A stretch of 64,000 nt of DNA from an uncultured virus (IMG/VR IMGVR_UViG_3300020049_007251) (lineage: Duplodnaviria > Heunggongvirae > Uroviricota > Caudoviricetes): IMG/VR virus record IMGVR_UViG_3300020049_007251; one strand, written 5' to 3'. This document shows positions 1 to 64,000 of the stretch, piece by piece (within the stretch, counting starts at the first letter, position 1; each line of letters begins with the position of its first letter). Both the position numbers and the translations under genes were made by a program. The notes under the pieces were generated by a model. It saw nothing but the letters and a program-made list of their open reading frames with translations. It was not told the origin of the DNA and ran no database searches.

Positions 1-1616
1 GTACCATTGTTGGTAATGGTATTATTGGAAATATTTACATTATCCACGTTCCGAAGAATGGTTAAATCTGCGTAGATGCCTTCTAACCCGTTGGCTGAAA
101 TAATATTTCCACTGATGAGGGATCGATTGAACATTGTTCTAACACCGTAGCCTCCGTTATTCCTCACAATGTTATTAGTAAAGATTATTCGAGAATTTGT
201 ATCTGTTGAATACCCACGGAATTCAACACCATTAAGGGTATTATTTAATACTATGTTTCCTGTAACTGTGAAATCATTTACCGTAAGATTAACAAAGGTG
301 CCCGTAGTAACTACTATTCCATCATTACTATTATTAACTGCGGTGTTATTTGCAATAATTACTCCGGAAGTCCCACTAATACGAATGCCATCAAAACAAC
401 CTGAAGTGGTATTATTAGCAATAACAAAATTATAATTCGGAGAAGTAGATCCCGTTTGTTCTTCTAAAAGAATTCCTGCATCGTATAAGACATTTACAGC
501 CTGGTTATTTGTTATAATAACATTTTCATCTATGCCAGTACCGTTCGTTCCAAATCCGATACCATTACTTCCCAGCGGTACACCGTGACCGCCAATCGAT
601 CTAGCAGCACTACCACAACTTTCAACAATATTATTGTCAATAACTGTTCGAGTAGCGTGATCGGTTGCTAAGCACGTAGCTGGAGTATCATATATCCAAG
701 TATGATCAATTTTACTATTGTTTAAATAAATTATACTTATTCCTTTTTGAGATACCCCATACGTAGCATTTCGCATATCGGTTCCTACCATTTTCATATC
801 GCTTATACGGATATTATTTGTTGGAGAACCAGCAGTTCCATCCCAATTTTGAAAGATACCCGTATTATTTAGCGATTGTAGACCAAACAACGTTGTTTGA
901 CCTAACATACCTGAGCCTTGAACCCACACATTAGGTAGTGGTTTTATACTTTGAGAAATATTAAAACTTCCTTCAGTTAAAAATACTTTTCCTCCGTACG
1001 TAAGAGCATTAGCTGCAACTATAGCAGCATTAATCTCTACCTGATCCGCAGTTCCGTCCGCCGTATAATCGCACTTATACGTAGCGGTTTTATTAGAGGC
1101 ACATACCGTATACGTAGCAATAGCTCCGCCGCTACTTGTAGGTGCAGCCCACGTCCCATCCCCCCTCCAGAAAGTTGAAGAACTTGCGGAAGTACCGCTG
1201 TTTAAATTACCCACGGGAAGATTACCAGTAACCGCACCACTTAATGGAATACCTGTTAACCCTGAACCACTACCACTGAACGTGGTGGCTTTTACAGTTC
1301 CAGTAACGTCCAGTTTCTGGGTAGGAGAAGCATTACCAATCCCGATGTTTGTGCCGTCCGTGTAAAGCATGTTACCGGCAGCAAAGATCCCTCCGTTATT
1401 ATACTGAAACTGCCCAGTAGAACCTGCTGGGGTACCACCAAAGGTGGCATCGTTGACAGCCTGAAGAGCCTTTTGAACCGTGTTTGCGTCGACAGGTATG
1501 TTGTCTCCGAAAGTAGACGTATTAACTGTAACGTCCTTGGCCGGGACTTTCGTATCAGCAAAAGCTAAAGACGACGAAAGTAGGATTGCAAGTAAACTTA
1601 AAAACCATTTTTTCAT
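1..1616 (-). CDS. Tail spike/depolymerase-like right-handed beta-helix protein with N-terminal signal peptide (runs off left edge; missing from ORF track)
   Basis: Hand translation from ATG 1616 (RBS AAGGAG at 1623-1628): [23 protein letters not shown]..., GNIGIG-type fibre motif ([16 protein letters not shown]), [31 protein letters not shown] pectate-lyase-like cap, then Asn-ladder repeats (IITNN, VIANN, ISGNII); open to position 1. Confidence 0.8.
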
Positions 1617-1626
1617 TTGTTTCTCC

Positions 1627-2142
1627 TTAGCTGTTAATTCCGACTACATATAGTTTATCGTTTATATCTAATCCTACGTTCAAGGTCAATGTGTAACCGT
1701 TTATTGTATAGTCTAAGTTGTCTTGTACGACTCCGTTCACTGCTACATATACAATAGGGTTAGGCTGGAAAGAAAGCGTGAACACGGTCTTGTCAGCTGT
1801 GCCGACCAACTCATAATACGAGGCAAAATTAAGAACATTAGCCCCCACCACCGGAGTCATGACTTGATAAAAACCAGCCACCTTGTCTCCGATGTCTCTT
1901 CCAGGGCTTACAGTCAGGGTACTGTCCAAAATAGTATAATCCCCGTTTAAAGGATCCTGAGCTATCCCATTTATATTCACGGAAATAATCCCCGTCAATA
2001 CCGGGTAGTCGTCAAGTTCAAAATCCGTTTGTCCGTCTGAAGTAGCGACAATCGAGAAGTTTCGATACTGGGGTAAAATAGGGAATTGAGATAGTGCCTC
2101 AATTACTTTCTGCTGTTGTAGTAGCACTATTCCTGGATTCAT
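1627..2142 (-). CDS. Tail-associated adaptor with two tandem beta-rich repeats
   Basis: Repeat unit [17 protein letters not shown] / [17 protein letters not shown]; lies in the fibre region. Confidence 0.6.
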
Positions 2143-2510
2143 TTAGTAGTCCTTTCAATAACATTAGCCGTCCCAAAGATAATTTGTTCTGTCCACCCAC
2201 TTACGTTTGTTACTAAAACATCATAACTCCAGCTTCCTACTGGAAGAGTAGTGGTTACGCTTTTGGGGATTAGTAATTCTATTTTTCCACTTGGTCCATC
2301 GATTAAAATTGTACCCAGTGCCGTAGAGATATTCACTAGTGGTGTACCCGTAGAACCCACCGTTGGTCTTACCTGCATTTGCACGCTGTACCCAGTAATA
2401 TTAACTGGGTATTTTAGTCCGATCGATTCTACACTTACCATATAAATAATTGGTAAATAAAAATCTGTTCCTCTTACGATATCGATAGCTACTTCACAAT
2501 CATTCTGCAT
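2139..2510 (-). CDS. Tail fibre attachment/BppU-like Ig-fold protein
   Basis: RGTDF..NITGY..MQVR..YDVLV pattern typical of phage adaptor proteins; position. Confidence 0.55.
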   Translation of the reverse strand: MQNDCEVAIDIVRGTDFYLPIIYMVSVESIGLKYPVNITGYSVQMQVRPTVGSTGTPLVNISTALGTILIDGPSGKIELLIPKSVTTTLPVGSWSYDVLVTNVSGWTEQIIFGTANVIERTTK

Positions 2511-2519
2511 ATAAGATCC

Positions 2520-3365
2520 TTAAGTTTTGATGATGTAATTAAGAACCAATGAAGGTTGGATATTATTGTGTGCTCCTCCACCACCTTCGGTTGAAGTAGA
2601 AGCGTCTTGTCTATTGGTATTACTACCACCTGCCGGAGATTCACTACCGCTTCCAGAGTTATGAGCATACCAGGTAGAGTGACTGTGTGCTGGCATTTCT
2701 GCAGTAATCAAAGTATGTGTCTTTGCACCAGGGTTCGCGCCCAACGTACCAAAATCAGAATCAGACGCCTTATACCCTACTGCTACATTCCCTCTCAAGT
2801 CGGGAATATTGAAAGTTGTTGCACCGTCTCCAGCCCCGTAAGTTGTACCACAAATAGCAAACAACGCCGCATACGTAGCTCTACTAACTGCGGCACCGTT
2901 ACATATCAAGTAACCCGTAGGAGCAATTGATCCAGCAAACATTTTAACCACACCAGCGGTTTCAGTATTCTTAGATCCGATTCCAGGTTGCCAACTTGCT
3001 GGAGAAGAAGAAGGAGTATTCCCGGTATTGTTGTCGGCCAAGGATTGATAGATTTGTCCAGCTACCTGCACAAAGCTGTCAATATAATAGGTCGTTGCTG
3101 AATCATACTCAGGGATGCCCATTTGCAAAATGTAAGAAAGCATGTAACCGTACACATAGTCAATGGCGTTCATGTCTTCAAGGAACGGTCGATTTGTTGC
3201 AACAGTTTCAGCCGCCCACCCTCGTGGCCACGCAGTACCTGCTTGGAGGGTAGCAATGTCAGCAGTGTAAATTGGGGCAGCGTAAGAACCAAACTGACCA
3301 ATTTCTGACCCAGCATTTACTGTGCTACCAAATTGTAGTAAGGTTTTCCTGGTTAGTTTTGCCAT
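2520..3365 (-). CDS. Tail fibre with tail-collar domain
   Basis: P-x-GYLICNGAAVSRATYAALFAICGTTYGAGDGATTFNIPDLRG collar motif; HSH and HNNIQPSLVLNYIIK tip. Confidence 0.85.
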   Translation of the reverse strand: MAKLTRKTLLQFGSTVNAGSEIGQFGSYAAPIYTADIATLQAGTAWPRGWAAETVATNRPFLEDMNAIDYVYGYMLSYILQMGIPEYDSATTYYIDSFVQVAGQIYQSLADNNTGNTPSSSPASWQPGIGSKNTETAGVVKMFAGSIAPTGYLICNGAAVSRATYAALFAICGTTYGAGDGATTFNIPDLRGNVAVGYKASDSDFGTLGANPGAKTHTLITAEMPAHSHSTWYAHNSGSGSESPAGGSNTNRQDASTSTEGGGGAHNNIQPSLVLNYIIKT

Positions 3366-3374
3366 TCAAGTCTC

Positions 3375-3977
3375 CTATACATTGATAATATTGATACCTA
3401 CGCCCATCGGTTTCGGTAGTATGTTGTCTAAAAAGTCACAGATAGTTCCCACGTTGTGATACGGATTTTGAAGATTGTAAGTTATGGTATAATCTAAATT
3501 ATCTACCACGTCAATTGCTCCTTCAAAAATTTCGTACAAAGCTTCTTTAATTGTTTTTAAAGAGGTATAATTATTGTTAGCGATAATTTTAATTTTAATT
3601 AAGGCTAGTAACTCAAAATCAGTTGTCGTATAAGAAGCTGTGGTTTGCCATCTTGAAATATAATACGTATCGTTTGGAGTACTGAATCGATTGAATCCAA
3701 AACTAGCAGGAACTCCAGAATACCTGGTAAAGTTGAAAAACTCGTGTGTCAAGTCTAAACCAAAGATTTCTCTAGGGACTCCCACAATTCTTCCAAGAAT
3801 AGTGAGTTGTTCTCCAGAAGCCGTATCTAAGTTAAAAGCGTCCTGGAGAGAAAAAACCAATCCATCGCACACGGCGTTGTTTACCAAGCACTTTATCGTA
3901 TCTTCTGCTTTTGGTAGTTTAGCGTACTGAATTATTAACTGGTTTGCGTAGTAATCTAAAGCTTCACTTAAGGTCAT
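3375..3977 (-). CDS. Baseplate wedge subunit (DUF2612-like)
   Basis: FNLDTASGEQLTILGRIVGV and LPKPMGV motifs; follows baseplate J. Confidence 0.75.
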   Translation of the reverse strand: MTLSEALDYYANQLIIQYAKLPKAEDTIKCLVNNAVCDGLVFSLQDAFNLDTASGEQLTILGRIVGVPREIFGLDLTHEFFNFTRYSGVPASFGFNRFSTPNDTYYISRWQTTASYTTTDFELLALIKIKIIANNNYTSLKTIKEALYEIFEGAIDVVDNLDYTITYNLQNPYHNVGTICDFLDNILPKPMGVGINIINV

Positions 3978-3981
3978 AGAC

Positions 3982-5157
3982 TTAGCTCAAGGTTATTCTA
4001 GCGGTTGATAGAACAAATTTATTCTGTTTGGATGAAGGACTTAAAAGATTTACCCAAGCAATCCCGTCATCGGAAACCCCTAAACCAGAACAAACTACGT
4101 CAGGATTTATAGCACGAATTTGCTGATTCAGAGTTGAAACGTCAGCTGTATCATAGATACCTAAAACATAATTCGTTACTAAAGCCGCTTTGATAGCGGT
4201 ACGATCGATAGCTGAACCTGTCAAAGATACCAAGGTAGCTTCGAGGTATAGGTCTTCATTTACCACGTTGTCGTATTGCATGGTAATTGTAGAACTGTCT
4301 ATCTGAGTCACTACGTAAGTCTCAGCCCCTTTCATCGGGATACCCAAGTTTCGATAAGTATAAATGGTTTCCCCGATTTCAGCGTTTGTTCCCCCGTCCA
4401 TTACCACCCAAATGCCGTGCGCAGGGATCCCGTCAGCGTCAACTGCGTTGGTAGTGTTCTCGTATACGACCGCTTCGGTTACCCCTACCAGAGAATTTAA
4501 TCCTGAGAAAAGAGCCTTCAAAGAACTCTGTGCTGGGAAAGCAGTGGAGGCTTGTCGACGTAATCTGAAATTAGCGTCGGTCTCTTGATTCGTACCCACC
4601 TGCGTAGGAACTGCTGGATTGTTTACACTCACTACCCCTGCTACGATCGTTACCGCAGTTGTTAAGGTATTTGCTAATACCTGGATAAAGCCGATTGCTG
4701 CAGATTGAAAACTGAGGCTAGTGGTTCCAGAAGAAAGAGAAGCTGAGGTAATAAGGTAGAATAAATTACCGTTGGAATCCTGGATAGTAAACGGGGTGGA
4801 AGTATCCAGTCCATTTAGGTTAACGCTTTGGTTGGTTACCACGTCAATGTCTACCTGTGTGTAAGTTCCAGGTTTACGTGTCAACCCCGAAATTTGAGCA
4901 ATGCGGTCTAAGGACACCCCCACAGCTTGATCAGGATCCATGGAATTGTAGATAGCTACGCAGAGATTCAAAATGTCCATTTTTGAAAGAGCGTAAATGT
5001 TGACCGCTTGCCCGTCCGGGGAATTTGAAGCCACATTAATATCGGCTCCGTAAATCTGAATCAAACCAGGGGTATCGGAAGTCCCATTAATGATATTCGA
5101 TACGATTTGTTCGAAAGTTTCGATTTGAATCCCTGCTGCTGTTATCTGATTAGACAT
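3982..5157 (-). CDS. Baseplate J-like protein
   Basis: DPDQAVGVSLD, GTNQETDANFRLRR, VYENTT..D.DGIPAH motifs. Confidence 0.85.
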   Translation of the reverse strand: MSNQITAAGIQIETFEQIVSNIINGTSDTPGLIQIYGADINVASNSPDGQAVNIYALSKMDILNLCVAIYNSMDPDQAVGVSLDRIAQISGLTRKPGTYTQVDIDVVTNQSVNLNGLDTSTPFTIQDSNGNLFYLITSASLSSGTTSLSFQSAAIGFIQVLANTLTTAVTIVAGVVSVNNPAVPTQVGTNQETDANFRLRRQASTAFPAQSSLKALFSGLNSLVGVTEAVVYENTTNAVDADGIPAHGIWVVMDGGTNAEIGETIYTYRNLGIPMKGAETYVVTQIDSSTITMQYDNVVNEDLYLEATLVSLTGSAIDRTAIKAALVTNYVLGIYDTADVSTLNQQIRAINPDVVCSGLGVSDDGIAWVNLLSPSSKQNKFVLSTARITLS

Positions 5158-5515
5158 CTTGTACCACCTGTAAGGTTTGAGTATAATTTTGAGTGTAGAT
5201 TGTGTTTATACTGTAAGTCAAAGTTGCTCTGCGATTTGAATTAACCAAGTTTAAGCTGATGCTATTTACGCTCACAACTCCGTAAGACTGAAGGATTACT
5301 GCTCGCACATTCAGCATGATTTGCTGTTCACTATTCGGTATCCCTAAAAGTGTGAACCAATTAATCCCTGCCGACATGTCGAAAAAACAATTACCGAAAA
5401 AAGACAATATCCGAGTTTGGATATTTTCAGCAATTGCTAACTGCCCTGAGAGGTAATTCTCTTTACCTTTACCAAATGTCCAATCGTGATTTATGTCTAA
5501 GGCTCTAATGATCAT
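5150..5515 (-). CDS. Baseplate wedge/sheath initiator (gp25/W-like)
   Basis: RALDINHDWTFG..FFD.SAGINW motif; ATGA overlap with upstream gene supports start 5515. Confidence 0.7.
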   Translation of the reverse strand: MIIRALDINHDWTFGKGKENYLSGQLAIAENIQTRILSFFGNCFFDMSAGINWFTLLGIPNSEQQIMLNVRAVILQSYGVVSVNSISLNLVNSNRRATLTYSINTIYTQNYTQTLQVVQDV

Positions 5516-6540
5516 ATTTTTATAATCCAATTAACCATCTTTGTAGGTTGAACGTTCTGGTGAGGTGTGTCACTACCCTGAGGAGCTACGGTAACATTTA
5601 TAAGACTATTAATTAATTGAGCTTGAACCGCCGCATCAGCAGCACCAGCAGCTGAACTATCATTCCGAGTATTAGCAGTACTGCCCGGATGGTCATGTTC
5701 TGGCATTTCTGGAATAGAAAGCTGATGAGCTTCTTCTCCAGTATTTCCTCCCAGAGTGTTACGGTTCGGGTTGTAAGTATTGGTCAAAACATTTGCGTTC
5801 GAACCGCCCATGTTATCCAACCCTGCAACAGTTCTACCACGTAAATCGGGTACATTAAAGGTTGTGGAACCGTCCCCTGAACCGTACGTAGTCCCGATCA
5901 CAGCAAACAGAGTAGCGTAAGTGGTACGGCTGATGGCTTGACCGTAGCATAATAACCAACCCGAAGGTGCACTGGAACCAGCGTACGGTTGGAGGAATCC
6001 CGCCTGATTTAGTCTTTCTCCAGTTAGGTCGGTTACCGTTACCAACCCCGTAGGAAAGTTCAATTGAACTTTCGTAGTAGAATATCCACTTAGAGATTGC
6101 TGTAAATTACGGATTCCAATTAAAGCAACAGCGTCATTAATGTCATGCAATCTTTCAGAATTCGGAGGGGTTACTTGCCCCGTTGCAAACCAAATGTCCA
6201 TGTCTCGGTCACAGAAAAGAAGAATACATGAGTCACCTGGAATAATCGGGAAAGTTAAATAACCTCCTCCACCGTTCATAAATGCTACGGGTACATTCAC
6301 CAGTGTGGGATAATTCACAACCATGTCCGAAACTTCACCAATATTGTCAGTAGGATTAACGCCTTTAATCACTTTTTGAAAATTGACAGATACGACCGCA
6401 GTTTGGTTTGTGGCATTAAAAGAAATGATTGTACCCATAGTTAAGCAATTGATCCTAGCTGAAATATCGTCCATTCTTCTGGAAAGAAACTCAGCTAGGT
6501 CGGGAACTATGTACCTATTGTTTGAAGTATTTTCTGTCAT
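5512..6540 (-). CDS. Gp138-like baseplate central spike fused to a tail-collar/fibre-tip domain
   Basis: N-half VPV.F..GGG.LTFPI.PGD.C.LLF.DRD.D.W..R.HD.ND spike OB-fold; C-half APSGWLLCYGQAISRTTYATLFAVIGTTYG..FNVPDLRG collar. Confidence 0.8.
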   Translation of the reverse strand: MTENTSNNRYIVPDLAEFLSRRMDDISARINCLTMGTIISFNATNQTAVVSVNFQKVIKGVNPTDNIGEVSDMVVNYPTLVNVPVAFMNGGGGYLTFPIIPGDSCILLFCDRDMDIWFATGQVTPPNSERLHDINDAVALIGIRNLQQSLSGYSTTKVQLNFPTGLVTVTDLTGERLNQAGFLQPYAGSSAPSGWLLCYGQAISRTTYATLFAVIGTTYGSGDGSTTFNVPDLRGRTVAGLDNMGGSNANVLTNTYNPNRNTLGGNTGEEAHQLSIPEMPEHDHPGSTANTRNDSSAAGAADAAVQAQLINSLINVTVAPQGSDTPHQNVQPTKMVNWIIKI

Positions 6541-7478
6541 AAACCAAAACTCGCTACAAACGGAGTCCCTATAATTTGCATGGTTATTAAGGTTTTACAT
6601 TTACCGCTCACAGCTGAAGAGATAACTCCCGCATGCTGCACGCCCGTAACTTTATAGGTTCCGTTCTTAGAACTATTAAACGATTTGTCAAGATTGGTGT
6701 CTAAGTAAATTTGTTGTCCAGGAATAATTGACGGTTCAAAGATCATTTCTGCAATCAAATTGCTCTGGTATCTACGAGGACTTCCCAACAAACCCGTCTC
6801 GGAAGAAACTAAGTTAACGTCGCCTTCAAAAACATAGTTGTTTGGGAGGCAATAAATTTTACCATTGTCAATGTATGAAAGGCGATTGGTCTCAACTTGC
6901 AACAAATTCCAGGTGTAATCGTTAGCCGTATACGTGTAACGGTTTGCAAGAAAACCCCCCACTATTCCCGTAGCGAGAGTCTTACCGTACTTCTGGGCAG
7001 TAAGTTTGAGATCTCCAATCAAACGATTAATCACGTCTTCCTGATTTACAGGGTTGTTGTTGTCCCCAATTGTCCAGTTCGAAAAGCTATTGGACATTAC
7101 CAAAGAGTAATCTTGCCCTTCGATTTCGGTAATAAAGTCCGTTCCACCTTCTTCACGATACGAGGTTATCGACAAAGCAATCCCGTTGAAAATAGTGGAC
7201 AAAGGCGTCCCGAGGTATCCAGCTTTAACGATCACCGTTGGTAACCTTCCGGTGTCAAACCAGTCTTTATAGATCTGGGATCGAACACTGGGGTTAAGAT
7301 TTCGAATGCGGAAAGTTCCCGATTGAGCCGAAGCTAACACGTCACGTTTAACGGAAAACTCTAAGGTCAAAAGAGAACCACCATTTTCCGAACCCACATT
7401 ATAAATAGTACCATCAATGCCTTGGATTTGCATTGTGTAAGTTCTTTGGAATTTATTGGTACTAGTTATAAGTGTCAT
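6537..7478 (-). CDS. Baseplate hub protein
   Basis: IRNLNP..V.AGY..IF.G, SETGLLGSP, GTYKV..V.H.G pattern; position before spike. Confidence 0.7.
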   Translation of the reverse strand: MTLITSTNKFQRTYTMQIQGIDGTIYNVGSENGGSLLTLEFSVKRDVLASAQSGTFRIRNLNPSVRSQIYKDWFDTGRLPTVIVKAGYLGTPLSTIFNGIALSITSYREEGGTDFITEIEGQDYSLVMSNSFSNWTIGDNNNPVNQEDVINRLIGDLKLTAQKYGKTLATGIVGGFLANRYTYTANDYTWNLLQVETNRLSYIDNGKIYCLPNNYVFEGDVNLVSSETGLLGSPRRYQSNLIAEMIFEPSIIPGQQIYLDTNLDKSFNSSKNGTYKVTGVQHAGVISSAVSGKCKTLITMQIIGTPFVASFGL

Positions 7479-7849
7479 TAGTTTAAAGGATACCCGACAA
7501 AGTTCGGTAACGTTACGGTAATCAGAGTTTCAGTTTCTACTAAATCCTCAGCATTCAGAATATACAACGAAGCCCTTCCGTCCACAAAGTCACTTTGGTA
7601 AATCGGCTCATACCCATCAACGACTAAACAAGCTAAACCGAAAGGAATAAAGGTTCTGAATTGTCTTAACATATTTGGGGAATTAACCACTCTCCGATTG
7701 TTCACCGAAAACTCCCCGTAAGTTAAAGAATAAAACCACCCCAATTGATTCGGACAATAGGTTAAATTAATACTAACCTTTGTTCCATCGTCCAGGATGA
7801 CAGCTAAAATCTGATTTGCATCATTCGTTAAAGAGGTTATCTGTTTCAT
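7478..7849 (-). CDS. Baseplate/tail component
   Basis: Conserved position between tube initiator and hub; 123 aa. Confidence 0.55.
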   Translation of the reverse strand: MKQITSLTNDANQILAVILDDGTKVSINLTYCPNQLGWFYSLTYGEFSVNNRRVVNSPNMLRQFRTFIPFGLACLVVDGYEPIYQSDFVDGRASLYILNAEDLVETETLITVTLPNFVGYPLN

Positions 7850-7852
7850 AGA

Positions 7853-8743
7853 TTAATACTCATTCGGTGCACCAGCTTGTTGAACATATAGGTTTTGAGA
7901 AGTATTTGCTACGGAAATCAAGTTACCGTTTACGTCATTAGCTTTACCCGGATCGGTTCCCAAGCTTACTGGAGAAGAAACCATCTGCTCAAAACGTCCT
8001 CCGGGTTCACGGGGTAGGTTAGAAATTGATCCGAGGTTTTGTGAAACCATCGATCCCACGTTACCCGAAAAAACTACGGTTGAAACGGTTTGAATCTGTT
8101 TAAAAGTAACCACGAATTCACTAATCATGTCCGTGTCACCAGATTGGAATGCCCGGACGGACTCAATAGCCATGTTTTCAAATACCGCAAAAGGAGTTTC
8201 TACCGAACAAAGTTGTCGAGTCTTCCACATGTTGTAGAAGAATTGGTACACCGTTTGTTGTTTGTTGGTGGTTGTGGAAGACTGATTGAAAAGTTGAAAG
8301 ACATTCTTAACCTGTTTCAAAACGTTAGTTCCAAGCTGAACTACGTCATTCACCTTTGCGTAGAATTGAGCATCCTGAACGTTAAACTGCGGAGTCAGTC
8401 CCCCTAACGTAGACAGCCCTGTTACCTGGGTAAAGATAGTAGCGAGCGAATTGGGTAAAGAGTCTACCTGTTCTCCCACTAATCCTTTGAGGGAAAACCG
8501 CACGGGTTTCAAAGCTATGTGATCTTGAATAGCGTAGTTCTGTTCAACGTAATGATCAGTAATGTCCGAATCTAAACTTATTTCTTCATCCTCCAGAATG
8601 TCCATTACGAATCCAGAAACACCAATGACGTTCGGCATTCCAAGAGGTCTAACGATAGCCTGGTTAACAACTGAAGAAAGGAGATTGGCTGCATTCTGAA
8701 CTAAGTTAGGTTTCTTTGAAGCAAAGTTTAAATTTAGGCTCAT
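7853..8743 (-). CDS. Tail tube initiator/Dit-like baseplate protein
   Basis: ITDHYVE...I.DH...P and F.NM.IES motifs; follows tape measure. Confidence 0.7.
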   Translation of the reverse strand: MSLNLNFASKKPNLVQNAANLLSSVVNQAIVRPLGMPNVIGVSGFVMDILEDEEISLDSDITDHYVEQNYAIQDHIALKPVRFSLKGLVGEQVDSLPNSLATIFTQVTGLSTLGGLTPQFNVQDAQFYAKVNDVVQLGTNVLKQVKNVFQLFNQSSTTTNKQQTVYQFFYNMWKTRQLCSVETPFAVFENMAIESVRAFQSGDTDMISEFVVTFKQIQTVSTVVFSGNVGSMVSQNLGSISNLPREPGGRFEQMVSSPVSLGTDPGKANDVNGNLISVANTSQNLYVQQAGAPNEY

Positions 8744-9777
8744 CGTTGTTGTCCGAATTGAATGTCAGCGTTAGAAAGATATTTTTTAAATACTGAATCA
8801 AATTTAGTTACAAACTCTTCGGGATTGTTAGCATTGACGTGCACCGTAACATTGTTTGTTTGTTTCATTTGACGATCTACGCTTGGTAACAGCATCCCTC
8901 TGAGGTTAGGGATTATATCTTTTATAAACTGACTCCCTTTGTTCCCAACCTCGTGCGCCATGTACCCGTAAGCTTTAACGTTGGTAACTCCTCGTTTCAA
9001 CAAGTTCTCTAAAATTTTTGTATTGTCTACCCAACGTGTGGTAGCTTCTACAATTTTTAAAACCTCAATAGCAATCGGAGTTAAGTTGGTAACTAATTTC
9101 TGTGTCTCAAGATTGAGGTCATTCATGGCACCAACCCATTTTTCATGCACCTCAGCGTTTGCTTTTACTTCTTCCAGATTCAAACCCAATATCTTTAATT
9201 GATCTTTCCATTTTTCATTAGATTGATCTAAACCCCGTAACATACTTGAAGTAAAACCGAACTGACTTGCAATCATGTCTTTCCAGGCAGCACGCATTTC
9301 TTGAAGAGACTGAGCACCCTGAGCAAAAGATCCTGCCCAGTTTTTCAAGAAGGACGTATCACTAAACTTTTCATGAATTTGATCCAGTAGCTTAAGGGTG
9401 TCGGTTGTAGGAGACAACCCTGTCATAATGAACGGTTGAGCGTCACCTCTACCCTGTAGAACTTCGAGACGTAACTTGTTTAAATTGTAAATTGCTTGTT
9501 GGGCTTCTCCCGCACTGGCTCCAAACTTCTGGAAGTAAACATCCAGTTGGTGGAGTCTAAGGGGATCTAAACCCGTGGCTTCTCTTAGATTGAGTAACGC
9601 TACGGAAGCCTTACTTGCTTGATCCATAATAGAAGCAATCCCCTTTCCTAGGGTAGCTAGTGAAGTCGCTCCCACCACGGAAGAAAGATTAAGATTACCT
9701 AGCAACTTAGTAACCTCTCTCAACTTAATGGAGTCAAACTTAAAACCAACTTCTGCAAACAATTCAGCTATTTTCAT
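8740..9777 (-). CDS. Tape measure protein (short, 345 aa)
   Basis: IAELFAEVGF start, helical composition, follows chaperone pair. Confidence 0.7.
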   Translation of the reverse strand: MKIAELFAEVGFKFDSIKLREVTKLLGNLNLSSVVGATSLATLGKGIASIMDQASKASVALLNLREATGLDPLRLHQLDVYFQKFGASAGEAQQAIYNLNKLRLEVLQGRGDAQPFIMTGLSPTTDTLKLLDQIHEKFSDTSFLKNWAGSFAQGAQSLQEMRAAWKDMIASQFGFTSSMLRGLDQSNEKWKDQLKILGLNLEEVKANAEVHEKWVGAMNDLNLETQKLVTNLTPIAIEVLKIVEATTRWVDNTKILENLLKRGVTNVKAYGYMAHEVGNKGSQFIKDIIPNLRGMLLPSVDRQMKQTNNVTVHVNANNPEEFVTKFDSVFKKYLSNADIQFGQQR

Positions 9778-10010
9778 CGAGCGTCCTTATTCAGTTCTAC
9801 AAAAGCACTTTCTAACTCGTTAACAAAGTTGTCATACTCCAGTGCTGCTAAAATCCACTCCGAAGACATTTCCATTAATTCTTTAATACTACCATATCCG
9901 TGTTTACTTAACCTAAGAACAATAATTACTGAATCGTCAACGTTTATACTTACGTTAGGATATCTGTATCTTTTCGGAATATGGCCGTTGACAATGAACC
10001 TAGGTTTTTT
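9774..10010 (-). CDS. -1 frame extension of the tail assembly chaperone (gpGT-like)
   Basis: Slippery A AAA AAC at 10004-10010; -1 frame open for 78 codons to TGA overlapping the tape measure ATG. Confidence 0.75.
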   Translation of the reverse strand, partial: KKPRFIVNGHIPKRYRYPNVSINVDDSVIIVLRLSKHGYGSIKELMEMSSEWILAALEYDNFVNELESAFVELNKDAR

Positions 10011-10327
10011 GAGAAAGGGACGAGGTTATAAGCCAGCACCTCCTTCATGACTTCCAGAAAGTCACATCTAGCTTCTGCATTTTCAAATAATTCTTGGTTA
10101 ACTTTTAAACCGTTATACGTCGCCCGTGCCATGCAAGGCCACAAAGCTTGTTCGATTGCGTCACTGGAAACTAACTGCATGGACAGTTTTTGAACGGTGT
10201 CCTCAGCCAAGTCGACACTTTGTAATTCTTTTGTTACCGCTTTAAACAAGCGGTGTCCTTCTGGAAAAGAAGCCAAACTGACTGTCAGTTCCACTCCGGA
10301 CTCGAGTGTCTTTTTAAGTGGTTCCAT
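9950..10327 (-). CDS. Tail assembly chaperone (gpG-like)
   Basis: Between tube and tape measure; contains slippery site. Confidence 0.75.
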   Translation of the reverse strand: MEPLKKTLESGVELTVSLASFPEGHRLFKAVTKELQSVDLAEDTVQKLSMQLVSSDAIEQALWPCMARATYNGLKVNQELFENAEARCDFLEVMKEVLAYNLVPFSKNLGSLSTAIFRKDTDILT

Positions 10328-10331
10328 GGGC

Positions 10332-10787
10332 TTAACCTATCGCTCTAGGAGCGTTGCTAAACATTAAGTGCCATTCGGAAACTGACTGATTCGTGTCACC
10401 GTCAGAGTTCTCCATTGCACTGACCGGACGTTTTAAAACCCCACCCGACATAACATAGGTTACGGGCTTCACATTTCCAGCACCGTCCCCAACGTTTTTA
10501 ACGAAAGTACCGACCATCAAGGCAAAGCCTGCAAAGTTGCTCTGCATATTCAGGAGTAGATTGTTAAAAAAGATGTCGTCCGATGAACCAAGAATGACTC
10601 TCAAATTAACTTCGCTTTGTCTTCCTGTGTTGTTCAAACCGTAAAGCGTATTACCATTTTTCCCCGTTTTCATTTGCACTAGGTCATTTGGGAATGTAAT
10701 TTCTGCAACCACACCATCCGCAAAGTCGTTAAGATTACGACCATTGATCGTGATAGTGTCTTTTCCAGTTAATGCTACAATTGACAT
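10332..10787 (-). CDS. Tail tube protein
   Basis: 151 aa immediately after sheath; strong RBS. Confidence 0.75.
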   Translation of the reverse strand: MSIVALTGKDTITINGRNLNDFADGVVAEITFPNDLVQMKTGKNGNTLYGLNNTGRQSEVNLRVILGSSDDIFFNNLLLNMQSNFAGFALMVGTFVKNVGDGAGNVKPVTYVMSGGVLKRPVSAMENSDGDTNQSVSEWHLMFSNAPRAIG

Positions 10788-10807
10788 TATTTTCTCCTTC
10801 TTTAGAA

Positions 10808-12172
10808 TTACGGATTAACATATACGTTGATGACGCTGGACTGGATTGCTCCGGCTTCTTTAACTGCAATCTGAACGAGTGGTGCTTGACGTGCTGCTCT
10901 TGCTGCAACGGTTTGTAGATTGATCGGAGCAGAGTAGATATAGTAACCTTTGGAAAGGATGTTATTAAGGAAGTCAGCCTGATTCCCGAAGGTATCAACC
11001 GCTGTCCAAGTCCCGGGAGCCAAGTAACCGTTGGCTACTGCTTGCTCACAGATTTGTTTTAAAGCACCTTTGTAAAGATTCATACCGCTATCTGTCTGAG
11101 GAATCTTAGTTGACAAAGTAGCTAAAGCGTTATACCCAGCTACCTGGAGAGCGAGAACGAACCAGATAAGGTTGAAAACTTGATCAGCGTATTTGTTTGC
11201 TCCGTTTGAGATGGTTGCTGGAACGTTGGCGTAAGAAGCGTACACGTCAACCCCTGCCGTCACGCACAACGCTGCAACAGTTGTATTGATCCCTGCGTCA
11301 GCTGTGACACCCGAAAGTTGTTTCAGGTTCATTGTGATGGCTGTGAAGGAACCCGTAAAGTCCACGGACAAGAGTCTAGCCGCATAAGAAGCTGCGAACA
11401 AACGACCTTGCAAAGCCGTACCAGAGTAATACAAACAACGTGTGTAGTAATTCGTTGCATTTTTAATCGTAGTGAAAACTCCAGGGATATCGGTCAAAGC
11501 GTTCGAAGGTAAGAACAAAAGCTTATTACCGTAAGATTGAATCGCCGTTGCCAACGCTGCCCAGGTTGAATTAGCACCATACGACGTGGAAATGATACCG
11601 CAGAAGAAGACCATTTCTGACACACGAGCGACAGCTTGCGTTAAAGTTTCAGTGGTAACTGTCGAGATAGTAATGGTGCATCCACTACCCGTACCGCCAG
11701 TGGTAGTTAAACCGACTGCTGCAGAATACCCTGCACCGCCCGAAACCACGGTAACTCCCGTGACCGCCCCTGCATAAACGCTCGATACACGAACCACACC
11801 ACCGTAAGCAACCCCCTGAACCACGTTAAGAACATCCCCGACCACGTATCCCGTACCACCTGCTGCAATGCTAACTGCGTTGATTGCGCTATTAACAAAG
11901 CTTGGGAAGATGATCAACGTACCACCACCAGCTAAGATATTCGGTTGCTGGGAGAAAACTGCAACGGCTTGTTCGTAGGTTTCAGTCGTGGTTCCGAAAT
12001 CAACCCCTACCTGCTGAGCGGAAGTGTAAACCCGATAGGCGTCGTTATCAGGATTACTTAAAAAAGCATCAGAAGTAAACAAAGCTAAGTTGTTTACATT
12101 AAACGCCCCGACTCCCGTAGGTGGGAAGAAGACGTTCACGGAAATTACATTAGACAACGGAAGTGTAGACAT
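10808..12172 (-). CDS. Tail sheath protein (DUF3383-like)
   Basis: VYTSAQQVGVDFG..FSQQP, KIPQTDSG, AVANGYLAPG.W, AGAIQS motifs. Confidence 0.85.
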   Translation of the reverse strand: MSTLPLSNVISVNVFFPPTGVGAFNVNNLALFTSDAFLSNPDNDAYRVYTSAQQVGVDFGTTTETYEQAVAVFSQQPNILAGGGTLIIFPSFVNSAINAVSIAAGGTGYVVGDVLNVVQGVAYGGVVRVSSVYAGAVTGVTVVSGGAGYSAAVGLTTTGGTGSGCTITISTVTTETLTQAVARVSEMVFFCGIISTSYGANSTWAALATAIQSYGNKLLFLPSNALTDIPGVFTTIKNATNYYTRCLYYSGTALQGRLFAASYAARLLSVDFTGSFTAITMNLKQLSGVTADAGINTTVAALCVTAGVDVYASYANVPATISNGANKYADQVFNLIWFVLALQVAGYNALATLSTKIPQTDSGMNLYKGALKQICEQAVANGYLAPGTWTAVDTFGNQADFLNNILSKGYYIYSAPINLQTVAARAARQAPLVQIAVKEAGAIQSSVINVYVNP

Positions 12173-12185
12173 TCATCGTACTCCT

Positions 12186-12758
12186 TTATGTTGGTTGAGT
12201 TAATATCTGCGTAAATTGATTTGTCATTTTCCCATTACCCGAATCGTTCGCTGTTACACGAACTAAGAAAGGTGGTGAAATATATCGGGGTGTAATAATT
12301 TTCTGGTACCAAGCAAAGACGGTTAAGTTAACGTCGTATCTTTTCAGCATTGCGGCACCCTCTAAGCTTGAAAGATCATCGATAGAACCCACTCTCGCTA
12401 TTTTGAATGCATAAGACTCCTGGATAAATTGAGCATACTGAGACATGATTGCCATCAAAACTTCTTCTTTGCGTTGCGTTGCAGAACGATCCCTGGAGAA
12501 AACTCCCACCGTAATGTTTTCCAGCATGTTAACGTCCTGCTCTTCAATGGGGTCACCGCCCGTAGAAACAAAGGTATTACGATTAGAAATACAACGTGCG
12601 TTACGGTATTCAAGGGTAATGAACAAATCCTCATAAGCAGGGATCTTCCACTTTTCGTCGTAGACATTGACTCGGTCGCCTTCCAACCCCATTTGATTAA
12701 TTAAAATCAAACGCAAAAGGTCAAGAGAAGTTTGAGGTATACCGTCGGATTTAATCAT
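12186..12758 (-). CDS. Neck/tail terminator protein
   Basis: Position before sheath; RYDVNL motif. Confidence 0.55.
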   Translation of the reverse strand: MIKSDGIPQTSLDLLRLILINQMGLEGDRVNVYDEKWKIPAYEDLFITLEYRNARCISNRNTFVSTGGDPIEEQDVNMLENITVGVFSRDRSATQRKEEVLMAIMSQYAQFIQESYAFKIARVGSIDDLSSLEGAAMLKRYDVNLTVFAWYQKIITPRYISPPFLVRVTANDSGNGKMTNQFTQILTQPT

Positions 12759-13162
12759 AGGACATTTGGTAACGGGTTATAAATTTTAGTGTAATCCTGG
12801 ACAACTGAATAACGATTGTAACCATACTCGGTCCATTCTTCGGTCGCAACTACTCGATACTGAATTCCCTGGAAGATAAAAAGATCGTCGGCGGCTAGGT
12901 TAATATCGTTCAAAAAGTAGATTTCGACCGAGTCCCAAATTCTTTCCCCCGTCTTTGACATTACCAGTTGATTGGGGTTTTGGATACGAACGCCCTTTGT
13001 CCGGATCCGTTCGGTAACAATAGTTTGAGTGTAACCCCCCACCTGTGTGGCTTTAATAATGCCCACGGTCACAGGTTGAAACAGGTTCATCACGGCAGGA
13101 GAAACGTCGGGTAAGCCTGCAGAAGATTGTCCAAAAGCTTTATCTTTACCGTTCTTAATCAC
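12755..13162 (-). CDS. Head closure/stopper protein
   Basis: GERIW..D.F.FQG.QYRV..W..YGY pattern; neck position. Confidence 0.6.
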   Translation of the reverse strand: MIKNGKDKAFGQSSAGLPDVSPAVMNLFQPVTVGIIKATQVGGYTQTIVTERIRTKGVRIQNPNQLVMSKTGERIWDSVEIYFLNDINLAADDLFIFQGIQYRVVATEEWTEYGYNRYSVVQDYTKIYNPLPNVL

Positions 13163-13710
13163 TTGGTCACTACCTCAGAAGTTATGGATTTTTTAAGTTG
13201 TGCTGTGTCAACGAGAATCCGATCCGAACCTTTAGCATTAATGGTAGACTGTTTAAGAGCCTTCCATTTCCCGAAACCATTAGTCTCGAACCCCTTGAGA
13301 ATAATTTGCTCACAAACAAACCCTAAATTCTGAAAAGCTAACTTGGGTTGATTAACTAACATATCAGAAATAACTTCTGGACCAAGTTTCTTAAAATACT
13401 CGTTCAGGTGATCCTGGAGAGGAACTTCTAACCAAGAACGTCGGGGTAGGTTTTTGGACTTAATCCCTTTTTCATGCGCCAAGCCTATTTCGGCGTTGGT
13501 TGTGGGGGAATCGTTTTTGCCTTTTTTATGACCGCCACCCTTAGCCGGAGCACCCGTCTCTTTTCTTTGATGCGCTTGGGAAGCGTCTCCCCCAAGGATT
13601 CCTACCTTGACCACGTACTGAGAGTTGATGTTTTTAATCAAAGACTTCAGGTTGGTTAAGTCTAATTTAACCGATCCTGAATTTCCGATTTTGGTAACCT
13701 TGGAACTCAT
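13159..13710 (-). CDS. Neck/tail completion protein
   Basis: VKVGI, AEIG..HE.G..P.RS.L, STI..KGS..L.DT..L motifs. Confidence 0.7.
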   Translation of the reverse strand: MSSKVTKIGNSGSVKLDLTNLKSLIKNINSQYVVKVGILGGDASQAHQRKETGAPAKGGGHKKGKNDSPTTNAEIGLAHEKGIKSKNLPRRSWLEVPLQDHLNEYFKKLGPEVISDMLVNQPKLAFQNLGFVCEQIILKGFETNGFGKWKALKQSTINAKGSDRILVDTAQLKKSITSEVVTK

Positions 13711-13718
13711 TCAACTCC

Positions 13719-14162
13719 TTAGGCTGCGGTAGTCCACCCACAACTCATTCCGACATTTCCGACTGTGAACGGGTAAACAAGGTCGAGGTACTTTTTTCCG
13801 TACCCCGTTGTTAGGTATCCAGAAAACATCGGATCCCCTGCAAACTTATCGTTGATGTTGTTTGAAATCGAAACACCACCAACCGAACTAGAATCCAAAG
13901 CAAACTTTGCCAAAGAAGAAAGCCCCATTGACGAATTACGAATATTCAAAACCAAGGTATGAGCGGCTAAGTAAAGGAATATCTTGGCAGCTAAGTCACC
14001 AAACAAGGCGTAGTTAAAGTTGTTGAAAGCCTCGTTAATTGCGTTAGTAATGTCTAGGTCAATTACGTAATCCAAGTTACTCGGATCGCTATCTGGAGCG
14101 TAAGGAAAGTCTCGGTAAAATTGAGTTTTAAATTCAGCTACGGTTGGCAGTGTCCAACTCAT
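13719..14162 (-). CDS. Head-tail adaptor (DUF4054-like)
   Basis: F...F..F, LYLAAH.L, SSSVGGVSIS, TGYGKKY motifs; RBS supports start 14162. Confidence 0.7.
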   Translation of the reverse strand: MSWTLPTVAEFKTQFYRDFPYAPDSDPSNLDYVIDLDITNAINEAFNNFNYALFGDLAAKIFLYLAAHTLVLNIRNSSMGLSSLAKFALDSSSVGGVSISNNINDKFAGDPMFSGYLTTGYGKKYLDLVYPFTVGNVGMSCGWTTAA

Positions 14163-14163
14163 T

Positions 14164-14379
14164 TTATTTTCCTTTTGTTTTCTTCTCTTCGACAATTTCT
14201 ACGACGGTTATTCCTGCGTAACCCACAAGGTTCTTACCGAGCTTATCGGAGACTTCAACGATACCTTTACCGGGTTCAATGATTTTTTCTTCTTTTTTAT
14301 GCCCTGCTGAGGCACCTTTGATTACATCTTCCGCCCTAACGATAAAGGAACGGTTGGAACTATTGGTGATTCTATACAT
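14164..14379 (-). CDS. Hypothetical head-associated protein
   Basis: RBS AGGAG; between capsid and adaptor. Confidence 0.55.
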   Translation of the reverse strand: MYRITNSSNRSFIVRAEDVIKGASAGHKKEEKIIEPGKGIVEVSDKLGKNLVGYAGITVVEIVEEKKTKGK

Positions 14380-14405
14380 CGTTAACTCCTTTTTGTTTTT
14401 AGGAA

Positions 14406-14441
14406 GGAGAGGGTAGAAGTCGCTAGAAAACTACCCTCCCC
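14406..14441 (-). terminator. Hairpin after capsid gene (terminator/stabiliser)
   Basis: GAGGGTAG/CTACCCTC inverted repeat just downstream of the capsid stop. Confidence 0.5.
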
Positions 14442-14454
14442 ATTTCTCTATTGA

Positions 14455-15519
14455 TTATGTTTTATCAATGTAGAGAATTTCCAATGGTTTAAGAACCGTA
14501 ACGCCTGCGTATTGAGCGTAGGCGACGTTCTGGAAGTTGAAGTTATTCAACGTCCCGACAGCGGTTGTTTGATACTCAACCGGGAGTTCTTGGAACAAGG
14601 TATCAATGTCACGACGCATCAAGATGTAACGTGACTTGTTAACCCCTGCTGCTGCGTTGTATGTTGCCATACCGTAAGCAGAAGGAAGGATGCGGAAATT
14701 CCCACCCGGGATGATCATGTCAAAAGCTTGTTTCAAGTAGCTCAACATGCTGATGTTCGGGTAGGTCGAAGAAACTGGAACAGCCAAACCAGCGTATACG
14801 TCCTGAGGAATAATGAACGTATTCGGGAAACGGGTTTGGTTACAGTTTGACAAGAACGCTCCAACGACTGCACCAACGAAGGTGGAGAAGTTAGCTGCGG
14901 ACATAGCGTTCAATTCTCCGGTTCCAGCCGTGATCAAGGTGGTGTTGATATTAACACCGGATTGGCTGTAAAGACCAGGGAAATTGGTCAAGTCATCCGA
15001 ATCCCCGAGGAATGCGATTTCTTGGATACCGAGGTCGTAATCCATTTTACGGGCACGTTCTTTAGCTTCAACAGGATCCCAAGAACCTGTAAACAAAGCT
15101 TGCTGAACGTCGAAGATGCTGTACTCGATTGCCAACGCCCAGTTACGAACGTAGGTGTAGAACGGTGTAACTGCAGCATCAGCCGTGGCTAATTTGCTGT
15201 TGTGACCAGCGGTGTTGATCTTACCAGATTTGAAACTGGCACCCGTTTTAATGGAAGCCTGGGTAATGATCTGGGCTGAGAAGGCACCCTCACCTGGGAT
15301 AACGTCAAAGTATTCTGACGGGTTAACTTCGTAGAACGACTGCTCCACAATGCGTTGACGGATGTAAGTCAAACGATCGGTGGCGTACTGGTAAGCAAGG
15401 GAAGAGGTGGCAATGTCACCGTTTGCGTTCATAAGTTCCAAACCACGGAACTTCTTGGTATTGTACTTTTCTTCCATCATGTGTTTAAACTTGTCCGGAT
15501 CGATACCTTTGTAATTCAT
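14455..15519 (-). CDS. Major capsid protein (DUF2184/encapsulin-like HK97 fold)
   Basis: IAFLGD....PGL, PNT.I.P, GV.V..P..I.Y.D motifs; 354 aa; position. Confidence 0.85.
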   Translation of the reverse strand: MNYKGIDPDKFKHMMEEKYNTKKFRGLELMNANGDIATSSLAYQYATDRLTYIRQRIVEQSFYEVNPSEYFDVIPGEGAFSAQIITQASIKTGASFKSGKINTAGHNSKLATADAAVTPFYTYVRNWALAIEYSIFDVQQALFTGSWDPVEAKERARKMDYDLGIQEIAFLGDSDDLTNFPGLYSQSGVNINTTLITAGTGELNAMSAANFSTFVGAVVGAFLSNCNQTRFPNTFIIPQDVYAGLAVPVSSTYPNISMLSYLKQAFDMIIPGGNFRILPSAYGMATYNAAAGVNKSRYILMRRDIDTLFQELPVEYQTTAVGTLNNFNFQNVAYAQYAGVTVLKPLEILYIDKT

Positions 15520-15552
15520 TTTTAATTTCCTCCTTAGGATTTGATTTTAAAA

Positions 15553-16011
15553 TTATGCTAATGCGTTAGGTGTCGGACGAATCAACACACGAACAATGTC
15601 ACCTGCAGCCGAAGCTTCATCCAGGGTGATACCGATATAATTCTGGTTCGTGGCAGTTGCCTGAACGTATTTACTGACCGAGTTCCAAGAAACCAACTGA
15701 CGACGGCTGAGTGTACCAGCAGCGGCCATTGTAACGATTGTACCTTCCAAAGCAATTTCGGTAACGTCTAAAGCAGCGTACGTAGCTTTCTTTGCGTTGA
15801 AAAGAATAACACCCTGACCAGCGTCACCTGAGATTGCAGGGTTAACAACTGGCGTATCACCGTCTTCGGTAGCGTTGAATTTAACAACGTCACCAGCTGC
15901 ACCCGCAGGTGTATACGTACTGGAAAGACGGACAGCGATAACGTTTGCTGCCGGGTTCATGACCTCACCGAGTTGGTTGGTGAGCTTAAACTGATTCAAT
16001 TGAATAGGCAT
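15553..16011 (-). CDS. Capsid cement/decoration protein
   Basis: Ala/Gly-rich, IG..LD.A.AAGD.VRV C-terminus; between protease and capsid. Confidence 0.7.
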   Translation of the reverse strand: MPIQLNQFKLTNQLGEVMNPAANVIAVRLSSTYTPAGAAGDVVKFNATEDGDTPVVNPAISGDAGQGVILFNAKKATYAALDVTEIALEGTIVTMAAAGTLSRRQLVSWNSVSKYVQATATNQNYIGITLDEASAAGDIVRVLIRPTPNALA

Positions 16012-16041
16012 TTCTATAACCTCCTGTTTTGTTTTCGATTG

Positions 16042-17175
16042 TTAAGCTTTTTTATTGGTTTTCGCTCGGAATTCAGCAGCCCGTTCTGCACGTGTTTTCG
16101 GAGCAGGCGAACCAGATTCATTTTCCAGAGCGTCGAAGTTCTTGCTTGCATTACTTAATTCAAGGAAGAAAGCATCGGACTTAGCTTTGGAGTTCTTTTT
16201 TTCTTCTTCCTTAGCTTTTTCTTCTTCAGCTGCAGCGTTCTTTTTTTCTTCGTCCTCCTTGGCTTTCTTTTCCTCTTCTTCTTTTTCATTCTTCTTTGCG
16301 GCTTCCATCTTTTCCTTTTCTTCCTCTTCCTTAGCGTTCTTGGCTTCCTCTTCCTTTTTCTTTTCGTCATCAGAGTTTTTCTTTTCATTCTCTGACTTCA
16401 TAAGATAGCAAGCTTTGAGTTCGCCGATGCTGACAGAATTACCGTTCATGTCAACGATGTCAGAATCCTGAGCAACGTACTTTTCTTTGTCATTGCTGGC
16501 AGTATAAGTTTCAAACGCTAACTTCTTGCCATTAAGGCAGTACAAAAGAACGTCAGCAAGGGGAACGGCTTTATCGTTTAGGGCGACGTGAATCGGGGCT
16601 TCCTCCTGCTTATTGTTCTCCGACTTCTTGAACAATTTGAAAATTGACATTCCACACTCCTTCTGATTGTTTAGATAATGAGCAGCCTTTCCGTTCACCA
16701 GCATCGCTGGTAACTGCTTTGTGATTTTAGAATCCTCATACCTGGGAGAATTCACTAACGCTAAGTGCGTGAATGAACCGTCAGTAATCTCTCCGTCGAA
16801 CTTGATGTCATGCCATAAACCCCCCTCTGCTACGTCTAAAACATTATAGGCGCAGGAAACTGAATAGCCTTTTTCGTCGATCAAAGCCCGTGCTTTGTCG
16901 TCCGTCACAATAAAGTCAGCGTAGAACCACGCATCTTCTGGAGAAAAACGGACATTGATAACGTAGCCAACGGCCACTTTGTCGTAATTCTCCGGTGTAA
17001 CATTTTGATGATCAATGATAACCGGACGACCGATGAAGGTGTGAGCCATCTTGTCGATCGTTTCTTTCTTGAGCAAAGCAATCCCAGCACCGGAATCCTC
17101 ATAGGAAACAATCCCAGCTTCAAGGAACTTGCAGGAATAAACTTCTGGCCAGTCTTTAGCGTTTTTTAATTGCAT
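16042..17175 (-). CDS. Prohead protease (DUF2213-like) fused to Lys/Glu-rich scaffold
   Basis: G.PV...H, VSCAY, HLALV..PRY motifs; charged C-terminal repeats. Confidence 0.85.
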   Translation of the reverse strand: MQLKNAKDWPEVYSCKFLEAGIVSYEDSGAGIALLKKETIDKMAHTFIGRPVIIDHQNVTPENYDKVAVGYVINVRFSPEDAWFYADFIVTDDKARALIDEKGYSVSCAYNVLDVAEGGLWHDIKFDGEITDGSFTHLALVNSPRYEDSKITKQLPAMLVNGKAAHYLNNQKECGMSIFKLFKKSENNKQEEAPIHVALNDKAVPLADVLLYCLNGKKLAFETYTASNDKEKYVAQDSDIVDMNGNSVSIGELKACYLMKSENEKKNSDDEKKKEEEAKNAKEEEEKEKMEAAKKNEKEEEEKKAKEDEEKKNAAAEEEKAKEEEKKNSKAKSDAFFLELSNASKNFDALENESGSPAPKTRAERAAEFRAKTNKKA

Positions 17176-17358
17176 TTACTTAGTTCCATAGTCTTTTGGT
17201 ACTCTTTCTACAATAGCTACAAACCCATTAGCTTCTTGATGAATTGAAACTTTATACCCTTCTTTTTCTAACTGCTCTTTATAAAATTCAGCTTTTTCTT
17301 TTGTAGGAAAGCTATGACCAATGCCATTCTTTCTTTCTAACAAATCATGTCTTCGCAT
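17176..17358 (-). CDS. Small hypothetical protein (MRRHDLL N-terminus)
   Basis: Coupled to flanking head genes; RBS AGGAG. Confidence 0.6.
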   Translation of the reverse strand: MRRHDLLERKNGIGHSFPTKEKAEFYKEQLEKEGYKVSIHQEANGFVAIVERVPKDYGTK

Positions 17359-18178
17359 TTTCTATCTCCTTAAACAAATTACTAGTATGATCATTTTGCC
17401 CATTTCCCATAATATTGGGGTGTTTTTCTTCCACTGCCCTTTTCGGTTCATTCGGTTCAGCTAAAAATACATTTTCCGACTTTTCGTTAAGTCCGGGATT
17501 TCTTTCAAGAACGTCAGCATTAAACAGATGCCCGGAGTTGGCAAACGTAACGTGCGCATGTTTAATTCTTACACCCCAGTGCACGTATTGGGGGATGTTG
17601 TTGTCCAAACAAATCTGAGCGAAGTAAGAATCGTCCGGGCAAACCTCGTCGCCTTTGTACATTGGGCGTTCCAGGTATTTAAAAGGTGCTACCTTAATAA
17701 GTGTCATACCGAACCCGATCAAGTCAACTTGCTGAACATCCGTCCCGGTGTAACCGTGGAACTGAACCGACTCCAACGTCTGCTCGTTCTTGTCAAAGGT
17801 CTCAATCAAACTTCTGGAAGGATCCCTCCTTAGCATCGCTTGAACGGTGTACGGGTAACGGCGATTTGGATAGGCTGCACCGATGACAACCTTGTCAGCT
17901 TCCAGAAGCTTGGTGAATCCGTCAACGGGAACTCCGTGAATGTCGTCGTCAATCCGAAGGATGTAATCGAACTTGTTAGCGAAAGCGACGTCCCAAATTT
18001 CGTTGTTAGCTGGCCACCAATTCTGACGGTACGGACAAAAAATAGCGTGCGTGAATCCATTACGTCGAACGTCGTTAAGAATCTTAAATAGCGAACTTAG
18101 CCAACGGTCGGGGTCAGGATCAATCCCACAAGTCGGACAAGCAATTAGAACCTTGAGCGGTTTGTCATTTTTCTGCAT
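17345..18178 (-). CDS. Glycosyltransferase (GT-A fold)
   Basis: VLIACPT, DYILRIDDD (DxD), IGFGMTLIK, PDDSYF..H motifs; RBS GGAG before ATG 18178. Confidence 0.7.
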   Translation of the reverse strand: MQKNDKPLKVLIACPTCGIDPDPDRWLSSLFKILNDVRRNGFTHAIFCPYRQNWWPANNEIWDVAFANKFDYILRIDDDIHGVPVDGFTKLLEADKVVIGAAYPNRRYPYTVQAMLRRDPSRSLIETFDKNEQTLESVQFHGYTGTDVQQVDLIGFGMTLIKVAPFKYLERPMYKGDEVCPDDSYFAQICLDNNIPQYVHWGVRIKHAHVTFANSGHLFNADVLERNPGLNEKSENVFLAEPNEPKRAVEEKHPNIMGNGQNDHTSNLFKEIENAKT

Positions 18179-19151
18179 AATCAAACTCCAACATGTTAAC
18201 GGTTGATAAAACGGGAATTGCTACACAGCGGCAGTTAAAATCTTCGCCGGGATTGTTTCTTGCACCTGTCGCAGGATCAGTGACGGGGGGTTGATCGAAC
18301 CTGAAAATTCTCCCCTGTAGGTGGCGATGAGCATCACGCACCCTTGAATCCTTTGATGTAGACCACATGTACTTATTAACTCCGGCGTCCTCGTAACGAA
18401 CTTGGCGGTACTTCGAAACCATTAAGCTTGTTTCTTGCTTGGCTAGGAACTTCGCTTTATTGTAGGATACCTTCTTTTCCGCTTGGATATCCTGAATCAA
18501 GTTCTCTGCTCGGAAACCTTGCTGTACGTTTGAAGACACTTTCTGTCTTAAACGCAGGATTTGTTCATCGTGCCATTTCTGGATGTAAAGATCGAGGTTT
18601 TCGGTGTAGTCGTCTTTAAGCTTTTCCACCAACTCTGGACGTAAAGGAATCCCTAACTCTTTGCCCGTGACCTTCTTTGTAGTGGTTTCGAATTGCTTAT
18701 CCAACCCCTGTAAGGTTTTCCCGAAGAGCGGAGTAAGGTCACCCACCTTAATCTTTTGCCCTTCAACGGCTTTAAGGAAATCCTCGACCTGTCTTAACTT
18801 TGCTTTTGCTTCGATGTTACCTTCTGTGATTGCCAACAGTACATCTTGGGGCAGGTCGCCAGTCTCCAGCTTATAGGCCTTTTTTACTTTATTGTAAACT
18901 GCGCCAATGCCCCTAAGTTCTTTTGAAAGGTTTGAATTGAGTTGTCCAATGAAGAATCCGTTGACGTATTGTAACTTTCCCGAGCGCAAAGCCTGAACCA
19001 AGTAACGACTCGAAGCATTCTCAACCGTCGGCTTGCCTTCCATGATCTGGAAAAGCGGAGCAAAGATAGCCAAATACAAAGCGTAGTAAATCTCCTTTGC
19101 AATCGGGGCTGAGTAAGCGTCACGGTCGTATATTGGTTTAAGGGTTTTCAT
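18165..19151 (-). CDS. Head morphogenesis protein (SPP1 gp7/Mu F family)
   Basis: Y.WSTSKD.RVR..H, PGEDFNCRCVAIP. Confidence 0.9.
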   Translation of the reverse strand: MKTLKPIYDRDAYSAPIAKEIYYALYLAIFAPLFQIMEGKPTVENASSRYLVQALRSGKLQYVNGFFIGQLNSNLSKELRGIGAVYNKVKKAYKLETGDLPQDVLLAITEGNIEAKAKLRQVEDFLKAVEGQKIKVGDLTPLFGKTLQGLDKQFETTTKKVTGKELGIPLRPELVEKLKDDYTENLDLYIQKWHDEQILRLRQKVSSNVQQGFRAENLIQDIQAEKKVSYNKAKFLAKQETSLMVSKYRQVRYEDAGVNKYMWSTSKDSRVRDAHRHLQGRIFRFDQPPVTDPATGARNNPGEDFNCRCVAIPVLSTVNMLEFDYAEK

Positions 19152-19324
19152 TTTAACTGAGGTATGTACTCTTGTAATTGTTCAATGGTCTTAAAGGTTT
19201 TTTGATCTACTTCGTATCTATCGATTTTACCGTCTATAGTAACCTTGGTTACGGTCTTACCGTACATTACCCGTGACTCCCGATGCTCATCCTTCTTAGC
19301 AGCAAGCAACTCATGACGTCGCAT
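19148..19324 (-). CDS. Small hypothetical protein, 58 aa (MRRHELL N-terminus; not in ORF track)
   Basis: TAATG overlap with portal stop and ATGA overlap with gp7 start; MRRHELLAAKKDEHRESRVMYGK...QLK. Confidence 0.65.
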   Translation of the reverse strand: MRRHELLAAKKDEHRESRVMYGKTVTKVTIDGKIDRYEVDQKTFKTIEQLQEYIPQLK

Positions 19325-20733
19325 TATTCTTTCTCCTTTGTCGGACTCTTCCCACCACTAGGTTTCTTTGCCCCTGAAATGTTTTCCCCTTCACCCTCGT
19401 CCCCCATGTCCATTTGTGCCATCATCGGGGGTTCAGGTTCAGCCCCCTTAGCAACTTCGGTTTCCATTTGAAGAATGCCTTCCTGCTTGAGCACTTCGCA
19501 GTATTCCTGCGGGTTGAGAATTCCCTGGGAGAAAAGTGAAGAGTATCGGGCGAACTTCGAGGTCTTAACGTTTTCTTCCTGTTCAGCCGAAAGCACTCGA
19601 AGCGGTTTCCACTCCACTTTCCAGTCGTCCGGAACAAATCCCCAAACCTTCATCATAATAACTGGAACGATTAACTCCAAAACTTCCTCGGCTTTTTCCC
19701 GTTCGTTCTCGACGATAGCGTTGTAATTCTCGATGTCGTCCTCGCCGGAAGCGAAACCTTTAGCAGCTAACCCGAAGATCTTAGCCATGGGCATGCGAAC
19801 AGCAGCAGCAATTCCAATGCGAATTTGCTCAAGCATGTCGGCTAGACCTGTGAAGGTCATGGTCTTTTGTTGGTAATCGTCGTCAGCGTCAAGGGTGATA
19901 GCGTTCAAAAAGTTCTTCATGTACGTCGCCATTTGAATGCGCTTAGCCGTTTTACCTTGCGCTAACTGGGAAAGAACTTGAGAATTAAAACCTTTGATTT
20001 TCCAAATGTCGATCTTGGCTTCATCGAGGAGTTCGAAAATAACGTTGTTGTTCTTAAAGTAAGCGGAAATTTCACGGATAACGCATTCGATCTTGGACAT
20101 CCCCCAACCTTGTAAACGCTGTCTTACCAAGGAAGGAGCATTTTCTCCAACGATACGGGCGACACGGGACTGATGAACTGTTTTGGTATAATAGGAGAAC
20201 GTGGCTTTTTCCGAGGTTGGAATACCGTTCCAGGTAAGTTCCCAACGGTCAGCTGCGATTAACTCGAGGGGGGAATTGTCTTTAACCTGGTCGATGTCAA
20301 GTTTAGATGCCGGATTCTGGTTAGTGTTAATGATAATCCCAGCCCCACCAAACAAACCGTCCCAACGCATGGCTTCGATAATCTTTTTGGTGACCTTGAG
20401 TTTCTTCATTTCACGGTGAAGGTCTTCGATTTCTTCAGGCGAAACCTCGTCAGTCTTGATCTTAATGCCCCCACGGAAAGCGTCATACACAGGCTGATCC
20501 ACCAACGTGCGAAGTGGTCCATGGAGAACATACGCATACGTGAGCATGACTCTCTGGAGAGAAATGAGGTTGTAAGAGTTGTTGTTAGCAATCTCGTACG
20601 GCAAAGAAGCAGCAGCACCTCCACCCAAACCGAACGTGTCAAAAATACCCGACATCGGGTTAGTGAGTGGACCAATGGAATTGTTCTTGACTTCCTTACC
20701 TTTAAGCTTTGAATTTGTTTTCTTTGTGGCCAT
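19324..20733 (-). CDS. Portal protein (DUF1073-like)
   Basis: LFGGA, VHQSRV, GWGMS, A..MP..KIFG, D..NY motifs. Confidence 0.85.
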   Translation of the reverse strand: MATKKTNSKLKGKEVKNNSIGPLTNPMSGIFDTFGLGGGAAASLPYEIANNNSYNLISLQRVMLTYAYVLHGPLRTLVDQPVYDAFRGGIKIKTDEVSPEEIEDLHREMKKLKVTKKIIEAMRWDGLFGGAGIIINTNQNPASKLDIDQVKDNSPLELIAADRWELTWNGIPTSEKATFSYYTKTVHQSRVARIVGENAPSLVRQRLQGWGMSKIECVIREISAYFKNNNVIFELLDEAKIDIWKIKGFNSQVLSQLAQGKTAKRIQMATYMKNFLNAITLDADDDYQQKTMTFTGLADMLEQIRIGIAAAVRMPMAKIFGLAAKGFASGEDDIENYNAIVENEREKAEEVLELIVPVIMMKVWGFVPDDWKVEWKPLRVLSAEQEENVKTSKFARYSSLFSQGILNPQEYCEVLKQEGILQMETEVAKGAEPEPPMMAQMDMGDEGEGENISGAKKPSGGKSPTKEKE

Positions 20734-20735
20734 TT

Positions 20736-21278
20736 TTATTGAGCCTTCTGTATGAACCAAACCGAGGATTTATCCATAGCTTTGAAGTGCTCCCCAAAGC
20801 TTTCTTTTAACGCTCTTTGCACTCCGGGGTGAGCTTCGTCGTTGTCGTGTCCAGCCATGATTGCTCCCGGCATTAATAGTTCAAACCAATTAAAGTCTTC
20901 CATCACAGCTTCGTAGGTGTGATCCCCGTCGATGTAAATGAAATCAATGATCCCTGGAACAAAGATCTTTTGCGCTTCAACCGAGGTCATAAGCATCGGA
21001 CGAACCTTCTCGGTCAACCCCATGATGCTCATATTGCTTCGGAAAACCTCCAACACTGACCGTTCCTTCGCTTCGTTAACCATGTGAACTTCGTCCGGGG
21101 CACCTTGCCACGTGTCAACACAATACAAAAGATCAGAGTACCGAGCAATGATGCTGGAAGAAAGTCCCTTCCAAGAACCAATCTCAACGGCGCACTTGGG
21201 ACGTTTTTGCTCAACCAAAGCCTCGAGGGAAGCCATGTCGAACGAGGTCATTTGCGGATCGAAGATAATGTCACGCAT
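20736..21278 (-). CDS. Class I SAM-dependent methyltransferase (Methyltransf_24-like)
   Basis: VEIGSWKGLS, CVDTW, DFIYIDGDHTYEAV..D, GHD motifs. Confidence 0.85.
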   Translation of the reverse strand: MRDIIFDPQMTSFDMASLEALVEQKRPKCAVEIGSWKGLSSSIIARYSDLLYCVDTWQGAPDEVHMVNEAKERSVLEVFRSNMSIMGLTEKVRPMLMTSVEAQKIFVPGIIDFIYIDGDHTYEAVMEDFNWFELLMPGAIMAGHDNDEAHPGVQRALKESFGEHFKAMDKSSVWFIQKAQ

Positions 21279-21978
21279 TTGAAACCTCCTTACGAAGGGC
21301 GGCTAACAGCTTGTTGATTTCTTCATAGTTCGGACGCATGTCGAAAGGAACTTGGTTCTCCATAATGCGCTTAGAGATGTGGTCTTGCTCACGGGTTTGG
21401 TTGTGATGGCAATAATGTCGCAACGTAATGGGCAATTCAACAACCGAGTCAACTGCGTCGTAAAGGTTCTTACACCAAATGTCGGCACCCCAAGTTGGAA
21501 TGCGAGCAGGGAAAACTCCCCCCAAAGCTTCAACACCAGCACGTCCCTGGAGAGGGAAACAGCAATAGTTACCGTGACCTTTGGCTCTGAAGCCGTCAAT
21601 GCCGTCCTGGATCCAACCGTAAATAACATTGGGTTTGTCTTTGAGAACGTCGTAAGCAAGAACGTCCCAGTCAGGAGTTTCGAAAACACAGTCGTCATTT
21701 GCCGTAATAATCCAACGCCCTTTGGATTGGGATGCGAGGTAAGAGTAATAATCACGAGAGAAATTGAGGGAGCGTTCCACAACGTGCATATGAACGAAGG
21801 GTAACGGGTAGGTGTTTAGGTATTCCTGGGTAATGACATCGTCGGAATCAACGGCAATGAGAACTTCAATTTCTTTGGTGTTGCACGTGTTCTGGATGAG
21901 AGAACTGAGGAGTTGCTTGAGCAAAAAGATTCTTTCACGGGTGGGGAAAACAACGGAAAATTTGATTTGGTTGTCCAT
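21271..21978 (-). CDS. Glycosyltransferase family 2-like
   Basis: FSVVFPTRER, EVLIAVDSDD, ANDD, D.W motifs. Confidence 0.75.
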   Translation of the reverse strand: MDNQIKFSVVFPTRERIFLLKQLLSSLIQNTCNTKEIEVLIAVDSDDVITQEYLNTYPLPFVHMHVVERSLNFSRDYYSYLASQSKGRWIITANDDCVFETPDWDVLAYDVLKDKPNVIYGWIQDGIDGFRAKGHGNYCCFPLQGRAGVEALGGVFPARIPTWGADIWCKNLYDAVDSVVELPITLRHYCHHNQTREQDHISKRIMENQVPFDMRPNYEEINKLLAALRKEVSNA

Positions 21979-21980
21979 AG

Positions 21981-23183
21981 TTACATTACGTCGTAGATAC
22001 TGACGTTTCCTTTCATATACGGCTCGAGCGCATAACGAGCAGCGTCGCAAGCATGATTTGACTTATCCACAGGAATAGGTAAAACTTCATCTGTAATTCT
22101 GTCAACCTTCCAACGGTAATTTGAGAAATCACCCACGCTACCTGTACAACTTGGATGAACAATAATGGCTTCAAAGTTTTTAAGGAATTCGATTCCATCT
22201 TCTACGCTTCCTGGACCTTTCTCTGCACCGATGCAATTAAATCCTTGATTCGACATGTAAGAGATTGTGTCAGGACGGGAAGAATCCCCACGAATTGTAA
22301 ACTTACGAGAGTGTTCAACGCCATCAAAACAACGAGGCAAATCGTCAATCTCAATACCGTACCCGTAGAATTCCCGGTCAATGTATAATTTACGATCCCG
22401 AATAAACATACGAACCAAACAAGAAGGGTCAACACCAAAACCCCAATCTGCGCCAAACATGAACTGAGTGCCTTCGCCTGCTGGTTCGAATTCTTCAACC
22501 CGAAGTTTATTCTTAAAGATAACCGCTTGACCGTATTTCTTTGGTCGCCCTCCCCACACATGGTCGTATTTTTCAGGGTCGTTTTGCTTGCACCAGAGCA
22601 TTTCCCGCCGCAGCACTTCTGGGAACCATGGGTTGTCCCACCAGTTGACAAAGGCGCTGACAAGCCCTGGCTGAGAAACGGGCTTGCCGTCTTTTTCAAC
22701 GAATCTGGTGTAGGTGTCTGAGTTCTCATCTTCGGGGTTGAATGTCAGAATGATTTCTGACTTTGGCTTTCTGATTGTTGGTATTAGAGTATCCCAAGAG
22801 TCTTTTGATACCTTTTCAGCTTCTTCGACCCAGCAAATATCAACGCCTTCGGTTGACTTTATCTCGCTTATGTTTTGCCTAAGGCCTTTAAATAGGAATT
22901 CTGAACCAAATATCCCATAAATGCAGTCCCTTTGAATGTCGTAAACGTTTTGGAGCTTATGATGATATATTCGGTCGCAGAGCAAACGGTAAACTGAATC
23001 TCTTATTGAGCCTTGAATTTCTCTGGTACATAAAACCCGTCTTTTAGCATACGCGGTTCGAGTTAGCAGGTAATCCGCGACGGACCAGGACTTGGTTGAG
23101 CCTCTTCCGCCGTATAGTGCCTTGCGGTCGGCTTCTTCGTTATAGAGAACCTTTCTAACCTTGGGCGGTACTTGGATTATCAT
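21981..23183 (-). CDS. terL: Terminase large subunit (PBSX/SPP1 type)
   Basis: GGRGSTKS Walker A, WVEEAE Walker B, PTIR, FNP, GADWGF..DP, NH..DA.RYA. Confidence 0.95.
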   Translation of the reverse strand: MIIQVPPKVRKVLYNEEADRKALYGGRGSTKSWSVADYLLTRTAYAKRRVLCTREIQGSIRDSVYRLLCDRIYHHKLQNVYDIQRDCIYGIFGSEFLFKGLRQNISEIKSTEGVDICWVEEAEKVSKDSWDTLIPTIRKPKSEIILTFNPEDENSDTYTRFVEKDGKPVSQPGLVSAFVNWWDNPWFPEVLRREMLWCKQNDPEKYDHVWGGRPKKYGQAVIFKNKLRVEEFEPAGEGTQFMFGADWGFGVDPSCLVRMFIRDRKLYIDREFYGYGIEIDDLPRCFDGVEHSRKFTIRGDSSRPDTISYMSNQGFNCIGAEKGPGSVEDGIEFLKNFEAIIVHPSCTGSVGDFSNYRWKVDRITDEVLPIPVDKSNHACDAARYALEPYMKGNVSIYDVM

Positions 23184-23604
23184 TAGGCTTAGGAGCCTCT
23201 TCTCTATTAGGCTCTACCTCCTGGATCACAATTTGAGGCGGTACTAATGGCGCTCCATCTAATCCAGAAATTTCTTGTTTAGTAGGTACATTGCCAATTG
23301 ATCGCGCTAAGAGCCTATCAAAGTTATAAAGAGAACCGGATCTAATATCTGTTATCATTCCCCGTGCAATAGTGCGTTCAAGAGAAGGTACTTCGTTTGA
23401 TCGAGAAACTTTTTCTAATTCTGGAGTTGTAAGAGCTTGAAGTTTTTTAATTGTTTCAGCAATTACAAGGGCTGTAAATTTAATAAGTTCCGAATTAGGA
23501 ATTTTTCTTTTACCTTGACCTGGGTATCTATTACCCGGTTTAAATCGTGTAGCAGGTGAAGGATTTGGATTGCCTGGTTTTTTTCCGCTTAGTTTCCGTT
23601 TCAT
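23155..23604 (-). CDS. terS: Terminase small subunit
   Basis: RFKPGN N-terminus, EISG.DG.PL C-terminus; upstream of terL. Confidence 0.75.
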   Translation of the reverse strand: MKRKLSGKKPGNPNPSPATRFKPGNRYPGQGKRKIPNSELIKFTALVIAETIKKLQALTTPELEKVSRSNEVPSLERTIARGMITDIRSGSLYNFDRLLARSIGNVPTKQEISGLDGAPLVPPQIVIQEVEPNREEAPKPNDNPSTAQG

Positions 23605-23610
23605 GATTTA

Positions 23611-23619
23611 AGTATAACA
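23611..23619 (-). promoter_or_regulatory. Extended -10 promoter (TGnTATACT) 6 nt before the terS ATG
   Basis: Minus strand TGTTATACT-TAAATC-ATG; no SD. Confidence 0.45.
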
Positions 23620-23746
23620 AGAATGCGAAAAGAGTAAGAGAAATAGTTTCCCCGCAGTTGCTATGCTGGAAATGAATGCGCAAATGACTTTGGGCAAGGA
23701 TTAAAATAAAATGAGTTTTAATAATAATTATTCTCAATATTCTTAA

Positions 23747-23981
23747 TATAACTGCGTTTTGCTCAAAAAGGCTACTTAAAGCGTTGGTGCGTATAGCAAT
23801 TTGATACGATAGTTGCGCGAATAAGCCCTATCATGGCATAGTATTTTAGTTAATATCTTAATTAAAAATTAAAAATATGCTTATCAATCTAAGATAATAG
23901 TATAGCTAGTGTATGCTATCTGCGCAACTATAGGGCTTAAAGCTATATGTACCAATAGTTTACGACTAAAACGCAGTTATA
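23747..23981. repeat. Nested inverted-repeat array in divergent intergenic region
   Basis: TATAACTGCGTTTT 23747/23968 (14/14); TTGGTGCGTATAGC 23784/23942 (12/14); ATAGTTGCGC 23809/23922; TAAGCCCTAT 23822/23930. Confidence 0.85.
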
Positions 23982-24016
23982 ATCATACTATTTAGTATAA
24001 ACGTTAATAAAAAGTA

Positions 24017-24045
24017 TGTACAAAAGACTTTCTTCTCTATATAAT
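24017..24045 (+). promoter_or_regulatory. Sigma70-like early promoter
   Basis: TGTACA-17 nt-TATAAT upstream of HTH gene. Confidence 0.55.
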
Positions 24046-24069
24046 GTTTTTCAATGAAAGGAGAAACTA

Positions 24070-24306
24070 ATGTCAAATAAAATACCAAAAGAATTTGAAA
24101 AATTATTAGTAGAATGGAGAGCAACTTTAGGAATGTCTCAAGTTGAATTAGCGAATGAACTTAGAGTTTCACAGGTAACAATTTCTAAATGGGAAAACGG
24201 TAAATCAAGGGCAAGTAAAACCTTAGAATTCAGTGTATTAGAATGGGCATATGAAAAAGGGTTAATAGATAGCTCCCCTAGGGCTAACTGGAAGGAGGAG
24301 GAATGA
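24070..24306 (+). CDS. XRE/Cro-like HTH regulator
   Basis: R..LGMSQ.ELA..L.VS..TISKWENG. Confidence 0.9.
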   Translation: MSNKIPKEFEKLLVEWRATLGMSQVELANELRVSQVTISKWENGKSRASKTLEFSVLEWAYEKGLIDSSPRANWKEEE

Positions 24307-24473
24307 TGAATATTGTAGAGGCGCAGCTTGCAGTTAAGAAGGAAAGAGAGCGGCTTAAGAAGTTAAAGGCCTCAAAAGAACTTCTCTATCGACTGGAGAG
24401 AGTTGCTTCTGATCTGGGCACGGTCATAAACTGTATTAAAAGAGAAGGATTTGATCCTGAGGAAGGTGTATGA
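24303..24473 (+). CDS. Hypothetical protein, 56 aa (not in track)
   Basis: ATGA overlaps at both ends; RBS GGAGG. Confidence 0.55.
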   Translation: MMNIVEAQLAVKKERERLKKLKASKELLYRLERVASDLGTVINCIKREGFDPEEGV

Positions 24474-24895
24474 AAATTCTAATTGATACGCGCGAACAAA
24501 GGCCCCTTGAGTTTGCCTGGCCTTCGGCCAAGGCGTGTTTGCCGTTTGGGGATTATGGGTGTGAGCTTGACGATGAGAGCATGGTGCCGGTGATATTTGA
24601 GAGGAAATCGATTGCGGATTTGTTTGGGAGCCTTTCAAAGGGATATGAGCGGTTTCGGAATATGTTAAGAAAGGCGGAAGCAGATAAAGTTAAGATTATT
24701 ATTATAGTTGAAGGCAGCTTAAGCAAAGTGCTTAAAGGCTATTCAAGATCCCAAAGAACAGGAGTAAGCATTGTAAAGCAGCTTTACACAATTCGGGCGA
24801 TCTACGGCATTGAGATTGTTTTTTGCCAGAATAGGGATGAGATGACGCTATATATAGAGAAGCTCTTTGATTCTTATAGGAGGTTAAAAATATGA
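24470..24895 (+). CDS. ERCC4/XPF-family nuclease (resolvase-like)
   Basis: IDTREQ, GDY, ERKS..DL..S motifs. Confidence 0.85.
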   Translation: MKILIDTREQRPLEFAWPSAKACLPFGDYGCELDDESMVPVIFERKSIADLFGSLSKGYERFRNMLRKAEADKVKIIIIVEGSLSKVLKGYSRSQRTGVSIVKQLYTIRAIYGIEIVFCQNRDEMTLYIEKLFDSYRRLKI

Positions 24896-25062
24896 TTTAC
24901 ATTTTGTTTATAATTATTATCTCGAGCGGCGGGAACGTTACCGCGGTTCACACGCAGGAGTTTGTCGGCGGGACGGCCTGCGAGGCGGTGTCGACGCAGC
25001 TTAAGGACTACTTAAAGCGCAACGCTCCCGGGCAGCAGGCTGTTTTCTGCGTGCCTAAATGA
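24892..25062 (+). CDS. Small membrane/secreted Cys-pair protein, 56 aa (not in track)
   Basis: RBS GGAGG; MIYILFIIII... C...FCVPK. Confidence 0.5.
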   Translation: MIYILFIIIISSGGNVTAVHTQEFVGGTACEAVSTQLKDYLKRNAPGQQAVFCVPK

Positions 25063-25180
25063 AAATTGGAACTTTTTGGCCCCCTAAATTATTTTAAAAT
25101 AATACTGTTCTTTTCTGCAAAAGCATGATATATTTTAATTAACGAATGCGGAACGAAACAAACAACTAAAGGAGCTCGCA

Positions 25181-25315
25181 ATGAAACAAGTTAAAAGTTG
25201 GGTAATAACGTACGGAATTGGGCAACAAGCGTTTTTTTCAAACACAAATGATATGTGTGATTTTGTATGTAAAACAGCTTGCAGAATTATTGACATTGGT
25301 GTGGTTACTATATAA
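25181..25315 (+). CDS. Hypothetical 44 aa protein (not in track)
   Basis: RBS AAGGAG, MKQVKSWVITYG... Confidence 0.45.
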   Translation: MKQVKSWVITYGIGQQAFFSNTNDMCDFVCKTACRIIDIGVVTI

Positions 25316-25348
25316 AGAGAAACACCAACACAAAAGGCTCGCAAAGCA

Positions 25349-25591
25349 ATGGACCAGAATCAAGACAAAAATCAGATTAACAAAAGCCCTGCGGCTAAGG
25401 ACGCCTTCACTGGTGGGTTGCGAGCTACGGACAATCGGCACATGATCGCCGTCCCCGTCCGTTCCAAAGCCGCAGAGGCTTTCTCTATATTAAAAGCGTT
25501 TGGGAATGACCGTTATTGGATTAACGCAATGCTTAGTCTAGGCGATCTTCATAAACGGCATGCTTATGAGCTAAAAAGGAGACTTACATGA
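25349..25591 (+). CDS. Hypothetical protein
   Basis: Preceded by AAAGGCTCGCAA motif shared with neighbours. Confidence 0.45.
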   Translation: MDQNQDKNQINKSPAAKDAFTGGLRATDNRHMIAVPVRSKAAEAFSILKAFGNDRYWINAMLSLGDLHKRHAYELKRRLT

Positions 25592-25636
25592 AAAGCTTAT
25601 TGAAATTTATTTGTTCCCTGTTTCAACCAGACTCCG

Positions 25637-25972
25637 TTGAAGAGCAAGCCAAAGACAGAGAGATCCAATACGAAACCGAATGCTGGGGAGAAAAATAAAA
25701 TGGTATACCCTACAACAAATCCTGAACATATTCAAAACCGCATGGTAGAAGTTAATTTGTCCGAGTTCTTTTTTCACTACGAAAAAGAGAACCAAGCAAA
25801 TCTTTATCGTAGAACAAACATTCAACAAGTTGATATAACACGAGAAGAAAGAATTGAGGCGTTGGAAAAAGACGCTAGAGAGTTTGCGTTTCTTTACAGC
25901 TTAGAGGCGCAGCTTCATTTTTACCGTATCACTCCGAGAATGTTAGCGGAAGATTACATCAGTAGACAATAA
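25637..25972 (+). CDS. Hypothetical protein (true start probably the internal ATG, MVYPTT)
   Basis: GGAG before internal ATG; same-strand gene string. Confidence 0.5.
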   Translation: MKSKPKTERSNTKPNAGEKNKMVYPTTNPEHIQNRMVEVNLSEFFFHYEKENQANLYRRTNIQQVDITREERIEALEKDAREFAFLYSLEAQLHFYRITPRMLAEDYISRQ

Positions 25973-25995
25973 ACAAATAAACGAAAGGCTCGCAA

Positions 25996-26232
25996 ATGCC
26001 ACACACCGTGATCAAACCAAAACTTAAGAACGTTGTACTTGTTGCTTCACTTCCGAAATGCGACCTCTGCCATTTAGTTGGCGAAACGCACGAAGCTTGC
26101 TATGATGCCAAGCTTCCTTCCAGGGGTTACTGGGCTAACGTCTGCCGATCACATTTTGATCGGGAAGAATGCGAACTTGGAGTTGGAAAAGGACAATACC
26201 TCACCACAATCCCGGAGGTGAGCAATGTATAA
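25996..26232 (+). CDS. Small zinc-binding phage protein
   Basis: CDLC..YDAK...G.WANVC..H...LG.GKGQ. Confidence 0.65.
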   Translation: MPHTVIKPKLKNVVLVASLPKCDLCHLVGETHEACYDAKLPSRGYWANVCRSHFDREECELGVGKGQYLTTIPEVSNV

Positions 26233-26668
26233 ACCTGCCATAGTGACGTTAATAGCCGTGACGCTTAGTTCATGCACCTTGGCCTATGCTTCGGATACGC
26301 AAATCCCTGCGGATAGAGCCATTGCCGCGATAATCGGGGAAGTGTCGGGGGAAGGCGGGGCAAACCTGGAGCTAAAGTATCGGGCGATGCTGGCCTGCGC
26401 CCATGCGATACGCAATCGCGGGACTTTGAAAGGGGTATATGGGGAACATGCTCCCCACGTTAAGAAGGAGCCGGCTTGGGTGTGGAAGATGGCAAGAAGG
26501 GCTTGGGTGCAGTCGGCTTATGACAGGGCGTGCGGGAAGGATATAACCTGCGGGGCAACGCACTGGGAGAACGTTGATCGATTTGGAAAACCGTATTGGA
26601 TGAAGGATATGAAGGTAACCGTGACTATTGGGAGTCATGTCTATATGAAGAGAAAGGGGCGTGCGTAA
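26225..26668 (+). CDS. SleB/Hydrolase_2-like cell wall hydrolase with signal peptide
   Basis: IIGE..GE, A..I.NR, DIT.GATH, KPYW, TIG.H.Y; N-terminus ends TLAYA. Confidence 0.75.
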   Translation: MYKPAIVTLIAVTLSSCTLAYASDTQIPADRAIAAIIGEVSGEGGANLELKYRAMLACAHAIRNRGTLKGVYGEHAPHVKKEPAWVWKMARRAWVQSAYDRACGKDITCGATHWENVDRFGKPYWMKDMKVTVTIGSHVYMKRKGRA

Positions 26669-26859
26669 TGACTAAGAAAGCTAAGTATGGAAGTATAACG
26701 GCCTTAATGAAGGCTTTACTAAAGACGGAGGCAAAGAATAGCTATGAGAAAACGCTGAAAGAAGTTAAAAGTTTTTTCCCAGAAAGTAAATTCAACGAGC
26801 GGCATTTCTCGTGGTATAAGAGCGCATTTAAACGTGGGGCTTTGAAAGGGATAAGATGA
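26668..26859 (+). CDS. Small basic DNA-binding-like protein
   Basis: TAATG overlap start; HFSWYKSAFKRGALKG. Confidence 0.55.
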   Translation: MTKKAKYGSITALMKALLKTEAKNSYEKTLKEVKSFFPESKFNERHFSWYKSAFKRGALKGIR

Positions 26860-27254
26860 TGGAAAGACAAGAAAGTAAAATGATTAAAGGTAAGACTTGG
26901 GTCCCTGTGATTGGGCAAGATAGGTTAGGCCAAATGTATGAGGATCAATTAAAGTTTGCTAGGCAGTTTGGCTTGACGCCAAACATGCCGCCTGCGGAAG
27001 TAAATCGATGGCTTAAGGAGTTAAGCTTATGCGCGATTATGGAGAATGCGGAATTGATTGAGGAACTTAATTGGAAACACTGGAAGAAAACAACCAAACC
27101 GCTGGACCTTGAAGCTGCGCGCATGGAAGTTATTGATGACCTCAAGTTTCTTATGAGCAAGGCAATTGCGTTAAGTATGACGCCTGAGAACATATATCAG
27201 TACTTTTCCAGGAAAGGGGAGATTAATGAAGAACGACAAAAAAGCGGCTATTAA
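26856..27254 (+). CDS. Dimeric (all-alpha) dUTPase/dCTPase-like NTP pyrophosphatase
   Basis: E..EL.EELNWKHWK ... E.ID..KF, K..IN..RQ..GY. Confidence 0.8.
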   Translation: MMERQESKMIKGKTWVPVIGQDRLGQMYEDQLKFARQFGLTPNMPPAEVNRWLKELSLCAIMENAELIEELNWKHWKKTTKPLDLEAARMEVIDDLKFLMSKAIALSMTPENIYQYFSRKGEINEERQKSGY

Positions 27255-27396
27255 AGCCGAGCGCATGTCTAGCCAGTATAAGAAAGTGCTTGCTGATAAG
27301 CTTATGCAAGTGTTATATGAAGATGGATTAAGTAAAATACAAATGCGCAGAGTATTTAGCTATGCGTACCAAAGCCTAAGGGGGAAATCAAGATGA
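27226..27396 (+). CDS. Hypothetical 56 aa protein (not in track)
   Basis: RBS GGGGAG; ATGA overlap with next gene. Confidence 0.45.
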   Translation: MKNDKKAAIKAERMSSQYKKVLADKLMQVLYEDGLSKIQMRRVFSYAYQSLRGKSR

Positions 27397-27713
27397 GTAT
27401 GGTAGAAAGAGATAATAGTCTTAAAGACTTTTTTATTGAATGTCTTGCAATTCTAGAAAAAAAAGGTGCGGATTATAATCCAGAAGGCGTGCCGTTTTCT
27501 GAAATAAAAGCAACTGCAGCTAAGCTTGGCATTAAGCCTGAGCAAGTGCTGACAGTGTACATGGATAAGCATTGGAATGCAATTATGAGCCATGCAAAAA
27601 AGGGACAGCTGGAGTCTGAGCCTATACGTGAAAGGCTTAAAGATTTGGCTAATTACTGCGCTTTGTATGCAGTTATGATAGGTGAAGGAACCAACATGAC
27701 GGAGGCTTCATGA
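27393..27713 (+). CDS. Nucleotide-modification-associated domain protein (DUF1599/MazG-like)
   Basis: L.KKG.DY ... K ... E....R..D.ANY. Confidence 0.65.
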   Translation: MSMVERDNSLKDFFIECLAILEKKGADYNPEGVPFSEIKATAAKLGIKPEQVLTVYMDKHWNAIMSHAKKGQLESEPIRERLKDLANYCALYAVMIGEGTNMTEAS

Positions 27714-28510
27714 ATTACATGGACTTAGTGTTTCGAGTGTTAGTAGATGGGATTGAAGAACCCAATCAAAGAACTGGGCTTAAAACCCGAAGGCTTCTTA
27801 ATCAAACGGTTGAGTTGAAGTCCAATCAGCTATTTTCTACCAGAAAGATCCTGCCTCGGATTGCTGCGGCCGAAGTGGCCTGGATGCTGTCTGGGACTAG
27901 AAGTACAGAGTGGCTGTCTAAGCATACTAAAATCTGGCAGAAGTTTGAGGATCGGCCTGGGTTTATTAACACGGCTTATGGGTATAGGTGGGTACATGAG
28001 TTTGGAAGAAATCAAATAGAGGAGGCTATTGGGCTTCTTAAAAAAGATCCGTCCACGCGCCAGGCCCTCGTGATTTCATGGAATCCGGGGACTGATGGGT
28101 TAATGAGTCAAGGGTTTGATAAAAATGTGCCGTGCCCGTTTGCCTTCAACCTCTATATTGTTGCAGGGAAAGGATTTATTTCAGTTTATCAGCGGTCGGC
28201 TGATGTTATTATTGGAATTCCGTATGACTTGATGACCTACTATTTGTTAGGCCAGGCTATATTTAACTCGGTGGGTATTAAGTTTGGCGGTGTAGGGATT
28301 ATGATTGGGGATGCGCATATTTATGAGAATTGCTATCAGGTTGCTAATACAATGATCGATAATATTGTGCCGCATTTTCAACATTATCTTGACCACGAAT
28401 GGACGGTGGCGGAAATTCTGGAGAAACCGGATACTTTTGTTGGGATTTGTTCAGGCTGGTATGAAACGGTTAAGTTTCCAGTAAATGATAGATTGGAGGC
28501 TGCGGCATGA
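27710..28510 (+). CDS. Thymidylate synthase-superfamily enzyme, probably dCMP (hydroxy)methylase
   Basis: RTG, E..W..SG, YG.RW, TRQA, VPC, YQRSAD...G.PYD, GDAHIY; Asp replaces the ThyA Asn. Confidence 0.8.
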   Translation: MNYMDLVFRVLVDGIEEPNQRTGLKTRRLLNQTVELKSNQLFSTRKILPRIAAAEVAWMLSGTRSTEWLSKHTKIWQKFEDRPGFINTAYGYRWVHEFGRNQIEEAIGLLKKDPSTRQALVISWNPGTDGLMSQGFDKNVPCPFAFNLYIVAGKGFISVYQRSADVIIGIPYDLMTYYLLGQAIFNSVGIKFGGVGIMIGDAHIYENCYQVANTMIDNIVPHFQHYLDHEWTVAEILEKPDTFVGICSGWYETVKFPVNDRLEAAA

Positions 28511-28704
28511 TTAAGTTAAAACTTAAAAATGTTTCAAGAGATATAAACGGAAATCTATGTGCTGAAGCAGTAACAAGCATTGAAGGTAAAGAAATTGCAA
28601 AAGCCGGTCAATGTCAATGGGAAGGGCAAATTGTAATAGAAAAAGGAATGGAAAAATATTTTATATTTAAAGAACCTAAGGAAAAACCTTATGACAAAGC
28701 ATGA
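28507..28704 (+). CDS. Hypothetical protein
   Basis: Overlapping neighbours in operon. Confidence 0.45.
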   Translation: MIKLKLKNVSRDINGNLCAEAVTSIEGKEIAKAGQCQWEGQIVIEKGMEKYFIFKEPKEKPYDKA

Positions 28705-29128
28705 ATATCTCTGCGCTATAGCCGACGTTGTAAAGTCTAAGTCGGATTGCTTCAAGCGGAAAGTGGGGGCCGTGTTTGTAAATACCGACTACGAGATCCT
28801 GGCAACTGGTTATAACGCTCCGCCAAGGGGATTTAACCATTGTGATGCTAAAACCGGCTCTATGGGGTATCAACCAGGGACTTGTGGCTCTCCTTGCACA
28901 AGAAATATACATGCTGAGATTAATGCAATTTGTCAGGCCGCTAAACGCGGGACTGCTCTTAGAGACTCAATTCTTTATTGCAGCTATGCGCCGTGTGTAG
29001 ATTGTGCCAGGGCTTTGATTAACGTCGGAGTAAAAGAAGTTAGGGTTAAGGAATTAAATATTGACGGTGGATGGAATGTACTTCAGCATGCCGAAATTCC
29101 AGTAACTCTTTGGGGAGAAACTGTATGA
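28691..29128 (+). CDS. dCMP deaminase family
   Basis: S.C..RKVGAV, TGYN..P, HAEINAI, PCVDC. Confidence 0.9.
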   Translation: MTKHEYLCAIADVVKSKSDCFKRKVGAVFVNTDYEILATGYNAPPRGFNHCDAKTGSMGYQPGTCGSPCTRNIHAEINAICQAAKRGTALRDSILYCSYAPCVDCARALINVGVKEVRVKELNIDGGWNVLQHAEIPVTLWGETV

Positions 29129-29376
29129 AAGCCGTTGACCTTATGACTGTCTTAATGGATTGGCATAAAGCAGATTTTACTCATAAAGAATTTCAGTTTA
29201 TTGTGGAGTGCGCAGGAATTCTGGCAAAAGAAAAAACTCTTACTCCCGCGCAGCATCAGTGGTTGCAGTCGATATATGATAAAGTTGTGGCTTTCCGTTT
29301 TGGGCTTGAAGGAATGTCAACTGATCGGGAATATGCAGCTAAAAGAGCAATACTTAAGAAAAAAAGTCGCGGGTAA
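29125..29376 (+). CDS. Hypothetical protein
   Basis: ATGA overlap, RBS GGAG. Confidence 0.5.
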   Translation: MKAVDLMTVLMDWHKADFTHKEFQFIVECAGILAKEKTLTPAQHQWLQSIYDKVVAFRFGLEGMSTDREYAAKRAILKKKSRG

Positions 29377-30108
29377 AATAGTTTAATTACTGGTATACAA
29401 CTTACAAATACAAGTCTAATATACATTTATTCAATTAAATCTAGTGCGGATTAATAAATGATCCGGCTGGACGAAGTCAGCCAGAAATGGTACGGGTCGC
29501 ACGCCCAGACTTCTCCAGACCGGATCGACAAAGGGCGTGCGAGATGCTTCACTATTGTTATACCTGCAGAGAAAAATCTATTACACAAAGGCTCTACACT
29601 CGAAAAAGTGATGGGGCTAAATGTGTCTTCACGCGCTGCCTGAATAAAAATCCCAAATGTTTGTTTAAAGAGTTTAAAGTTATAGAAAAGGGGAAAGGCC
29701 ATGCCATTGTTTCTGAAGAGAAAAAAGCCGATAAAAAAGATTGCAGAGTTTATTCCAGAAATCAAACCCAGCTTGAGCTTTTCAAGCAATCTTGATTTTT
29801 CACTATTATACAAGTTTCAAAAAGAATGGGCAAGCGCAGACAATTGGTCTTTACAGTATACAGTAATTAGAAAATGGTGGCCAACAGTTTGTGATATAAA
29901 AATTCCCGAGGTTGACGCCGAGTTATTGCAGACCCGCATAGGGTACGAGCTGCAAGCTAGCGCTTATATAGAGGCAAGAATTCCAATGCCAAAATCAGTT
30001 CTTCAAAACTTGCAAGCAATCAGAGAATTTAGAGTTGATAGAATGACTCAAAGAATGAGCAAGTTTATGGGGATTATAATGGAAAGTAAAAAACAAGGAG
30101 AAGTGAAA

Positions 30109-30462
30109 ATGGGAAACAAAAAAGTGAAAGCAAACAAAAAAGAAGTGCGACAAGGCGTAAGTGCATTTTATCTTGAAATCTTTGCAGGGCAAGCTGTGTC
30201 AGCGTTAACTGATGAGCAGATTGCTAAAGCAATTGAGGGAAAAACTGGGTCGTTGCCGACGCTTAAGAACGTGGCATCTTACCGCTGCATGTACAATGCC
30301 GGTAAGCTTCAAGGCCAGAAAAATGTGCCAAGTGGCAAGGTTAAGGCAGTGCGTGCAAAAAGTGATCGTCCGGCTAAGCCCAAGGTTACGATGAGCGAAG
30401 AGACTAAGGCAAAGCTTAAGGCTTACAGTGCCAAGAAAAAGGCGTCTAAAAATAAAAAGTAA
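30109..30462 (+). CDS. Basic DNA-binding-like protein with Lys-rich tail
   Basis: RBS AAGGAG before ATG 30109; LTDEQIA...VASYR..YN.GKL. Confidence 0.6.
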   Translation: MGNKKVKANKKEVRQGVSAFYLEIFAGQAVSALTDEQIAKAIEGKTGSLPTLKNVASYRCMYNAGKLQGQKNVPSGKVKAVRAKSDRPAKPKVTMSEETKAKLKAYSAKKKASKNKK

Positions 30463-30467
30463 AATAA

Positions 30468-30623
30468 GCAGGGTTGTGGCGGGATGAACCCGCAAAATAT
30501 AGGCAGATTAAGCGAACTGCCGGAGAATGCAAAAAGTCACATAAAGCAGTAGGTCGTAGGATACCGAACCTATACTTGAGCATCACCAAAATCGCCAGCA
30601 GGTAAAAATCCTGTCAACCCTGT
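30468..30623 (+). ncRNA. tRNA-like structured element (acceptor-like stem plus T-arm, expanded interior)
   Basis: GCAGGGTTG pairs with CAACCCTGT; adjacent GCAGG-TAAAAAT-CCTGT; internal hairpins GCGGG/CCCGC and GGCAG/CTGCC. Confidence 0.55.
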
Positions 30624-30642
30624 AAATTTCTGGAGAAAAAAA

Positions 30643-31719
30643 ATGTCTGATTTAATTAAATGTCCAAGTTGCGGTGAAGAGTTTGAGCTTGACAAGGCCA
30701 TGGCTAAAAAAATGGAGGCGGGTGTTGAAAAAGAACTGGCCAAAAGATTAGCTGTTGAAAAAAATAAAATCCTTAAGGAGGCTAACGAAAGCGTTATTTC
30801 TCTTCAGGAAAAGCTTGACAAAGCTAATGCTAACGAATTGTCATTGCGTAAGCAAAAGACCGAACTTGAGCAAAAAGCCAAGGACATAGACCTAGAGGTT
30901 CAACGTAAGCTCGAACAAGAGAAGGCAAGCATAGAGGCCAGAGTTTCTGCCAGAATAGTTGAGGATCATCGCGCTAAAGATTCTGAGAAAGACAAAAAGT
31001 TAGCAGACACACTGGCACAAGTTGAGGAACTTAAAAGACGCATGGAGCAAGGCTCTCAACAGGCCCAAGGCGAAACGTTTGAGGCTGAGCTTGAGGAAAT
31101 GCTTAGGATTCAGTTTCCTTTTGACGTGATTGACCCTGTATCCCCTGGAATCAAAGGTGGGGATATTTTGCATATTTTTAAGAATAAGGCCGGCACAGAA
31201 TGCGGAAGAATGCTTTGGGAAATAAAGAGGACTAAAGCTTGGTCAGACGGCTGGATTACTAAGATCAAAGCCGATGCTCGAAATGCTAAAGCCGACGTTT
31301 GTTTGATTGCAACTGAGACCCTTCCTAAAGGTTTAGAGGAATTTGGTGAAGTGGAAAGTGTCTGGGTTTCTTCTCCAGGAAATTGTATTCCTTTGGCTCA
31401 TGCTATTCGTCAAGGCCTTATGCGAGCGGCTAAAGAAAAGTATTTACAGGCTGGAAAGAAAGACAAGGCAGTTTTAGTTTACGAATATATGACTGGTCTT
31501 GAGTTTAAAGGAAGGATTGAAGGGATTGTTGAATCGTATAGAACTATGAAGGCTGATTTAGACTCTGAAAGAAGAGCTATGGAGAAAGTCTGGGCAAAGC
31601 GCGAAAAACAAATTTCTATGGTAACGTTTAATCTAGCTAGTATGCATGGCGAAATTGAAGCAATAGCAGCAGGCGAATTACCGGCAATAGCAGCATTACA
31701 AATTGGAGAAGCCAAATGA
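30643..31719 (+). CDS. DUF2130-like protein (Zn ribbon, coiled coil, nuclease-like domain)
   Basis: IKCPSC, SQQ.QGE..E..LE..L...FP.D, WE.KRTK.WS..W. Confidence 0.8.
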   Translation: MSDLIKCPSCGEEFELDKAMAKKMEAGVEKELAKRLAVEKNKILKEANESVISLQEKLDKANANELSLRKQKTELEQKAKDIDLEVQRKLEQEKASIEARVSARIVEDHRAKDSEKDKKLADTLAQVEELKRRMEQGSQQAQGETFEAELEEMLRIQFPFDVIDPVSPGIKGGDILHIFKNKAGTECGRMLWEIKRTKAWSDGWITKIKADARNAKADVCLIATETLPKGLEEFGEVESVWVSSPGNCIPLAHAIRQGLMRAAKEKYLQAGKKDKAVLVYEYMTGLEFKGRIEGIVESYRTMKADLDSERRAMEKVWAKREKQISMVTFNLASMHGEIEAIAAGELPAIAALQIGEAK

Positions 31720-31898
31720 GCAAAAGCAAATGGAATAAAGAAGTTTCTGAGAAATATGATATGCCTTTAATTTGCATAAATTGCAAAACATTAAGAAATC
31801 GTTTTATGAAAAAAACAAATCTTTGTATAGTTTGTGCAAATAAGCTTTCTCGTAAAGGGCAGGCTAAAAAAGCCGCCGCACAAAAGGCTTTGAAATGA
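31716..31898 (+). CDS. Small zinc-finger protein
   Basis: CINC...CIVC; ATGA overlaps. Confidence 0.5.
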   Translation: MSKSKWNKEVSEKYDMPLICINCKTLRNRFMKKTNLCIVCANKLSRKGQAKKAAAQKALK

Positions 31899-32875
31899 GC
31901 AAGACTTTTTACGAGATGGAACGCGATGGCGTGACGCAAAGCCTTATTTCTATGTGGCTGTCTTGCCGTCAAAAGGCCCGATTTTACCTCCAGGGATGGG
32001 AAAGTAGGTATGCTAAAGAAGCGTTAGTTGACGGGAACGTTGGCCATGCGGTTTTAGAGTATGCCTATTTGGACGTAAAAGCCGGAAAACTTACCTCCCC
32101 TCCGTCTGAAAAAAGTATTAGAAAGTACACTGATATAGTTGAGAAGATGTGGAATCAAGAGCATGTGCGGCTTGATACAAAAGCTAGGGTAATGGTGGAC
32201 AAGGCCTTGGCAGTCATGGAAGTTGTGCTTCCGCTTTACTTTGACTATTGGAGAGACGACTTTACTAAAAAGAAATGGCTTTCTCTGGAAGAGAAGTGGG
32301 TTATGTGGTTACCGATAGTCGGGGCAGATGGTAAAAAAGTTAGCATTCCGCTAAGAGGAAAAAAAGACGGAACTTTTCAAGGGACAAAAGGGACATGGCT
32401 TTTTGAAACTAAATTTAAAGCTATGATCGATGAAGGAGGAATATCGGAAACTTTAAGCTTTGAAACTCAAGTTATGCTTTATCTTTTAGAAACTTGGGGA
32501 GGCACCTCAAGTCCAGTGCCTAGAGGCTGTCTTTATAATGTTATTAGACGAACAGCCCTAAGAATGAATACCAGTGAAACAGTAGTTCAATATGCCAAGC
32601 GCGTAAAGAAAGACGTTGAGAAGCGGCCAGAGTTTTACTTCATGCGCATGGAAAGCCCAACATCTGAGAAAGAGTTGTTGGCCTTCAAAGCCGAGTTAAC
32701 CTCTCTTCTTCAGGATATGTGGAATTGGTGGAAAGGCTTGGCTCCGCACTATAAAAATACTTATGAGTGTATTGGCAAATACGGCAAGTGCTTGTATCTG
32801 CCCGTGTGTGGAAGAGATGAGTTTAATTCTTTGGCAAAAAGAAAAGTAGTCTTCAAAGAACTTGAGGACCTATAA
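31895..32875 (+). CDS. PD-(D/E)XK exonuclease (RecB/Cas4-like fold)
   Basis: QS....CRQK, G..GH..LE, RGKKD..ETK, Q..LY, C-terminal C..C..C. Confidence 0.8.
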   Translation: MSKTFYEMERDGVTQSLISMWLSCRQKARFYLQGWESRYAKEALVDGNVGHAVLEYAYLDVKAGKLTSPPSEKSIRKYTDIVEKMWNQEHVRLDTKARVMVDKALAVMEVVLPLYFDYWRDDFTKKKWLSLEEKWVMWLPIVGADGKKVSIPLRGKKDGTFQGTKGTWLFETKFKAMIDEGGISETLSFETQVMLYLLETWGGTSSPVPRGCLYNVIRRTALRMNTSETVVQYAKRVKKDVEKRPEFYFMRMESPTSEKELLAFKAELTSLLQDMWNWWKGLAPHYKNTYECIGKYGKCLYLPVCGRDEFNSLAKRKVVFKELEDL

Positions 32876-32886
32876 AGGAGAAGCAA

Positions 32887-33735
32887 ATGGCTATTAAAAT
32901 ACTAAAAGGCAATAAAAAAAGCAGTAAAAGAATTGAAAAAGCTGAAGAGCCAATTGGTAAGCTTAGCTTGCCAAAGCATAAGTCTGAGAGATCGGATGAG
33001 GTTCAAGACTATTCGATTTTGATGTACGGTAAAAAGAAAATAGGTAAAACTTCTTTTACGGCTCAGTTTGAGGGGATGTTAGGAATGATGTGTGAGCCGG
33101 GTGGAAAAGCTCAGGAAATGTATCAGGTACCTTGTCGCAATTGGAAGGAGCTGCGCGAGTACACAAGATTATTTATTAAAGACGATCGCTTTAAAACTGC
33201 CTCTATTGATACTGCAGATTATGCTTATGAGTTTTGCATGGAGTATATCTGCAAAAAGATGGTTATTGACCACCCTTCAGATGAAGGTTATGGTAAAGGC
33301 TGGAAAGCGGTGCGGGCTGAGTTTCAGGCATGGGTAACTGAGCTGCTTCACTCTGGAAAAGGAATTATATTCATAAGCCATAGCAAGGACGAGGAGTTTA
33401 AAACAAGAAAAGGAGACACTTTTAATAAGGTAGGGGCTTCAATGGCAGGGCAAGCCAAAGATATTCTTGAAGGCTTGGTAGACATTTGGGCAAACTACGA
33501 GTACGATGGGAAGAGACGATACTTAATCATAGGCGGCTCAGACGAAGTTGATGCAGGTAATCGGGTAGAGGGACATTTTCTTGATACGGATGGTACACCT
33601 CTTGACCGAATACCAATGGGGAATAATCCTCGTGAAGCATATAGGAACTTTGTTGCCGCTTTTAATAATAAACTGCAAATCGCTCGTGAAGAGGCGGTTG
33701 CTCAACCAAAAAAACTTGTTATTAAACGCAAGTAA
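32887..33735 (+). CDS. AAA ATPase (Sak4-like recombination protein)
   Basis: YGKKKIGKTS, IDT, YGKGW, FISH. Confidence 0.85.
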   Translation: MAIKILKGNKKSSKRIEKAEEPIGKLSLPKHKSERSDEVQDYSILMYGKKKIGKTSFTAQFEGMLGMMCEPGGKAQEMYQVPCRNWKELREYTRLFIKDDRFKTASIDTADYAYEFCMEYICKKMVIDHPSDEGYGKGWKAVRAEFQAWVTELLHSGKGIIFISHSKDEEFKTRKGDTFNKVGASMAGQAKDILEGLVDIWANYEYDGKRRYLIIGGSDEVDAGNRVEGHFLDTDGTPLDRIPMGNNPREAYRNFVAAFNNKLQIAREEAVAQPKKLVIKRK

Positions 33736-33750
33736 AAAAAGGAGAATCAA

Positions 33751-34644
33751 ATGGGTATTGATGCAAAAATGAAAGCAAAGTTGGCAAAGTTTAACAAAAA
33801 CTTCTCAAAGGAAAAAAAGCGCGCAGATGAACTTGGCGGATTTGCCGAAATTCCTGACGGCAAATACTTGGCTAAAGTTGCTAGCTGCGAAATCAAAAAC
33901 TCAAACGCAGGCGAAATGCACTTAGTATTTATTTTTGAGATTACTGAGAGCGCCGAAGATGAAAGCCTTGTTGGCGCCAAAGCCAGCAAATGGTGCAACG
34001 TTGAAAAAGAAGATGGTCCAGCATATTTGATCCGTGACCTTCGCAAGTTTGGGATTGACTTGGACGATTTGGAACAGCTTCCAGAAGTTGCTAAATTGAT
34101 TGACGATCAAAAACCAGAAGTCAAGATTAGTTTAAAAACCGGAAACAGTGGACAGTTTACGTATCTTGATACGGTTATTTCTGAAATTGATGCTGGCGAA
34201 AATGCCTTGAGTGATGATGAAGAAAGCGAAGATGATGACGAAGATGACGATGAAGAAGAATCGGAATCTGAAGAATCAGAAGACGAAGAAGAATCAGAAG
34301 AAGAGTCTGAGGAGGAGTCTGAAGAAGAAGATGACGTTCAGCTTGACGTTGGGATAACTGTTGAGTTTACCTCAAAGAAAGGCGAAAAAGTGTCTGGAGA
34401 AATAACTGCCATTGATGAAAAAAAAGGCACAGTTGATGTTAAAGCAGGGAAAACAAACTTCAAAGGAATCGCTGTTGACCGTCTATCTATCCCCAAGGTA
34501 GAGGATCAAGAAGACGAATCCGAGGAAGAAGAGGAAGAAGAAGAAAAACCATCAAAAGCAAAAAAAGTAACACCAACGAAAGGAAAAGCCGTGGCTAAAG
34601 CAACCAAAAAAGCACCAGCTAAGAAAACAGCAAAGAAGAAGTAA
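33751..34644 (+). CDS. ssDNA-binding-like protein (DUF669-like) with acidic tracts and basic tail
   Basis: F..IPDGKY...V; follows AAA gene; Asp/Glu runs. Confidence 0.65.
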   Translation: MGIDAKMKAKLAKFNKNFSKEKKRADELGGFAEIPDGKYLAKVASCEIKNSNAGEMHLVFIFEITESAEDESLVGAKASKWCNVEKEDGPAYLIRDLRKFGIDLDDLEQLPEVAKLIDDQKPEVKISLKTGNSGQFTYLDTVISEIDAGENALSDDEESEDDDEDDDEEESESEESEDEEESEEESEEESEEEDDVQLDVGITVEFTSKKGEKVSGEITAIDEKKGTVDVKAGKTNFKGIAVDRLSIPKVEDQEDESEEEEEEEEKPSKAKKVTPTKGKAVAKATKKAPAKKTAKKK

Positions 34645-34707
34645 AAAGCACAGGCAGGGGCGCGACTGCACATCAACGCGCATTCTAAAATCCCAAAGGA
34701 AAAATCA

Positions 34708-36609
34708 ATGTCATTATCGTCTTTAAAAGGCCCAATTATAGCATACGATACCGAAACCACAGGGTTAAACCCTTGGAAAAGTGCAATTTATACCAAATAC
34801 GCTATGTGTCCCGCTAGACCTTTTGCATTTGCCTTTAAAGACCTACACGGTAATTCTGCCTTTATTCGTTGGGAAGTAAACCCCACAACTCGTAAAGTTA
34901 ATATTGTTTCCAGGGATCTAAAGGCAATGTCAGAAATTCTTGGCGACCCAGCAATTATAAAGGTTGGCCATAATTTGTCTTTTGATATTAGGATGACGCG
35001 ACTTTCTGGAATAAAATTTGATTGGACAAAAGTACATGATACACAATTCTTGGCCCATGTTTTAACGGGTGGGTCTTTGTTTTCTTACGGTCTTAAAAAC
35101 TTATCTTTACAGTGGTTAGAAATGGATAATACTAAACAGAAAGCTCTTGAAGATAGCACAAAAAAAGCGCGGCTTCAAGCTAAGAAACTAAAATGGAATA
35201 TTGCTAACGAAGAAACCCACGGCACAAAAGAACATTGGAGATCAGATTATTGGTTGGCGGATAAAAATGTTTTAATGGAGTATGCGCTTGAAGATCTTGA
35301 AATGACAATGCCATTATTTGCGGGGTTATCTGAAGAATTAGAAAAAACTCCATCTTTGAAGCCTGTTTATGAAGGTGAAATAGCGGTAATGAAAGAGCTT
35401 TATAGAATGGAGGCTAATGGAGTCAATTGTTTTCCAGAAAATTTATTAAGCCTTAGAAAGTTTTATGGCGCGTATTCAGCTAAATGGAAAGAGAAAATGG
35501 AGAAGCTTGGCGCAAAAGATCTTAATGTTAATTCCCCAAAGCAAATGGTAGAGTTGTTTGTTAAGAAGCGCGGCAACAGAGTATACAATAGGACGGACTC
35601 AGGCGCTCCAAGCATTGACAATGACGAGCTTCTACGTTTATCGGAAAAAGATCCATTAGCTAAAGCGGTTTTGGAGTACAAGGCTTCAGAGTCTATGGTT
35701 CAAAAGTTTATAAATTCTTATGAGAGATTTATGGCCAAAGACGAGGAGTGTTGGTTATTACACCCAAATTTTCGTCAAGCTACAGTTACTGGCAGGCTGT
35801 CATGCGCGGACCCCAATCTTCAGCAAGTAGCTTCCCCAGATAGTGTAAAAAAGAAAGCTGATATTGAGCTTAAGCCGCGCGAAGCTATGGGTCCTAGACC
35901 AGGCCATGTTTGGTATCTTTTAGACTATAGCCAAATGGAAGTATGGCTATTTGCGTTTCAAGCCAGAGATAAAATCTTAATGGAAGCGCTATTACAAGGT
36001 AAAGATGTTCATGAAGCTGTAGGCAACCAGGTATGGGGGCATCTGCCAGACTGGAAACCTGGAAAAACAATACACCGTAAAAAAGGAAAAACAACAATGT
36101 TTTTAAAACAATACGGGGGAACAGCCAAAGCAGGAGCAGCGCTATTTGGATGCTCACGCGAAGAAGCTCAAGATATTATAGACGAATTTGATCGCAGACT
36201 TCCTGGTGTAAGTCAGTACGTAGAAAGAAAAACTAGAATGGCAGAAAAAGCGGGAATGATAGAAAATGTTTTTGGGCGTAGATACTATTTAGATCCACGA
36301 TTTGCTTATAAAGCTGTAAACTACGATATTCAAGGTCCGTGTGCCGACATGATCAAAAGAGCCATTTGTAGAATAGGCCCCTTGTTAAGGGCTACCAAAT
36401 CGTGGGAAGCTAAAATGGTTTTAACTATTCACGATGAACTTGTTGTAGAAGTATCTGAACATGCGGACAAAAAATACAGGAATGAAATTATATCAGCAGT
36501 ACAAAAAGAAATGCAAAGAGACAGCAAAAAAGTTGGGCTGCCGGTGGACATTCCTGTTGGGTGCAAAATAACTTTTACAACTTGGGCCGAAGCAAAGGAA
36601 TTAAAATGA
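34708..36609 (+). CDS. DNA polymerase family A with 3'-5' exonuclease
   Basis: DTETTG, HN..FD, TGRLS...PNLQQ, DYSQ.E, R...K...F...YG, N..IQG..AD, IHDE. Confidence 0.95.
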   Translation: MSLSSLKGPIIAYDTETTGLNPWKSAIYTKYAMCPARPFAFAFKDLHGNSAFIRWEVNPTTRKVNIVSRDLKAMSEILGDPAIIKVGHNLSFDIRMTRLSGIKFDWTKVHDTQFLAHVLTGGSLFSYGLKNLSLQWLEMDNTKQKALEDSTKKARLQAKKLKWNIANEETHGTKEHWRSDYWLADKNVLMEYALEDLEMTMPLFAGLSEELEKTPSLKPVYEGEIAVMKELYRMEANGVNCFPENLLSLRKFYGAYSAKWKEKMEKLGAKDLNVNSPKQMVELFVKKRGNRVYNRTDSGAPSIDNDELLRLSEKDPLAKAVLEYKASESMVQKFINSYERFMAKDEECWLLHPNFRQATVTGRLSCADPNLQQVASPDSVKKKADIELKPREAMGPRPGHVWYLLDYSQMEVWLFAFQARDKILMEALLQGKDVHEAVGNQVWGHLPDWKPGKTIHRKKGKTTMFLKQYGGTAKAGAALFGCSREEAQDIIDEFDRRLPGVSQYVERKTRMAEKAGMIENVFGRRYYLDPRFAYKAVNYDIQGPCADMIKRAICRIGPLLRATKSWEAKMVLTIHDELVVEVSEHADKKYRNEIISAVQKEMQRDSKKVGLPVDIPVGCKITFTTWAEAKELK

Positions 36610-38804
36610 GTGAACTAGATTTGACAGAAGACAGGTTTAAGAAGCTTAAAATGTTTACGATGCACGGAGTTAATTTAAGATCATTGGCAGACACGCAGGT
36701 AGTTGGTGATTGTCCATTTTGCATGAAAGAGAAGCACTTTTACATTAACTGGGAAAAACTCTTGTGGGATTGCAAAGTTTGTTCTTCCTCAGGAAATTCC
36801 CAAAAATTCCTGGAGAAAATCAATGAGCGAAACATTCAACAAATTACCCCAGAGCATATTGAAGCTCTTGCAGAAGATCGAGGATTGCCAAAATGCGCTT
36901 TTAATTGGGTCGAACTTGGATATGCTGGACATTATACTATTGCAGTCCGCGGGGCTGACAGAAAGCTGGTTGATCTTAGAATATACAGAATCGGAGGCAA
37001 GGTTATATCTACCGCTGGGAGATCGACTGGTTTGTTTGGCCTTTCTGAGCTCGTCAAAGTCAACCCTCAGTCGGTATATATTTGCGAGGGTGAGTGGGAT
37101 ACCATTGCAGTACAGTGGCTTCTTGATGCTGCAAAAAAAATGGGTAGGGCGGTTTGCTCTCCGGGTGCAGGCACTTTCAAACCCGAGTGGGCCGAGTTTT
37201 TTAAGGGCAAAGTCGTTTCCGTATTATATGACCATGACGAAGCAGGCTTAAAAGGAGAAATGATTGTATTGGATAGGCTTAGTAAAACGGCAAAGCAATT
37301 ACAGTTTTGCCATTGGCCAGCCGGAAAACCTAACGGATTTGACTCAAGAGATTTTATAATAAGATATGGCGTTTTAAAAAATACTCCAAAACGCTGCTTT
37401 AGGTTACTTAGCGCGTTGCTTAAGCCAAAGCCAAGGACTTCTATTACCCAGGAAGTTGAAGCAATGCTAGAAGAGAATAAGGCGCCCGAGGTTGACCCTT
37501 CCATAACTATTCAAGACGTACTTAGGTCTTATGACGAGCTACTTCATGAGCCAAACCACATGAGCATTGAGCTTGCAATAATAATCATGATTTCCAATAT
37601 GTTTGATACGGATCCGGTCTGGATGTTCTTAGTTGCACCGCCCTCTTCTGGAAAAACTCAAGTCATTAATGGCCTTAAATATCTTTGTCAGCCTTACGAA
37701 GAAATAGGGTATTCTCTTAGCTCCGTAACTACACATGCTTTAGTTTCTGGAATGGAAACAAAAAGAGGCGATCCGTCGGTTTTTGCTAAGCTGGACGGCA
37801 ATAGAATGTCTCTCATTATTAAAGATTTTTCAACTGTTACTTCTATGCCAGAGTCAGAAAAGATGGAAATCAATGCACAGCTTAGAGATGGGTATGATGG
37901 ATATACCTCTAAAAGCTTTGGAAATGGCGTAACTCGTAATTACACAAAACTTAGATTTGGGCTATTGGCCGCAGTTACAGACGATATTTACAATGAGGCT
38001 GTAACAAATCAAGCTTTAGGTGAGCGGTTTGCTAAGCTTAACATTGGGCGCAGCAATGATTTAGCCTTTGCCGAAGGCGCTATTGATAAAGCTATTTCAT
38101 CGTCTTCCAGAGAAACCTTTAAGGCAGACGAAGATCGTTGCGCTCGGATGGTTTATAGCTGCGTTAAAAACATAATGAAGAAGGCTGAGGAAGGAATTAA
38201 ACTTCCAAAGCTAAGTCCTGAACTTCAGGAGGCTGTAAAAGGCATATCCCTTTACGTGGCTGCAATGCGTGGAGTTGTTAGTCGGGATAAGTTTCGTAGA
38301 GACTATATCAAGTCTGCTCCTTACAGCGAAACTGGAATAAGATTTGCAAAAATGATTAGTAATATTGCTGTCTATCGGGCTTTTCTTTACGGGCGTGAAG
38401 AAGCTACGCTTGAGGATCTTCCGTTAATTAGAAGAATAGCGCTTGATACTATTAACCAACGAGACGAAGAAATTCTGAGAAAAGTGTGGCTTCTAAATAA
38501 AGAAGATTCGGATCGCGAGCCTATTAAGCACGTGATTCAAGAAGGAAGTAAGTACACGGCTTATACGGTTCATTGCTTTCTTGAAGATATGGTTATGCTT
38601 GACATGCTCAATAGGCAGAAAGAAGGCCGAAAACATTATTACCGTGTTTCAGACAAAATGAGGTCCATCATTACAACAGCAAGACTTTATGAGACTGAAG
38701 AAGAATTGAATAGAAACAACCACAAAGTTATTTTAAAAAGAGCTAAAACTGGTTTAGGCGATCCAAGAAGACAAAAATTAGTTATTAAAAGGAGGGTCGC
38801 ATGA
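36606..38804 (+). CDS. Primase-helicase (Zn finger, Toprim, AAA/MCM-like ATPase)
   Basis: CPFC..WDC..C, CEGEWD, DHDEAG, APPSSGKT, ERF; ATGA overlap start. Confidence 0.85.
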   Translation: MSELDLTEDRFKKLKMFTMHGVNLRSLADTQVVGDCPFCMKEKHFYINWEKLLWDCKVCSSSGNSQKFLEKINERNIQQITPEHIEALAEDRGLPKCAFNWVELGYAGHYTIAVRGADRKLVDLRIYRIGGKVISTAGRSTGLFGLSELVKVNPQSVYICEGEWDTIAVQWLLDAAKKMGRAVCSPGAGTFKPEWAEFFKGKVVSVLYDHDEAGLKGEMIVLDRLSKTAKQLQFCHWPAGKPNGFDSRDFIIRYGVLKNTPKRCFRLLSALLKPKPRTSITQEVEAMLEENKAPEVDPSITIQDVLRSYDELLHEPNHMSIELAIIIMISNMFDTDPVWMFLVAPPSSGKTQVINGLKYLCQPYEEIGYSLSSVTTHALVSGMETKRGDPSVFAKLDGNRMSLIIKDFSTVTSMPESEKMEINAQLRDGYDGYTSKSFGNGVTRNYTKLRFGLLAAVTDDIYNEAVTNQALGERFAKLNIGRSNDLAFAEGAIDKAISSSSRETFKADEDRCARMVYSCVKNIMKKAEEGIKLPKLSPELQEAVKGISLYVAAMRGVVSRDKFRRDYIKSAPYSETGIRFAKMISNIAVYRAFLYGREEATLEDLPLIRRIALDTINQRDEEILRKVWLLNKEDSDREPIKHVIQEGSKYTAYTVHCFLEDMVMLDMLNRQKEGRKHYYRVSDKMRSIITTARLYETEEELNRNNHKVILKRAKTGLGDPRRQKLVIKRRVA

Positions 38805-39094
38805 CGGTTGAAAGAAGTTTAACGCACAACGGAGAAACCTGGTCTGTGTCAGAATGGGCTAGGAAAACTGGGTTAAAAAATAAAACTATTTATATGCGCC
38901 TTAATGCCGGATGGTCTGTTAAGGATACTTTAGAAAAGCCTATTCAAAGACAACTTTTTGCCAGAGAGCAAAGTAGAATAGCAAAGCGGGTAAGTGATAA
39001 AGACCGCGATAAAGAAAGATTATTAGTAAAACAACAGTCTAAGATGTGGCCTAATTGGAAAGAAGAAAGAGACCAAGAAGGCGACATACTTTAA
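38801..39094 (+). CDS. Stand-alone HTH of the type found on HNH endonucleases
   Basis: NGET..V.EWA..TG....TI..RL..GWS. Confidence 0.6.
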   Translation: MTVERSLTHNGETWSVSEWARKTGLKNKTIYMRLNAGWSVKDTLEKPIQRQLFAREQSRIAKRVSDKDRDKERLLVKQQSKMWPNWKEERDQEGDIL

Positions 39095-39112
39095 ACAATA
39101 AGGAGAAAAATA

Positions 39113-39289
39113 ATGGGAGCAGGAAGACCAAAGATCCATCACGGAAAAGTCAAGTGCAAAAAACCAAAGTGCAAAATAATTATTACCCTGATCGGAGACA
39201 ACAAAGATCAGAAGTATTGTTCTAGAAAATGTTACTTCAGTGAAATGAGGGGTAAAAGAAAAGGTGGGAAGTATCAGTGCGGTTTCTAA
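39113..39289 (+). CDS. Small basic Cys-rich protein, 58 aa (not in track)
   Basis: RBS AAGGAG; C....C...KYCSRKCY. Confidence 0.55.
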   Translation: MGAGRPKIHHGKVKCKKPKCKIIITLIGDNKDQKYCSRKCYFSEMRGKRKGGKYQCGF

Positions 39290-39468
39290 TCTGGATAGTC
39301 TGTTTCACGTTATTCATTTTTCTGGTAATGATTATGATTGCAAAGGTGGCACACGCAGGAACGACAATGCAAGATTTAAGCAAGAAGGTTAAGGTAATTA
39401 GCATGGACGAATACATGGCAAAAGAGCGCAAGAGGGCGGAGGAGCTACCGCCCAAGACATCGCCTTGA
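39277..39468 (+). CDS. Small exported/membrane protein
   Basis: Hydrophobic N-terminus ending VAHA. Confidence 0.5.
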   Translation: MRFLIWIVCFTLFIFLVMIMIAKVAHAGTTMQDLSKKVKVISMDEYMAKERKRAEELPPKTSP

Positions 39469-39598
39469 TACATTGGTTGTGGAAAGGATAATATGATTAT
39501 AAATTCTTGGATTTATACTTGTGTTTCGATAATTCCTTATCCCAAAAGAACAAAATCTAGGAAAGCCAGTAAGAAGAAATCCAAGTGAGTAAACATTA

Positions 39599-39870
39599 AG
39601 CTAGGCGTGGGGTAGTACCCTGACGATTCGAATGAAACCAAAAGTTACGTCGCTCGTATTGCGGTGGAATTTAATCGTTGCTTACTAAAGCCGCCTAGCT
39701 GATTTTAACGGGAGAAATCCCAAGAGATAGGGTGAGTTCGACTCTCACTCGCTTACCGAGGACGGGTGTGACGGGAGGTCAGTTCGATTCTGACGATAGG
39801 CACTCTGGTGAGACAATGGTACGGTTGGCTCCGACCGATAAACTAGCGGGGAATCTGACTAGGGGGAGCA
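39599..39870 (+). ncRNA. Cluster of structured RNA elements with two T-loop hairpins
   Basis: AGCTAGGCG/CGCCTAGCT; GGGTGAG-TTCGACT-CTCACTC; GTCAG-TTCGATT-CTGAC; CGGTTGG/CCGACCG. Confidence 0.5.
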
Positions 39871-39901
39871 ACAATTTTAACGCTCGATAACAACGGGGGG
39901 A

Positions 39902-40216
39902 GTGATGCGGTATCATATGAGAATGGATATTAAGGGCGCGATAAGGAATAAAGCCTTTAGAGGTTTTACTGATGACGAAGGCAATGAATTACCGCCGAAG
40001 ATAGCGGAAGCATACCTCAAGTTGCTTGATTATAACGGGCAGAAGTATTTAAAGATCGGCGATTGCGATAATTGGGACGATGAAAAAGGATGCTTGGGAC
40101 ATAAAGATAACCCAATGGAAGATGAAAAGCAAAAACGCCTGGACGAACTTGGAATAACTCAAGAAGATTTAGACCTATCAGCGCAGGCATATAAAGAAGC
40201 CGGTAATCAACCATAG
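39902..40216 (+). CDS. Hypothetical phage protein
   Basis: CDN.D...GC.GH motif. Confidence 0.6.
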   Translation: MMRYHMRMDIKGAIRNKAFRGFTDDEGNELPPKIAEAYLKLLDYNGQKYLKIGDCDNWDDEKGCLGHKDNPMEDEKQKRLDELGITQEDLDLSAQAYKEAGNQP

Positions 40217-40248
40217 CTAACCGCCAGCAAGGAGAAGGGAGAATAGTT

Positions 40249-40410
40249 ATGGGATACCAAACGTGTCCAGTTTGTAACGGCTCAGGAATTGACCACACAA
40301 GCCAAGTATCAACAAAATCAAATAATCCATGTCCTGTTTGTAAAGGTAAAAGAATTATCAGCACATTGACAGGTGAGCCTCCCGCCAGCAAGGATAAATC
40401 AGATGGATAA
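40249..40410 (+). CDS. DnaJ-type zinc-finger mini-protein, 53 aa (not in track)
   Basis: CPVCNGSG...CPVCKGK; RBS GGGAG. Confidence 0.6.
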   Translation: MGYQTCPVCNGSGIDHTSQVSTKSNNPCPVCKGKRIISTLTGEPPASKDKSDG

Positions 40411-40663
40411 AGAACTCAGAGATCAGATAGAAATGGCAGCCAAAGAGATTCGTGAAGTAGGAGATAAGGCAATTTTTGGTATGCCTAGTTATAACGACGA
40501 TCCTTACCGAAAAATCGCTTTGTGGCATCTTCAGCGGACAATTGAGGCAAAGTTAAGTGCCTTTGAAGCAGTAAAAAACTCCATGAAATTCCCAGAATAT
40601 CTATACGTAGAAAAAGCCATTAAGGATATTACCGATCAACTCCAACAACTAAAGGACAGGTGA
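40403..40663 (+). CDS. Hypothetical protein
   Basis: RBS AAGGA before ATG 40403. Confidence 0.5.
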   Translation: MDKELRDQIEMAAKEIREVGDKAIFGMPSYNDDPYRKIALWHLQRTIEAKLSAFEAVKNSMKFPEYLYVEKAIKDITDQLQQLKDR

Positions 40664-40664
40664 G

Positions 40665-40829
40665 ATGAGCAAAGAAAGTAAGTTAGCAAAAGAAATGGAA
40701 AAAGATTTGAAGGGTTCTATCTCAAGTAATCCGCATTGGAATGGTATAGCGGCTATTTCTAGACGATTGATTTCTTATGGATGGAAGAAAGATACACGCC
40801 AACAACCGCAATCGACCGAGGAGAGGTGA
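40665..40829 (+). CDS. Hypothetical 54 aa protein (not in track)
   Basis: RBS AGGT, tight gene packing. Confidence 0.4.
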   Translation: MSKESKLAKEMEKDLKGSISSNPHWNGIAAISRRLISYGWKKDTRQQPQSTEER

Positions 40830-40833
40830 AGAG

Positions 40834-41067
40834 ATGAAAGAGATATTGACTTTTTTAATTATCGGACTCTTGTTGATGCTAGCCATATTTACAGCTTACG
40901 CTATCTATGTTTCAAAAGCGCCAATAAAAGAGGTGGTTTGTTATATGGGTGATCGAGTTGAGACAGAAACTGGATACGAGTACCCGAATTTTGAATGCAC
41001 GTGGCGCAGGGGAACCAAACTCATTTTAAAGGGTGGAAAACCTACAAACCAAAGAGAGGATAATTAA
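40834..41067 (+). CDS. Small membrane protein
   Basis: N-terminal hydrophobic helix; RBS GAGG. Confidence 0.5.
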   Translation: MKEILTFLIIGLLLMLAIFTAYAIYVSKAPIKEVVCYMGDRVETETGYEYPNFECTWRRGTKLILKGGKPTNQREDN

Positions 41068-41068
41068 A

Positions 41069-41374
41069 ATGATTGAGAAATCAGAATTAAAAAAGCTTCA
41101 CATTGTGCCGGTCAACAAACATGTCGTCGTCGTAGCTCAAGAGATCGTCACCGGCGGCGGCATCATATTGCCTGAAAGGGCAAATAAATTGGAAGCCAAC
41201 ACTTGCATGTTGGAAGTTCTTCTTGTCGCTGAAGATTGCGAACAGGTCAAGGCCGGCGATTATGTTCAGATCCGATCGAACGCTTTCGCCGACGGGTTTG
41301 ATTTTCTCGAGGATAAATATATCATGTTCAAAGAAGAAGAAGTCGGGGTCGTCTACCGAAGAAAGGATAAATAA
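41069..41374 (+). CDS. groES: GroES/Cpn10-like co-chaperonin
   Basis: P....V.V...TGGGIILP, VKAGD.V, Y....EEEV. Confidence 0.8.
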   Translation: MIEKSELKKLHIVPVNKHVVVVAQEIVTGGGIILPERANKLEANTCMLEVLLVAEDCEQVKAGDYVQIRSNAFADGFDFLEDKYIMFKEEEVGVVYRRKDK

Positions 41375-41375
41375 A

Positions 41376-41759
41376 ATGGCAAAAGTTAATGACGGTGGCC
41401 CGGCGTTCCCAAAGCTCCAAGAATTCGACGGAAACAATAATCCAATGCCCGACGGTATGTCTTTGCGTGACGTCTTTGCCGTTCATGCTCCGTCGGAGCC
41501 GCAAGCTTGGTTTACTCCAACAATGAAAGAAGATCGTCCAGTCCCGGTAAAATTGAACGGCGTTATCGTTGACTCCGATGACCCGGTTTTCGATGCAAAG
41601 TGTGCAAATATCAAAGAAGTCCGGGAGTTCGATAAAGAATACGCAAAGCAAACATCAATCCAATGGCCCTACGCTTGGGCCGACGCGCAGATCGCGGAAA
41701 GAGAGCGGATCAATGATGACAAACAAGGTAGTGATTCCGTCGGCGGCGGAGATATTTAA
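41376..41759 (+). CDS. Widespread phage hypothetical protein
   Basis: GGPAFP...GMSLRD.FA...Y..ADA.I.ER. Confidence 0.7.
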   Translation: MAKVNDGGPAFPKLQEFDGNNNPMPDGMSLRDVFAVHAPSEPQAWFTPTMKEDRPVPVKLNGVIVDSDDPVFDAKCANIKEVREFDKEYAKQTSIQWPYAWADAQIAERERINDDKQGSDSVGGGDI

Positions 41760-41985
41760 ACGGCGCAGAATACCCGTCCCGCTTAATTTAAAACAAGAAC
41801 ATGAAAACTATCAAAAAATAATTGACGACATAATTCTCGATTACGTCGTCGACGCCAAATACATTGGCGGCGATCACTTCATAGTCGTACAGCTCAAAAA
41901 AGATAAATTGAAAATTGAAACGAAACATATTAAGGAGATGTATCATGCGCGGCAGAAAAGCAAAAGCCCTTCGAAGATTCATTGA
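41713..41985 (+). CDS. Hypothetical protein
   Basis: Gene string continuity. Confidence 0.4.
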   Translation: MMTNKVVIPSAAEIFKRRRIPVPLNLKQEHENYQKIIDDIILDYVVDAKYIGGDHFIVVQLKKDKLKIETKHIKEMYHARQKSKSPSKIH

Positions 41986-42130
41986 TCGCGGTCAGAAAAT
42001 CGCCGAAGCAAAGTACGGCCGGCGTACTGATAACGGTCAAATTATCCGCACCGACGATAAACATCAGGAATTAAAAACAATGAAAAAAATCTTGTCGAAG
42101 TCTGGAAGTTCAACAACATCAAAAGTGTAA
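41945..42130 (+). CDS. Small basic protein (MRGRKAKALRR)
   Basis: RBS AAGGAG. Confidence 0.55.
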   Translation: MRGRKAKALRRFIDRGQKIAEAKYGRRTDNGQIIRTDDKHQELKTMKKILSKSGSSTTSKV

Positions 42131-42137
42131 TATTGTA

Positions 42138-42166
42138 TTGACATCAATCAAATTGTTCTTTAATAT
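42138..42166 (+). promoter_or_regulatory. Sigma70 promoter
   Basis: TTGACA-17 nt-TAATAT. Confidence 0.65.
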
Positions 42167-42233
42167 TTAACTTGTCCTTTAGGAGAGGGCAAACAAATGA
42201 CGCGCGCTTCCCACAAAATAAAATCAAATCATC

Positions 42234-42269
42234 GGGCCGACTCAATTTTACAGGGTCGGCCCTTTCTTT
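42234..42269 (+). terminator. Intrinsic terminator in leader of replication gene
   Basis: GGGCCGAC/GTCGGCCC stem followed by TTTCTTT. Confidence 0.55.
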
Positions 42270-42475
42270 CGTCCCCGGGATCTCCTATATCCACAAGTCG
42301 GCCGCTAGCGCATCGCGGTCGTGCCCGGGGGCGTTTTCTTTTAAATGCGAAAAGCCCCGACGGAATAAGACTAACGGCAACTAGGAGCCGGGAGAATAAG
42401 GCCGTAGGAGCAGGGGCCGAGAATTTGTCAGGGATCACTTCCTTGGTGGAAACGGCTCTTTAATAGATTCTAAAT

Positions 42476-43117
42476 ATGAAATCACCACAAAAAGAAAACG
42501 GCTTCACTCCGATCGCAAATGAGCTTCTCGATGCGCTTTCCCGCGTTGATTTCTCACCCAACGAAATCAAAGTCCTTTTTTCAATCATACGTAAAACATA
42601 CGGATGGGGAAAGAAAGAAGATCAGATCAGCTTCTCCCAATTTTGCCAGTCTACCGGGCTCCCAAGACGTTCAATAATACGTAGTTTAGGGGCCCTCAAA
42701 ACCCGTAATATAATCACCGTTTCGGATGCCAAAAACAGCAAGATAAACACCTATAAAATTCAGAAAAATTATGCCCTCTGGTTAGCCCCAAACGGGGTCG
42801 CTTATGATGAGGGGGGGGTGTCAGCGGCGACACTATCAGGGGGTGTCGCAGACGACACTAGGGGGGGTGTCAGCGGCGACACTGGGGGGGTGTCAGCCGT
42901 GGCGGACTTAGGGGTGTCAGCGGCGTCACCCACAATATACAATAAAGAAAACTTACAAAAGAAAGGGATTTTTGAGAGTTTTTCAGAGGATGATTTAAAA
43001 AGCGACATTCGAAACCGTAAGAAGATTGGTCAATCAGCTCAATACATAAAAGAGCACTTTCTATCGCTTGGAATTGCTGAAGCGATTTTAGATAAAATGA
43101 TGTACAAAAACTTTTGA
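42476..43117 (+). CDS. Replication initiator, lambda O-like
   Basis: PQ.ENGFT.IANELL, I.RKTYGW.KK.D.IS.SQF. Confidence 0.9.
   Translation: MKSPQKENGFTPIANELLDALSRVDFSPNEIKVLFSIIRKTYGWGKKEDQISFSQFCQSTGLPRRSIIRSLGALKTRNIITVSDAKNSKINTYKIQKNYALWLAPNGVAYDEGGVSAATLSGGVADDTRGGVSGDTGGVSAVADLGVSAASPTIYNKENLQKKGIFESFSEDDLKSDIRNRKKIGQSAQYIKEHFLSLGIAEAILDKMMYKNF
42811..42930. repeat. Iterons of a probable replication origin inside the O-like gene
   Basis: Five copies of G(n)GTGTC-N6-GACAC-like units followed by an A-rich tract. Confidence 0.8.
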
Positions 43118-43157
43118 GCAGATGCTCAATAATAAAACACCAAAAAGGAGAATGAAA

Positions 43158-43418
43158 ATGTCATTAATTTTGCCAGTCCAAACAGTCATCGAAAACTTAA
43201 TTAATAATCTTTATAATGATGCAAAAATTGTCTTGACCGGGACAACACGACTTTCAGATGATCTTGAGCTCGATTCCCTTGACCGCGTTGAACTCACAAT
43301 GATGATCGAGGAACATTTTAAAATCGAATTTATGGACTATGAATCTGATAAGTGGCAAACCATTGAAGATATTGCCCTTGCAACAGAAAAGAAAATTGAT
43401 GCCGGGAAATTCCATTAA
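43158..43418 (+). CDS. Acyl carrier protein
   Basis: L..DL.LDSLDRVEL.M.IEE.F.I....W.TI.D with conserved Ser; acidic; RBS AGGAG. Confidence 0.85.
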   Translation: MSLILPVQTVIENLINNLYNDAKIVLTGTTRLSDDLELDSLDRVELTMMIEEHFKIEFMDYESDKWQTIEDIALATEKKIDAGKFH

Positions 43419-43456
43419 GGTTAAAAACTAGGACTATTTTTATTATTAATAATTAT

Positions 43457-43648
43457 ATGGACACAGAGACAAGTAAATTCTTAACTCAACTTCAGATCCG
43501 ACGATTCGTAGATCATCACGCGGCATTTTGCGAAATATCAATGGTCTACGTGAAAATAGATTTCAATCGTTTTGCTTTTTTTAATGTCGTGATGTGTCCG
43601 AAGTGCCGCGAAATCAACATGATAATCATAAAAATTGAGGAGTTTTAA
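43457..43648 (+). CDS. Small hypothetical protein (CPKC)
   Basis: Gene string continuity. Confidence 0.4.
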   Translation: MDTETSKFLTQLQIRRFVDHHAAFCEISMVYVKIDFNRFAFFNVVMCPKCREINMIIIKIEEF

Positions 43649-43649
43649 A

Positions 43650-44081
43650 ATGATAACAAAATCTTTTTTTATACCGATCACGCCGGTAGCTAAGGGGCGT
43701 CCGCGATTTTCTCGACGGGGGAAGTTTGTTTGCACGTACACGCCTAGGAAAACGGTAGACTATGAAAGCCTTTTGCGAATGTATTTATTGCCTTATCGCC
43801 CGGGGAATTTGCCGATGGGCCCGTGCCGCGCGGAATTTATTTTCTGGATGCCGCGCCCGGGTAATGCTAAAAATTTAAAGTGGCATATTCGAAAACCCGA
43901 CGGTGACAACCTTGTCAAAGCGTTAATGGACACCATGAACAAATCATTTTTCAATGATGATTCACAGCTCTGCGACTATCGAATTCAAAAGCGATACGGC
44001 GATTCTTCGAATTTGATCGGGATTCAGGTCAACATAAAAATGATGGAATCAGAAAAGGACTTAGACTTCGATGTTCAATAA
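43650..44081 (+). CDS. rusA: RusA-family Holliday junction resolvase
   Basis: P.AKGRPRF, KPD.DN..K..MD, DDSQ. Confidence 0.9.
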   Translation: MITKSFFIPITPVAKGRPRFSRRGKFVCTYTPRKTVDYESLLRMYLLPYRPGNLPMGPCRAEFIFWMPRPGNAKNLKWHIRKPDGDNLVKALMDTMNKSFFNDDSQLCDYRIQKRYGDSSNLIGIQVNIKMMESEKDLDFDVQ

Positions 44082-44262
44082 TAACAAAAAATGCCAATGC
44101 GGAAAGAGAATCATGTTTGTATTAAATGCCTATGGACTCCAAACCGCCGTCGACTATTCCCCCGAAATCGAGCATGAAAATTTATTCAATCCCGCAAAAA
44201 TGTCCCCGCATTATCAAACTTGTCCTTTCACGAAATTCCGATGGTCAACAAATATAAAATAA
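44071..44262 (+). CDS. Small zinc-binding protein
   Basis: C.CGK.I.F ... H..TCP. Confidence 0.55.
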   Translation: MFNNNKKCQCGKRIMFVLNAYGLQTAVDYSPEIEHENLFNPAKMSPHYQTCPFTKFRWSTNIK

Positions 44263-44269
44263 AATTTTC

Positions 44270-44311
44270 TTGACACAATATAAAATTTCGTGCTAATTCT
44301 GAAATTGTCAA
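44270..44311 (+). promoter_or_regulatory. Possible late promoter/operator
   Basis: TTGACA at 44270 mirrored by TGTCAA at 44306; only a weak -10. Confidence 0.35.
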
Positions 44312-44392
44312 ATAGCGATTAATTGGTTTTCTCCTTGGGCCGGTAGTCTCCGCAGACCGCCGGCCCTACCTAACGAGCAAGGGAGTTTTTAA

Positions 44393-44764
44393 ATGGCTTT
44401 AAATGAAAAGCCCGAAGATGCAAAGCGTGACAAGTATGGCCGATTGTTGCCCGGTTATACACCTAACCCGACAGGGGCGGGGTGCGGACACCCAAAGGGA
44501 AAAAGAATCTCGACGGCGATCAGGGAATTACTAAAGCAAAAAATGTGCTTTAGGGATTTGACAAGCGGTGAAGTTCGCGAGATGGAAGTCGCCGACATCC
44601 TCGCTATGAAACAAATTTATCGGGCCTTTAAAGGCGATCAGAAAGCAAACAAAATGATCGTCGAGTATTCCGAAGGCAAACCTAAACAACAAGTTGACCT
44701 GAAGGGATCACTCGAGCATAACGTCTTTCTTAAAAAGGTCATCAAGAAGGCGCAAACAACTTGA
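44393..44764 (+). CDS. terS: Terminase small subunit
   Basis: RD..GR..PG...NP.G, A.KGD, EGKP.Q; precedes terL. Confidence 0.75.
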   Translation: MALNEKPEDAKRDKYGRLLPGYTPNPTGAGCGHPKGKRISTAIRELLKQKMCFRDLTSGEVREMEVADILAMKQIYRAFKGDQKANKMIVEYSEGKPKQQVDLKGSLEHNVFLKKVIKKAQTT

Positions 44765-46254
44765 GCGAATCCGTCGACGATATTGAGATCAGCGAAGAAA
44801 AGCTTCTCGAGGCATATAAAAAAGCATTCGGAAATCTCGTCAATTATCGCGCAATATTATTAAACACCGGCGACGGTGAAGTCGAGCCTGCTACATTTCA
44901 TAAAACTTGGTCGGACAGTCTTTTGTTTGGTGATGGTCACGAAGGTATCGAAGCTTTCCGTGAATCTGCAAAAACGCAATATATTTTAAGATCATTCCCA
45001 CTTCACTCTCTCACGTTCCCTTCTAAGAAATTCGATTATATCGTCATCATCAAAAACAATGCGACGCTTGCAAAAAATAAGCTCAAAGAAATTACTGACG
45101 AATATCTAACGAACCCGGCTATCAGCGCGACGCTTATTAAAATCAACGTCCAATCGGGTGACGTGTTCGATGTTGATGTCGAGGACTCCGAGGGGAACAT
45201 CGTCAACGTACGCATCGAAGCTTACGGCAAGGGTGCATCCATTCGCGGGATTGCGTTTCAGGATCGCCGGCCTAAGATCATCATCATCGACGATCCCCAA
45301 GACACCGAGGACGCTAAGTCGGAAACAGTTTTAGAATCAGATTGGAATTGGTTCTTGTCCGATGTCATGTTCTTGGGTCAGAACTCTCGCATCTTTTTAA
45401 TCGGGAACAATCTCGGCGAGAAGTGTATCGTCGAGCGTGTATTTGCAAACAAGGCCGAGCTTAACTTTAACACTTCACGCATCCCGATCGAAAGCGATGA
45501 ACACATCCCGACTTGGCCGTCGAAGTTCTCAAGCGAATTTATTGCCAAAGAAAAACAATCATATTTGAATTTAGGCAAGCTCGATATTTGGCTCCGCGAA
45601 AGAATGTGTAGGTCAGTGTCCGAAGAAACGCAGATCTTTAAGTCCGAATATTTCCCGCGTTATACTCCCGCTTTAGCTCGGAAGCTCGCATCAGAAGGCA
45701 ATGTCACAGCCACCTTAGACCCGGCGTCATCAAAGGAAAAAACGGCTTGCTTCCGCGCGATTTGTGTCAAGGTCGAAATGCCCGACGGCCATTGGTATAT
45801 TCTTGAAATGCCATATGGCCGTTGGGATTCCGCCGAGCTGATCGACAAGATATTCGAAGCGGTTATTCTTTGGGGCATTCGTGACTTTGGAATTGAAAAG
45901 GGGATGCTCTATCAAACAATCGAGCCGTTCATCGTCAAAGAAATGACTCGCCGTAATGTCAGATTTAATCTCATCCCCCTCGAGCACGGGAAAGAAGGTT
46001 CAAAGCTTGAACGCATTAAGATGCTTCAGCCGCGAGCCAAGATCAAATCGATTTGGCTTCCCGATCATGCCTATTGGCTTGCTGAATTATTGCTTGAGCT
46101 CGCCGGTGTGACGAAGGACGCGATCAAGTCCGCTTTTATTGATCTTGTTGACTCGCTTGCGATGCACGAACAAATGAGCCAAGTCCCGCTTTCAAATGTC
46201 CCGATGAACCGCAAAAAAGAAGCAGAGCTCCCACGCAAGGCGGTGATGCGATGA
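44761..46254 (+). CDS. terL: Terminase large subunit
   Basis: FRESAKT Walker A variant, IRG...RP..III.DD, LDPA nuclease, IE, K..RI, D..D.L. Confidence 0.85.
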   Translation: MSESVDDIEISEEKLLEAYKKAFGNLVNYRAILLNTGDGEVEPATFHKTWSDSLLFGDGHEGIEAFRESAKTQYILRSFPLHSLTFPSKKFDYIVIIKNNATLAKNKLKEITDEYLTNPAISATLIKINVQSGDVFDVDVEDSEGNIVNVRIEAYGKGASIRGIAFQDRRPKIIIIDDPQDTEDAKSETVLESDWNWFLSDVMFLGQNSRIFLIGNNLGEKCIVERVFANKAELNFNTSRIPIESDEHIPTWPSKFSSEFIAKEKQSYLNLGKLDIWLRERMCRSVSEETQIFKSEYFPRYTPALARKLASEGNVTATLDPASSKEKTACFRAICVKVEMPDGHWYILEMPYGRWDSAELIDKIFEAVILWGIRDFGIEKGMLYQTIEPFIVKEMTRRNVRFNLIPLEHGKEGSKLERIKMLQPRAKIKSIWLPDHAYWLAELLLELAGVTKDAIKSAFIDLVDSLAMHEQMSQVPLSNVPMNRKKEAELPRKAVMR

Positions 46255-46727
46255 TTAAATATCAACGCGAGCGCGCGCATCAGGTTTATACCGAATTAGT
46301 CCCGCTATTTAAAATGCACTGGGAAGAAGTTGCGCTTTTTAAAGACTTCCCTCTCGAGCCAAATTTCGATCAGTATATCGCGCTCGAAGAAATGGACATG
46401 CTCCGGGTTTACACAATACGCAAAGAATTGCCTATCCCGTCACAGCTTGGTAAATATGCTTATACTGCCGTCGGATATTGCGTCTTTTTTATCAATCATC
46501 ACATGCACTACCAAACCATGAAAGTTGCGTCGCAAGACGTTTTATTTATTCACCCGAAAATGCGCGGGATCGGGAAAGAATTTCTTTTGTGGTGCGAAGA
46601 ACAGCTCAAGGCCGACGGGGTAAATATTGTTACGCAACACATCAAGGTCGCGCACGATGTAAGCAAGATACTCGAAGAAATCGGTTATACTTTTATGGAC
46701 AAAATTCACGCAAAAAGGATCGGTTAA
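46251..46727 (+). CDS. GNAT-family acyltransferase
   Basis: VGY..F...H.HY, D..FIHP..RG.G, L...GY. Confidence 0.8.
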   Translation: MIKYQRERAHQVYTELVPLFKMHWEEVALFKDFPLEPNFDQYIALEEMDMLRVYTIRKELPIPSQLGKYAYTAVGYCVFFINHHMHYQTMKVASQDVLFIHPKMRGIGKEFLLWCEEQLKADGVNIVTQHIKVAHDVSKILEEIGYTFMDKIHAKRIG

Positions 46728-46729
46728 TT

Positions 46730-47020
46730 ATGGCATTCACCGCGACAGCTATCGCAGTTGCAGGGGCGGCAACAGCAGGCGCAACAGTTTACGCCGCAAA
46801 CCGTCAGGAAAAGGCCGCCGAGAAGGCCGCTAACGCGCAGAGGGATGTCGGGATCGCGCAGATCGAAGCTCCACTCAAAGCCGAGCAGGCCGCCGCTGAA
46901 AGCGCAAAGGCCAAGCTCAAGCTCTTACAGGCAAAAAAGACATCGACGATTTTGAACGTCGGCGACAATGCGGATCAAAACAATCTCAATAAAAAAACTA
47001 TTTTAGGCGTGGGGAATTAA
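46730..47020 (+). CDS. Small virion-associated protein
   Basis: Ala-rich hydrophobic N-terminus, KKTILG C-terminus typical of the gene before podoviral portals. Confidence 0.6.
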   Translation: MAFTATAIAVAGAATAGATVYAANRQEKAAEKAANAQRDVGIAQIEAPLKAEQAAAESAKAKLKLLQAKKTSTILNVGDNADQNNLNKKTILGVGN

Positions 47021-47021
47021 A

Positions 47022-48650
47022 ATGGATAAAGCAGAAGAAATTCTGATCGGATTCGAACACGCAAAGGGCGACCGCCAATCGTGGGAAGGTTCATGGGAAG
47101 ATATTTTACTTAACTGTAATCCTCGCAAGCGCGGCATTCAGGAAAAGCAATCGGCGGGGACAAAGTTCCCGTCAAATATCTATGACTCGACCGCAACGCG
47201 CGCAAATCGCATCATGGCCGCCGGGCTTTCCGGGTACATGACAAACGCAAGTCAAAGATGGTTTGAGCTTCAGACCAGAGACAGCGATTTGATGGATTCG
47301 ATTAACGTCCGTCGATATTTCTATCACGTCCAGAATCTTATTTTTTCAGCGTTAGCAAACAGCAACTTTTATCAGCAAATGGATGAGCTTTATCTTGACC
47401 TCGGGACGGTCGGAACCGGCGCGCTTCAGTCCGAGGAAGATCCCAAGAATGACGTTAGATTCTATGCCCGTCACATCCGCGAGATTTATGCGATTGAGAA
47501 TGAGCGCGAAGAAGTTGACGTCATCTATCGCAAGTTTGAATTCACCGCTTATCAGGCAATGAGATTTTTCGGTCGTGAAAATCTTGGTGACGCCGTTAAA
47601 GCCGCGATCGACCAGAAGAAATACACCACGCCTTTTAACTTCTTGCAGTACATTGCCCCGCGTCATGAGCGCGACGTTGAGCTCGAAGATGCAATGAACA
47701 TGCCTTTTCAATCATGTTGGCTAAGTCTCGACGACAAGAAGATTTTAAAAGAGGGCGGCTTCCAAGAATTCCCGATCAATGTGTGTCGATTCTATAAAAA
47801 CTCCACTGAAACCTACGGATATTCGCCGGCGTTCGAATGCTTCCCGGATATTTTGATGATGAATCAGGTCAAGCGCGTCGGCATCGAAGGCATGGAGCTT
47901 GCGATCTATCCGCCGTACTTGGTGCACAACGACGGGATGCTTTCAACGCTCGATCTTCGCGCCGGTGCAATCAACTATCAAAGACAGTCATTGACCCAAG
48001 GCCGCGCCGTCGAGCAAATGGCAATCCGCAACGACTTCAACGCCTATAAAGAAATGTCGGCCGAGACGAGACAGAACATCGAATCGGCTTTCTTTGTCGA
48101 TCTTTTTTTAATGATCTCACGTAGCGAGGGAATGACAGCGACCGAAGTCATGCAACGCGCCCAAGAAAAAATGTTGATGCTTGGGCCGGCCCTCGGCCGC
48201 CTTCAGTCGGAGCTTTTGAATCCGATCATTCAACGGGTTTATTCGATCTTGGCCCGCCGTGGTAAATTGCCGCCTTTGCCTGAAGAATTAAAGGACAAGG
48301 AATATGATGTCGTCTATGTTTCGCCGCTTGCCAAGGCACAGCGCGCGCTTCAGGCCAATGATATTCAATCATTCCTTGCAATCATTTTCGAAATGGCGAA
48401 GGTCGCCCCGGATGTCATGGATATTGTAAACATCGATGACGCCGTTGAAGAAATTGCCAAGGCGAAGAACGTCAACGCGATCGTGATGAATGATCCCAAG
48501 AAAGTCGCGCAAATTCGTCAACAGAAACAGCAGGCATTAGCTCAGAAAAATAGAATTGAAATGTTCTTAGCCGCTTCCCAAGCCGCGAATCAGACGGCGG
48601 GAGCATCGGAAGGATTTGCAAATGCAAGAGCTACCCAAAACCTTAACTAA
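47022..48650 (+). CDS. Portal (head-tail connector, T7 gp8/BPP-1 type)
   Basis: YDSTA, WF.L, SNFY, YG.SP, MTATEV..R..EK...LGP...RL..E.L.P, Y.SPLA.AQ. Confidence 0.92.
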   Translation: MDKAEEILIGFEHAKGDRQSWEGSWEDILLNCNPRKRGIQEKQSAGTKFPSNIYDSTATRANRIMAAGLSGYMTNASQRWFELQTRDSDLMDSINVRRYFYHVQNLIFSALANSNFYQQMDELYLDLGTVGTGALQSEEDPKNDVRFYARHIREIYAIENEREEVDVIYRKFEFTAYQAMRFFGRENLGDAVKAAIDQKKYTTPFNFLQYIAPRHERDVELEDAMNMPFQSCWLSLDDKKILKEGGFQEFPINVCRFYKNSTETYGYSPAFECFPDILMMNQVKRVGIEGMELAIYPPYLVHNDGMLSTLDLRAGAINYQRQSLTQGRAVEQMAIRNDFNAYKEMSAETRQNIESAFFVDLFLMISRSEGMTATEVMQRAQEKMLMLGPALGRLQSELLNPIIQRVYSILARRGKLPPLPEELKDKEYDVVYVSPLAKAQRALQANDIQSFLAIIFEMAKVAPDVMDIVNIDDAVEEIAKAKNVNAIVMNDPKKVAQIRQQKQQALAQKNRIEMFLAASQAANQTAGASEGFANARATQNLN

Positions 48651-48900
48651 GCAAGAGCAACAGGAATTTTTTGCCGCCTTGCAAATTGACTATCGAAACG
48701 TTTTTGAGTCACCGGCCGGTCGGCGCGTCTTGGAAGATTTGAAGATCATGTGTTTCGGTTACAATACGCCTTTTCACTCCGATCCGTATGTTCACGCCTG
48801 CAACGCCGGGATGAATGAAGTTTTCCGTCACATCGAAGCGATGTCGCGGCCACAACCAAAACAAGAAACAAAGCCACCAGAAAGGGCAATCACGTCATGA
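48622..48900 (+). CDS. Bbp19-like hypothetical virion-module protein
   Basis: Y..VF.S..G.RVL.DL ... G...V...I. Confidence 0.65.
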   Translation: MQELPKTLTKQEQQEFFAALQIDYRNVFESPAGRRVLEDLKIMCFGYNTPFHSDPYVHACNAGMNEVFRHIEAMSRPQPKQETKPPERAITS

Positions 48901-49880
48901 CAATGGATAATCTCAAACCCGCAACAGCGGACAATTTGGCGACCCGGTTAAAAAAGCTTTTCAAGAATGCTTCCGGCAAGTTCCCGTTCAATAACAAAGG
49001 ATTTATTAAGCTTTATCGCTCGCCCGACGGTGATGGCGGAGCAGGCGGCGAAGGCGAAGGGGAAGGCGCAGAAGGTGGCGAGGGTGAAGGCGCAGGCGCG
49101 GGAGCAGGCGGCGACAAAGGTCAAAAGCCTTGGTACGATTCGCTCGATACCGATTTAAAAACGAATCCGACAATCACGAAATTCAAGAGCCCCGCAGAAT
49201 TGGGAAAAAGTTACGTCGAACTACAAAAGGCTTTCGGCAAAGATAAAGTTGTCGTCCCGACGGATAAGAGCACTCCTGAAGAATGGGCCGCATTTTATAA
49301 CAAGACCGGCCGCCCGGAAAAAGCTGAACAGTATGAAACGCCAAGCATCGAAGGGCTCCCCGAGGAATTGCAAGTCTCGGCCGATGAGCTCAAGATCATG
49401 AAGGATAAAGCTCATGAGCTCGGCATCAACAAAAAGCAATTCGCCGAATGGTATGCCTTCCAACAAGAAATGAAGATGAACAAATTCACCCAATCCGCAG
49501 GCAACGAGACGAAAGCCGTCAAGGCTACCGAAACGGCATTGCGTAAAGAATTGGGCGCGGCGTATGAATCAAAGATTGACCACGTGAACAAACTTTTGAC
49601 GCAACACTTCAAAGACCCGGCCGCGATCAAGTTAATCAATCAGCATCTTGGTCGGAATCTTGGATTCATCAAAGGGATGTTGTCTTTGACCGGCGGCATG
49701 AAAGAAGATGGCTTAAACGGAAAAGGAAATTTCGCCGCGCTATCACCAGAACAGGCCAAGCTCGAATACGAAAAAGTCACAGCGTCAAAAGAATATAACG
49801 ACGACGCCGCGCCGGGACATCAGGGAGCCGTCGATCGCGCTACTGATCTTCTCGTCATGATGGAAGCAGGCAAGCAATGA
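48897..49880 (+). CDS. Capsid scaffolding protein
   Basis: Gly/Glu linker, KF....L.KSY.EL, FY...GRP, LR.E.G..Y; between portal and capsid. Confidence 0.8.
   Translation: MTMDNLKPATADNLATRLKKLFKNASGKFPFNNKGFIKLYRSPDGDGGAGGEGEGEGAEGGEGEGAGAGAGGDKGQKPWYDSLDTDLKTNPTITKFKSPAELGKSYVELQKAFGKDKVVVPTDKSTPEEWAAFYNKTGRPEKAEQYETPSIEGLPEELQVSADELKIMKDKAHELGINKKQFAEWYAFQQEMKMNKFTQSAGNETKAVKATETALRKELGAAYESKIDHVNKLLTQHFKDPAAIKLINQHLGRNLGFIKGMLSLTGGMKEDGLNGKGNFAALSPEQAKLEYEKVTASKEYNDDAAPGHQGAVDRATDLLVMMEAGKQ
48905..48945 (+). promoter_or_regulatory. Nested pair of RCCC/GGAYAAY internal-loop RNA motifs at scaffold gene start
   Basis: GGATAAT 48905 with ACCC 48942; ACCC 48917 with GGACAAT 48929. Confidence 0.55.
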
Positions 49881-50110
49881 GCGAAATCGTGAGCGAAAAA
49901 CAAAATTCCGAAATAGAGCTTGCAAAAATAAAATGTTCTTTATACAATTCGGTCATATCGAACGGATCAGCAGTTCAAAAGCAGGACGCCCTTAAAACGG
50001 CACAAGAAGCTTATTCGTGGTGCACGAATCACATCGGACAATCTGAAGCAAAGGTCGCCATCCCGGCGACCAAAGCTTCGGCCCCGGCGGTGAATTCGTC
50101 AAAGAAGTAA
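49877..50110 (+). CDS. Hypothetical protein
   Basis: ATGA overlap; 3' half coincides with an RNA structure. Confidence 0.5.
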   Translation: MSEIVSEKQNSEIELAKIKCSLYNSVISNGSAVQKQDALKTAQEAYSWCTNHIGQSEAKVAIPATKASAPAVNSSKK

Positions 50111-50177
50111 AGAATCACGGGAAAACGGCAACGCCCGCCCCACAATTTTGTTTTACCCGCCCGAGAGGATAACGGGG
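50024..50177 (+). promoter_or_regulatory. Structured capsid-gene leader with three more copies of the motif
   Basis: GGACAAT 50036, GGAAAAC 50120, GGATAAC 50167, each opposite a CCC within a stem. Confidence 0.55.
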
Positions 50178-50232
50178 ATAGAGTTAGGTTTTAACTTTAG
50201 TCTCTAAAATCTTCTAAAAGGGGTAATTCAAA

Positions 50233-51096
50233 ATGTCGACTCCAGACACAATCTATGCAAAGCAGTACGGCAACAACGTCTTTTTAAAAGCACAGCAAGA
50301 AGGCTCCCGTCAAAGAAATACCGTCATGGTGAAAACCGGCGTCAAAGCTGAAGAAACCTACATGGATCAGCTCGACGCTTTTGATGCTTTAGCCAAGGGC
50401 GGACGCCTTTCTCAAACCGACCCGACAGCAATCTCTGTCACCCGTCGCAGAATCGCGCTTGAAGATTATTACATCGCCAAGGGCTTAGATAAATCCGACA
50501 ACATCCGCACACTTGCCGACCCGACTTCTCCGACGGCCAAGAATGCGTCAAATGGTATGGGTCGCAAAATTGACGACCTTATCATCGCGGCCGCAACAGG
50601 CACGGCATACACCGGCAAAACCGGGACGACCGCCGTTACGTTCCCCGCAGGCAACATCATCGCCGCCGGCGGTGTTGGGATGACTTTGTTGAAATGGCTT
50701 CAAGGTCTTGAAATCTTAAACGGAAACGATGTCGATCCTTCCGATGAGAAGTTCTTGATTATCTCCTCGAAGCAGTTGACCAATCTTTTAAACACGACTG
50801 AAATCAAGTCGGCCGACTACAATTCGGTTAAAGCCTTGGTTCAGGGTGAGATCAATACCTTCTTAGGATGCAAAGTTATTCGAAGCGAACGCTTGGGCTT
50901 AAATGATTCTAGCGCGCGCAAGGTTCTTTTGTATTGCAAGAGCGGTATCGGTTTAGCGATTGGCGAAGATGTCACAAGCCGTATCGACGAATTACCGACG
51001 AATCACTACGCGAAGCAGATTTACTTCTCGATGAGCATGGGCGCAAGCCGTCTCGAAGAAGAAAAAGTCGTCGAAATCGATTGCGTCGAATCGTAA
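50233..51096 (+). CDS. Major capsid protein
   Basis: QQ.GS, RRR, D..D..R...DP.S, MGR..DD.II.A, S.DY....AL..G.I..F.G, GA.R.EE. Confidence 0.9.
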   Translation: MSTPDTIYAKQYGNNVFLKAQQEGSRQRNTVMVKTGVKAEETYMDQLDAFDALAKGGRLSQTDPTAISVTRRRIALEDYYIAKGLDKSDNIRTLADPTSPTAKNASNGMGRKIDDLIIAAATGTAYTGKTGTTAVTFPAGNIIAAGGVGMTLLKWLQGLEILNGNDVDPSDEKFLIISSKQLTNLLNTTEIKSADYNSVKALVQGEINTFLGCKVIRSERLGLNDSSARKVLLYCKSGIGLAIGEDVTSRIDELPTNHYAKQIYFSMSMGASRLEEEKVVEIDCVES

Positions 51097-51147
51097 TCAT
51101 CGGCTTAGAAATTATTTTTTAAATAATTCCAAAAAGGAGCATTTCAC

Positions 51148-51594
51148 ATGGCAACAGTTAAAGGCGTCAACAGAACAAAGCAAGATAATCCGGGCGGGGC
51201 TAATGTCATCGCTCAAGGTTACAACAAAGCAAAGCTCGGCGTCATTTATGACGAATATGAAGCGGCGGCATTAGCGGCCGCGAGCATTATTCAGCTCGGT
51301 GATAAAATCCCGCAAGGTGCGACGGTTGTTGACATCTTGATCGCCACGGATGACTTGGCCGGCTCAACTGCCACACTCGACATCGGCGACAGCCATGACG
51401 TTGATCGTTACGCAACCGCGCTCGACGTTAGCACGGCCGCCGGTGGGAATCGTTATTCTTTAATGAATGACGGTAACATCGACGGGATCGGTTACAAAAT
51501 CGGGACGAACACAGGCGACGATCAGCTTCAGGCAATCGTCAACACTAACGCGATCACCGGGACGATCAAGGTATGGGTCGTTTACGCCGTCTAA
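51148..51594 (+). CDS. Capsid decoration/cement protein
   Basis: IP.GA.V, TL.IGD..D.DRY, GTI...V.Y; directly after capsid. Confidence 0.7.
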   Translation: MATVKGVNRTKQDNPGGANVIAQGYNKAKLGVIYDEYEAAALAAASIIQLGDKIPQGATVVDILIATDDLAGSTATLDIGDSHDVDRYATALDVSTAAGGNRYSLMNDGNIDGIGYKIGTNTGDDQLQAIVNTNAITGTIKVWVVYAV

Positions 51595-51622
51595 TCAAAC
51601 AGCAGAAAAAAGGAGCAAGGGA

Positions 51623-52153
51623 ATGTTCAAGTTAAACAAGAATGCAATCATCGCAATTATGATGTTCGCCGTTCTTGCCTTGTCAAATGTCGCTTCTGCT
51701 TCAGTTGGAATCAGATTAGATGACGTTTATCAGGGCGAAGCGACCGAGATCAATCTTGATACCGGGGGAAGCATCACGACTAACGACGGAAGCAAGTTTC
51801 AGCTTCCTATCGTAAGCGCGGGATTAATCCCAACGGGCCAAGGTTTGAGCGGTAGCACGTCAATGGCCGATACTGACACAGCCGTGCCCGTCACGTATGC
51901 GTTGGTAAGAAAAGCAATTAGCTCAACGGTCAGCCTTGCCGGGACATTAGCAAACGGCGTCCCCGGTCAGGTATTGAAAATCGAAATTACGGCTCGGGCA
52001 TCTTCCGGGACGTATATTCTTAGGCCGACAACGGCAACCGGCTTTACCACCGTAACCTTTGATGGTGTCGGTGATTATCTGACTTTACTTTATGTCAGCG
52101 ATACAGTCGGTTGGATCGCTATTGGTTCGAATAGCGTCACGTTCAGCGGATAA
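51623..52153 (+). CDS. Ser/Thr-rich beta-structured protein with Sec signal peptide
   Basis: MFKLNKNAIIAIMMFAVLALSNVASA-SVG; C-terminal TLANG..GQ...I ... GD..TL.Y....GW, a pattern seen in phage structural proteins. Confidence 0.7.
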   Translation: MFKLNKNAIIAIMMFAVLALSNVASASVGIRLDDVYQGEATEINLDTGGSITTNDGSKFQLPIVSAGLIPTGQGLSGSTSMADTDTAVPVTYALVRKAISSTVSLAGTLANGVPGQVLKIEITARASSGTYILRPTTATGFTTVTFDGVGDYLTLLYVSDTVGWIAIGSNSVTFSG

Positions 52154-52163
52154 ACGAAACGCG

Positions 52164-52192
52164 GGGGCCGAGGGCGCAAAATCCTCGGCCCC
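52164..52192. terminator. Strong 10-bp hairpin just before the ligase-like gene
   Basis: GGGGCCGAGG/CCTCGGCCCC; no plus-strand U tract. Confidence 0.5.
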
Positions 52193-52200
52193 GAAAACAT

Positions 52201-53265
52201 ATGATTAAAACACTCACCATTCTCGCCACGACATTAATCGTGGCTTTAGCTTTAATCCCGCCGATTCAGTTTTTTATTTATTTCCCGGATCAAAATTTAT
52301 GGCCTTGGGCGATGACATTGATCGCATTTGCAGGCTTCTTGCTTTTCTTCATCAAGACGTCTTTTGCCGTTAAGGCCGTTAGCTTCCTTTCTTTTGTGAA
52401 TTGCTTTGCGGTCGGCGGCGGCCTGCTTGCATTCCAGAATCACGCATTGATTGTGTTCGCATGTTATTTTTTTATCCTATACACGAAAATAGACTTTAAG
52501 ATCACCGGCAAGGCGATTGCGGCGATCATATTGCTTAACCTTTTTCTTTTGATCGTCCAACATTTCAATGCCGATTCGATGCTTAACTTTGGGATCGATA
52601 GATCCCGCGTTCACGGTGTGGTCGGTCAGTCGATGCAAATGGGAAGCTTCAGCGTCATTTTATCTGCGGCGGCTTTGCCTTTTGCGTGGTGGATGATCTT
52701 CTTTCCAATAGTCACCGGCTTGATGATTGGTTCTTCATGGGCGATATTTTCTGCGGCCGTGGGGATATTTGTATTTTTTATGTGCATGGGATTGCGTATA
52801 CTCGCCGTATTATTTGCCGGCGCGGTCATTGTTTTATTTCTTTCCGTTTGCATCAGCCAAAACAAGATCGGATCTAATTTGGGCATTGGCGGACGTGCCA
52901 AAGCATGGAAAGAAACTGCAAAGCTCACACTTGAGCATCCCGTAAAAGGGTGGGGCGGCGGAAAATTCAAGTATATCTTCCCGGCGTTAGGATCGAAACA
53001 TCACAAGCCGTACACAACCGCACACAATTTCTTTTTACAGTTTGCCTTTGAATTTGGATGGCCTTTGACGATATTGGTCGGACTTTGCCTTGCTTGGTTA
53101 TTCTGGAAGCTTATTGTGATCGGCGCATTCGATCTTGCGACCGGCCTTTCGATGATCGTCGTAAATGCTCAAGTTCACTTCCCGGATAGAATGATTCAGA
53201 CTGTTTTAATAATCGTATTTTTTCTTGCAATGTGCCATAGGAGAATCGCCAATGACCGCACTTAG
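52201..53265 (+). CDS. O-antigen ligase/oligosaccharyltransferase-family (WaaL/Wzy_C) membrane protein
   Basis: About 10 hydrophobic segments; R...W....L..EHP..GWG.G.F and AHN.FLQ...E.G loop motifs. Confidence 0.8.
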   Translation: MIKTLTILATTLIVALALIPPIQFFIYFPDQNLWPWAMTLIAFAGFLLFFIKTSFAVKAVSFLSFVNCFAVGGGLLAFQNHALIVFACYFFILYTKIDFKITGKAIAAIILLNLFLLIVQHFNADSMLNFGIDRSRVHGVVGQSMQMGSFSVILSAAALPFAWWMIFFPIVTGLMIGSSWAIFSAAVGIFVFFMCMGLRILAVLFAGAVIVLFLSVCISQNKIGSNLGIGGRAKAWKETAKLTLEHPVKGWGGGKFKYIFPALGSKHHKPYTTAHNFFLQFAFEFGWPLTILVGLCLAWLFWKLIVIGAFDLATGLSMIVVNAQVHFPDRMIQTVLIIVFFLAMCHRRIANDRT

Positions 53266-53815
53266 TGACGTCTCAATTTGTAACGTTGGCTTGACGCTAT
53301 TATCAAGCTCGAGAATAACTGCCTTGACCGAGGACAGCGAAAACGCGAGAAAGTGCAATGCCGTCTATCAGATTTTACGCGACGAAATGATCGAGGGGCA
53401 CGATTGGAACTTTGCAAAACTTCAGGCGACCTTGGGGCTTGTCGCTTCTACGCCTTCGACAAATTGGGATTATATCTATCAGCTCCCGACCGATTGCATC
53501 CGCGTTTATCGTATGGCAAACGACGGCGATTTTCAGGTATACGGTGACAAGCTCTACACAAACGAGACGACAGCGGTCATCGAATATTTCGCACGGATAA
53601 CCGACCCGATGCAATTCTCGCCCGGATTTGCTTCTGCTCTTTCCGCGCGAATTGCCCGCGATTTAGCATATGGCATCACTCAATCAAGCACGGTCGCCGA
53701 CGCAATGGCAAAGAATTACGAAGCACGGTATTCAGAAGCAAAGGCTTCAGACGCGCAGGCCGGCAAGCCACAGCCGCCGCTTAGATCATCTTTTATCTCA
53801 TCAAGGGGATATTAA
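53252..53815 (+). CDS. Tail tubular protein A/adaptor (gp11-like)
   Basis: ICN..L, H.WNFA, YQLP.DC.R, F..AL...A..LA. Confidence 0.85.
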   Translation: MTALSDVSICNVGLTLLSSSRITALTEDSENARKCNAVYQILRDEMIEGHDWNFAKLQATLGLVASTPSTNWDYIYQLPTDCIRVYRMANDGDFQVYGDKLYTNETTAVIEYFARITDPMQFSPGFASALSARIARDLAYGITQSSTVADAMAKNYEARYSEAKASDAQAGKPQPPLRSSFISSRGY

Positions 53816-53818
53816 AAA

Positions 53819-56041
53819 ATGGGCGCATCTTCTCGAGGAGTTGTCAATTTTTCAGCCGGGGAAGTATCTCCTAAGCTTCGCGGCCGATATGATTCCGTCC
53901 CGTACTATGCCGGCCACGAAACGCTTGAAAACGTCTTAGTCACAAATTTCGGATCTGTTTTTCGCACACCCGGGACGAAGCACGTGGCCCGGACAAAATA
54001 CCAAAACAAAGACGCCCGGCTGATTGCGTTCAAATTCTCGCTTGAGCAATCTTATCAAATGGAGTTAGGCGACCTTTATTTCCGATTTTTCCGAAACAGC
54101 GCAAGCATCGTCGAGACAGCAAAGACAATCACCGGGATCACTAAAGCTAACCCTGCGGTGGTGACATCGGGTGCACATGGTTACAGCAACGGCGATTTTG
54201 TCGACATCGATGCGGTTGTTGGCATGACGCAAGTCAACAATAAAAGATTTAAGGTCGCAAACGTCGCGGCTAACACTTTCGAGCTTCAAGATGAGGACGG
54301 GAACAACATCAACAGCTCATCTTATACGACCTATTCAAGCGGCGGGACAGCCGAGCGCGTTTATCAGATTGTTTCGCCTTATCTGGAAACGAACCTTTCA
54401 AGCATTAAGTACACCCAACAAAATGACATCATGTATATTGTCGATGGTGCTCACGCCCCGCAAAAGCTTTCGAGATTAACTGCGACAACGTTCTCGATTG
54501 CCCCGGTCAATTTTGTCGGTGGCCCGTTCTTGCCTGAAAACATCACAGCGACAACGATCACGCCGTCAGCCGACACCGGGACGGGGATCACGTTGACCGC
54601 ATCGGCCGCAACCTTCCAAGCCGGCCACGTTGGCGCGCTTTGGCGCGTGAAAGATGGCGTTGTTAAAATAACCGGATTTACAAGCACGACAATCGTCACC
54701 GGGGACGTTCAGGCCGAAGCAGACGGAACCGCCGGCGATCTTGGAACCGGCCCGGCCGCAACGGACGACTGGGCGGAAGGCGCATGGTCAACCGTTCGAG
54801 GATTCCCGACCGATGTCAAAATCTTCGAACAAAGTTGCTATTACATGGCGACGACATACGAAGGCTTGAAGGTTTGGGGATCTGTCCCGGAAGAATACGA
54901 AAATTTCACGCCCGGGGTAACGGCAAGCGATTCCTTGACATACCGGCTCGGCTCGGCTTCAGCCGATCGGCTTTTGTGGATGTATCCTACGACTTCGATC
55001 ATTATCGGATGCGGATCGGGGCCGTTCACTTTTTCTTCAGTCGGTGATGCTCGCATTTCGCCGGTGAATACTCCGTCGGTTCGTCAGCAGAATGAAAACG
55101 GTTCAAATTCTGTCTCGCCGGTTAGAATCGGGCCGTTTGTTTATTACGTTGAGCGAAACGGGACGATCTTGGGTCAGCTAACGTATTCGCTTGAGACAAA
55201 CAGCTTCGACACTAAAGACATGACCCGCTTGAGCGATCACATTTTGGGTGATGGTGTCGTCGATTTGGCAATTCAAAACTATCCGAACAATATTCTTTGG
55301 GCTTTGAGATCCGACGGTGTTTTGGCTACGCTTGCGCGCGAAGTCGAGGACAATATCAGATCATGGACTCGTCAAGTATTCGCCGGCACAGCGGCGGCCG
55401 TAAAGAGCGTTTCTACAAATCCAAACGGGAAAGAAGATCAGGTTTGGTTTATCGTCAACCGCACAATTAATAGCGCGACGCGGCGATATATTGAATACAT
55501 GATGCCGCACGAAATCGGTGAGCAAGAAGATTTGTTTTTCGTTCAAAGCGGGCTAACTTATGACGGCTCGCCGGTAACGACATTGACAAACTTAGATCAC
55601 CTTGAAGGGCAATCGGTTCAGATATTGGCTGACGGCGCTGTTCATCCGAATCGAACAGTCACAGCCGGGGCGATAACGCTCGATTATGCCGCTTCCGTCG
55701 TGCAAGTCGGCCTTGGGTATGATTCAACGATAAAAACAATGGATTTGGAAGGTGCAAGCTTCAGCGGCACTTCACAAACCAAAGTCACGCACATCGGAAA
55801 AGTATCTTTGCGCTTTCTTGACACGCTTGGATGCAAATTTGGTGACGGGGTAACGATGGACACTATACCTTTTCGCACGTCATCGATGCCAATGAATCAG
55901 CCGCCAACAATTTTCACCGGCGACAAAGAAGTGCAATTCCCTTCGGGGCATGTAAAGAATAAACACATTGTTATCAAACAGACGCAACCGCTTCCACTTC
56001 ATTTGCTCGGAATATTCCCGCGCATGATGGTTGCGGACTAA
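53819..56041 (+). CDS. Tail tubular protein B/nozzle (gp12-like)
   Basis: NF.AGE.SP...GR.D, GAWS..RGFP, HLEG..V..LADG, VGL.Y, Q..PLP. Confidence 0.88.
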   Translation: MGASSRGVVNFSAGEVSPKLRGRYDSVPYYAGHETLENVLVTNFGSVFRTPGTKHVARTKYQNKDARLIAFKFSLEQSYQMELGDLYFRFFRNSASIVETAKTITGITKANPAVVTSGAHGYSNGDFVDIDAVVGMTQVNNKRFKVANVAANTFELQDEDGNNINSSSYTTYSSGGTAERVYQIVSPYLETNLSSIKYTQQNDIMYIVDGAHAPQKLSRLTATTFSIAPVNFVGGPFLPENITATTITPSADTGTGITLTASAATFQAGHVGALWRVKDGVVKITGFTSTTIVTGDVQAEADGTAGDLGTGPAATDDWAEGAWSTVRGFPTDVKIFEQSCYYMATTYEGLKVWGSVPEEYENFTPGVTASDSLTYRLGSASADRLLWMYPTTSIIIGCGSGPFTFSSVGDARISPVNTPSVRQQNENGSNSVSPVRIGPFVYYVERNGTILGQLTYSLETNSFDTKDMTRLSDHILGDGVVDLAIQNYPNNILWALRSDGVLATLAREVEDNIRSWTRQVFAGTAAAVKSVSTNPNGKEDQVWFIVNRTINSATRRYIEYMMPHEIGEQEDLFFVQSGLTYDGSPVTTLTNLDHLEGQSVQILADGAVHPNRTVTAGAITLDYAASVVQVGLGYDSTIKTMDLEGASFSGTSQTKVTHIGKVSLRFLDTLGCKFGDGVTMDTIPFRTSSMPMNQPPTIFTGDKEVQFPSGHVKNKHIVIKQTQPLPLHLLGIFPRMMVAD

Positions 56042-56052
56042 AGGAAAATCTT

Positions 56053-56580
56053 ATGGTTAATATTCCGCTTCTTGCAAGTTCCGGGACAAAAGGGCTCAAA
56101 ACGCTTGGCGATGTGACAGGGGATTTGAGTCTCGGGAAAGCGTATGACCTAAACGCCGGGCTTTTGGATATGTCAGCCGATGGCGTTATCGCGGCCGGTG
56201 ATCGTCAGGCCGAGAACATCGAAGAACAGGGAGCGAAATTTGTTTCTTATCAACGAGCACTTTACGCAAAAAGCGGCGTCACAATGGAAGGCTCCCCGAT
56301 GGACGTCTTGGTCGACACCGAAAGAACAATTCGCCTTGATATTTTATCGACAAAGTTAAACGCGGCGCAAAAATCAAACGACATTCGCTTCGAAGCCTTG
56401 CAATATCGTTTAGCGGCCGGCAATCAGCGCGTGAAGGCGATGCAAGACTTAAATCGCGGCATCTTGGAGATAGGAACGGACGTGGGGCTTTCGCAGTATG
56501 GCAAAAACAAAGGAACCGTTAAGGGAACCGGCAAGACACAGAGCCAAATTTTAGGATTTAATACGAGGGAATATACCTAA
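56053..56580 (+). CDS. Internal virion/ejection protein (gp14-like)
   Basis: QRA.YAKSGV...GSP..V; position after nozzle. Confidence 0.65.
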   Translation: MVNIPLLASSGTKGLKTLGDVTGDLSLGKAYDLNAGLLDMSADGVIAAGDRQAENIEEQGAKFVSYQRALYAKSGVTMEGSPMDVLVDTERTIRLDILSTKLNAAQKSNDIRFEALQYRLAAGNQRVKAMQDLNRGILEIGTDVGLSQYGKNKGTVKGTGKTQSQILGFNTREYT

Positions 56581-58046
56581 TGAGAATACCACAAGCCACA
56601 AGACAGGTCGATATAAACGCCCCGCAGACACAGAAAATCTCGACGGGGCTTTTTCCGTCAGGAGCTCCGATTCGCGAAGTCGCCGAAGTGCTCGACACCG
56701 CAAACAAGAAATTTAAACAGCTTGAGGACTTGACTCAAGTAACCGGCGCGCACACCGAGATTATTCGTAAACTCGACACGATTCAGGCGGAAGCTCGAAA
56801 AGACTCTGACATATACAACCCAAATAAATATCAGGACACAATCGACCAAGCTATATCCGAGCACGTCAATACGATCACCGATCCAGAACTAAAGATCAAG
56901 GCGGCTTCGCAATTTCAGTCAGCAGGATATTCGGCTTGGAATAATATCAACAGCGATTTCCGCCGCCGGCAGATCGAGAACTCACAGAATAAGCTCTTTG
57001 ATTGGATGGGAACCGCTCAAAATCAATATTCACAGACTTCCGACCCTGTTATGAAGCAAGACTTGCTGACTCAAGCCGACGCAATTATCGACGGTCACGT
57101 TGAGTCGGGCGTTTTAAGCGCAGAGCAGGCCCGGGCCATGAAAAAGGACAAAACGACAAATTGGGCGAAGGCTGAAGTCATGTTTGACGCTCAAACCAAC
57201 CCGGATTTTGCATTAAAAAAGATCAATGAAGGGCAATATCCCGCTATTGACAACGTAGTCGAAAAAGACAATCTGATTCAGACGATTACGAACATGAAAG
57301 AGCGGCGCATCAAAGAATCGCAAGAATCGCTGAAACTTAGCCGCATCGAAAATGAGTCGAATGTCGTAAAAGGATTGGCAGAAGGGAAGCTTTTAAATGC
57401 TTCTCTCGAGCAAATCAATCAAATGGATGTGAATGGCGAAATCAGCTTTAAATTTGCTCAATCTTGGCGGGCATTGGTCACAAGTCCAAAAGCGGTCGAT
57501 CAAAACATGCTCGATGATGACGAAAAGCTATTTTATAAGCACGTTGCTGATATTTTGGGCTCCCCGGACAAAGAAAAAGTCAATGCCAAGATCACCGAAG
57601 TCATGGACGACAGCGCAAACGGCAGGCTTTCACGTGAAAATTTGACCTTGCTTTTAAAGGCATCATTGGAACAGGGACGCGGATCATCCGAGAAAAGCAC
57701 AAAGACCAAGGGCGTATTGGAAAGCTTTTCTTCTTGGGTTGGTTCATCGCTTCGTGGTGACAAGAAGAAGCCGGCAATCGAAGGCGGCCGAGCAATTATT
57801 GAAGCTCATATTCAGGGGCAAGATACGCGCGCGGCGGCCGATAATGCCATGAAAGCGGCAATCGTAGGCGAACACCCGGAAGCCGCAATGCAGACCGACA
57901 TCCCGAATATGGTTGTCGGCCCGGATAGCAACGTAAGATTTGTTTTTCCGCGCGAAACAAACGTCACACCGCGTCGGATATACAATTCAGCAACCGGCAA
58001 GCTTGAAGTAAATCAGCAAGTTAATCAGGGTGCGTATAAAAAATGA
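56580..58046 (+). CDS. Internal virion/ejection protein (gp15-like position)
   Basis: MRIP start, helical; position. Confidence 0.55.
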   Translation: MRIPQATRQVDINAPQTQKISTGLFPSGAPIREVAEVLDTANKKFKQLEDLTQVTGAHTEIIRKLDTIQAEARKDSDIYNPNKYQDTIDQAISEHVNTITDPELKIKAASQFQSAGYSAWNNINSDFRRRQIENSQNKLFDWMGTAQNQYSQTSDPVMKQDLLTQADAIIDGHVESGVLSAEQARAMKKDKTTNWAKAEVMFDAQTNPDFALKKINEGQYPAIDNVVEKDNLIQTITNMKERRIKESQESLKLSRIENESNVVKGLAEGKLLNASLEQINQMDVNGEISFKFAQSWRALVTSPKAVDQNMLDDDEKLFYKHVADILGSPDKEKVNAKITEVMDDSANGRLSRENLTLLLKASLEQGRGSSEKSTKTKGVLESFSSWVGSSLRGDKKKPAIEGGRAIIEAHIQGQDTRAAADNAMKAAIVGEHPEAAMQTDIPNMVVGPDSNVRFVFPRETNVTPRRIYNSATGKLEVNQQVNQGAYKK

Positions 58047-60688
58047 ATAATGTCTTAGTGAAATCCACAAATGAAGTCATCGGATTCGAAGATAGTGTCT
58101 CTATCGACGAAATTCAAAAGATTATCAGCAACGATCAGAACGGGACGATCTCGGCATATAAGCCGTCATTCTATGACCGCGCTTTTCGTGAACCGATGCG
58201 AAAGCTTGGCGCGGATTTTGCGCAACCAAAATTTATCTCGGAGCCGCCCAAGAGCTTCGAGGAAATCATAAAACCACTCAAAACGGCCGGGTGGAACCTT
58301 CTCGCAGGCGTTGAAAGCGGAACAATCGCTTTAAATAAAGTTTTCATGCTCGATAAAATACCGGCGATTAAGGCTTCGCTCGATCAATCTCAAAAGGGGA
58401 TCGATGTCATCAATGAAATGAGCAAGACCGAAAACAAGAGCGCGGCTTTTGCAAATCAATTCATGGCGCAGATCGGCGCATTTGTCCCCACGCTACCTTC
58501 AGACATGGCTTTAGGTGGAATCACAAGGACGACGTTATTGACAAGATTCCCGGCCGCCTTACAGCCGTATTTGAGTAGAATCCCGGATTTTGCGATAGGG
58601 ATGGGCGAGAAGGCTTTTGTCAGCGAAGCGCAAAAAGGCGAGTCAGTTGCGAAGCCTTTTGAATCGGGCGCAGAATCAATGGCAATCGGGACGCTCTTTG
58701 GTGTCGCCAACACAATCCCGCGAATGACCGCGCTTGGTGTTGCTGAAGCAAATTATAACGCAATCAAAGAAAATCGATTGGCAAGTGGCGAAGAAATGCT
58801 AACCGGCGCGGCAAATGGTGCGGCTTTCGGCATCGTATTTAAAGCAGTAGAACACCTTCATTCTATCGGGGACAATTCCGCGATTGAGCCGTATTATCAG
58901 CGCATGGCAAGCGCAATGGAAAAAGGCGACATCGTTGGGCTTAAAAAAGAATATGATTCAATGCTTTCAAGCGACACTTTATCGAAAAAGCAAAAAGTTG
59001 ATCTAAAGGAAGTATTTGATAGCTCGGTCAAGGGATATTCCGAGACGCACAATAAAGATTTTCAGCTTTTAATGAGCCTTTCGTCGGCAAGCCATATTTT
59101 AAAGCTCACTGGCGATCAGCCGGCCGTCCGCGAAGGAATGCTTTCGCAAGTCCAAAGCCTTGTCACCGGCTACCTAAAATCCAAAACTCCGAACATGGCA
59201 AATTCGACCGCTATTCAGGCTTCAAAAGAATTGATCGAGATCGAAGCGCAAAGAGTCGTATCGGAGCCTTTAGGCGAAAGCATTACGAAGATTTTATCTC
59301 GCGGCGATGATGTCCGTAACCGGGCGAACAAAGGGAAAATGTCCGAGCCCGAGATTAAACAGCAATTCAATGACCCGAACGCCGTAGAAACGCTTGATTA
59401 CTTAGCGCAATATATGTCCCCAAAGGCGGTCGCTTCGATGTCAGGTCAAGAACGCCTTCAAATGGCAAACGGCCCTTGGCAGAATCTGCGGGATTATGAA
59501 GCAAATTTTCAAGTAAGACAGGCGGCTCGCCAAGAAGAAGCAATCGCTCGGGCAACACGCGAGCAAGAATCTTTAAGAAAATCGGCCGCCGATCGCGCCG
59601 CTGACGAAGTTCAAGTTGCAAACGCTGAAGGCGAAGGCATGATTACGCGCCAACCGTCAGACTTGCAGATCGTTTTGAGCTCACCGGCCGCAACGTCAAA
59701 ACTCGTTGAGAACATCGCCAAGGCCGTAATCGAGCAACCGAAGGCAAAAGAGCAGGCAAAAAGCGAGATCGTTAAGCCAAGCGAAGATTTGCAGGGGAAA
59801 CCGGGCATTGTAGAGAAGATTTCAGAGCCCAAAACGCTTGAAGAATTCCAGACTGTTATCCGAAGCGGAAACAAGAAGATCAATTTGACCGAAGAAGCGG
59901 TCGGATTCGGGGAAAGAAATAAAAACACGCCCGGAATCGTTGAACAGTTGACGGCGGCCCGCAAGGAAGCACAAAAACGCGCTGACGATAGCGGAAACGC
60001 TCAAGCTCAGACTGAAGCACAGCTTTTCAATGAAGCGATCAAGGGGGCGGAAGGAAAATTAACCGTTCAGGGGATTCGTGATACTCGCGCAAAATACTTA
60101 TCCACAGGAAAGCCACAGACAGTTAATATCTCCCCGGTTGAAGGCGTAGGAGAAACGAAAACGCGCGGATTGTCGCAAGGTGTTGAGGAGAAAGCGATCG
60201 CCAAGAAATTGACTGAAAATTTTGGTGATTTGCCGCAATACAAAAGTGTTTCTATGGAAGATCAGGCGGCTCGAGCAAACGATCTTTTAATAAAAGACCC
60301 GGCGAAAGCAAAGCGAATCGCGATGGGTCAAGAAATTCCACCTGAAGGATTGTTGCCTGAAAGCGTCTTTGTCGCCTTAGAAAACAAAGCGATAGCGCAG
60401 GGCGACGTCGCAACATTGCGCGACCTTGCCACAGCTTCCGGGCTGACCGCAGAAGCGACGACGATGGGGCAAAGACTTAGGACATTAGCCGAGCGTGAGC
60501 CCGATTCTCCCGTTTCAGCGATCATGGAAGTTGCCAAGGCCCGCGAGGATGCGGCGGTCAAAAAGACTAAAACCAAGGATATTAAAAAAGCCAAGGAGAA
60601 AATCGTCAATGAAGTTAAATCTGAAATTAAGAAAACCGCCCCGACGAAAAAGGATTGGGACTCTTTCATCCGGGGCTTGGAATGTTGA
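58043..60688 (+). CDS. Large internal virion/ejection protein, part 1
   Basis: 881 aa, helical with hydrophobic Gly/Ala segments; position. Confidence 0.55.
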   Translation: MNNVLVKSTNEVIGFEDSVSIDEIQKIISNDQNGTISAYKPSFYDRAFREPMRKLGADFAQPKFISEPPKSFEEIIKPLKTAGWNLLAGVESGTIALNKVFMLDKIPAIKASLDQSQKGIDVINEMSKTENKSAAFANQFMAQIGAFVPTLPSDMALGGITRTTLLTRFPAALQPYLSRIPDFAIGMGEKAFVSEAQKGESVAKPFESGAESMAIGTLFGVANTIPRMTALGVAEANYNAIKENRLASGEEMLTGAANGAAFGIVFKAVEHLHSIGDNSAIEPYYQRMASAMEKGDIVGLKKEYDSMLSSDTLSKKQKVDLKEVFDSSVKGYSETHNKDFQLLMSLSSASHILKLTGDQPAVREGMLSQVQSLVTGYLKSKTPNMANSTAIQASKELIEIEAQRVVSEPLGESITKILSRGDDVRNRANKGKMSEPEIKQQFNDPNAVETLDYLAQYMSPKAVASMSGQERLQMANGPWQNLRDYEANFQVRQAARQEEAIARATREQESLRKSAADRAADEVQVANAEGEGMITRQPSDLQIVLSSPAATSKLVENIAKAVIEQPKAKEQAKSEIVKPSEDLQGKPGIVEKISEPKTLEEFQTVIRSGNKKINLTEEAVGFGERNKNTPGIVEQLTAARKEAQKRADDSGNAQAQTEAQLFNEAIKGAEGKLTVQGIRDTRAKYLSTGKPQTVNISPVEGVGETKTRGLSQGVEEKAIAKKLTENFGDLPQYKSVSMEDQAARANDLLIKDPAKAKRIAMGQEIPPEGLLPESVFVALENKAIAQGDVATLRDLATASGLTAEATTMGQRLRTLAEREPDSPVSAIMEVAKAREDAAVKKTKTKDIKKAKEKIVNEVKSEIKKTAPTKKDWDSFIRGLEC

Positions 60689-60706
60689 AAAAATGGGAGA
60701 TAATTA

Positions 60707-62359
60707 GTGTTTTGTCTAAATAAAAATTTAACATCAGATTTCATGAAGAAGCTCAAGAGTGGCGAAATCGACCCGGCAAAATTAGTCGAAATGACGTCAC
60801 AGGAACGCCGTGACTTCTTTTCGAAATTCCTCGGGGAAGAAAATGCCCGTCAGGTCAATGCGCTTTTTGAAAGCAAATTGCTTTTAAAGAATCAACAGCA
60901 GGGAATCATCACATGGGCGAAGAAGGTCGCCGGCATCACGAAAGAAGCCGAGAAAGACATTCTCTCCCGGGTTGATCGCATGACTGAAGTTCTTCAGCCG
61001 AAAGACATGGACAAATTTCTGGAAGATTTGGCCGCGCAGAAATTGGGCGTCGGCGTGACAATGCAAGAAGCCGGCAAGATCGCAGAGCTCGCAAAGTCAG
61101 CGTCAACCAAGAAAGAATCGATCCCGGAAAGTGCTTCGATCGGAAGTGATGTTCGTCTTGCATACGGCCGAGCCCGGGTTGCGTTCGATAACTATGTCAG
61201 CGAATTAAAAGCAAACGTGAAAAAGCCGATCACGGTCGGCGGCGCAATATCAGGAACCGCCGGGCTTGCGAAATCTTTGAAAGCGTCGCTTGATAATAGC
61301 GTTATCGGTCGCCAAGGCCTGAAAGTATTATTCACGAATCCTAAAATATGGGCCAAGAATTCCGCGCAAACGTTTGTCGATATTTTTAACACATATAAAG
61401 GCCGTGAAGTCATCGACGAAGTGAAAGCCGACGTTTTGTCACGTCCGAATGCGATCAATGGACTCTATAAAAAAGAAAAGCTTGCCGTAGGCGTCACCGA
61501 AGAAGCTTTCCCGACGGCTTTGCCTGAAAAAATCCCGTATCTTGGAAGATTATTCAAGGGATCGCAGGCCGCTTTTACCGCTTTCCAATATCGTACAAGA
61601 GCAGATGTCTTTGACAAATATGTCGAGATCGCCAAGAAGTCGGGCGGCGACATTGAAGGCATTGGATTACTCGCTAATTCTCTGACAGGGCGCGGAAACA
61701 TCGGGCCTTTGGAACCTTCCGCGCAGGCGGTTAATAATATTTTCTTTTCTCCGCGTTTGCTTAAAAGCAATATTGACGCTTTAACCGGCCACGTTGCCGA
61801 TTACGGAAAAATGGGGACGTTCGCAAAGAAGCAGGCGGCAATCAATACGCTTAAAATTATCACCGGCGTCGCAACAATCTTGGCAATCGCAAAAGCGATC
61901 GACCCGGACAGCGTTGACTTCGATCCTCGCGGCGCAAACTTCGGAAAGATCCGCGTCAATGATACCCGTTTTGATGTCAGTGGCGGCATGTCCGCAATTG
62001 TTATTCTCGCTTCACGTTTAGCGACGCAATCTTCAAAAAGTAGCGTCACAAATAAAGTGACAAAATTGAATTCCGGGAAATTTGGCGCAAAGTCCGGGAC
62101 GGATGTCATTTATAACTTTTTTGAAAACAAGTTGTCGCCTGCGGCGGCAGTTCTAAAAGACCTTTTGAAAGGTAGCGACTTCTCCGGGAATAAGCCAACG
62201 CTCATGAATGAAGCGAAGAATCTTTTGCTACCGCTTCCGATTAATACTTTTATCGAATTACAAAGCAACCCAAATTCAGCAAATATCATCGTCGCCATGA
62301 TCGCCGACGCTTTAGGGATTTCTGTCAATACGTACTCGGGAAAAACAAAGAAAGATTAA
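60707..62359 (+). CDS. Large internal virion/ejection protein, part 2
   Basis: GTG start with GGGAG RBS; D.S..GRQG, N..TGRG, FFSPR, DPR..NFGKI...TR.D..GG. Confidence 0.6.
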   Translation: MFCLNKNLTSDFMKKLKSGEIDPAKLVEMTSQERRDFFSKFLGEENARQVNALFESKLLLKNQQQGIITWAKKVAGITKEAEKDILSRVDRMTEVLQPKDMDKFLEDLAAQKLGVGVTMQEAGKIAELAKSASTKKESIPESASIGSDVRLAYGRARVAFDNYVSELKANVKKPITVGGAISGTAGLAKSLKASLDNSVIGRQGLKVLFTNPKIWAKNSAQTFVDIFNTYKGREVIDEVKADVLSRPNAINGLYKKEKLAVGVTEEAFPTALPEKIPYLGRLFKGSQAAFTAFQYRTRADVFDKYVEIAKKSGGDIEGIGLLANSLTGRGNIGPLEPSAQAVNNIFFSPRLLKSNIDALTGHVADYGKMGTFAKKQAAINTLKIITGVATILAIAKAIDPDSVDFDPRGANFGKIRVNDTRFDVSGGMSAIVILASRLATQSSKSSVTNKVTKLNSGKFGAKSGTDVIYNFFENKLSPAAAVLKDLLKGSDFSGNKPTLMNEAKNLLLPLPINTFIELQSNPNSANIIVAMIADALGISVNTYSGKTKKD

Positions 62360-62371
62360 AGGAGATTTAAA

Positions 62372-63274
62372 ATGACGCTATCAAGTTCAGTGAATAAGGT
62401 TATTTATACCGGGAACGGCTCGACGGCAACTTATGCCTACACATTCAAAATACTTGACGAAGAAGATTTGATCGTCACTCGGGTCGTGATTGCGACGGGA
62501 GTTGAAACGGATCAGGTTTTGACGACCGACTACACAGTCACCGGCGTAGGGAATCCGAGCGGCGGGAATGTTATTTTAGTCGCCGGGAATCTTCCGTCGA
62601 CGCAGAAGCTTGTCGTTCGCCGCGTTGTCGACATGATTCAAGAAGTCGATTATGTCGAGAACGATCCTTTCCCTGCGGAAACACACGAAGAAGCCCTCGA
62701 TCGCTTAACGATGATGTGCCAACAATTACAGGAACAAGTCGACCGTAGTGTTCAAGTTGGATTGACTGGAACAGTTCAAACCGCTGAAGAATTATCGGCG
62801 GCAATCGCGGACGCGCAAGCGGCGGCAACAGCGGCGGCGGCAAGTGCATCATCGGCGTCATCTTCGGCGTCATCGGCTTCAAGCTCCGCAAGTACAGCGA
62901 CGACACAGGCCGGCAATGCGGCAACAAGCGCGGCGGCGGCATCAGCGAGCGCGGCGGCGGCGGCATCAGCGGCGGCATTATCCGGGCTAGGGACTCGCAC
63001 GACGGGTTATTCAACGAATACGGCATATCTTGCGGCGACCGATCTTTTTGTCATGGCAATTGGTTCTTTCGGCTCCGGGACAAAAGGGGCTTCGAGCATT
63101 GACGGAATCGCAGATTCAAACGCGAGTCCTTCGACCCGCAGGGCTTACGTAGAGAACTCGACAAATGGATATTACGGATCAATATGTTTCCCCGTTAAAA
63201 AGGGCGAGTATTGGAAAGTCGAATATACCAATATGGGGAATGAAAGCATTCAAACCATCACACTTGGAACCTAA
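62372..63274 (+). CDS. Tail fibre with T7 gp17-like N-terminal attachment domain
   Basis: Y.GNG....Y.F, DYTV.G, E..LD.LTM..QQ; Ala/Ser-rich stalk; FPVKKGEYW tip. Confidence 0.85.
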   Translation: MTLSSSVNKVIYTGNGSTATYAYTFKILDEEDLIVTRVVIATGVETDQVLTTDYTVTGVGNPSGGNVILVAGNLPSTQKLVVRRVVDMIQEVDYVENDPFPAETHEEALDRLTMMCQQLQEQVDRSVQVGLTGTVQTAEELSAAIADAQAAATAAAASASSASSSASSASSSASTATTQAGNAATSAAAASASAAAAASAAALSGLGTRTTGYSTNTAYLAATDLFVMAIGSFGSGTKGASSIDGIADSNASPSTRRAYVENSTNGYYGSICFPVKKGEYWKVEYTNMGNESIQTITLGT

Positions 63275-63289
63275 GAAGGGGGATTAAAA

Positions 63290-63490
63290 ATGTTCAAAAG
63301 AAAAGAAGCAAAACTGATTCAGGTATTCGCGATGATCGTCTTTCTTGCGGTCGTCACGGTGAGCGTCAAGGCGTTCGCAAAATATGAATCATCGTCGGAA
63401 GATGTCAAGCCGGTAGTCCTTTATGGAAATTATCTCGGCAATATTTTGCCGTTAAAAGTCGACGTAAATGGAGTTATTCAAACCAATTAA
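63290..63490 (+). CDS. Small secreted protein (signal peptide plus 36-aa module)
   Basis: ...FLAVVTVSVKAFA-KYESSSED..V.YG.Y....PLKV. Confidence 0.6.
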   Translation: MFKRKEAKLIQVFAMIVFLAVVTVSVKAFAKYESSSEDVKPVVLYGNYLGNILPLKVDVNGVIQTN

Positions 63491-63591
63491 GGGGGGGAAG
63501 ATGAAGAAGTTTATTTTGTTATTGTTGTTAGTCTTAGGGCAGATTTTAGCAACGTCGGCGTTCGCAAAATATGAATCATCGTCGGAAGATG
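63370..63591 (+). repeat. Exact 35-bp direct repeat across two signal-peptide cleavage sites
   Basis: GGCGTTCGCAAAATATGAATCATCGTCGGAAGATG at 63370-63404 and 63557-63591. Confidence 0.95.
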
Positions 63592-64000
63592 CCGAAAGCG
63601 TTGTCGCTTATGGGAAATACGGTGACACCGTTGTCCCGCTAAAAGTGACATCAGACGGAAGTCTTGAGATCGAAGGCGGCGGATCTTTTAGTGGAGAGAT
63701 GACCGGGCCATTCACTCAACTGACTTCTTGCCCGGCTGACATCGTTGCATATATGGCTGCGCTTGCCGAAGACACGCGCGTCCAGTTTCCTTCGGGATGT
63801 TCATATACCCTCACGACAGCTTCAACAGTTGAAATCCCAAGCGGGGTTTGGGTTGACTTTTCAGATACATTGTTCAATAGAACGGCAACCGCCGCCGCGA
63901 TTATAACGGCAACGACGAAAGACGTAACGAAAAGTATTCATATTAGCAATGTGCGTTGCACCGGGGCATTTGCAACTTCATGTATCAGTATCAATCAAAA
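63501..64000 (+). CDS. Signal-peptide-bearing tail-spike-like protein (runs off right edge; not in track)
   Basis: MKKFILLLLLVLGQILATSAFA-KYESSSED..V.YG.YG...PLKV..DG; then VQFPSGCSYTL...VEIPSGVWV, resembling a beta-helix cap. Confidence 0.65.
   Translation, partial: MKKFILLLLLVLGQILATSAFAKYESSSEDAESVVAYGKYGDTVVPLKVTSDGSLEIEGGGSFSGEMTGPFTQLTSCPADIVAYMAALAEDTRVQFPSGCSYTLTTASTVEIPSGVWVDFSDTLFNRTATAAAIITATTKDVTKSIHISNVRCTGAFATSCISINQ

Follow-up and report, generated by a model that had tools for sequence, protein, structure and literature searches.

Tailed-phage assembly is taught as a wholly cytoplasmic process, to which passage through Sec would add a compartment, and we know of no virion protein of a tailed phage from which a Sec signal is cleaved; the textbook exported phage proteins (endolysins, spanins, Lom, Bor, Llp) are, to our knowledge, all non-virion. 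The locus explored here raises the question of why tail proteins of the receptor-binding type should start with classic export signals; because they do, they probably mature outside the cytoplasm. The window (the whole stretch of 64,000 nucleotides that was analysed) comes from wastewater and holds two phages, a contractile-tailed myovirus and a short-tailed podovirus. Related viral records contain two phiPLPE-like myoviruses and one T7-like podovirus, and in one 95-kb record three phages lie head to tail.

The structural module of the window's myovirus is collinear with those of the phiPLPE-like dwarf myoviruses, described as including the Bdellovibrio phage phi1422 (Comeau et al., 2012; PMC3391216). 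The order terminase, portal, head, tail, baseplate, fibres is the same, and 21 of the 27 late proteins of the cultured phi1422 that were compared match the myovirus, in order, at 24-49% identity (terL 49%, portal 40%). In phi1422, gp68 (615 aa) lies directly after the tail-fibre gene and has a signal-peptide-like N-terminus, as does gp75; both are like the window's spikes in position and N-terminus, without sequence similarity to them.

Signal peptides at four late-gene starts

The initial annotation reported four starts (1616 on the minus strand, 51623, 63290 and 63501) with a basic N-region, a hydrophobic core and an A-x-A site, and this was confirmed, an AGGAG/GGGGG-type Shine-Dalgarno site standing 5-9 nt 5' of each of the four ATGs. 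A Sec/signal peptidase I signal is characterised by a basic n-region, a hydrophobic core of about 10-15 residues and small residues at positions -3 and -1, all inside the N-terminal 20-30 residues; by eye and by our own heuristic, all four are n-h-c signal peptides of this kind. The predicted cleavage at 1616 lies between LAFA and D (A-x-A is AFA). At 51623 the N-terminus MFKLNKNAIIAIMMFAVLALSNVASA would be cut before SVG (ASA), and those at 63290, MFKRKEAKLIQVFAMIVFLAVVTVSVKAFA, and at 63501, MKKFILLLLLVLGQILATSAFA, would both be cut before KYE (AFA in each). The alternative upstream starts at 51467 and 63468 have no ribosome-binding site (RBS).

Our heuristic errs both ways, by over-calling and under-calling. 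Run in six frames over all ATG, GTG and TTG starts that open a reading frame of 50 codons or more, it flagged 20 starts in the window as signal-like, eight of them with an RBS-like word: the four named above, a SleB-like hydrolase at 26225, small membrane ORFs at 39277 and 40834, and 22198, which is off-frame inside terL and was taken as spurious. The N-terminus of the SleB-like hydrolase is signal/lipobox-like. Since the scan also flags such an off-frame ORF, the heuristic is by itself not clean, and it is by their conservation in homologues that the four starts stand above chance. Among relatives, the signal peptide sequence diverges freely while the basic n-region, hydrophobic core and A-x-A are kept, and conservation begins at or just past the predicted cleavage site. 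Thus all five proteins with the myovirus-type N-terminal module (P0005, P0008, P0053, P0071 and P0091; 667-1213 aa) have divergent signal peptides, and their residues from +2 past A-x-A are nearly invariant. The podovirus-type module is likewise preceded by a signal peptide in 7/7 proteins (two in the window, G002, P0248, P0249, P0253 and P0258), and one KYESSSED mature start is preceded by two different signal peptides. These N-termini behave like real signal peptides, and the predicted export and cleavage probably take place.

Modular spikes in one exchangeable cassette

The myovirus spike (3..1616, minus strand) is present in the window with the first 538 of its 789 aa, the full length being taken from related records, as the remainder lies past the window edge. 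It consists of a signal peptide (aa 1-20; 20 codons, 1557..1616, minus strand), a conserved mature N-module, a tail-fibre repeat, a right-handed beta-helix and a TNF-like knob, which falls past the window edge. The full-length spike of myovirus 1 matches Pfam Beta_helix (E 1.8e-17) and NosD (E 1.4e-8), as expected of a parallel beta-helix; for the spikes of the podovirus and of myovirus 2, no Pfam profile scored above threshold. Directly upstream, with a gap of 10 bp, is a 171-aa gene (1627..2142, minus strand) that matched no family and showed no resemblance to the anchor protein of the podovirus. Further upstream, a 281-aa tail-collar fibre (2520..3365, minus strand; Collar E 6e-23), similar to phi1422 gp73 and without signal peptide, is from its sequence a candidate for the conventional receptor-binding protein of the myovirus.

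In the podovirus, a 300-aa tail protein (62372..63274, plus strand) carries a T7 gp17-type N-terminal tail-anchor domain, defined as an N-terminal region of about 120-190 aa homologous to podovirus tail fibre/spike N-termini. It matches 17 PHROG tail fibre/spike families, 13 from their N-termini (best E 2.6e-37), with its residues 1-169 aligned on profile positions 1-169; the signal-bearing proteins match none of these families. In relatives this domain stands at the N-terminus of proteins of 604-666 aa; the 300-aa protein is read as a short fibre or a spike adaptor, and a scan of the window found no other spike-like gene in the podovirus tail module. Next to it, the start at 63290 opens a 66-aa product (63290..63490, plus strand) made of a signal peptide (a), the start of the podovirus-type docking module and a stop. 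It had been counted as one of four late-operon proteins; all four starts do bear signals, but this product is merely a recombination remnant, a scar. A segment of 187 bp (63370..63556) comprising the end of the remnant, an RBS and a second signal peptide (b) is absent from the variant record G002; in run X1 one contig joins 63369 to 63557, and contigs of runs X6 and X7 span the segment. The podovirus spike itself (63501..64000, plus strand) runs off the window after 166 of about 808 aa, a length derived from the 816-aa gene of G002 with the window's shorter signal peptide. It begins with signal peptide b (aa 1-22), followed by the docking-type module KYESSSED..VV.YGKYG..VPLKV..DG, a GGG linker and the beginning of a Cys-rich distal part.

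This arrangement recalls SP6/K1-5/K1E-type podovirus tails, in which a small T7 gp17-like adaptor carries separately encoded tailspikes, and the anchor-branch receptor-binding-protein systems of Klebsiella KP32-type phages. As in the SP6/K1-5 type, a short gp17-type anchor protein is followed by a separate spike gene, and a short conserved N-terminal module stands on an exchanged spike body, so that at the gene level a putative adaptor and a spike are present. The difference is that here every spike with the podovirus-type module starts with a Sec-type signal peptide.

In the three phages, the N-terminal modules are phage-type-specific, the distal parts exchangeable, and a TNF/C1q-like knob ends all spikes. 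The myovirus N-module comes with the fibre repeat and the podovirus N-module (..VV.YGK..VPLKV..G) with the GGG linker. The spikes of myovirus 2 and the podovirus have an 87% aa identical distal part on different N-modules, and P0249 joins a podovirus-type N-module to a myovirus-1-type body. The C-terminal knob is common to all three spikes (55% between myovirus 1 and the podovirus). Its AF2 model (about 140 aa, pLDDT 85.7) is predicted to be a jelly-roll of the TNF/C1q type, known from phage fibre tips, BclA and lectins, an assignment that covers the fold only; in VIA comparisons it resembles the lectin PLTL (9ib6; Z 13.1, rmsd 2.3, 123 aligned), the cyanophage A4 tail (Z 11.5) and a short-fibre domain of A-1(L) (Z 11.4), with a Foldseek E of 1.6e-6. 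Searches found no Pfam match to Peptidase_S74 in any of the three spikes and no spike match among PDB sequences. With the tail-fibre repeat, the beta-helix, the knob and the site beside a T7 gp17-type anchor protein, the description of these proteins as virion- or receptor-binding-type holds.

The tail module of all three phages ends in a two-gene cassette, a signal-bearing spike (789-935 aa) always followed by a signal-bearing protein of about 420 aa made of three beta-sandwich repeats. The cassette genes have the tail fibres on one side and the lysis cassette on the other, and signal-bearing tail-protein homologues have a like position in the viral contigs L054 and L061. The structural modules of the window's myovirus and podovirus are unrelated, which agrees with the earlier view of two unrelated phages; their signal-bearing genes have domains in common and so are not independent cases. 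By sequence, the cassettes are common property, one exchangeable unit rather than separate inventions, and the convergence implied earlier falls away. The proposed link of a shared strategy to the host is plausible, because the distal spike part is common to the myovirus and the podovirus.

Cysteines, operon context and the 176-aa protein

The several Cys seen in the spike-like proteins are a true enrichment. The mature spikes have 7, 16 and 14 Cys (0.9-1.8%), and spikes and 420-aa proteins together reach 0.9-2.0%, mostly in close pairs and even numbers, compared with 0.66% in 23 myovirus and 0.39% in 11 podovirus structural genes of the window. This enrichment and pairing give a hint of the disulfides that had been proposed, but in the 420-aa family the raw association of Cys with the signal (20/32 vs 7/84) was lost under tree-based control for relatedness, which left eight independent pairs and a sign test that was not significant. 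In this family, our heuristic finds no signal peptide in 84 of the 120 homologues, and the tree shows at least 18 gains or losses of the trait, so the signal is not essential to the function of the fold.

The placement of the signal-bearing genes in late operons is borne out by gaps of 10-47 bp behind late genes (10, 28, 15 and 10 bp at the four starts, in order) and by consensus scans, weak as these are, which gave no excess of promoter- or terminator-like sites around them.

The 176-aa protein (51623..52153, plus strand) has a signal peptide (aa 1-26), a low-confidence linker and a C-terminal beta-sandwich that belongs to a small phage head-module family; it has no Cys, and its AF2 model predicts a lone N-terminal helix before the linker. 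It is followed by a 354-aa polytopic membrane protein of the Wzy_C/O-antigen-ligase family (52201..53265, plus strand; PF04932 E 2.8e-11, 43.9 bits against a gathering cut-off of 31.7), whose atlas neighbours are Wzy_C clusters and two all-viral clusters. It matches no NCBIfam subfamily, and the assignment spans ligase, polymerase and O-oligosaccharyltransferase alike. A Wzy_C-family protein directly follows the 176-aa family member in 3/3 lineages. In two podoviruses with a capsid identity of 40% the pair lies between the capsid and tail-tube genes, and in contig L148 a pair of signal protein and Wzy_C protein lies beside lysis and early genes, outside the structural operon. In pilin-TfpO/PilO and ComP-PglL pairs, the gene of an exported protein stands before that of the Wzy_C-family O-oligosaccharyltransferase by which the protein is glycosylated. 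The 176-aa pair has the same order of a small exported protein and a polytopic membrane protein, in contrast without pilin features or an identified glycosylation site. For the suggested glycosylation, the constant presence of the Wzy_C-family protein next to the 176-aa protein is a hint.

Possible sites of action of the signal-bearing spikes

We tentatively favour the view that receptor-binding proteins exported by Sec reach their fold in the periplasm and attach to particles when the cell lyses, though our confidence stays somewhat short of even. Spike pre-proteins would be translated late, together with other tail genes; their signal peptides would direct them through SecYEG, and signal peptidase I would cut after A-x-A. 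The mature chains would fold in the oxidising periplasm, where closely spaced Cys could form disulfides. A breach of the inner membrane during lysis would bring the particles in the cytoplasm together with the spikes in the periplasm, and the spikes would dock through their N-modules, the podovirus partner being the 300-aa gp17-type anchor protein. We infer export, cleavage, disulfides and, above all, virion docking. Chassis-specific N-modules on common distal parts are what is expected of a virion dock, not of an anchor in the host envelope. Against docking, the myovirus already has a collar fibre of the conventional kind, without a signal, and would have no need of the spike, and the podovirus fibre, at 300 aa, could itself be an entire short receptor-binding protein.

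A wider version, in which receptor-binding parts made as Sec pre-proteins, oxidised in the periplasm and added when the inner membrane is breached form a route spanning lineages, with the 176-aa protein perhaps glycosylated by the phage Wzy_C enzyme, seems to us rather unlikely. Were it true, the homologous cassettes with signal peptides in many viral contigs and the signal-peptide-like distal proteins of phi1422 would make it a recurrent, so far undescribed way of building virions. Receptor-binding proteins that pass through Sec, on the favoured reading as well, would gain disulfide formation and periplasmic glycan transfer, and spike attachment would depend on the order of lysis events. Cytoplasmic expression for depolymerase or host-range work would misfold such spikes, and the receptor-binding protein would escape annotation pipelines in which genes with a signal are dropped as non-structural.

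It is a serious, if lesser, possibility that the proteins, descended from receptor-binding proteins, are exported without ever becoming part of a virion and do their work in the infected cell's envelope. Acting on the receptor polysaccharide from the periplasm, they would destroy or mask it, or else lysis would release them as free depolymerases or lectins; the dying cell and its debris would then not trap progeny and superinfecting phages. The non-virion nature of the known Sec-exported tailed-phage proteins fits this reading, as do the Beta_helix/NosD-type repeats of the myovirus spike, which occur in exported glycan-active enzymes, the position before the lysis cassette (also in L054 and L061), the repeated gain and loss of the signal in the 420-aa family, and the myovirus's own signal-less fibre. 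A variant would be display on the cell surface, like the MAT fibres of Bdellovibrio bacteriovorus, which are described as a signal peptide, a conserved beta-rich N-domain of about 130 aa that is homologous among MATs, and a phage-tail-fibre-like trimer with swappable tips, encoded by the predator's chromosomal genes and shown on its own surface (PMC10769870). The window's spikes are alike in their layout of a signal peptide, a conserved N-terminal module and a phage-like fibre, the knob has the TNF-like fold of the Bd2734 tip (Z 9.3, rmsd 2.8, 118 aligned), and synteny connects the myoviruses of the window to a Bdellovibrio phage. They differ in that the spike genes lie in phage late operons rather than on a chromosome, and the spikes showed no match to the C-terminal S74 chaperone-protease domain of the MAT S74 subgroup. 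Action in the envelope is harder to reconcile with N-modules that differ by phage type on a common distal part; it would leave the podovirus with only a 300-aa fibre, and a periplasmic site by itself does not reach the outer surface. If true, it would mean widespread exported receptor-destroying or -masking proteins made from tail spikes, which would still be new. On either reading, phi1422 grown on Bdellovibrio offers a cultured system for testing the question.

Phage late regions also code for exported proteins such as lambda Lom and Bor, T5 Llp and Sec- or SAR-type endolysins. They too have a signal peptide on a gene amid tail or lysis genes, but they are outer-membrane proteins, lipoproteins and lysis enzymes, none known to have the tail-fibre or tailspike architecture of the window's spikes. 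With lambda lom/bor and seroconverting phages as models, the genes could be lysogenic-conversion genes (morons), expressed from a prophage and, with the Wzy_C protein, remodelling O-antigen or capsule or adding a surface protein. We consider this improbable. The podovirus does have a Wzy_C-family gene, the L148 pair lies beside lysis and early genes, and the three phages of the 95-kb record could be a prophage array; lambda lom, located between tail genes, is described as coding for an exported protein (PMC12309495), and in the temperate phage VarioGold two genes listed as 'O-antigen ligase family' and 'N-term signal peptide' are neighbours close to the integrase (PMC9658991). Yet Pfam scans of the window showed no integrase or repressor-linked position, the genes leave no room for promoters or terminators of their own and the weak consensus scans gave no excess of them, the pair keeps its place between capsid and tail-tube genes at 40% capsid identity, and the spikes are built like receptor-binding proteins.

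That the hydrophobic N-termini are wrong starts, or buried helices of trimer or virion contacts in proteins that stay cytoplasmic, might be thought from the off-frame ORF flagged by our heuristic and the 420-aa homologues without signal, but it is very improbable given signals that vary freely with n-region, core and A-x-A kept and conservation only past the site, two different signals before one mature start, RBSs at these starts and not at the alternatives, and the lone helix and low-confidence linker modelled in the 176-aa protein.

Signal peptides and the modular spikes

The N-termini picked out by the initial annotation at 1616 (-; spike of the contractile-tailed myovirus 1), 51623 (a 176-aa protein), 63290 (a 66-aa ORF) and 63501 (podovirus spike) match their description: each has an A-x-A site and a strong ribosome-binding site. 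The rival ATGs upstream, 51467 and 63468, lack a ribosome-binding site comparable to those of the named starts. For signal peptides we used a heuristic of our own, not SignalP, and applied it in all six frames to each potential start with 50 codons or more. In the window it flagged 20 starts, 8 of them with an RBS-like word: these four, a SleB-like hydrolase at 26225, two small membrane ORFs and one off-frame start taken as spurious. Because it also flags this off-frame hit, the heuristic is not proof by itself, and the homologues supply the rest. Five proteins (667-1213 aa) have a common myovirus-type mature start, with A, D or V as first residue, and in their first 20 residues only charge and hydrophobicity are kept. 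Seven others have the podovirus-type start (..VV.YGK..G..VP.KV...G.. then GGG), each behind a signal peptide, and an identical KYESSSED start is preceded by two quite different signal peptides. Such a free leader before a conserved mature start is the pattern that cleaved leaders usually show. The SleB-like cell-wall hydrolase (26225-26668, +; weak Pfam Hydrolase_2 match, E 0.0033) has a signal-peptide- or lipobox-like N-terminus (..TLSSC..AYA), as its counterpart in myovirus 2, the sister phage, has a signal-like one; this lysis enzyme may also use Sec.

The spike of myovirus 1 is 789 aa at full length and is followed by a 418-aa protein beginning MKKLILLLLLIFGFCSNAFA. In myovirus 2, the spike (935 aa) shares its signal peptide and N-terminus with that of myovirus 1, differs in its body and precedes a signal-bearing protein of 422 aa, and in G002, the record of a podovirus variant, a single 816-aa spike precedes another member of this ~420-aa family, again with a signal peptide. 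Based on this gene order, a signal-bearing spike followed by a signal-bearing ~420-aa protein closes the tail module in all three phages. The small genes after it in the myoviruses are interpreted as a lysis cassette, on the basis of position and a single membrane-like ORF.

The 66-aa ORF at 63290 is a scar, the first reading frame being ended by a 187-bp insertion relative to G002. With this insertion (63370-63556, absent from G002) come a second signal peptide and a ribosome-binding site. Independent public wastewater runs contain both forms: a contig from run X1 joins 63369 to 63557 and contigs from X6 and X7 span the insert. Where the podovirus spike gene begins, this presence/absence polymorphism duplicates the signal peptide and putative docking module, and it looks like the footprint of a cassette exchange at the conserved KYESSSED segment.

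The myovirus spike contains a widespread tail-fibre repeat (4072 matches among 7999 scored candidates) followed by a beta-helix. All three spikes end in a common domain of about 140 aa, which is C-terminal in 1016 proteins at E up to 0.001. Its model is a TNF/C1q-like jelly roll (pLDDT 85.7), with structural matches by VIA to the lectin PLTL (Z 13.1), the tail proteins of cyanophages A4 and A-1(L) (Z 11.4-11.5) and PRD1 P5, and by Foldseek to the Sf6 tail-needle knob, among others. In its distal part the podovirus spike has 87% identity to the myovirus 2 spike, and one homologue (P0249) joins the podovirus-type N-terminal module to the myovirus-1 body. A chassis-specific N-terminal module with a swappable body is the arrangement typical of virion-docked receptor-binding proteins. 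The N-terminus of the T7 gp17-type protein of 300 aa before the podovirus spike (62372-63274, +) has matches at the N-terminal end of 13 PHROG tail fibre/spike families (17 matched in total, best E 2.6e-37), and the same anchor domain heads longer proteins in four related podovirus contigs, two complete (604 and 666 aa) and two cut by the contig end. A 171-aa gene upstream of the myovirus spike was considered as the counterpart of this anchor protein and rejected for lack of similarity (BLASTP E 1.3; no PHROG below E 0.02). Neither the 418-aa protein nor either spike nor the Wzy_C-like protein discussed below had a match among PDB sequences, and NCBIfam searches added nothing further.

More widely, a signal peptide is found in 50 of the 149 listed podovirus-spike homologues with available sequences, including the three closest, and in 39 of 120 tail-fibre-repeat homologues, many of which, judging by the look of the sequences, may be bacterial rather than viral. 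Other unrelated viral contigs carry signal-bearing proteins with tail/virion PHROG matches (L050:6229-8968, L054:6416-9126, L061:2673-7489, L062:2116-3879 and L148:529-2049), some of them called by eye since the heuristic missed N-termini with an acidic residue. Such genes often adjoin each other (L050, L054) or closely precede an endolysin gene (L054, L061).

The phages and their relatives

That the window holds two unrelated phages is borne out for the chassis, since the structural modules of the myovirus and the podovirus have no family in common. The myovirus late module (1-23,600, -) encodes, by Pfam and in gene order, a Terminase_3 terminase, portal, Mu F-like protein, capsid, DUF3383 sheath, baseplate and two tail-collar proteins. 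The early genes at 24,000-39,100 (+), with thymidylate synthase, dCMP deaminase, family A polymerase and primase, are assigned to the same phage by comparison with its sister. The T7-like podovirus (about 40,400-64,000) has Rep O, RusA, terminase, portal (PF12236), capsid (PF19821), tubular proteins A and B, internal proteins and a fibre gene. Among related records, G001 (95 kb) matches window 1-45,643 at 99.98% and also contains the second myovirus, about 80% identical; G003 and G004 (~43 kb each) are separate contigs of myoviruses 1 and 2, and G002 spans 26 kb. Across the window and G001 (L002-L006), the podovirus, myovirus 1 and myovirus 2 (about 80% nucleotide identity) follow one another head to tail without intervening cellular genes, and separate viral contigs terminate at 39570 for the myovirus and at 40398 for the podovirus. 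The junction may reflect a true prophage array or may stem from assembly; Pfam scans of the window revealed no integrase.

The stretch 60,500-64,000 was found in wastewater metagenome runs, seven entries containing at least half of its sampled words, with no RNA datasets among the listed runs. A search of genome contigs with the sheath protein gave no match, and a terL profile retrieved 93 relatives (33-54% identity) in prophages of many phyla, none of them close. The nearest cultured phages are distant (portal 37% identical to Pelagibacter podophages, sheath 40% identical to Bdellovibrio phage phi1422). The myoviruses are collinear with phi1422 (TerL 49% and portal 40% identical; a match for 21 of the 27 late proteins compared), which is described as one of the phiPLPE-like dwarf myoviruses (PMC3391216). 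Two phi1422 proteins, gp68 (615 aa, directly after the tail-fibre gene) and gp75 (171 aa, further downstream), have signal-peptide-like starts as in the window's proteins, but no sequence similarity to them.

The companion proteins

The ~420-aa family consists of three beta-sandwich repeats of ~125 aa and is almost entirely viral. Among its 120 best homologues, our heuristic scored the signal peptide as present in 32, ambiguous in 4 and absent in 84; the four closest (35-54% identity) all have it. Profile scanning used an 8-sequence alignment (A2), the 47-sequence alignment (A1) being too diverse. Of the 32 signal-bearing members, 20 have cysteine pairs at reference positions 97/106 and 360/369, versus 7 of the 84 signal-less ones. 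The family tree (FastTree) requires at least 18 changes of the signal state and 6 of the cysteine state, and despite the suggestive raw counts an independent-pairs test, which is underpowered, was not significant. The cysteine enrichment of the spikes and ~420-aa proteins is thus consistent with periplasmic folding and not evidence for it. A 657-aa signal-bearing member (P0129; L050:6995-8968) is fused to an SGNH/GDSL hydrolase domain, which hints that the family can carry a glycan-deacetylating activity.

The C-terminal beta-sandwich of the 176-aa protein belongs to a family of phage proteins of ~122-143 aa, whose genes sit just after a putative capsid gene (assigned by size and position) in the three contigs inspected (L017, L021, L024). 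Signal-less forms are encoded at 17 of the 22 loci found; signal-bearing ones occur in the window's phage, L014, L148 and, by eye, L029. The fold gave only weak PDB matches, the best (E 2.4e-3) to the N-terminal domains of phage CBA120 TSP4. In the window, L014 and L148, which are all the distinct lineages found with a phage Wzy_C-like gene, the signal-bearing protein is directly followed by a Wzy_C-family membrane protein. In the window's phage and L014, whose capsids are only 40% identical, this pair is flanked by the capsid and tubular-protein genes; in L148 it is found next to lysis genes. Among the Atlas clusters nearest to the Wzy_C-like protein, two are all-viral (50 and 52 members). 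Pilin-TfpO pairs combine an exported protein with a Wzy_C-type gene, and the arrangement here recalls them by analogy. The present data fit glycan transfer to protein, O-antigen ligation and polymerisation alike, and full-text searches of open-access papers gave no description of a phage O-oligosaccharyltransferase that acts on phage proteins.

Possible fates of the signal-bearing spikes

In the reading that we tentatively put first, at somewhat less than an even chance, the spikes would be exported and then dock on particles at lysis. The chassis-specific N-terminal modules, the truncated podovirus fibre and the tight coupling within late operons favour it; against it, the myovirus has its own signal-less fibre, the signal peptide is evolutionarily labile, and we know of no precedent for Sec-exported parts docking on tailed phage particles after lysis. 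It is also possible, though somewhat less likely, that the exported proteins act on the envelope and are not in virions, which fits all precedent known to us and explains the position beside lysis genes, but leaves unexplained why one distal domain is found on two different N-terminal modules according to phage type. Lysogenic conversion is improbable, what little chance is left over goes to some other explanation, and it is very improbable that these are not working signal peptides.

Full-text searches of the open-access literature gave no account of a phage tail fibre or spike with a Sec signal peptide. The closest described architecture is that of the Bdellovibrio MAT fibres, presented as trimers that resemble phage fibres and have a signal peptide, a conserved domain behind it and exchangeable tips (PMC10769870); MATs are cellular, whereas the spikes are phage-encoded. 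We class the system as modular receptor-binding cassettes of a kind already known, here probably made as exported pre-proteins. Should processed spikes sit in particles, this would be a new assembly route.

Several other genes of these phages deserve mention. Between the myovirus terminase and portal genes lie a GT2 glycosyltransferase and a Methyltransf_24 methyltransferase (20736-22050, -), and between the Mu F-like and scaffold-like genes a 279-aa gene without family match (17345-18184, -). Myovirus 2 has the same set, and modification of virion proteins or of glycan precursors is a conceivable role for the products. The myovirus early region has a cluster of dUTPase-like, thymidylate synthase and dCMP deaminase genes (26856-29128, +), possibly a nucleotide-pool or base-modification module. 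The podovirus early region includes a Cpn10 (GroES-like) gene (41033-41374, +) and an acyl-carrier-protein-like gene (43122-43418, +).

Follow-up and report, generated by a model that had tools for sequence, protein, structure and literature searches.

A predicted deoxycytidylate methylase cassette of the Xp12 type in an uncultured contractile-tailed phage

Six overlapping ORFs on the + strand form an operon-like unit at 26856..29128 of the window (the whole stretch of 64,000 nucleotides that was analysed). Overall, this unit is probably best explained as a cassette of the kind carried by phage Xp12, in which a dCMP C5-methylase provides 5-methylcytosine (5mC) for the phage DNA and a deaminase yields thymidine nucleotides. 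An earlier note on this DNA had proposed a dCMP-specific ThyA homologue serving modified dCMP and/or a route to dTMP by methylation and subsequent deamination; this proposal is supported by the residue signature, the phylogeny and the gene order, all of which agree with a predicted cassette of the Xp12 type. The interpretation as a dCMP-methylating cassette is already known, the type having been described for cytosine-modified phages, and the gain is therefore a new lineage with variant parts. Two near-identical virus records (G001 and G002) were used alongside the window. The features discussed are as follows.

21271..22050: GT2 glycosyltransferase, between terminase and portal
26856..27254, + strand: dimeric-dUTPase-family all-alpha NTP pyrophosphohydrolase, candidate dCTPase/dUTPase (132 aa)
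27226..27396, + strand: ORF without family match (56 aa), overlapping both neighbours
27393..27713, + strand: small all-alpha four-helix protein, distantly DUF1599/Nmad1-like (106 aa)
27710..28510, + strand: predicted deoxycytidylate C5-methyltransferase (5-methyl-dCMP synthase, Xp12 type; 266 aa, ThyA family, PF00303)
28121..28138, + strand: codons K138-N139-V140-P141-C142-P143, E. coli positions 142-147, including the catalytic Cys142
28226..28228, + strand: Asp173 codon GAC, aligned with Asn177 of E. coli ThyA, the pyrimidine-specificity position
28507..28704, + strand: ORF without family match (65 aa), between methylase and deaminase and overlapping both
28691..29128, + strand: zinc deaminase of the dCMP deaminase family (145 aa, HAE and PCxxC motifs)
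34708..36609, + strand: family A DNA polymerase with 3'-5' exonuclease (PolA; PF00476 E 2.2e-67, PF01612 E 1.9e-11)

The ThyA-family enzyme and its relatives

The product of 27710..28510 is likely to be a dCMP methylase. It matched the Pfam profile PF00303 with 137 bits against a cut-off of 24.3 (E 8.5e-40), and 124 solved ThyA-family sequences at E<=0.001. Residues 160-177 read YQRSADVIIGIPYDLMTY, and in all five HMMER alignments shown with solved ThyA chains 'ipydl' of this ORF lay over 'vpfni', so that Asp173 matches Asn177. Alignment by MAFFT with E. coli ThyA (from NC_000913) again placed Asp173 in the Asn177 column. A thymidylate synthase (TS) homologue with Asp at the nucleotide-specificity position, as the earlier note had described it, was borne out by both alignments; the TRQA reported there in place of SRR was also found, beginning at residue 116, with R126 retained and R127 replaced by Gln (E. 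coli numbering). Among the 120 best database homologues the Asn177 column held Asp in 26 and Asn in 94. Asp173 is no chance substitution, since it is invariant in all 19 members of the methylase's clade, as are K, N, V, C and P143 of the catalytic loop and Asp165, the equivalent of D169.

The enzyme shares with E. coli ThyA the fold, the catalytic Cys146 (Cys142 here) and residues R21, E58, W80, Y94, R126, R166, S167, D169, H207 and Y209. It differs in R127Q, in an insertion of five residues ahead of the catalytic loop and at three positions that mark the canonical enzyme, with Asp for Asn177, Pro for His147 and Asn (Asn139) for Leu143. It scored under every NCBIfam thymidylate-synthase cut-off (91.7 against 108.35 for TIGR03284 and 111.6 against 327 for NF002497). 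A C-terminal tail of TS length is present, as in the Xp12 enzyme; T4 gp42 and RB69 gp48 are without it.

Residues K142-N143-V144-P145-C146-P147, S167, D169, G173 and Y176-D177 are common to the window enzyme and those of Xp12, PaMx74, Mallos, phiH2, Achromobacter 83-24 and RcRudolph, all of which have the hexapeptide KNVPCP, and the RDJL Phi 2 enzyme has Ile at position 144. The signatures elsewhere in the family were SDFMCT..ND in T4 gp42, LEYPCT with D169N in RB69 gp48, KDLPCN..AN in M6 gp58, which we take to be a dUMP hydroxymethylase, and ALPPCH..FN in canonical enzymes. Position 143 is acidic in T4 gp42 (D), RB69 (E) and M6 (D), and is Asn in the window enzyme. Assignment to the T4-type dCMP hydroxymethylases (acidic 143 with Asp177) was rejected on this residue, assignment to the RB69 gp48-type 5-hydroxy-dCMP synthases (D169N) was rejected on the retained Asp165, and the enzyme has neither the Asn177 nor the acidic 143 of a dUMP hydroxymethylase, for which M6 gp58 was the comparison sequence.

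The trees were quick searches with support expressed as SH-aLRT and no bootstrap. The 44-row tree placed the window enzyme inside a 19-row uncultured clade (support 98), which together with the Xp12-like clade formed a 29-row clade (support 95) that left outside T4 gp42, RB69 gp48, M6 gp58 and canonical ThyA. The earlier note had suggested a tree with ThyA, T4 gp42 and dUMP hydroxymethylases; the window enzyme joined the Xp12-like clade, apart from ThyA, T4 gp42 and M6 gp58. In a 49-row tree the whole Asp177 clade had a support of 100 and its phage side 90, and the window TS fell on this phage (Xp12-like) side and not on the cellular side. Identity to the Xp12 TS was 35% (E 1e-49) and to T4 gp42 21% (E 2e-8).

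Neighbouring genes and the phage genome

The first ORF of the unit, 26856..27254, belongs to Pfam dUTPase_2 (PF08761, 50.5 bits, E 3.7e-13) and to the PHROG dUTPase / NTP pyrophosphohydrolase group, and matched the solved dimeric dUTPases 1w2y, 2cje and 1ogk at E 4e-6 to 3e-5, in keeping with the dimeric dUTPase/dCTPase-like neighbour of the earlier note. PF08761 also matches the T4 dCTPase/dUTPase gp56 (25.5 bits). The ORF is a candidate for supplying dCMP and clearing dCTP or dUTP, and may be a plain dUTPase, its family being dUTPase and not PRA-PH. The dCMP deaminase named in that note was likewise found. It is encoded by 28691..29128, with zinc motifs, matches to PF00383 (dCMP_cyt_deam_1, E 1e-21, 77.2 bits against a cut-off of 25) and PF14437 (E 1e-14), and similarity to solved dCMP deaminases, of which 2hvv was best (3e-18), followed by 4p9c, 1vq2 and 7fh4. 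This enzyme would deaminate 5-methyl-dC nucleotides and/or dCMP. It is 26% identical to the Xp12 deaminase and belongs to a lineage separate from the Xp12-like deaminases, and for this reason we infer a 5-methyl preference with caution.

The protein encoded by 27393..27713 had been called a nucleotide-modification-associated domain, a description for which support is indirect. In the ESM Atlas it lies near viral clusters with PF07659/DUF1599 on 10-43% of members (cosine 0.95, TM 0.86-0.91); Pfam gave it no match at E<=0.1, the PF07659 model found nothing in G001 at E<=10, and none of its 17 homologues has a precomputed Pfam domain. Its AlphaFold model (pLDDT 88) has four helices. VIA-align found 2p06_B as the closest structure (Z 9.0), with PRA-PH 1yvw, RS21-C6 2oie/2a3q, AF1178 4qgp and MazG 2yxh/3cra at Z 5.5-6.1; a MazG-like NTP-pyrophosphatase fold is possible from this model, and Z values in the 5.5-9 range may arise from no more than an arrangement common among helical bundles. 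Foldseek against the PDB gave no match for the model at E<=0.001. An HMM of the protein weakly matched ORFs immediately upstream of the TS gene in four relatives (L023, L009, L021 and L027), and by hhalign the protein was unlike JWAP_00037 of Achromobacter 83-24 and unlike the dUTPase-like protein of the window.

Neither of the two smallest ORFs, 27226..27396 and 28507..28704, matched a Pfam or PHROG family. The whole cassette is retained in a 48-kb relative (L020), where the former is kept in the same position at 46% identity, and the latter was not found, a 217-aa DPPW methyltransferase-like ORF standing in its place. A promoter and terminator scan of 23500-30800 yielded 17 promoters, which did not improve on shuffled sequence (mean 14.8), and no clear operon boundary.

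The carrier (phage A) is a myovirus of ~43 kb. The private PolA that the earlier note had placed downstream lies 5.6 kb from the cassette at 34708..36609 and has both the PF00476 and the 3'-5' exonuclease domains; its identity was at most 27.8% among 15 listed of 4720 matching phage records. The 43-kb phage genome was found to contain neither ThyX nor, at E<=1, DHFR (PF00186), and no thymidylate-kinase family gene was found in the phage, P-loop motifs being confined to a Sak4-like ORF, a primase-helicase and one other ORF. Within G001, the section belonging to phage A gave no second PF00303 match at E<=0.001, and the 259-aa ORF that adjoins the second TS-like gene of this record had no likeness to the TS profile. 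The GT2 gene and a methyltransferase gene of the terminase-portal interval are retained in a relative with a TS-like gene of only 26% and a PolA of only 25% identity, and their placement and conservation suggest a structural or surface role.

By terminase, the closest cultured phages were Bdellovibrio and Nitratiruptor phages (48-49%); the portal relatives are uncultured, the single named one being binned as Dependentiae. Assembled contigs in public wastewater metagenomes had small word shares with the phage (0.18 and 0.06). The boundaries of phage A, examined for att-like or terminal repeats, gave matches of 9-11 bases only.

The 5-methyl-dCMP route and its rivals

NTP-pyrophosphohydrolase, TS and deaminase genes follow one another in this order in Xp12, PaMx74, Mallos, phiH2, 83-24, RcRudolph and RDJL Phi 2. 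The Xp12 cassette (MT664984) consists of a PRA-PH/HAD hydrolase (QNN97215), the TS homologue (QNN97214), a dCMP deaminase (QNN97213) and a DHFR-like protein (QNN97212), and Pseudomonas phage PaMx74 has the same cassette. The window shares with both this order, the ThyA fold, Asp177, KNVPCP, D169, the C-terminal tail, an own PolA and the lack of a second TS. It differs from Xp12 in a TS of a separate, well-supported clade with Gln for R127, in its myovirus carrier (the Xp12 type has a siphovirus-type genome of ~60 kb), in replacing the PRA-PH fusion by a dUTPase_2 hydrolase and, as a protein of its own, a small Nmad1-like one, in a deaminase of another lineage, and in the lack of DHFR. In most Xp12-like relatives DHFR adjoins the deaminase; it is likewise absent from the cassette as annotated in Achromobacter phage 83-24. 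Metavirome neighbourhoods that combine an Asp177 TS with an in-cis dCMP-family deaminase, PRA-PH and PolA, described along with mSCD deaminases (bioRxiv 10.1101/2024.12.05.627091; eLife 2021, PMC8670742), are, going by their description, alike in domain set and in the diagnostic positions 147 and 177. T4 also has Asp at the Asn177 position of gp42, a dUTPase_2-family hydrolase (gp56) and a dCMP deaminase (Cd). Unlike the window enzyme, however, gp42 has Asp143 and Thr147, and the T4 genes are dispersed, with a dNMP kinase and a separate Td.

A 2024 preprint (bioRxiv 10.1101/2024.12.05.627091) reports that the Xp12 TS makes 5-methyl-dCMP, yielding 5mdC in E. coli, and that 5mC replaces C in the DNA of Xp12 and PaMx74. 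It describes in-cis deaminases preferring 5mC for the Xp12-type cassette, a preference said to be polyphyletic. In the proposed mechanism, Asp in place of Asn177 would let the folate-dependent ThyA-fold enzyme bind dCMP instead of dUMP, transferring and reducing a one-carbon unit to give 5-methyl-dCMP. The upstream all-alpha NTP-pyrophosphatase-type hydrolases would convert dCTP (and dUTP) to monophosphates, feeding the methylase and keeping unmodified dC from the replication pool. Phosphorylation of 5-methyl-dCMP to the triphosphate would fall to host kinases and its incorporation to the phage PolA, and the dCMP-family deaminase would divert some of the 5-methyl-dC nucleotides to thymidine nucleotides, making a second thymidylate synthase unnecessary. 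The tightly overlapping ORFs would act as an early operon.

A methyl product is favoured over a hydroxymethyl one because position 143 is not acidic, D169 is kept, the tail is of TS length and there is no grouping with T4 gp42. A dCMP hydroxymethylase, giving DNA with 5hmC that might be further decorated, for example by the GT2 at 21271..22050, appears very unlikely: it would accord with the Asp177 of T4 gp42, with a polar rather than bulky hydrophobic residue 143, with the GT2 and methyltransferase genes and with the absent DHFR, which fits a reaction without folate oxidation, but the signature is that of the Xp12 methylase, the acidic 143 of T4 gp42, RB69 and M6 is missing, T4 gp42 (21% identical, no tail) is distant in the tree and the supposed decorating genes are suggestive of a role in structure or at a surface. 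Acidic 143 is the published mark of hydroxymethylases and D169N that of 5-hydroxy-dCMP synthases (PMC13326640). RB69 gp48 and DLP3 gp80, synthases of this latter kind (PMC13326640), share the ThyA fold and Asp177 with the window enzyme but have D169N and Glu143 where it has D169 and Asn143. A flavin-dependent enzyme like RB69 gp48 is scarcely credible here, given an Asp165 invariant in the clade and no grouping with RB69 gp48, in spite of Asp177 and the nearby glycosyltransferase gene. There is little likelihood, too, of an ordinary thymidylate synthase that tolerates Asp177 and uses dUMP from the adjacent deaminase. Deamination before TS is also the canonical order, cellular Asp177 homologues must ultimately deliver dTMP, and the PDB and Pfam matches of the protein are to thymidylate synthases; against this, N177D shifted preference to dCMP in mutagenesis known from the papers that cite it, H147 and L143 are also replaced, every NCBIfam equivalog cut-off is missed and the Xp12 enzyme of the same signature reportedly makes 5mdC (bioRxiv 10.1101/2024.12.05.627091).

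A further alternative keeps the methylase and dispenses with modified DNA. All 5-methyl-dCMP would be deaminated to dTMP and virion DNA would be canonical, the benefit being thymidylate without dUMP/dUTP or independent of host ThyA. This is consistent with a deaminase fixed beside the methylase in the window and in L020, with an upstream hydrolase resembling a dUTPase and with a phage that has no dNMP kinase to push 5-methyl-dCMP toward the triphosphate. It also agrees with the Patescibacteria, where in four of four genomes a same-signature Asp177 enzyme is the sole PF00303 match above the cut-off, a deaminase adjoins it and ThyX was not found; going by such genomes, the type can serve plain thymidylate synthesis and its presence need not imply fully modified DNA. 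This reading is nevertheless unlikely. The window TS groups with the phage side, and in bioRxiv 10.1101/2024.12.05.627091 the DNA of the known cultured carriers, Xp12 and PaMx74, is fully 5mC, mSCD-B5 acts on 5mdCTP and not on 5mdCMP, and deaminase genes within 3 kb of the TS gene are strongly enriched on cytosine-modified contigs, themselves selected for modification (104 of 149, against 17 of 277 unmodified).

Several points count against the 5-methyl-dCMP route as well. Asn143 is not the bulky hydrophobic residue that a published rule links with methyl products, although the reportedly active Xp12 enzyme also has Asn143. The phage has no DHFR, though most Xp12-like relatives carry one, and no thymidylate-kinase family gene; its deaminase groups apart from the Xp12-like ones and, among solved structures, comes closest to ordinary dCMP deaminases. 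Five of seven Asp177 homologues made 5mdC in E. coli and two gave none, according to the same preprint (bioRxiv 10.1101/2024.12.05.627091). Substantial 5mC in the phage DNA is, by a narrow balance, to be expected.

The cassette predicts 5mC DNA in a widespread uncultured group of ~45-kb contractile-tailed phages. If present, it would alter sensitivity to restriction, CRISPR and methylation-dependent nucleases, and would bear on the behaviour of the DNA in sequencing and cloning. Candidate tools are the divergent dCMP methylase, the small nucleotide hydrolases and the deaminase, which possibly prefers 5mC.

Cellular homologues in Patescibacteria

The cellular homologues could matter more than the phage cassette, since they point, tentatively, to thymidylate synthesis with its steps in a different order. 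It is conceivable, if rather doubtful, that the methylase-deaminase pair constitutes a dUMP-independent thymidylate pathway of cells and phages, of which phage A has the viral branch with 5mC DNA as a side use; dCMP would pass through 5-methyl-dCMP to dTMP, or the same steps would run at the triphosphate level. If true, this would be a hitherto unrecognised cellular pathway. Literature searches turned up no account of a dCMP-first route to thymidylate in cells, and one Patescibacteria paper that mentions thyA handles it, in the portion available, as canonical.

In all four Patescibacteria genomes tested, the Asp177 enzyme that alone exceeded the PF00303 cut-off had the KNVPCP signature, and the only PF00383 deaminase lay directly beside it, head-to-head. 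ORFs resembling DHFR, SHMT, Tmk and Dut, named by eye, were also present at these loci. About one in ten of the sampled Patescibacteria genomes had a TS scoring in the same range.

The ThyA homolog and its relatives

Six ORFs, all on the plus strand and mutually overlapping, occupy positions 26856-29128, and a PolA gene is located downstream of this cassette:

26856..27254, plus strand, 132-aa hydrolase (Pfam dUTPase_2)
27226..27396, plus strand, orf56, second of the six overlapping ORFs
27393..27713, plus strand, 106-aa Nmad1-like protein
27710..28510, plus strand, 266-aa ThyA homolog (TS; Pfam Thymidylat_synt)
28507..28704, plus strand, 65-aa ORF between TS and deaminase
28691..29128, plus strand, 145-aa dCMP-family zinc deaminase (PF00383)
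34708..36609, PolA

The product of 27710..28510 matched Pfam Thymidylat_synt (137 bits, E 8.5e-40) and 124 distinct solved ThyA-family sequences at E<=0.001, and scored under every NCBIfam thymidylate-synthase equivalog cut-off. An earlier note had read Asp in place of Asn177 of E. coli ThyA, and this was confirmed. Asp173 (GAC, 28226-28228; the peptide quoted in that note represents residues 160-177) was located in the Asn177 column in MAFFT alignments with E. coli ThyA (from NC_000913), and each of the five HMMER alignments listed against solved thymidylate synthases set 'ipydl' of the query over 'vpfni'. The same alignment with E. coli ThyA bore out the replacement of SRR by TRQA, R126 being retained and R127 replaced by Gln. 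Asp173 is invariant in the 19 members of the window TS clade, while the 120 best database homologs carry either Asp (26) or Asn (94) in this column.

Replacing Asn177 by Asp is reported to make the enzyme favour dCMP instead of dUMP, and residues 147 and 177 to separate metavirome contigs with modified cytosine from unmodified ones better than any other positions (PMC8670742). At position 143, a bulky hydrophobic residue is reported to accompany methyl products and an acidic residue hydroxymethyl products, with D169N a mark of flavin-dependent 5-hydroxy-dCMP synthases (PMC13326640). The reference set aligned comprised T4 gp42, RB69 gp48, M6 gp58 and the TS of Xanthomonas phage Xp12 and of the Xp12-like phages PaMx74, Mallos, phiH2, Achromobacter 83-24, RcRudolph and RDJL Phi 2. 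In E. coli numbering, the window protein has K-N-V-P-C-P at 142-147, retains D169 and has Y-D at 176-177. The same signature was found in Xp12, PaMx74, Mallos, phiH2, 83-24 and RcRudolph, whereas RDJL Phi 2 departs from it with Ile at 144. The remaining references were unlike the window protein: T4 gp42 has S-D-F-M-C-T and N-D, RB69 gp48 L-E-Y-P-C-T with D169N, M6 gp58 K-D-L-P-C-N and A-N, and canonical ThyA A-L-P-P-C-H and F-N. All 24 nearest homologs carry Asp177 and Pro147, and 23 of them Asn143. Like the Xp12-like enzymes, the window protein has a C-terminal tail, which extends to the position aligned with E. coli residue 264 and is absent from T4 gp42 and RB69 gp48. BLASTP identity was 35% to the Xp12 enzyme (E 1e-49) and 21% to T4 gp42 (E 2e-8).

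In a quick IQ-TREE phylogeny of 44 rows, generated without bootstrap and excluding the 206-aa fragment P0016, the window protein was placed inside a 19-row uncultured clade (SH-aLRT 98), which together with the Xp12-like clade and two more sequences formed a 29-row clade (support 95). Canonical ThyA, T4 gp42, RB69 gp48 and M6 gp58 all fell outside the 29-row clade; for T4 gp42, RB69 gp48 and M6 gp58 only this exclusion, and not their exact place, is read, because their branches are very long. These data establish the family membership, signature and tree position of the window TS.

The cassette and its proposed function

Gene order is also established. L020, a 48-kb relative, keeps the order hydrolase, orf56, Nmad1-like, TS and deaminase, followed by recombination genes. 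A tblastn search with the window deaminase detected a deaminase in the retrieved flanks of 20 of the 43 viral loci encoding TS relatives. In L020 a DPPW-containing ORF of 217 aa (6935-7588; N6-adenine methyltransferase-like, by eye) is inserted between TS and deaminase, the position held in the window by the 65-aa ORF.

This arrangement is already described in the preprint 10.1101/2024.12.05.627091. According to that preprint, 104 of 149 dCMP-deaminase genes have a TS gene no more than 3 kb away when the contig is cytosine-modified, the figure for unmodified contigs being 17 of 277, and PRA-PH and PolA are frequent neighbours. It also reports that Xp12 and PaMx74 have C wholly replaced by 5mC, that the Xp12 enzyme and five of seven Asp177 homologs tested produced 5mdC in E. 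coli, that many in-cis deaminases prefer 5mC (mSCD-B5 being active on 5mdCTP), and proposes conversion of 5mdCTP to dTTP as the role of the deaminase. The window locus is therefore new only as a divergent member. Its carrier, phage A, is a contractile-tailed phage of ∼43 kb, with tail sheath and baseplate genes, unlike the described Xp12-type carriers. The window cassette encodes a dUTPase-family hydrolase and a free-standing Nmad1-like protein where the Xp12 type has a PRA-PH fusion, and differs further in lacking DHFR and in having a deaminase of a different lineage.

The 132-aa protein matched Pfam dUTPase_2 (E 3.7e-13) and solved dimeric dUTPases (E 4e-6 to 3e-5); T4 gp56, a dCTPase/dUTPase, matches the same family (25.5 bits). 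Among six Xp12-like phages scanned, PRA-PH (PF01503) was found in the gene upstream of TS in Xp12, PaMx74, RcRudolph and RDJL Phi 2, and two genes upstream in 83-24. PRA-PH is part of the same all-alpha NTP-pyrophosphatase superfamily as the dUTPase_2 hydrolase.

The 106-aa ORF did not match the PF07659 model, and none of its 17 homologs carries a Pfam domain. In the ESM Atlas it lies beside viral clusters with PF07659/DUF1599 on 10-43% of members, one of which was automatically named 'Nucleotide modification associated domain 1'. The AlphaFold model is a four-helix bundle (pLDDT 88), for which Foldseek returned nothing significant. VIA-align placed AF_0060 (2p06) at the top (Z 9.0), and PRA-PH 1yvw, RS21-C6 2oie/2a3q, the AF1178 pyrophosphatase 4qgp and MazG 2yxh/3cra at Z 5.5-6.1, alongside numerous helical proteins of unrelated kinds. 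The family profile gave weak matches (E 4e-4 to 0.045) to ORFs directly upstream of TS at four other loci, including Mallos, and aligned weakly with the C-terminal part of Xp12-type hydrolases (E 0.00097, probability 22%). As a lead, the 106-aa protein is probably a small nucleotide-binding or nucleotide-hydrolysing partner of the methylase.

What the TS makes, which substrates the hydrolase and deaminase prefer and whether the virion DNA is modified are inferred, and the most likely scheme runs as follows. The hydrolases would supply dCMP and deplete dCTP and dUTP, the ThyA homolog would methylate dCMP, host kinases would phosphorylate the resulting 5-methyl-dCMP and PolA would incorporate 5-methyl-dCTP, with part of the 5-methyl-dC pool passing to thymidine nucleotides via the deaminase. 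The scheme has weak points. Position 143 is Asn rather than bulky and hydrophobic, but Asn is also found there in the Xp12 enzyme, which is reportedly active. Phage A encodes neither DHFR nor a dNMP kinase; searches of its 43,278-bp record gave no ThyX, DHFR or thymidylate-kinase family gene (E<=1). The deaminase resembles an ordinary dCMP deaminase, and the same type of TS is found in cells too.

The 145-aa deaminase (PF00383, E 1e-21) has ordinary dCMP deaminases as its closest solved relatives. It is 26% identical to the Xp12 deaminase and was placed apart from the Xp12-like deaminases in a 15-row tree; this suggests that methylase and deaminase came to be paired on more than one occasion. 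In the same tree M6 gp65 (L015 23724-24185), annotated 'putative dCMP deaminase', grouped with the deaminases of Xp12-like 5mC phages; M6 has a TS homolog with Asn177.

The window PolA is very divergent, with identity of at most 27.8% among the 15 matches listed of 4720 matching phage records; among these the widest coverage was to phiVC8-like Vibrio phages. A 297-aa ORF (33751..34644) following a Sak4-like gene has a long Glu/Asp/Ser run and a Lys/Ala-rich C-terminus, and was without a match in a PHROGs search.

Cellular Asp177 enzymes and a possible dCMP-first thymidylate route

The clade alignment was used to scan one genome per prokaryote species, yielding 28 loci (L063-L090), most from assemblies titled Patescibacteria, with two from Gammaproteobacteria and one from Ktedonobacterales. 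All 28 carry K-N-V-P-C-P, D169 and Asp177. A second tree of 49 rows, also without bootstrap, dropped the references on long branches and took in 16 of the 28 metagenome-assembled-genome sequences. It recovered a single Asp177 clade (support 100) with two branches, one cellular (99) and one phage (90); the phage branch contains the Xp12-like clade (94) and the window clade (99).

In all five genomes searched in full (G003-G007) no PF00303 match other than the Asp177 gene exceeded the cut-off, and ThyX was found in none of them; the Asp177 type can therefore be the sole PF00303-family enzyme found in a cell. This sustains the alternative that the methylase-deaminase pair primarily makes thymidylate by a dCMP-first route. 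In the four Patescibacteria genomes searched in full, a single PF00383 deaminase is head-to-head with the Asp177 TS, and these four loci (L092-L095) contain ORFs starting like DHFR, serine hydroxymethyltransferase, thymidylate kinase and trimeric dUTPase (by eye). Taken together, these observations suggest that cells may reach dTMP by a dCMP-first route, of which no description was found in the literature searched.

A PF00303 match was present in 82 of 151 sampled Patescibacteria genomes: 49 scored above 290 bits, 15 at 150-228 bits and 18 below 76 bits. The verified Asp177 gene of G003 scores in the middle class and is its one member in which position 177 was read. In the 18 genomes (G008, G023, G053, G058 and others) with only a low-scoring match (30-76 bits), the match spans the C-terminal half of the profile, usually falls within open frames of ∼470-600 aa, and may represent a TS-like fusion or paralog.

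The composite window and a related phage

Window positions 1..45643 are the reverse complement of G001:114..45756, a near-identical virus record (99.98% identity). Phage A corresponds to a second such record, G002 (43,278 bp, CheckV 94%), which ends at window position 39570 and reaches 3.7 kb past the window start. From 39571 a second phage-like unit follows, with an O-like replication protein (42476), RusA (43635) and a second large terminase (44761..46254), and G+C climbs to 0.48. G001 contains phage A (junctions at G001:6187 and 49464) and then, in tandem, a related phage. A search of the phage A junctions for att-like or terminal repeats was negative; the apparent tandem units may be tandem prophages or an assembly/binning artefact.

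Structural genes of the related phage are 74-83% identical in DNA to those of phage A, against 26% for the TS-like gene, 25% for PolA and 36% for the deaminase. Its differing cassette may confer a different cytosine modification. This cassette (L002 319-2187 = G001:59556-61424, outside the window) encodes a 235-aa TS-like protein, a 259-aa ORF and a ComEB-like dCMP deaminase. The TS-like protein has a very long branch, Asp177, Arg143 and Ser147, and lacks the C-terminal tail; the 259-aa ORF gave no Pfam or NCBIfam match and did not resemble the TS profile.

Two further genes, whose target may be a virion protein, the host surface or DNA, lie between the large terminase and portal genes of phage A:

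20736..21278, minus strand, Methyltransf_24 SAM-methyltransferase (E 3.7e-16)
21271..22050, minus strand, GT2 glycosyltransferase (E 1.2e-6)

Both are conserved in the related phage of G001 (Methyltransf_24 87%, GT2 66%), compared with 26% for the TS-like protein and 25% for PolA.
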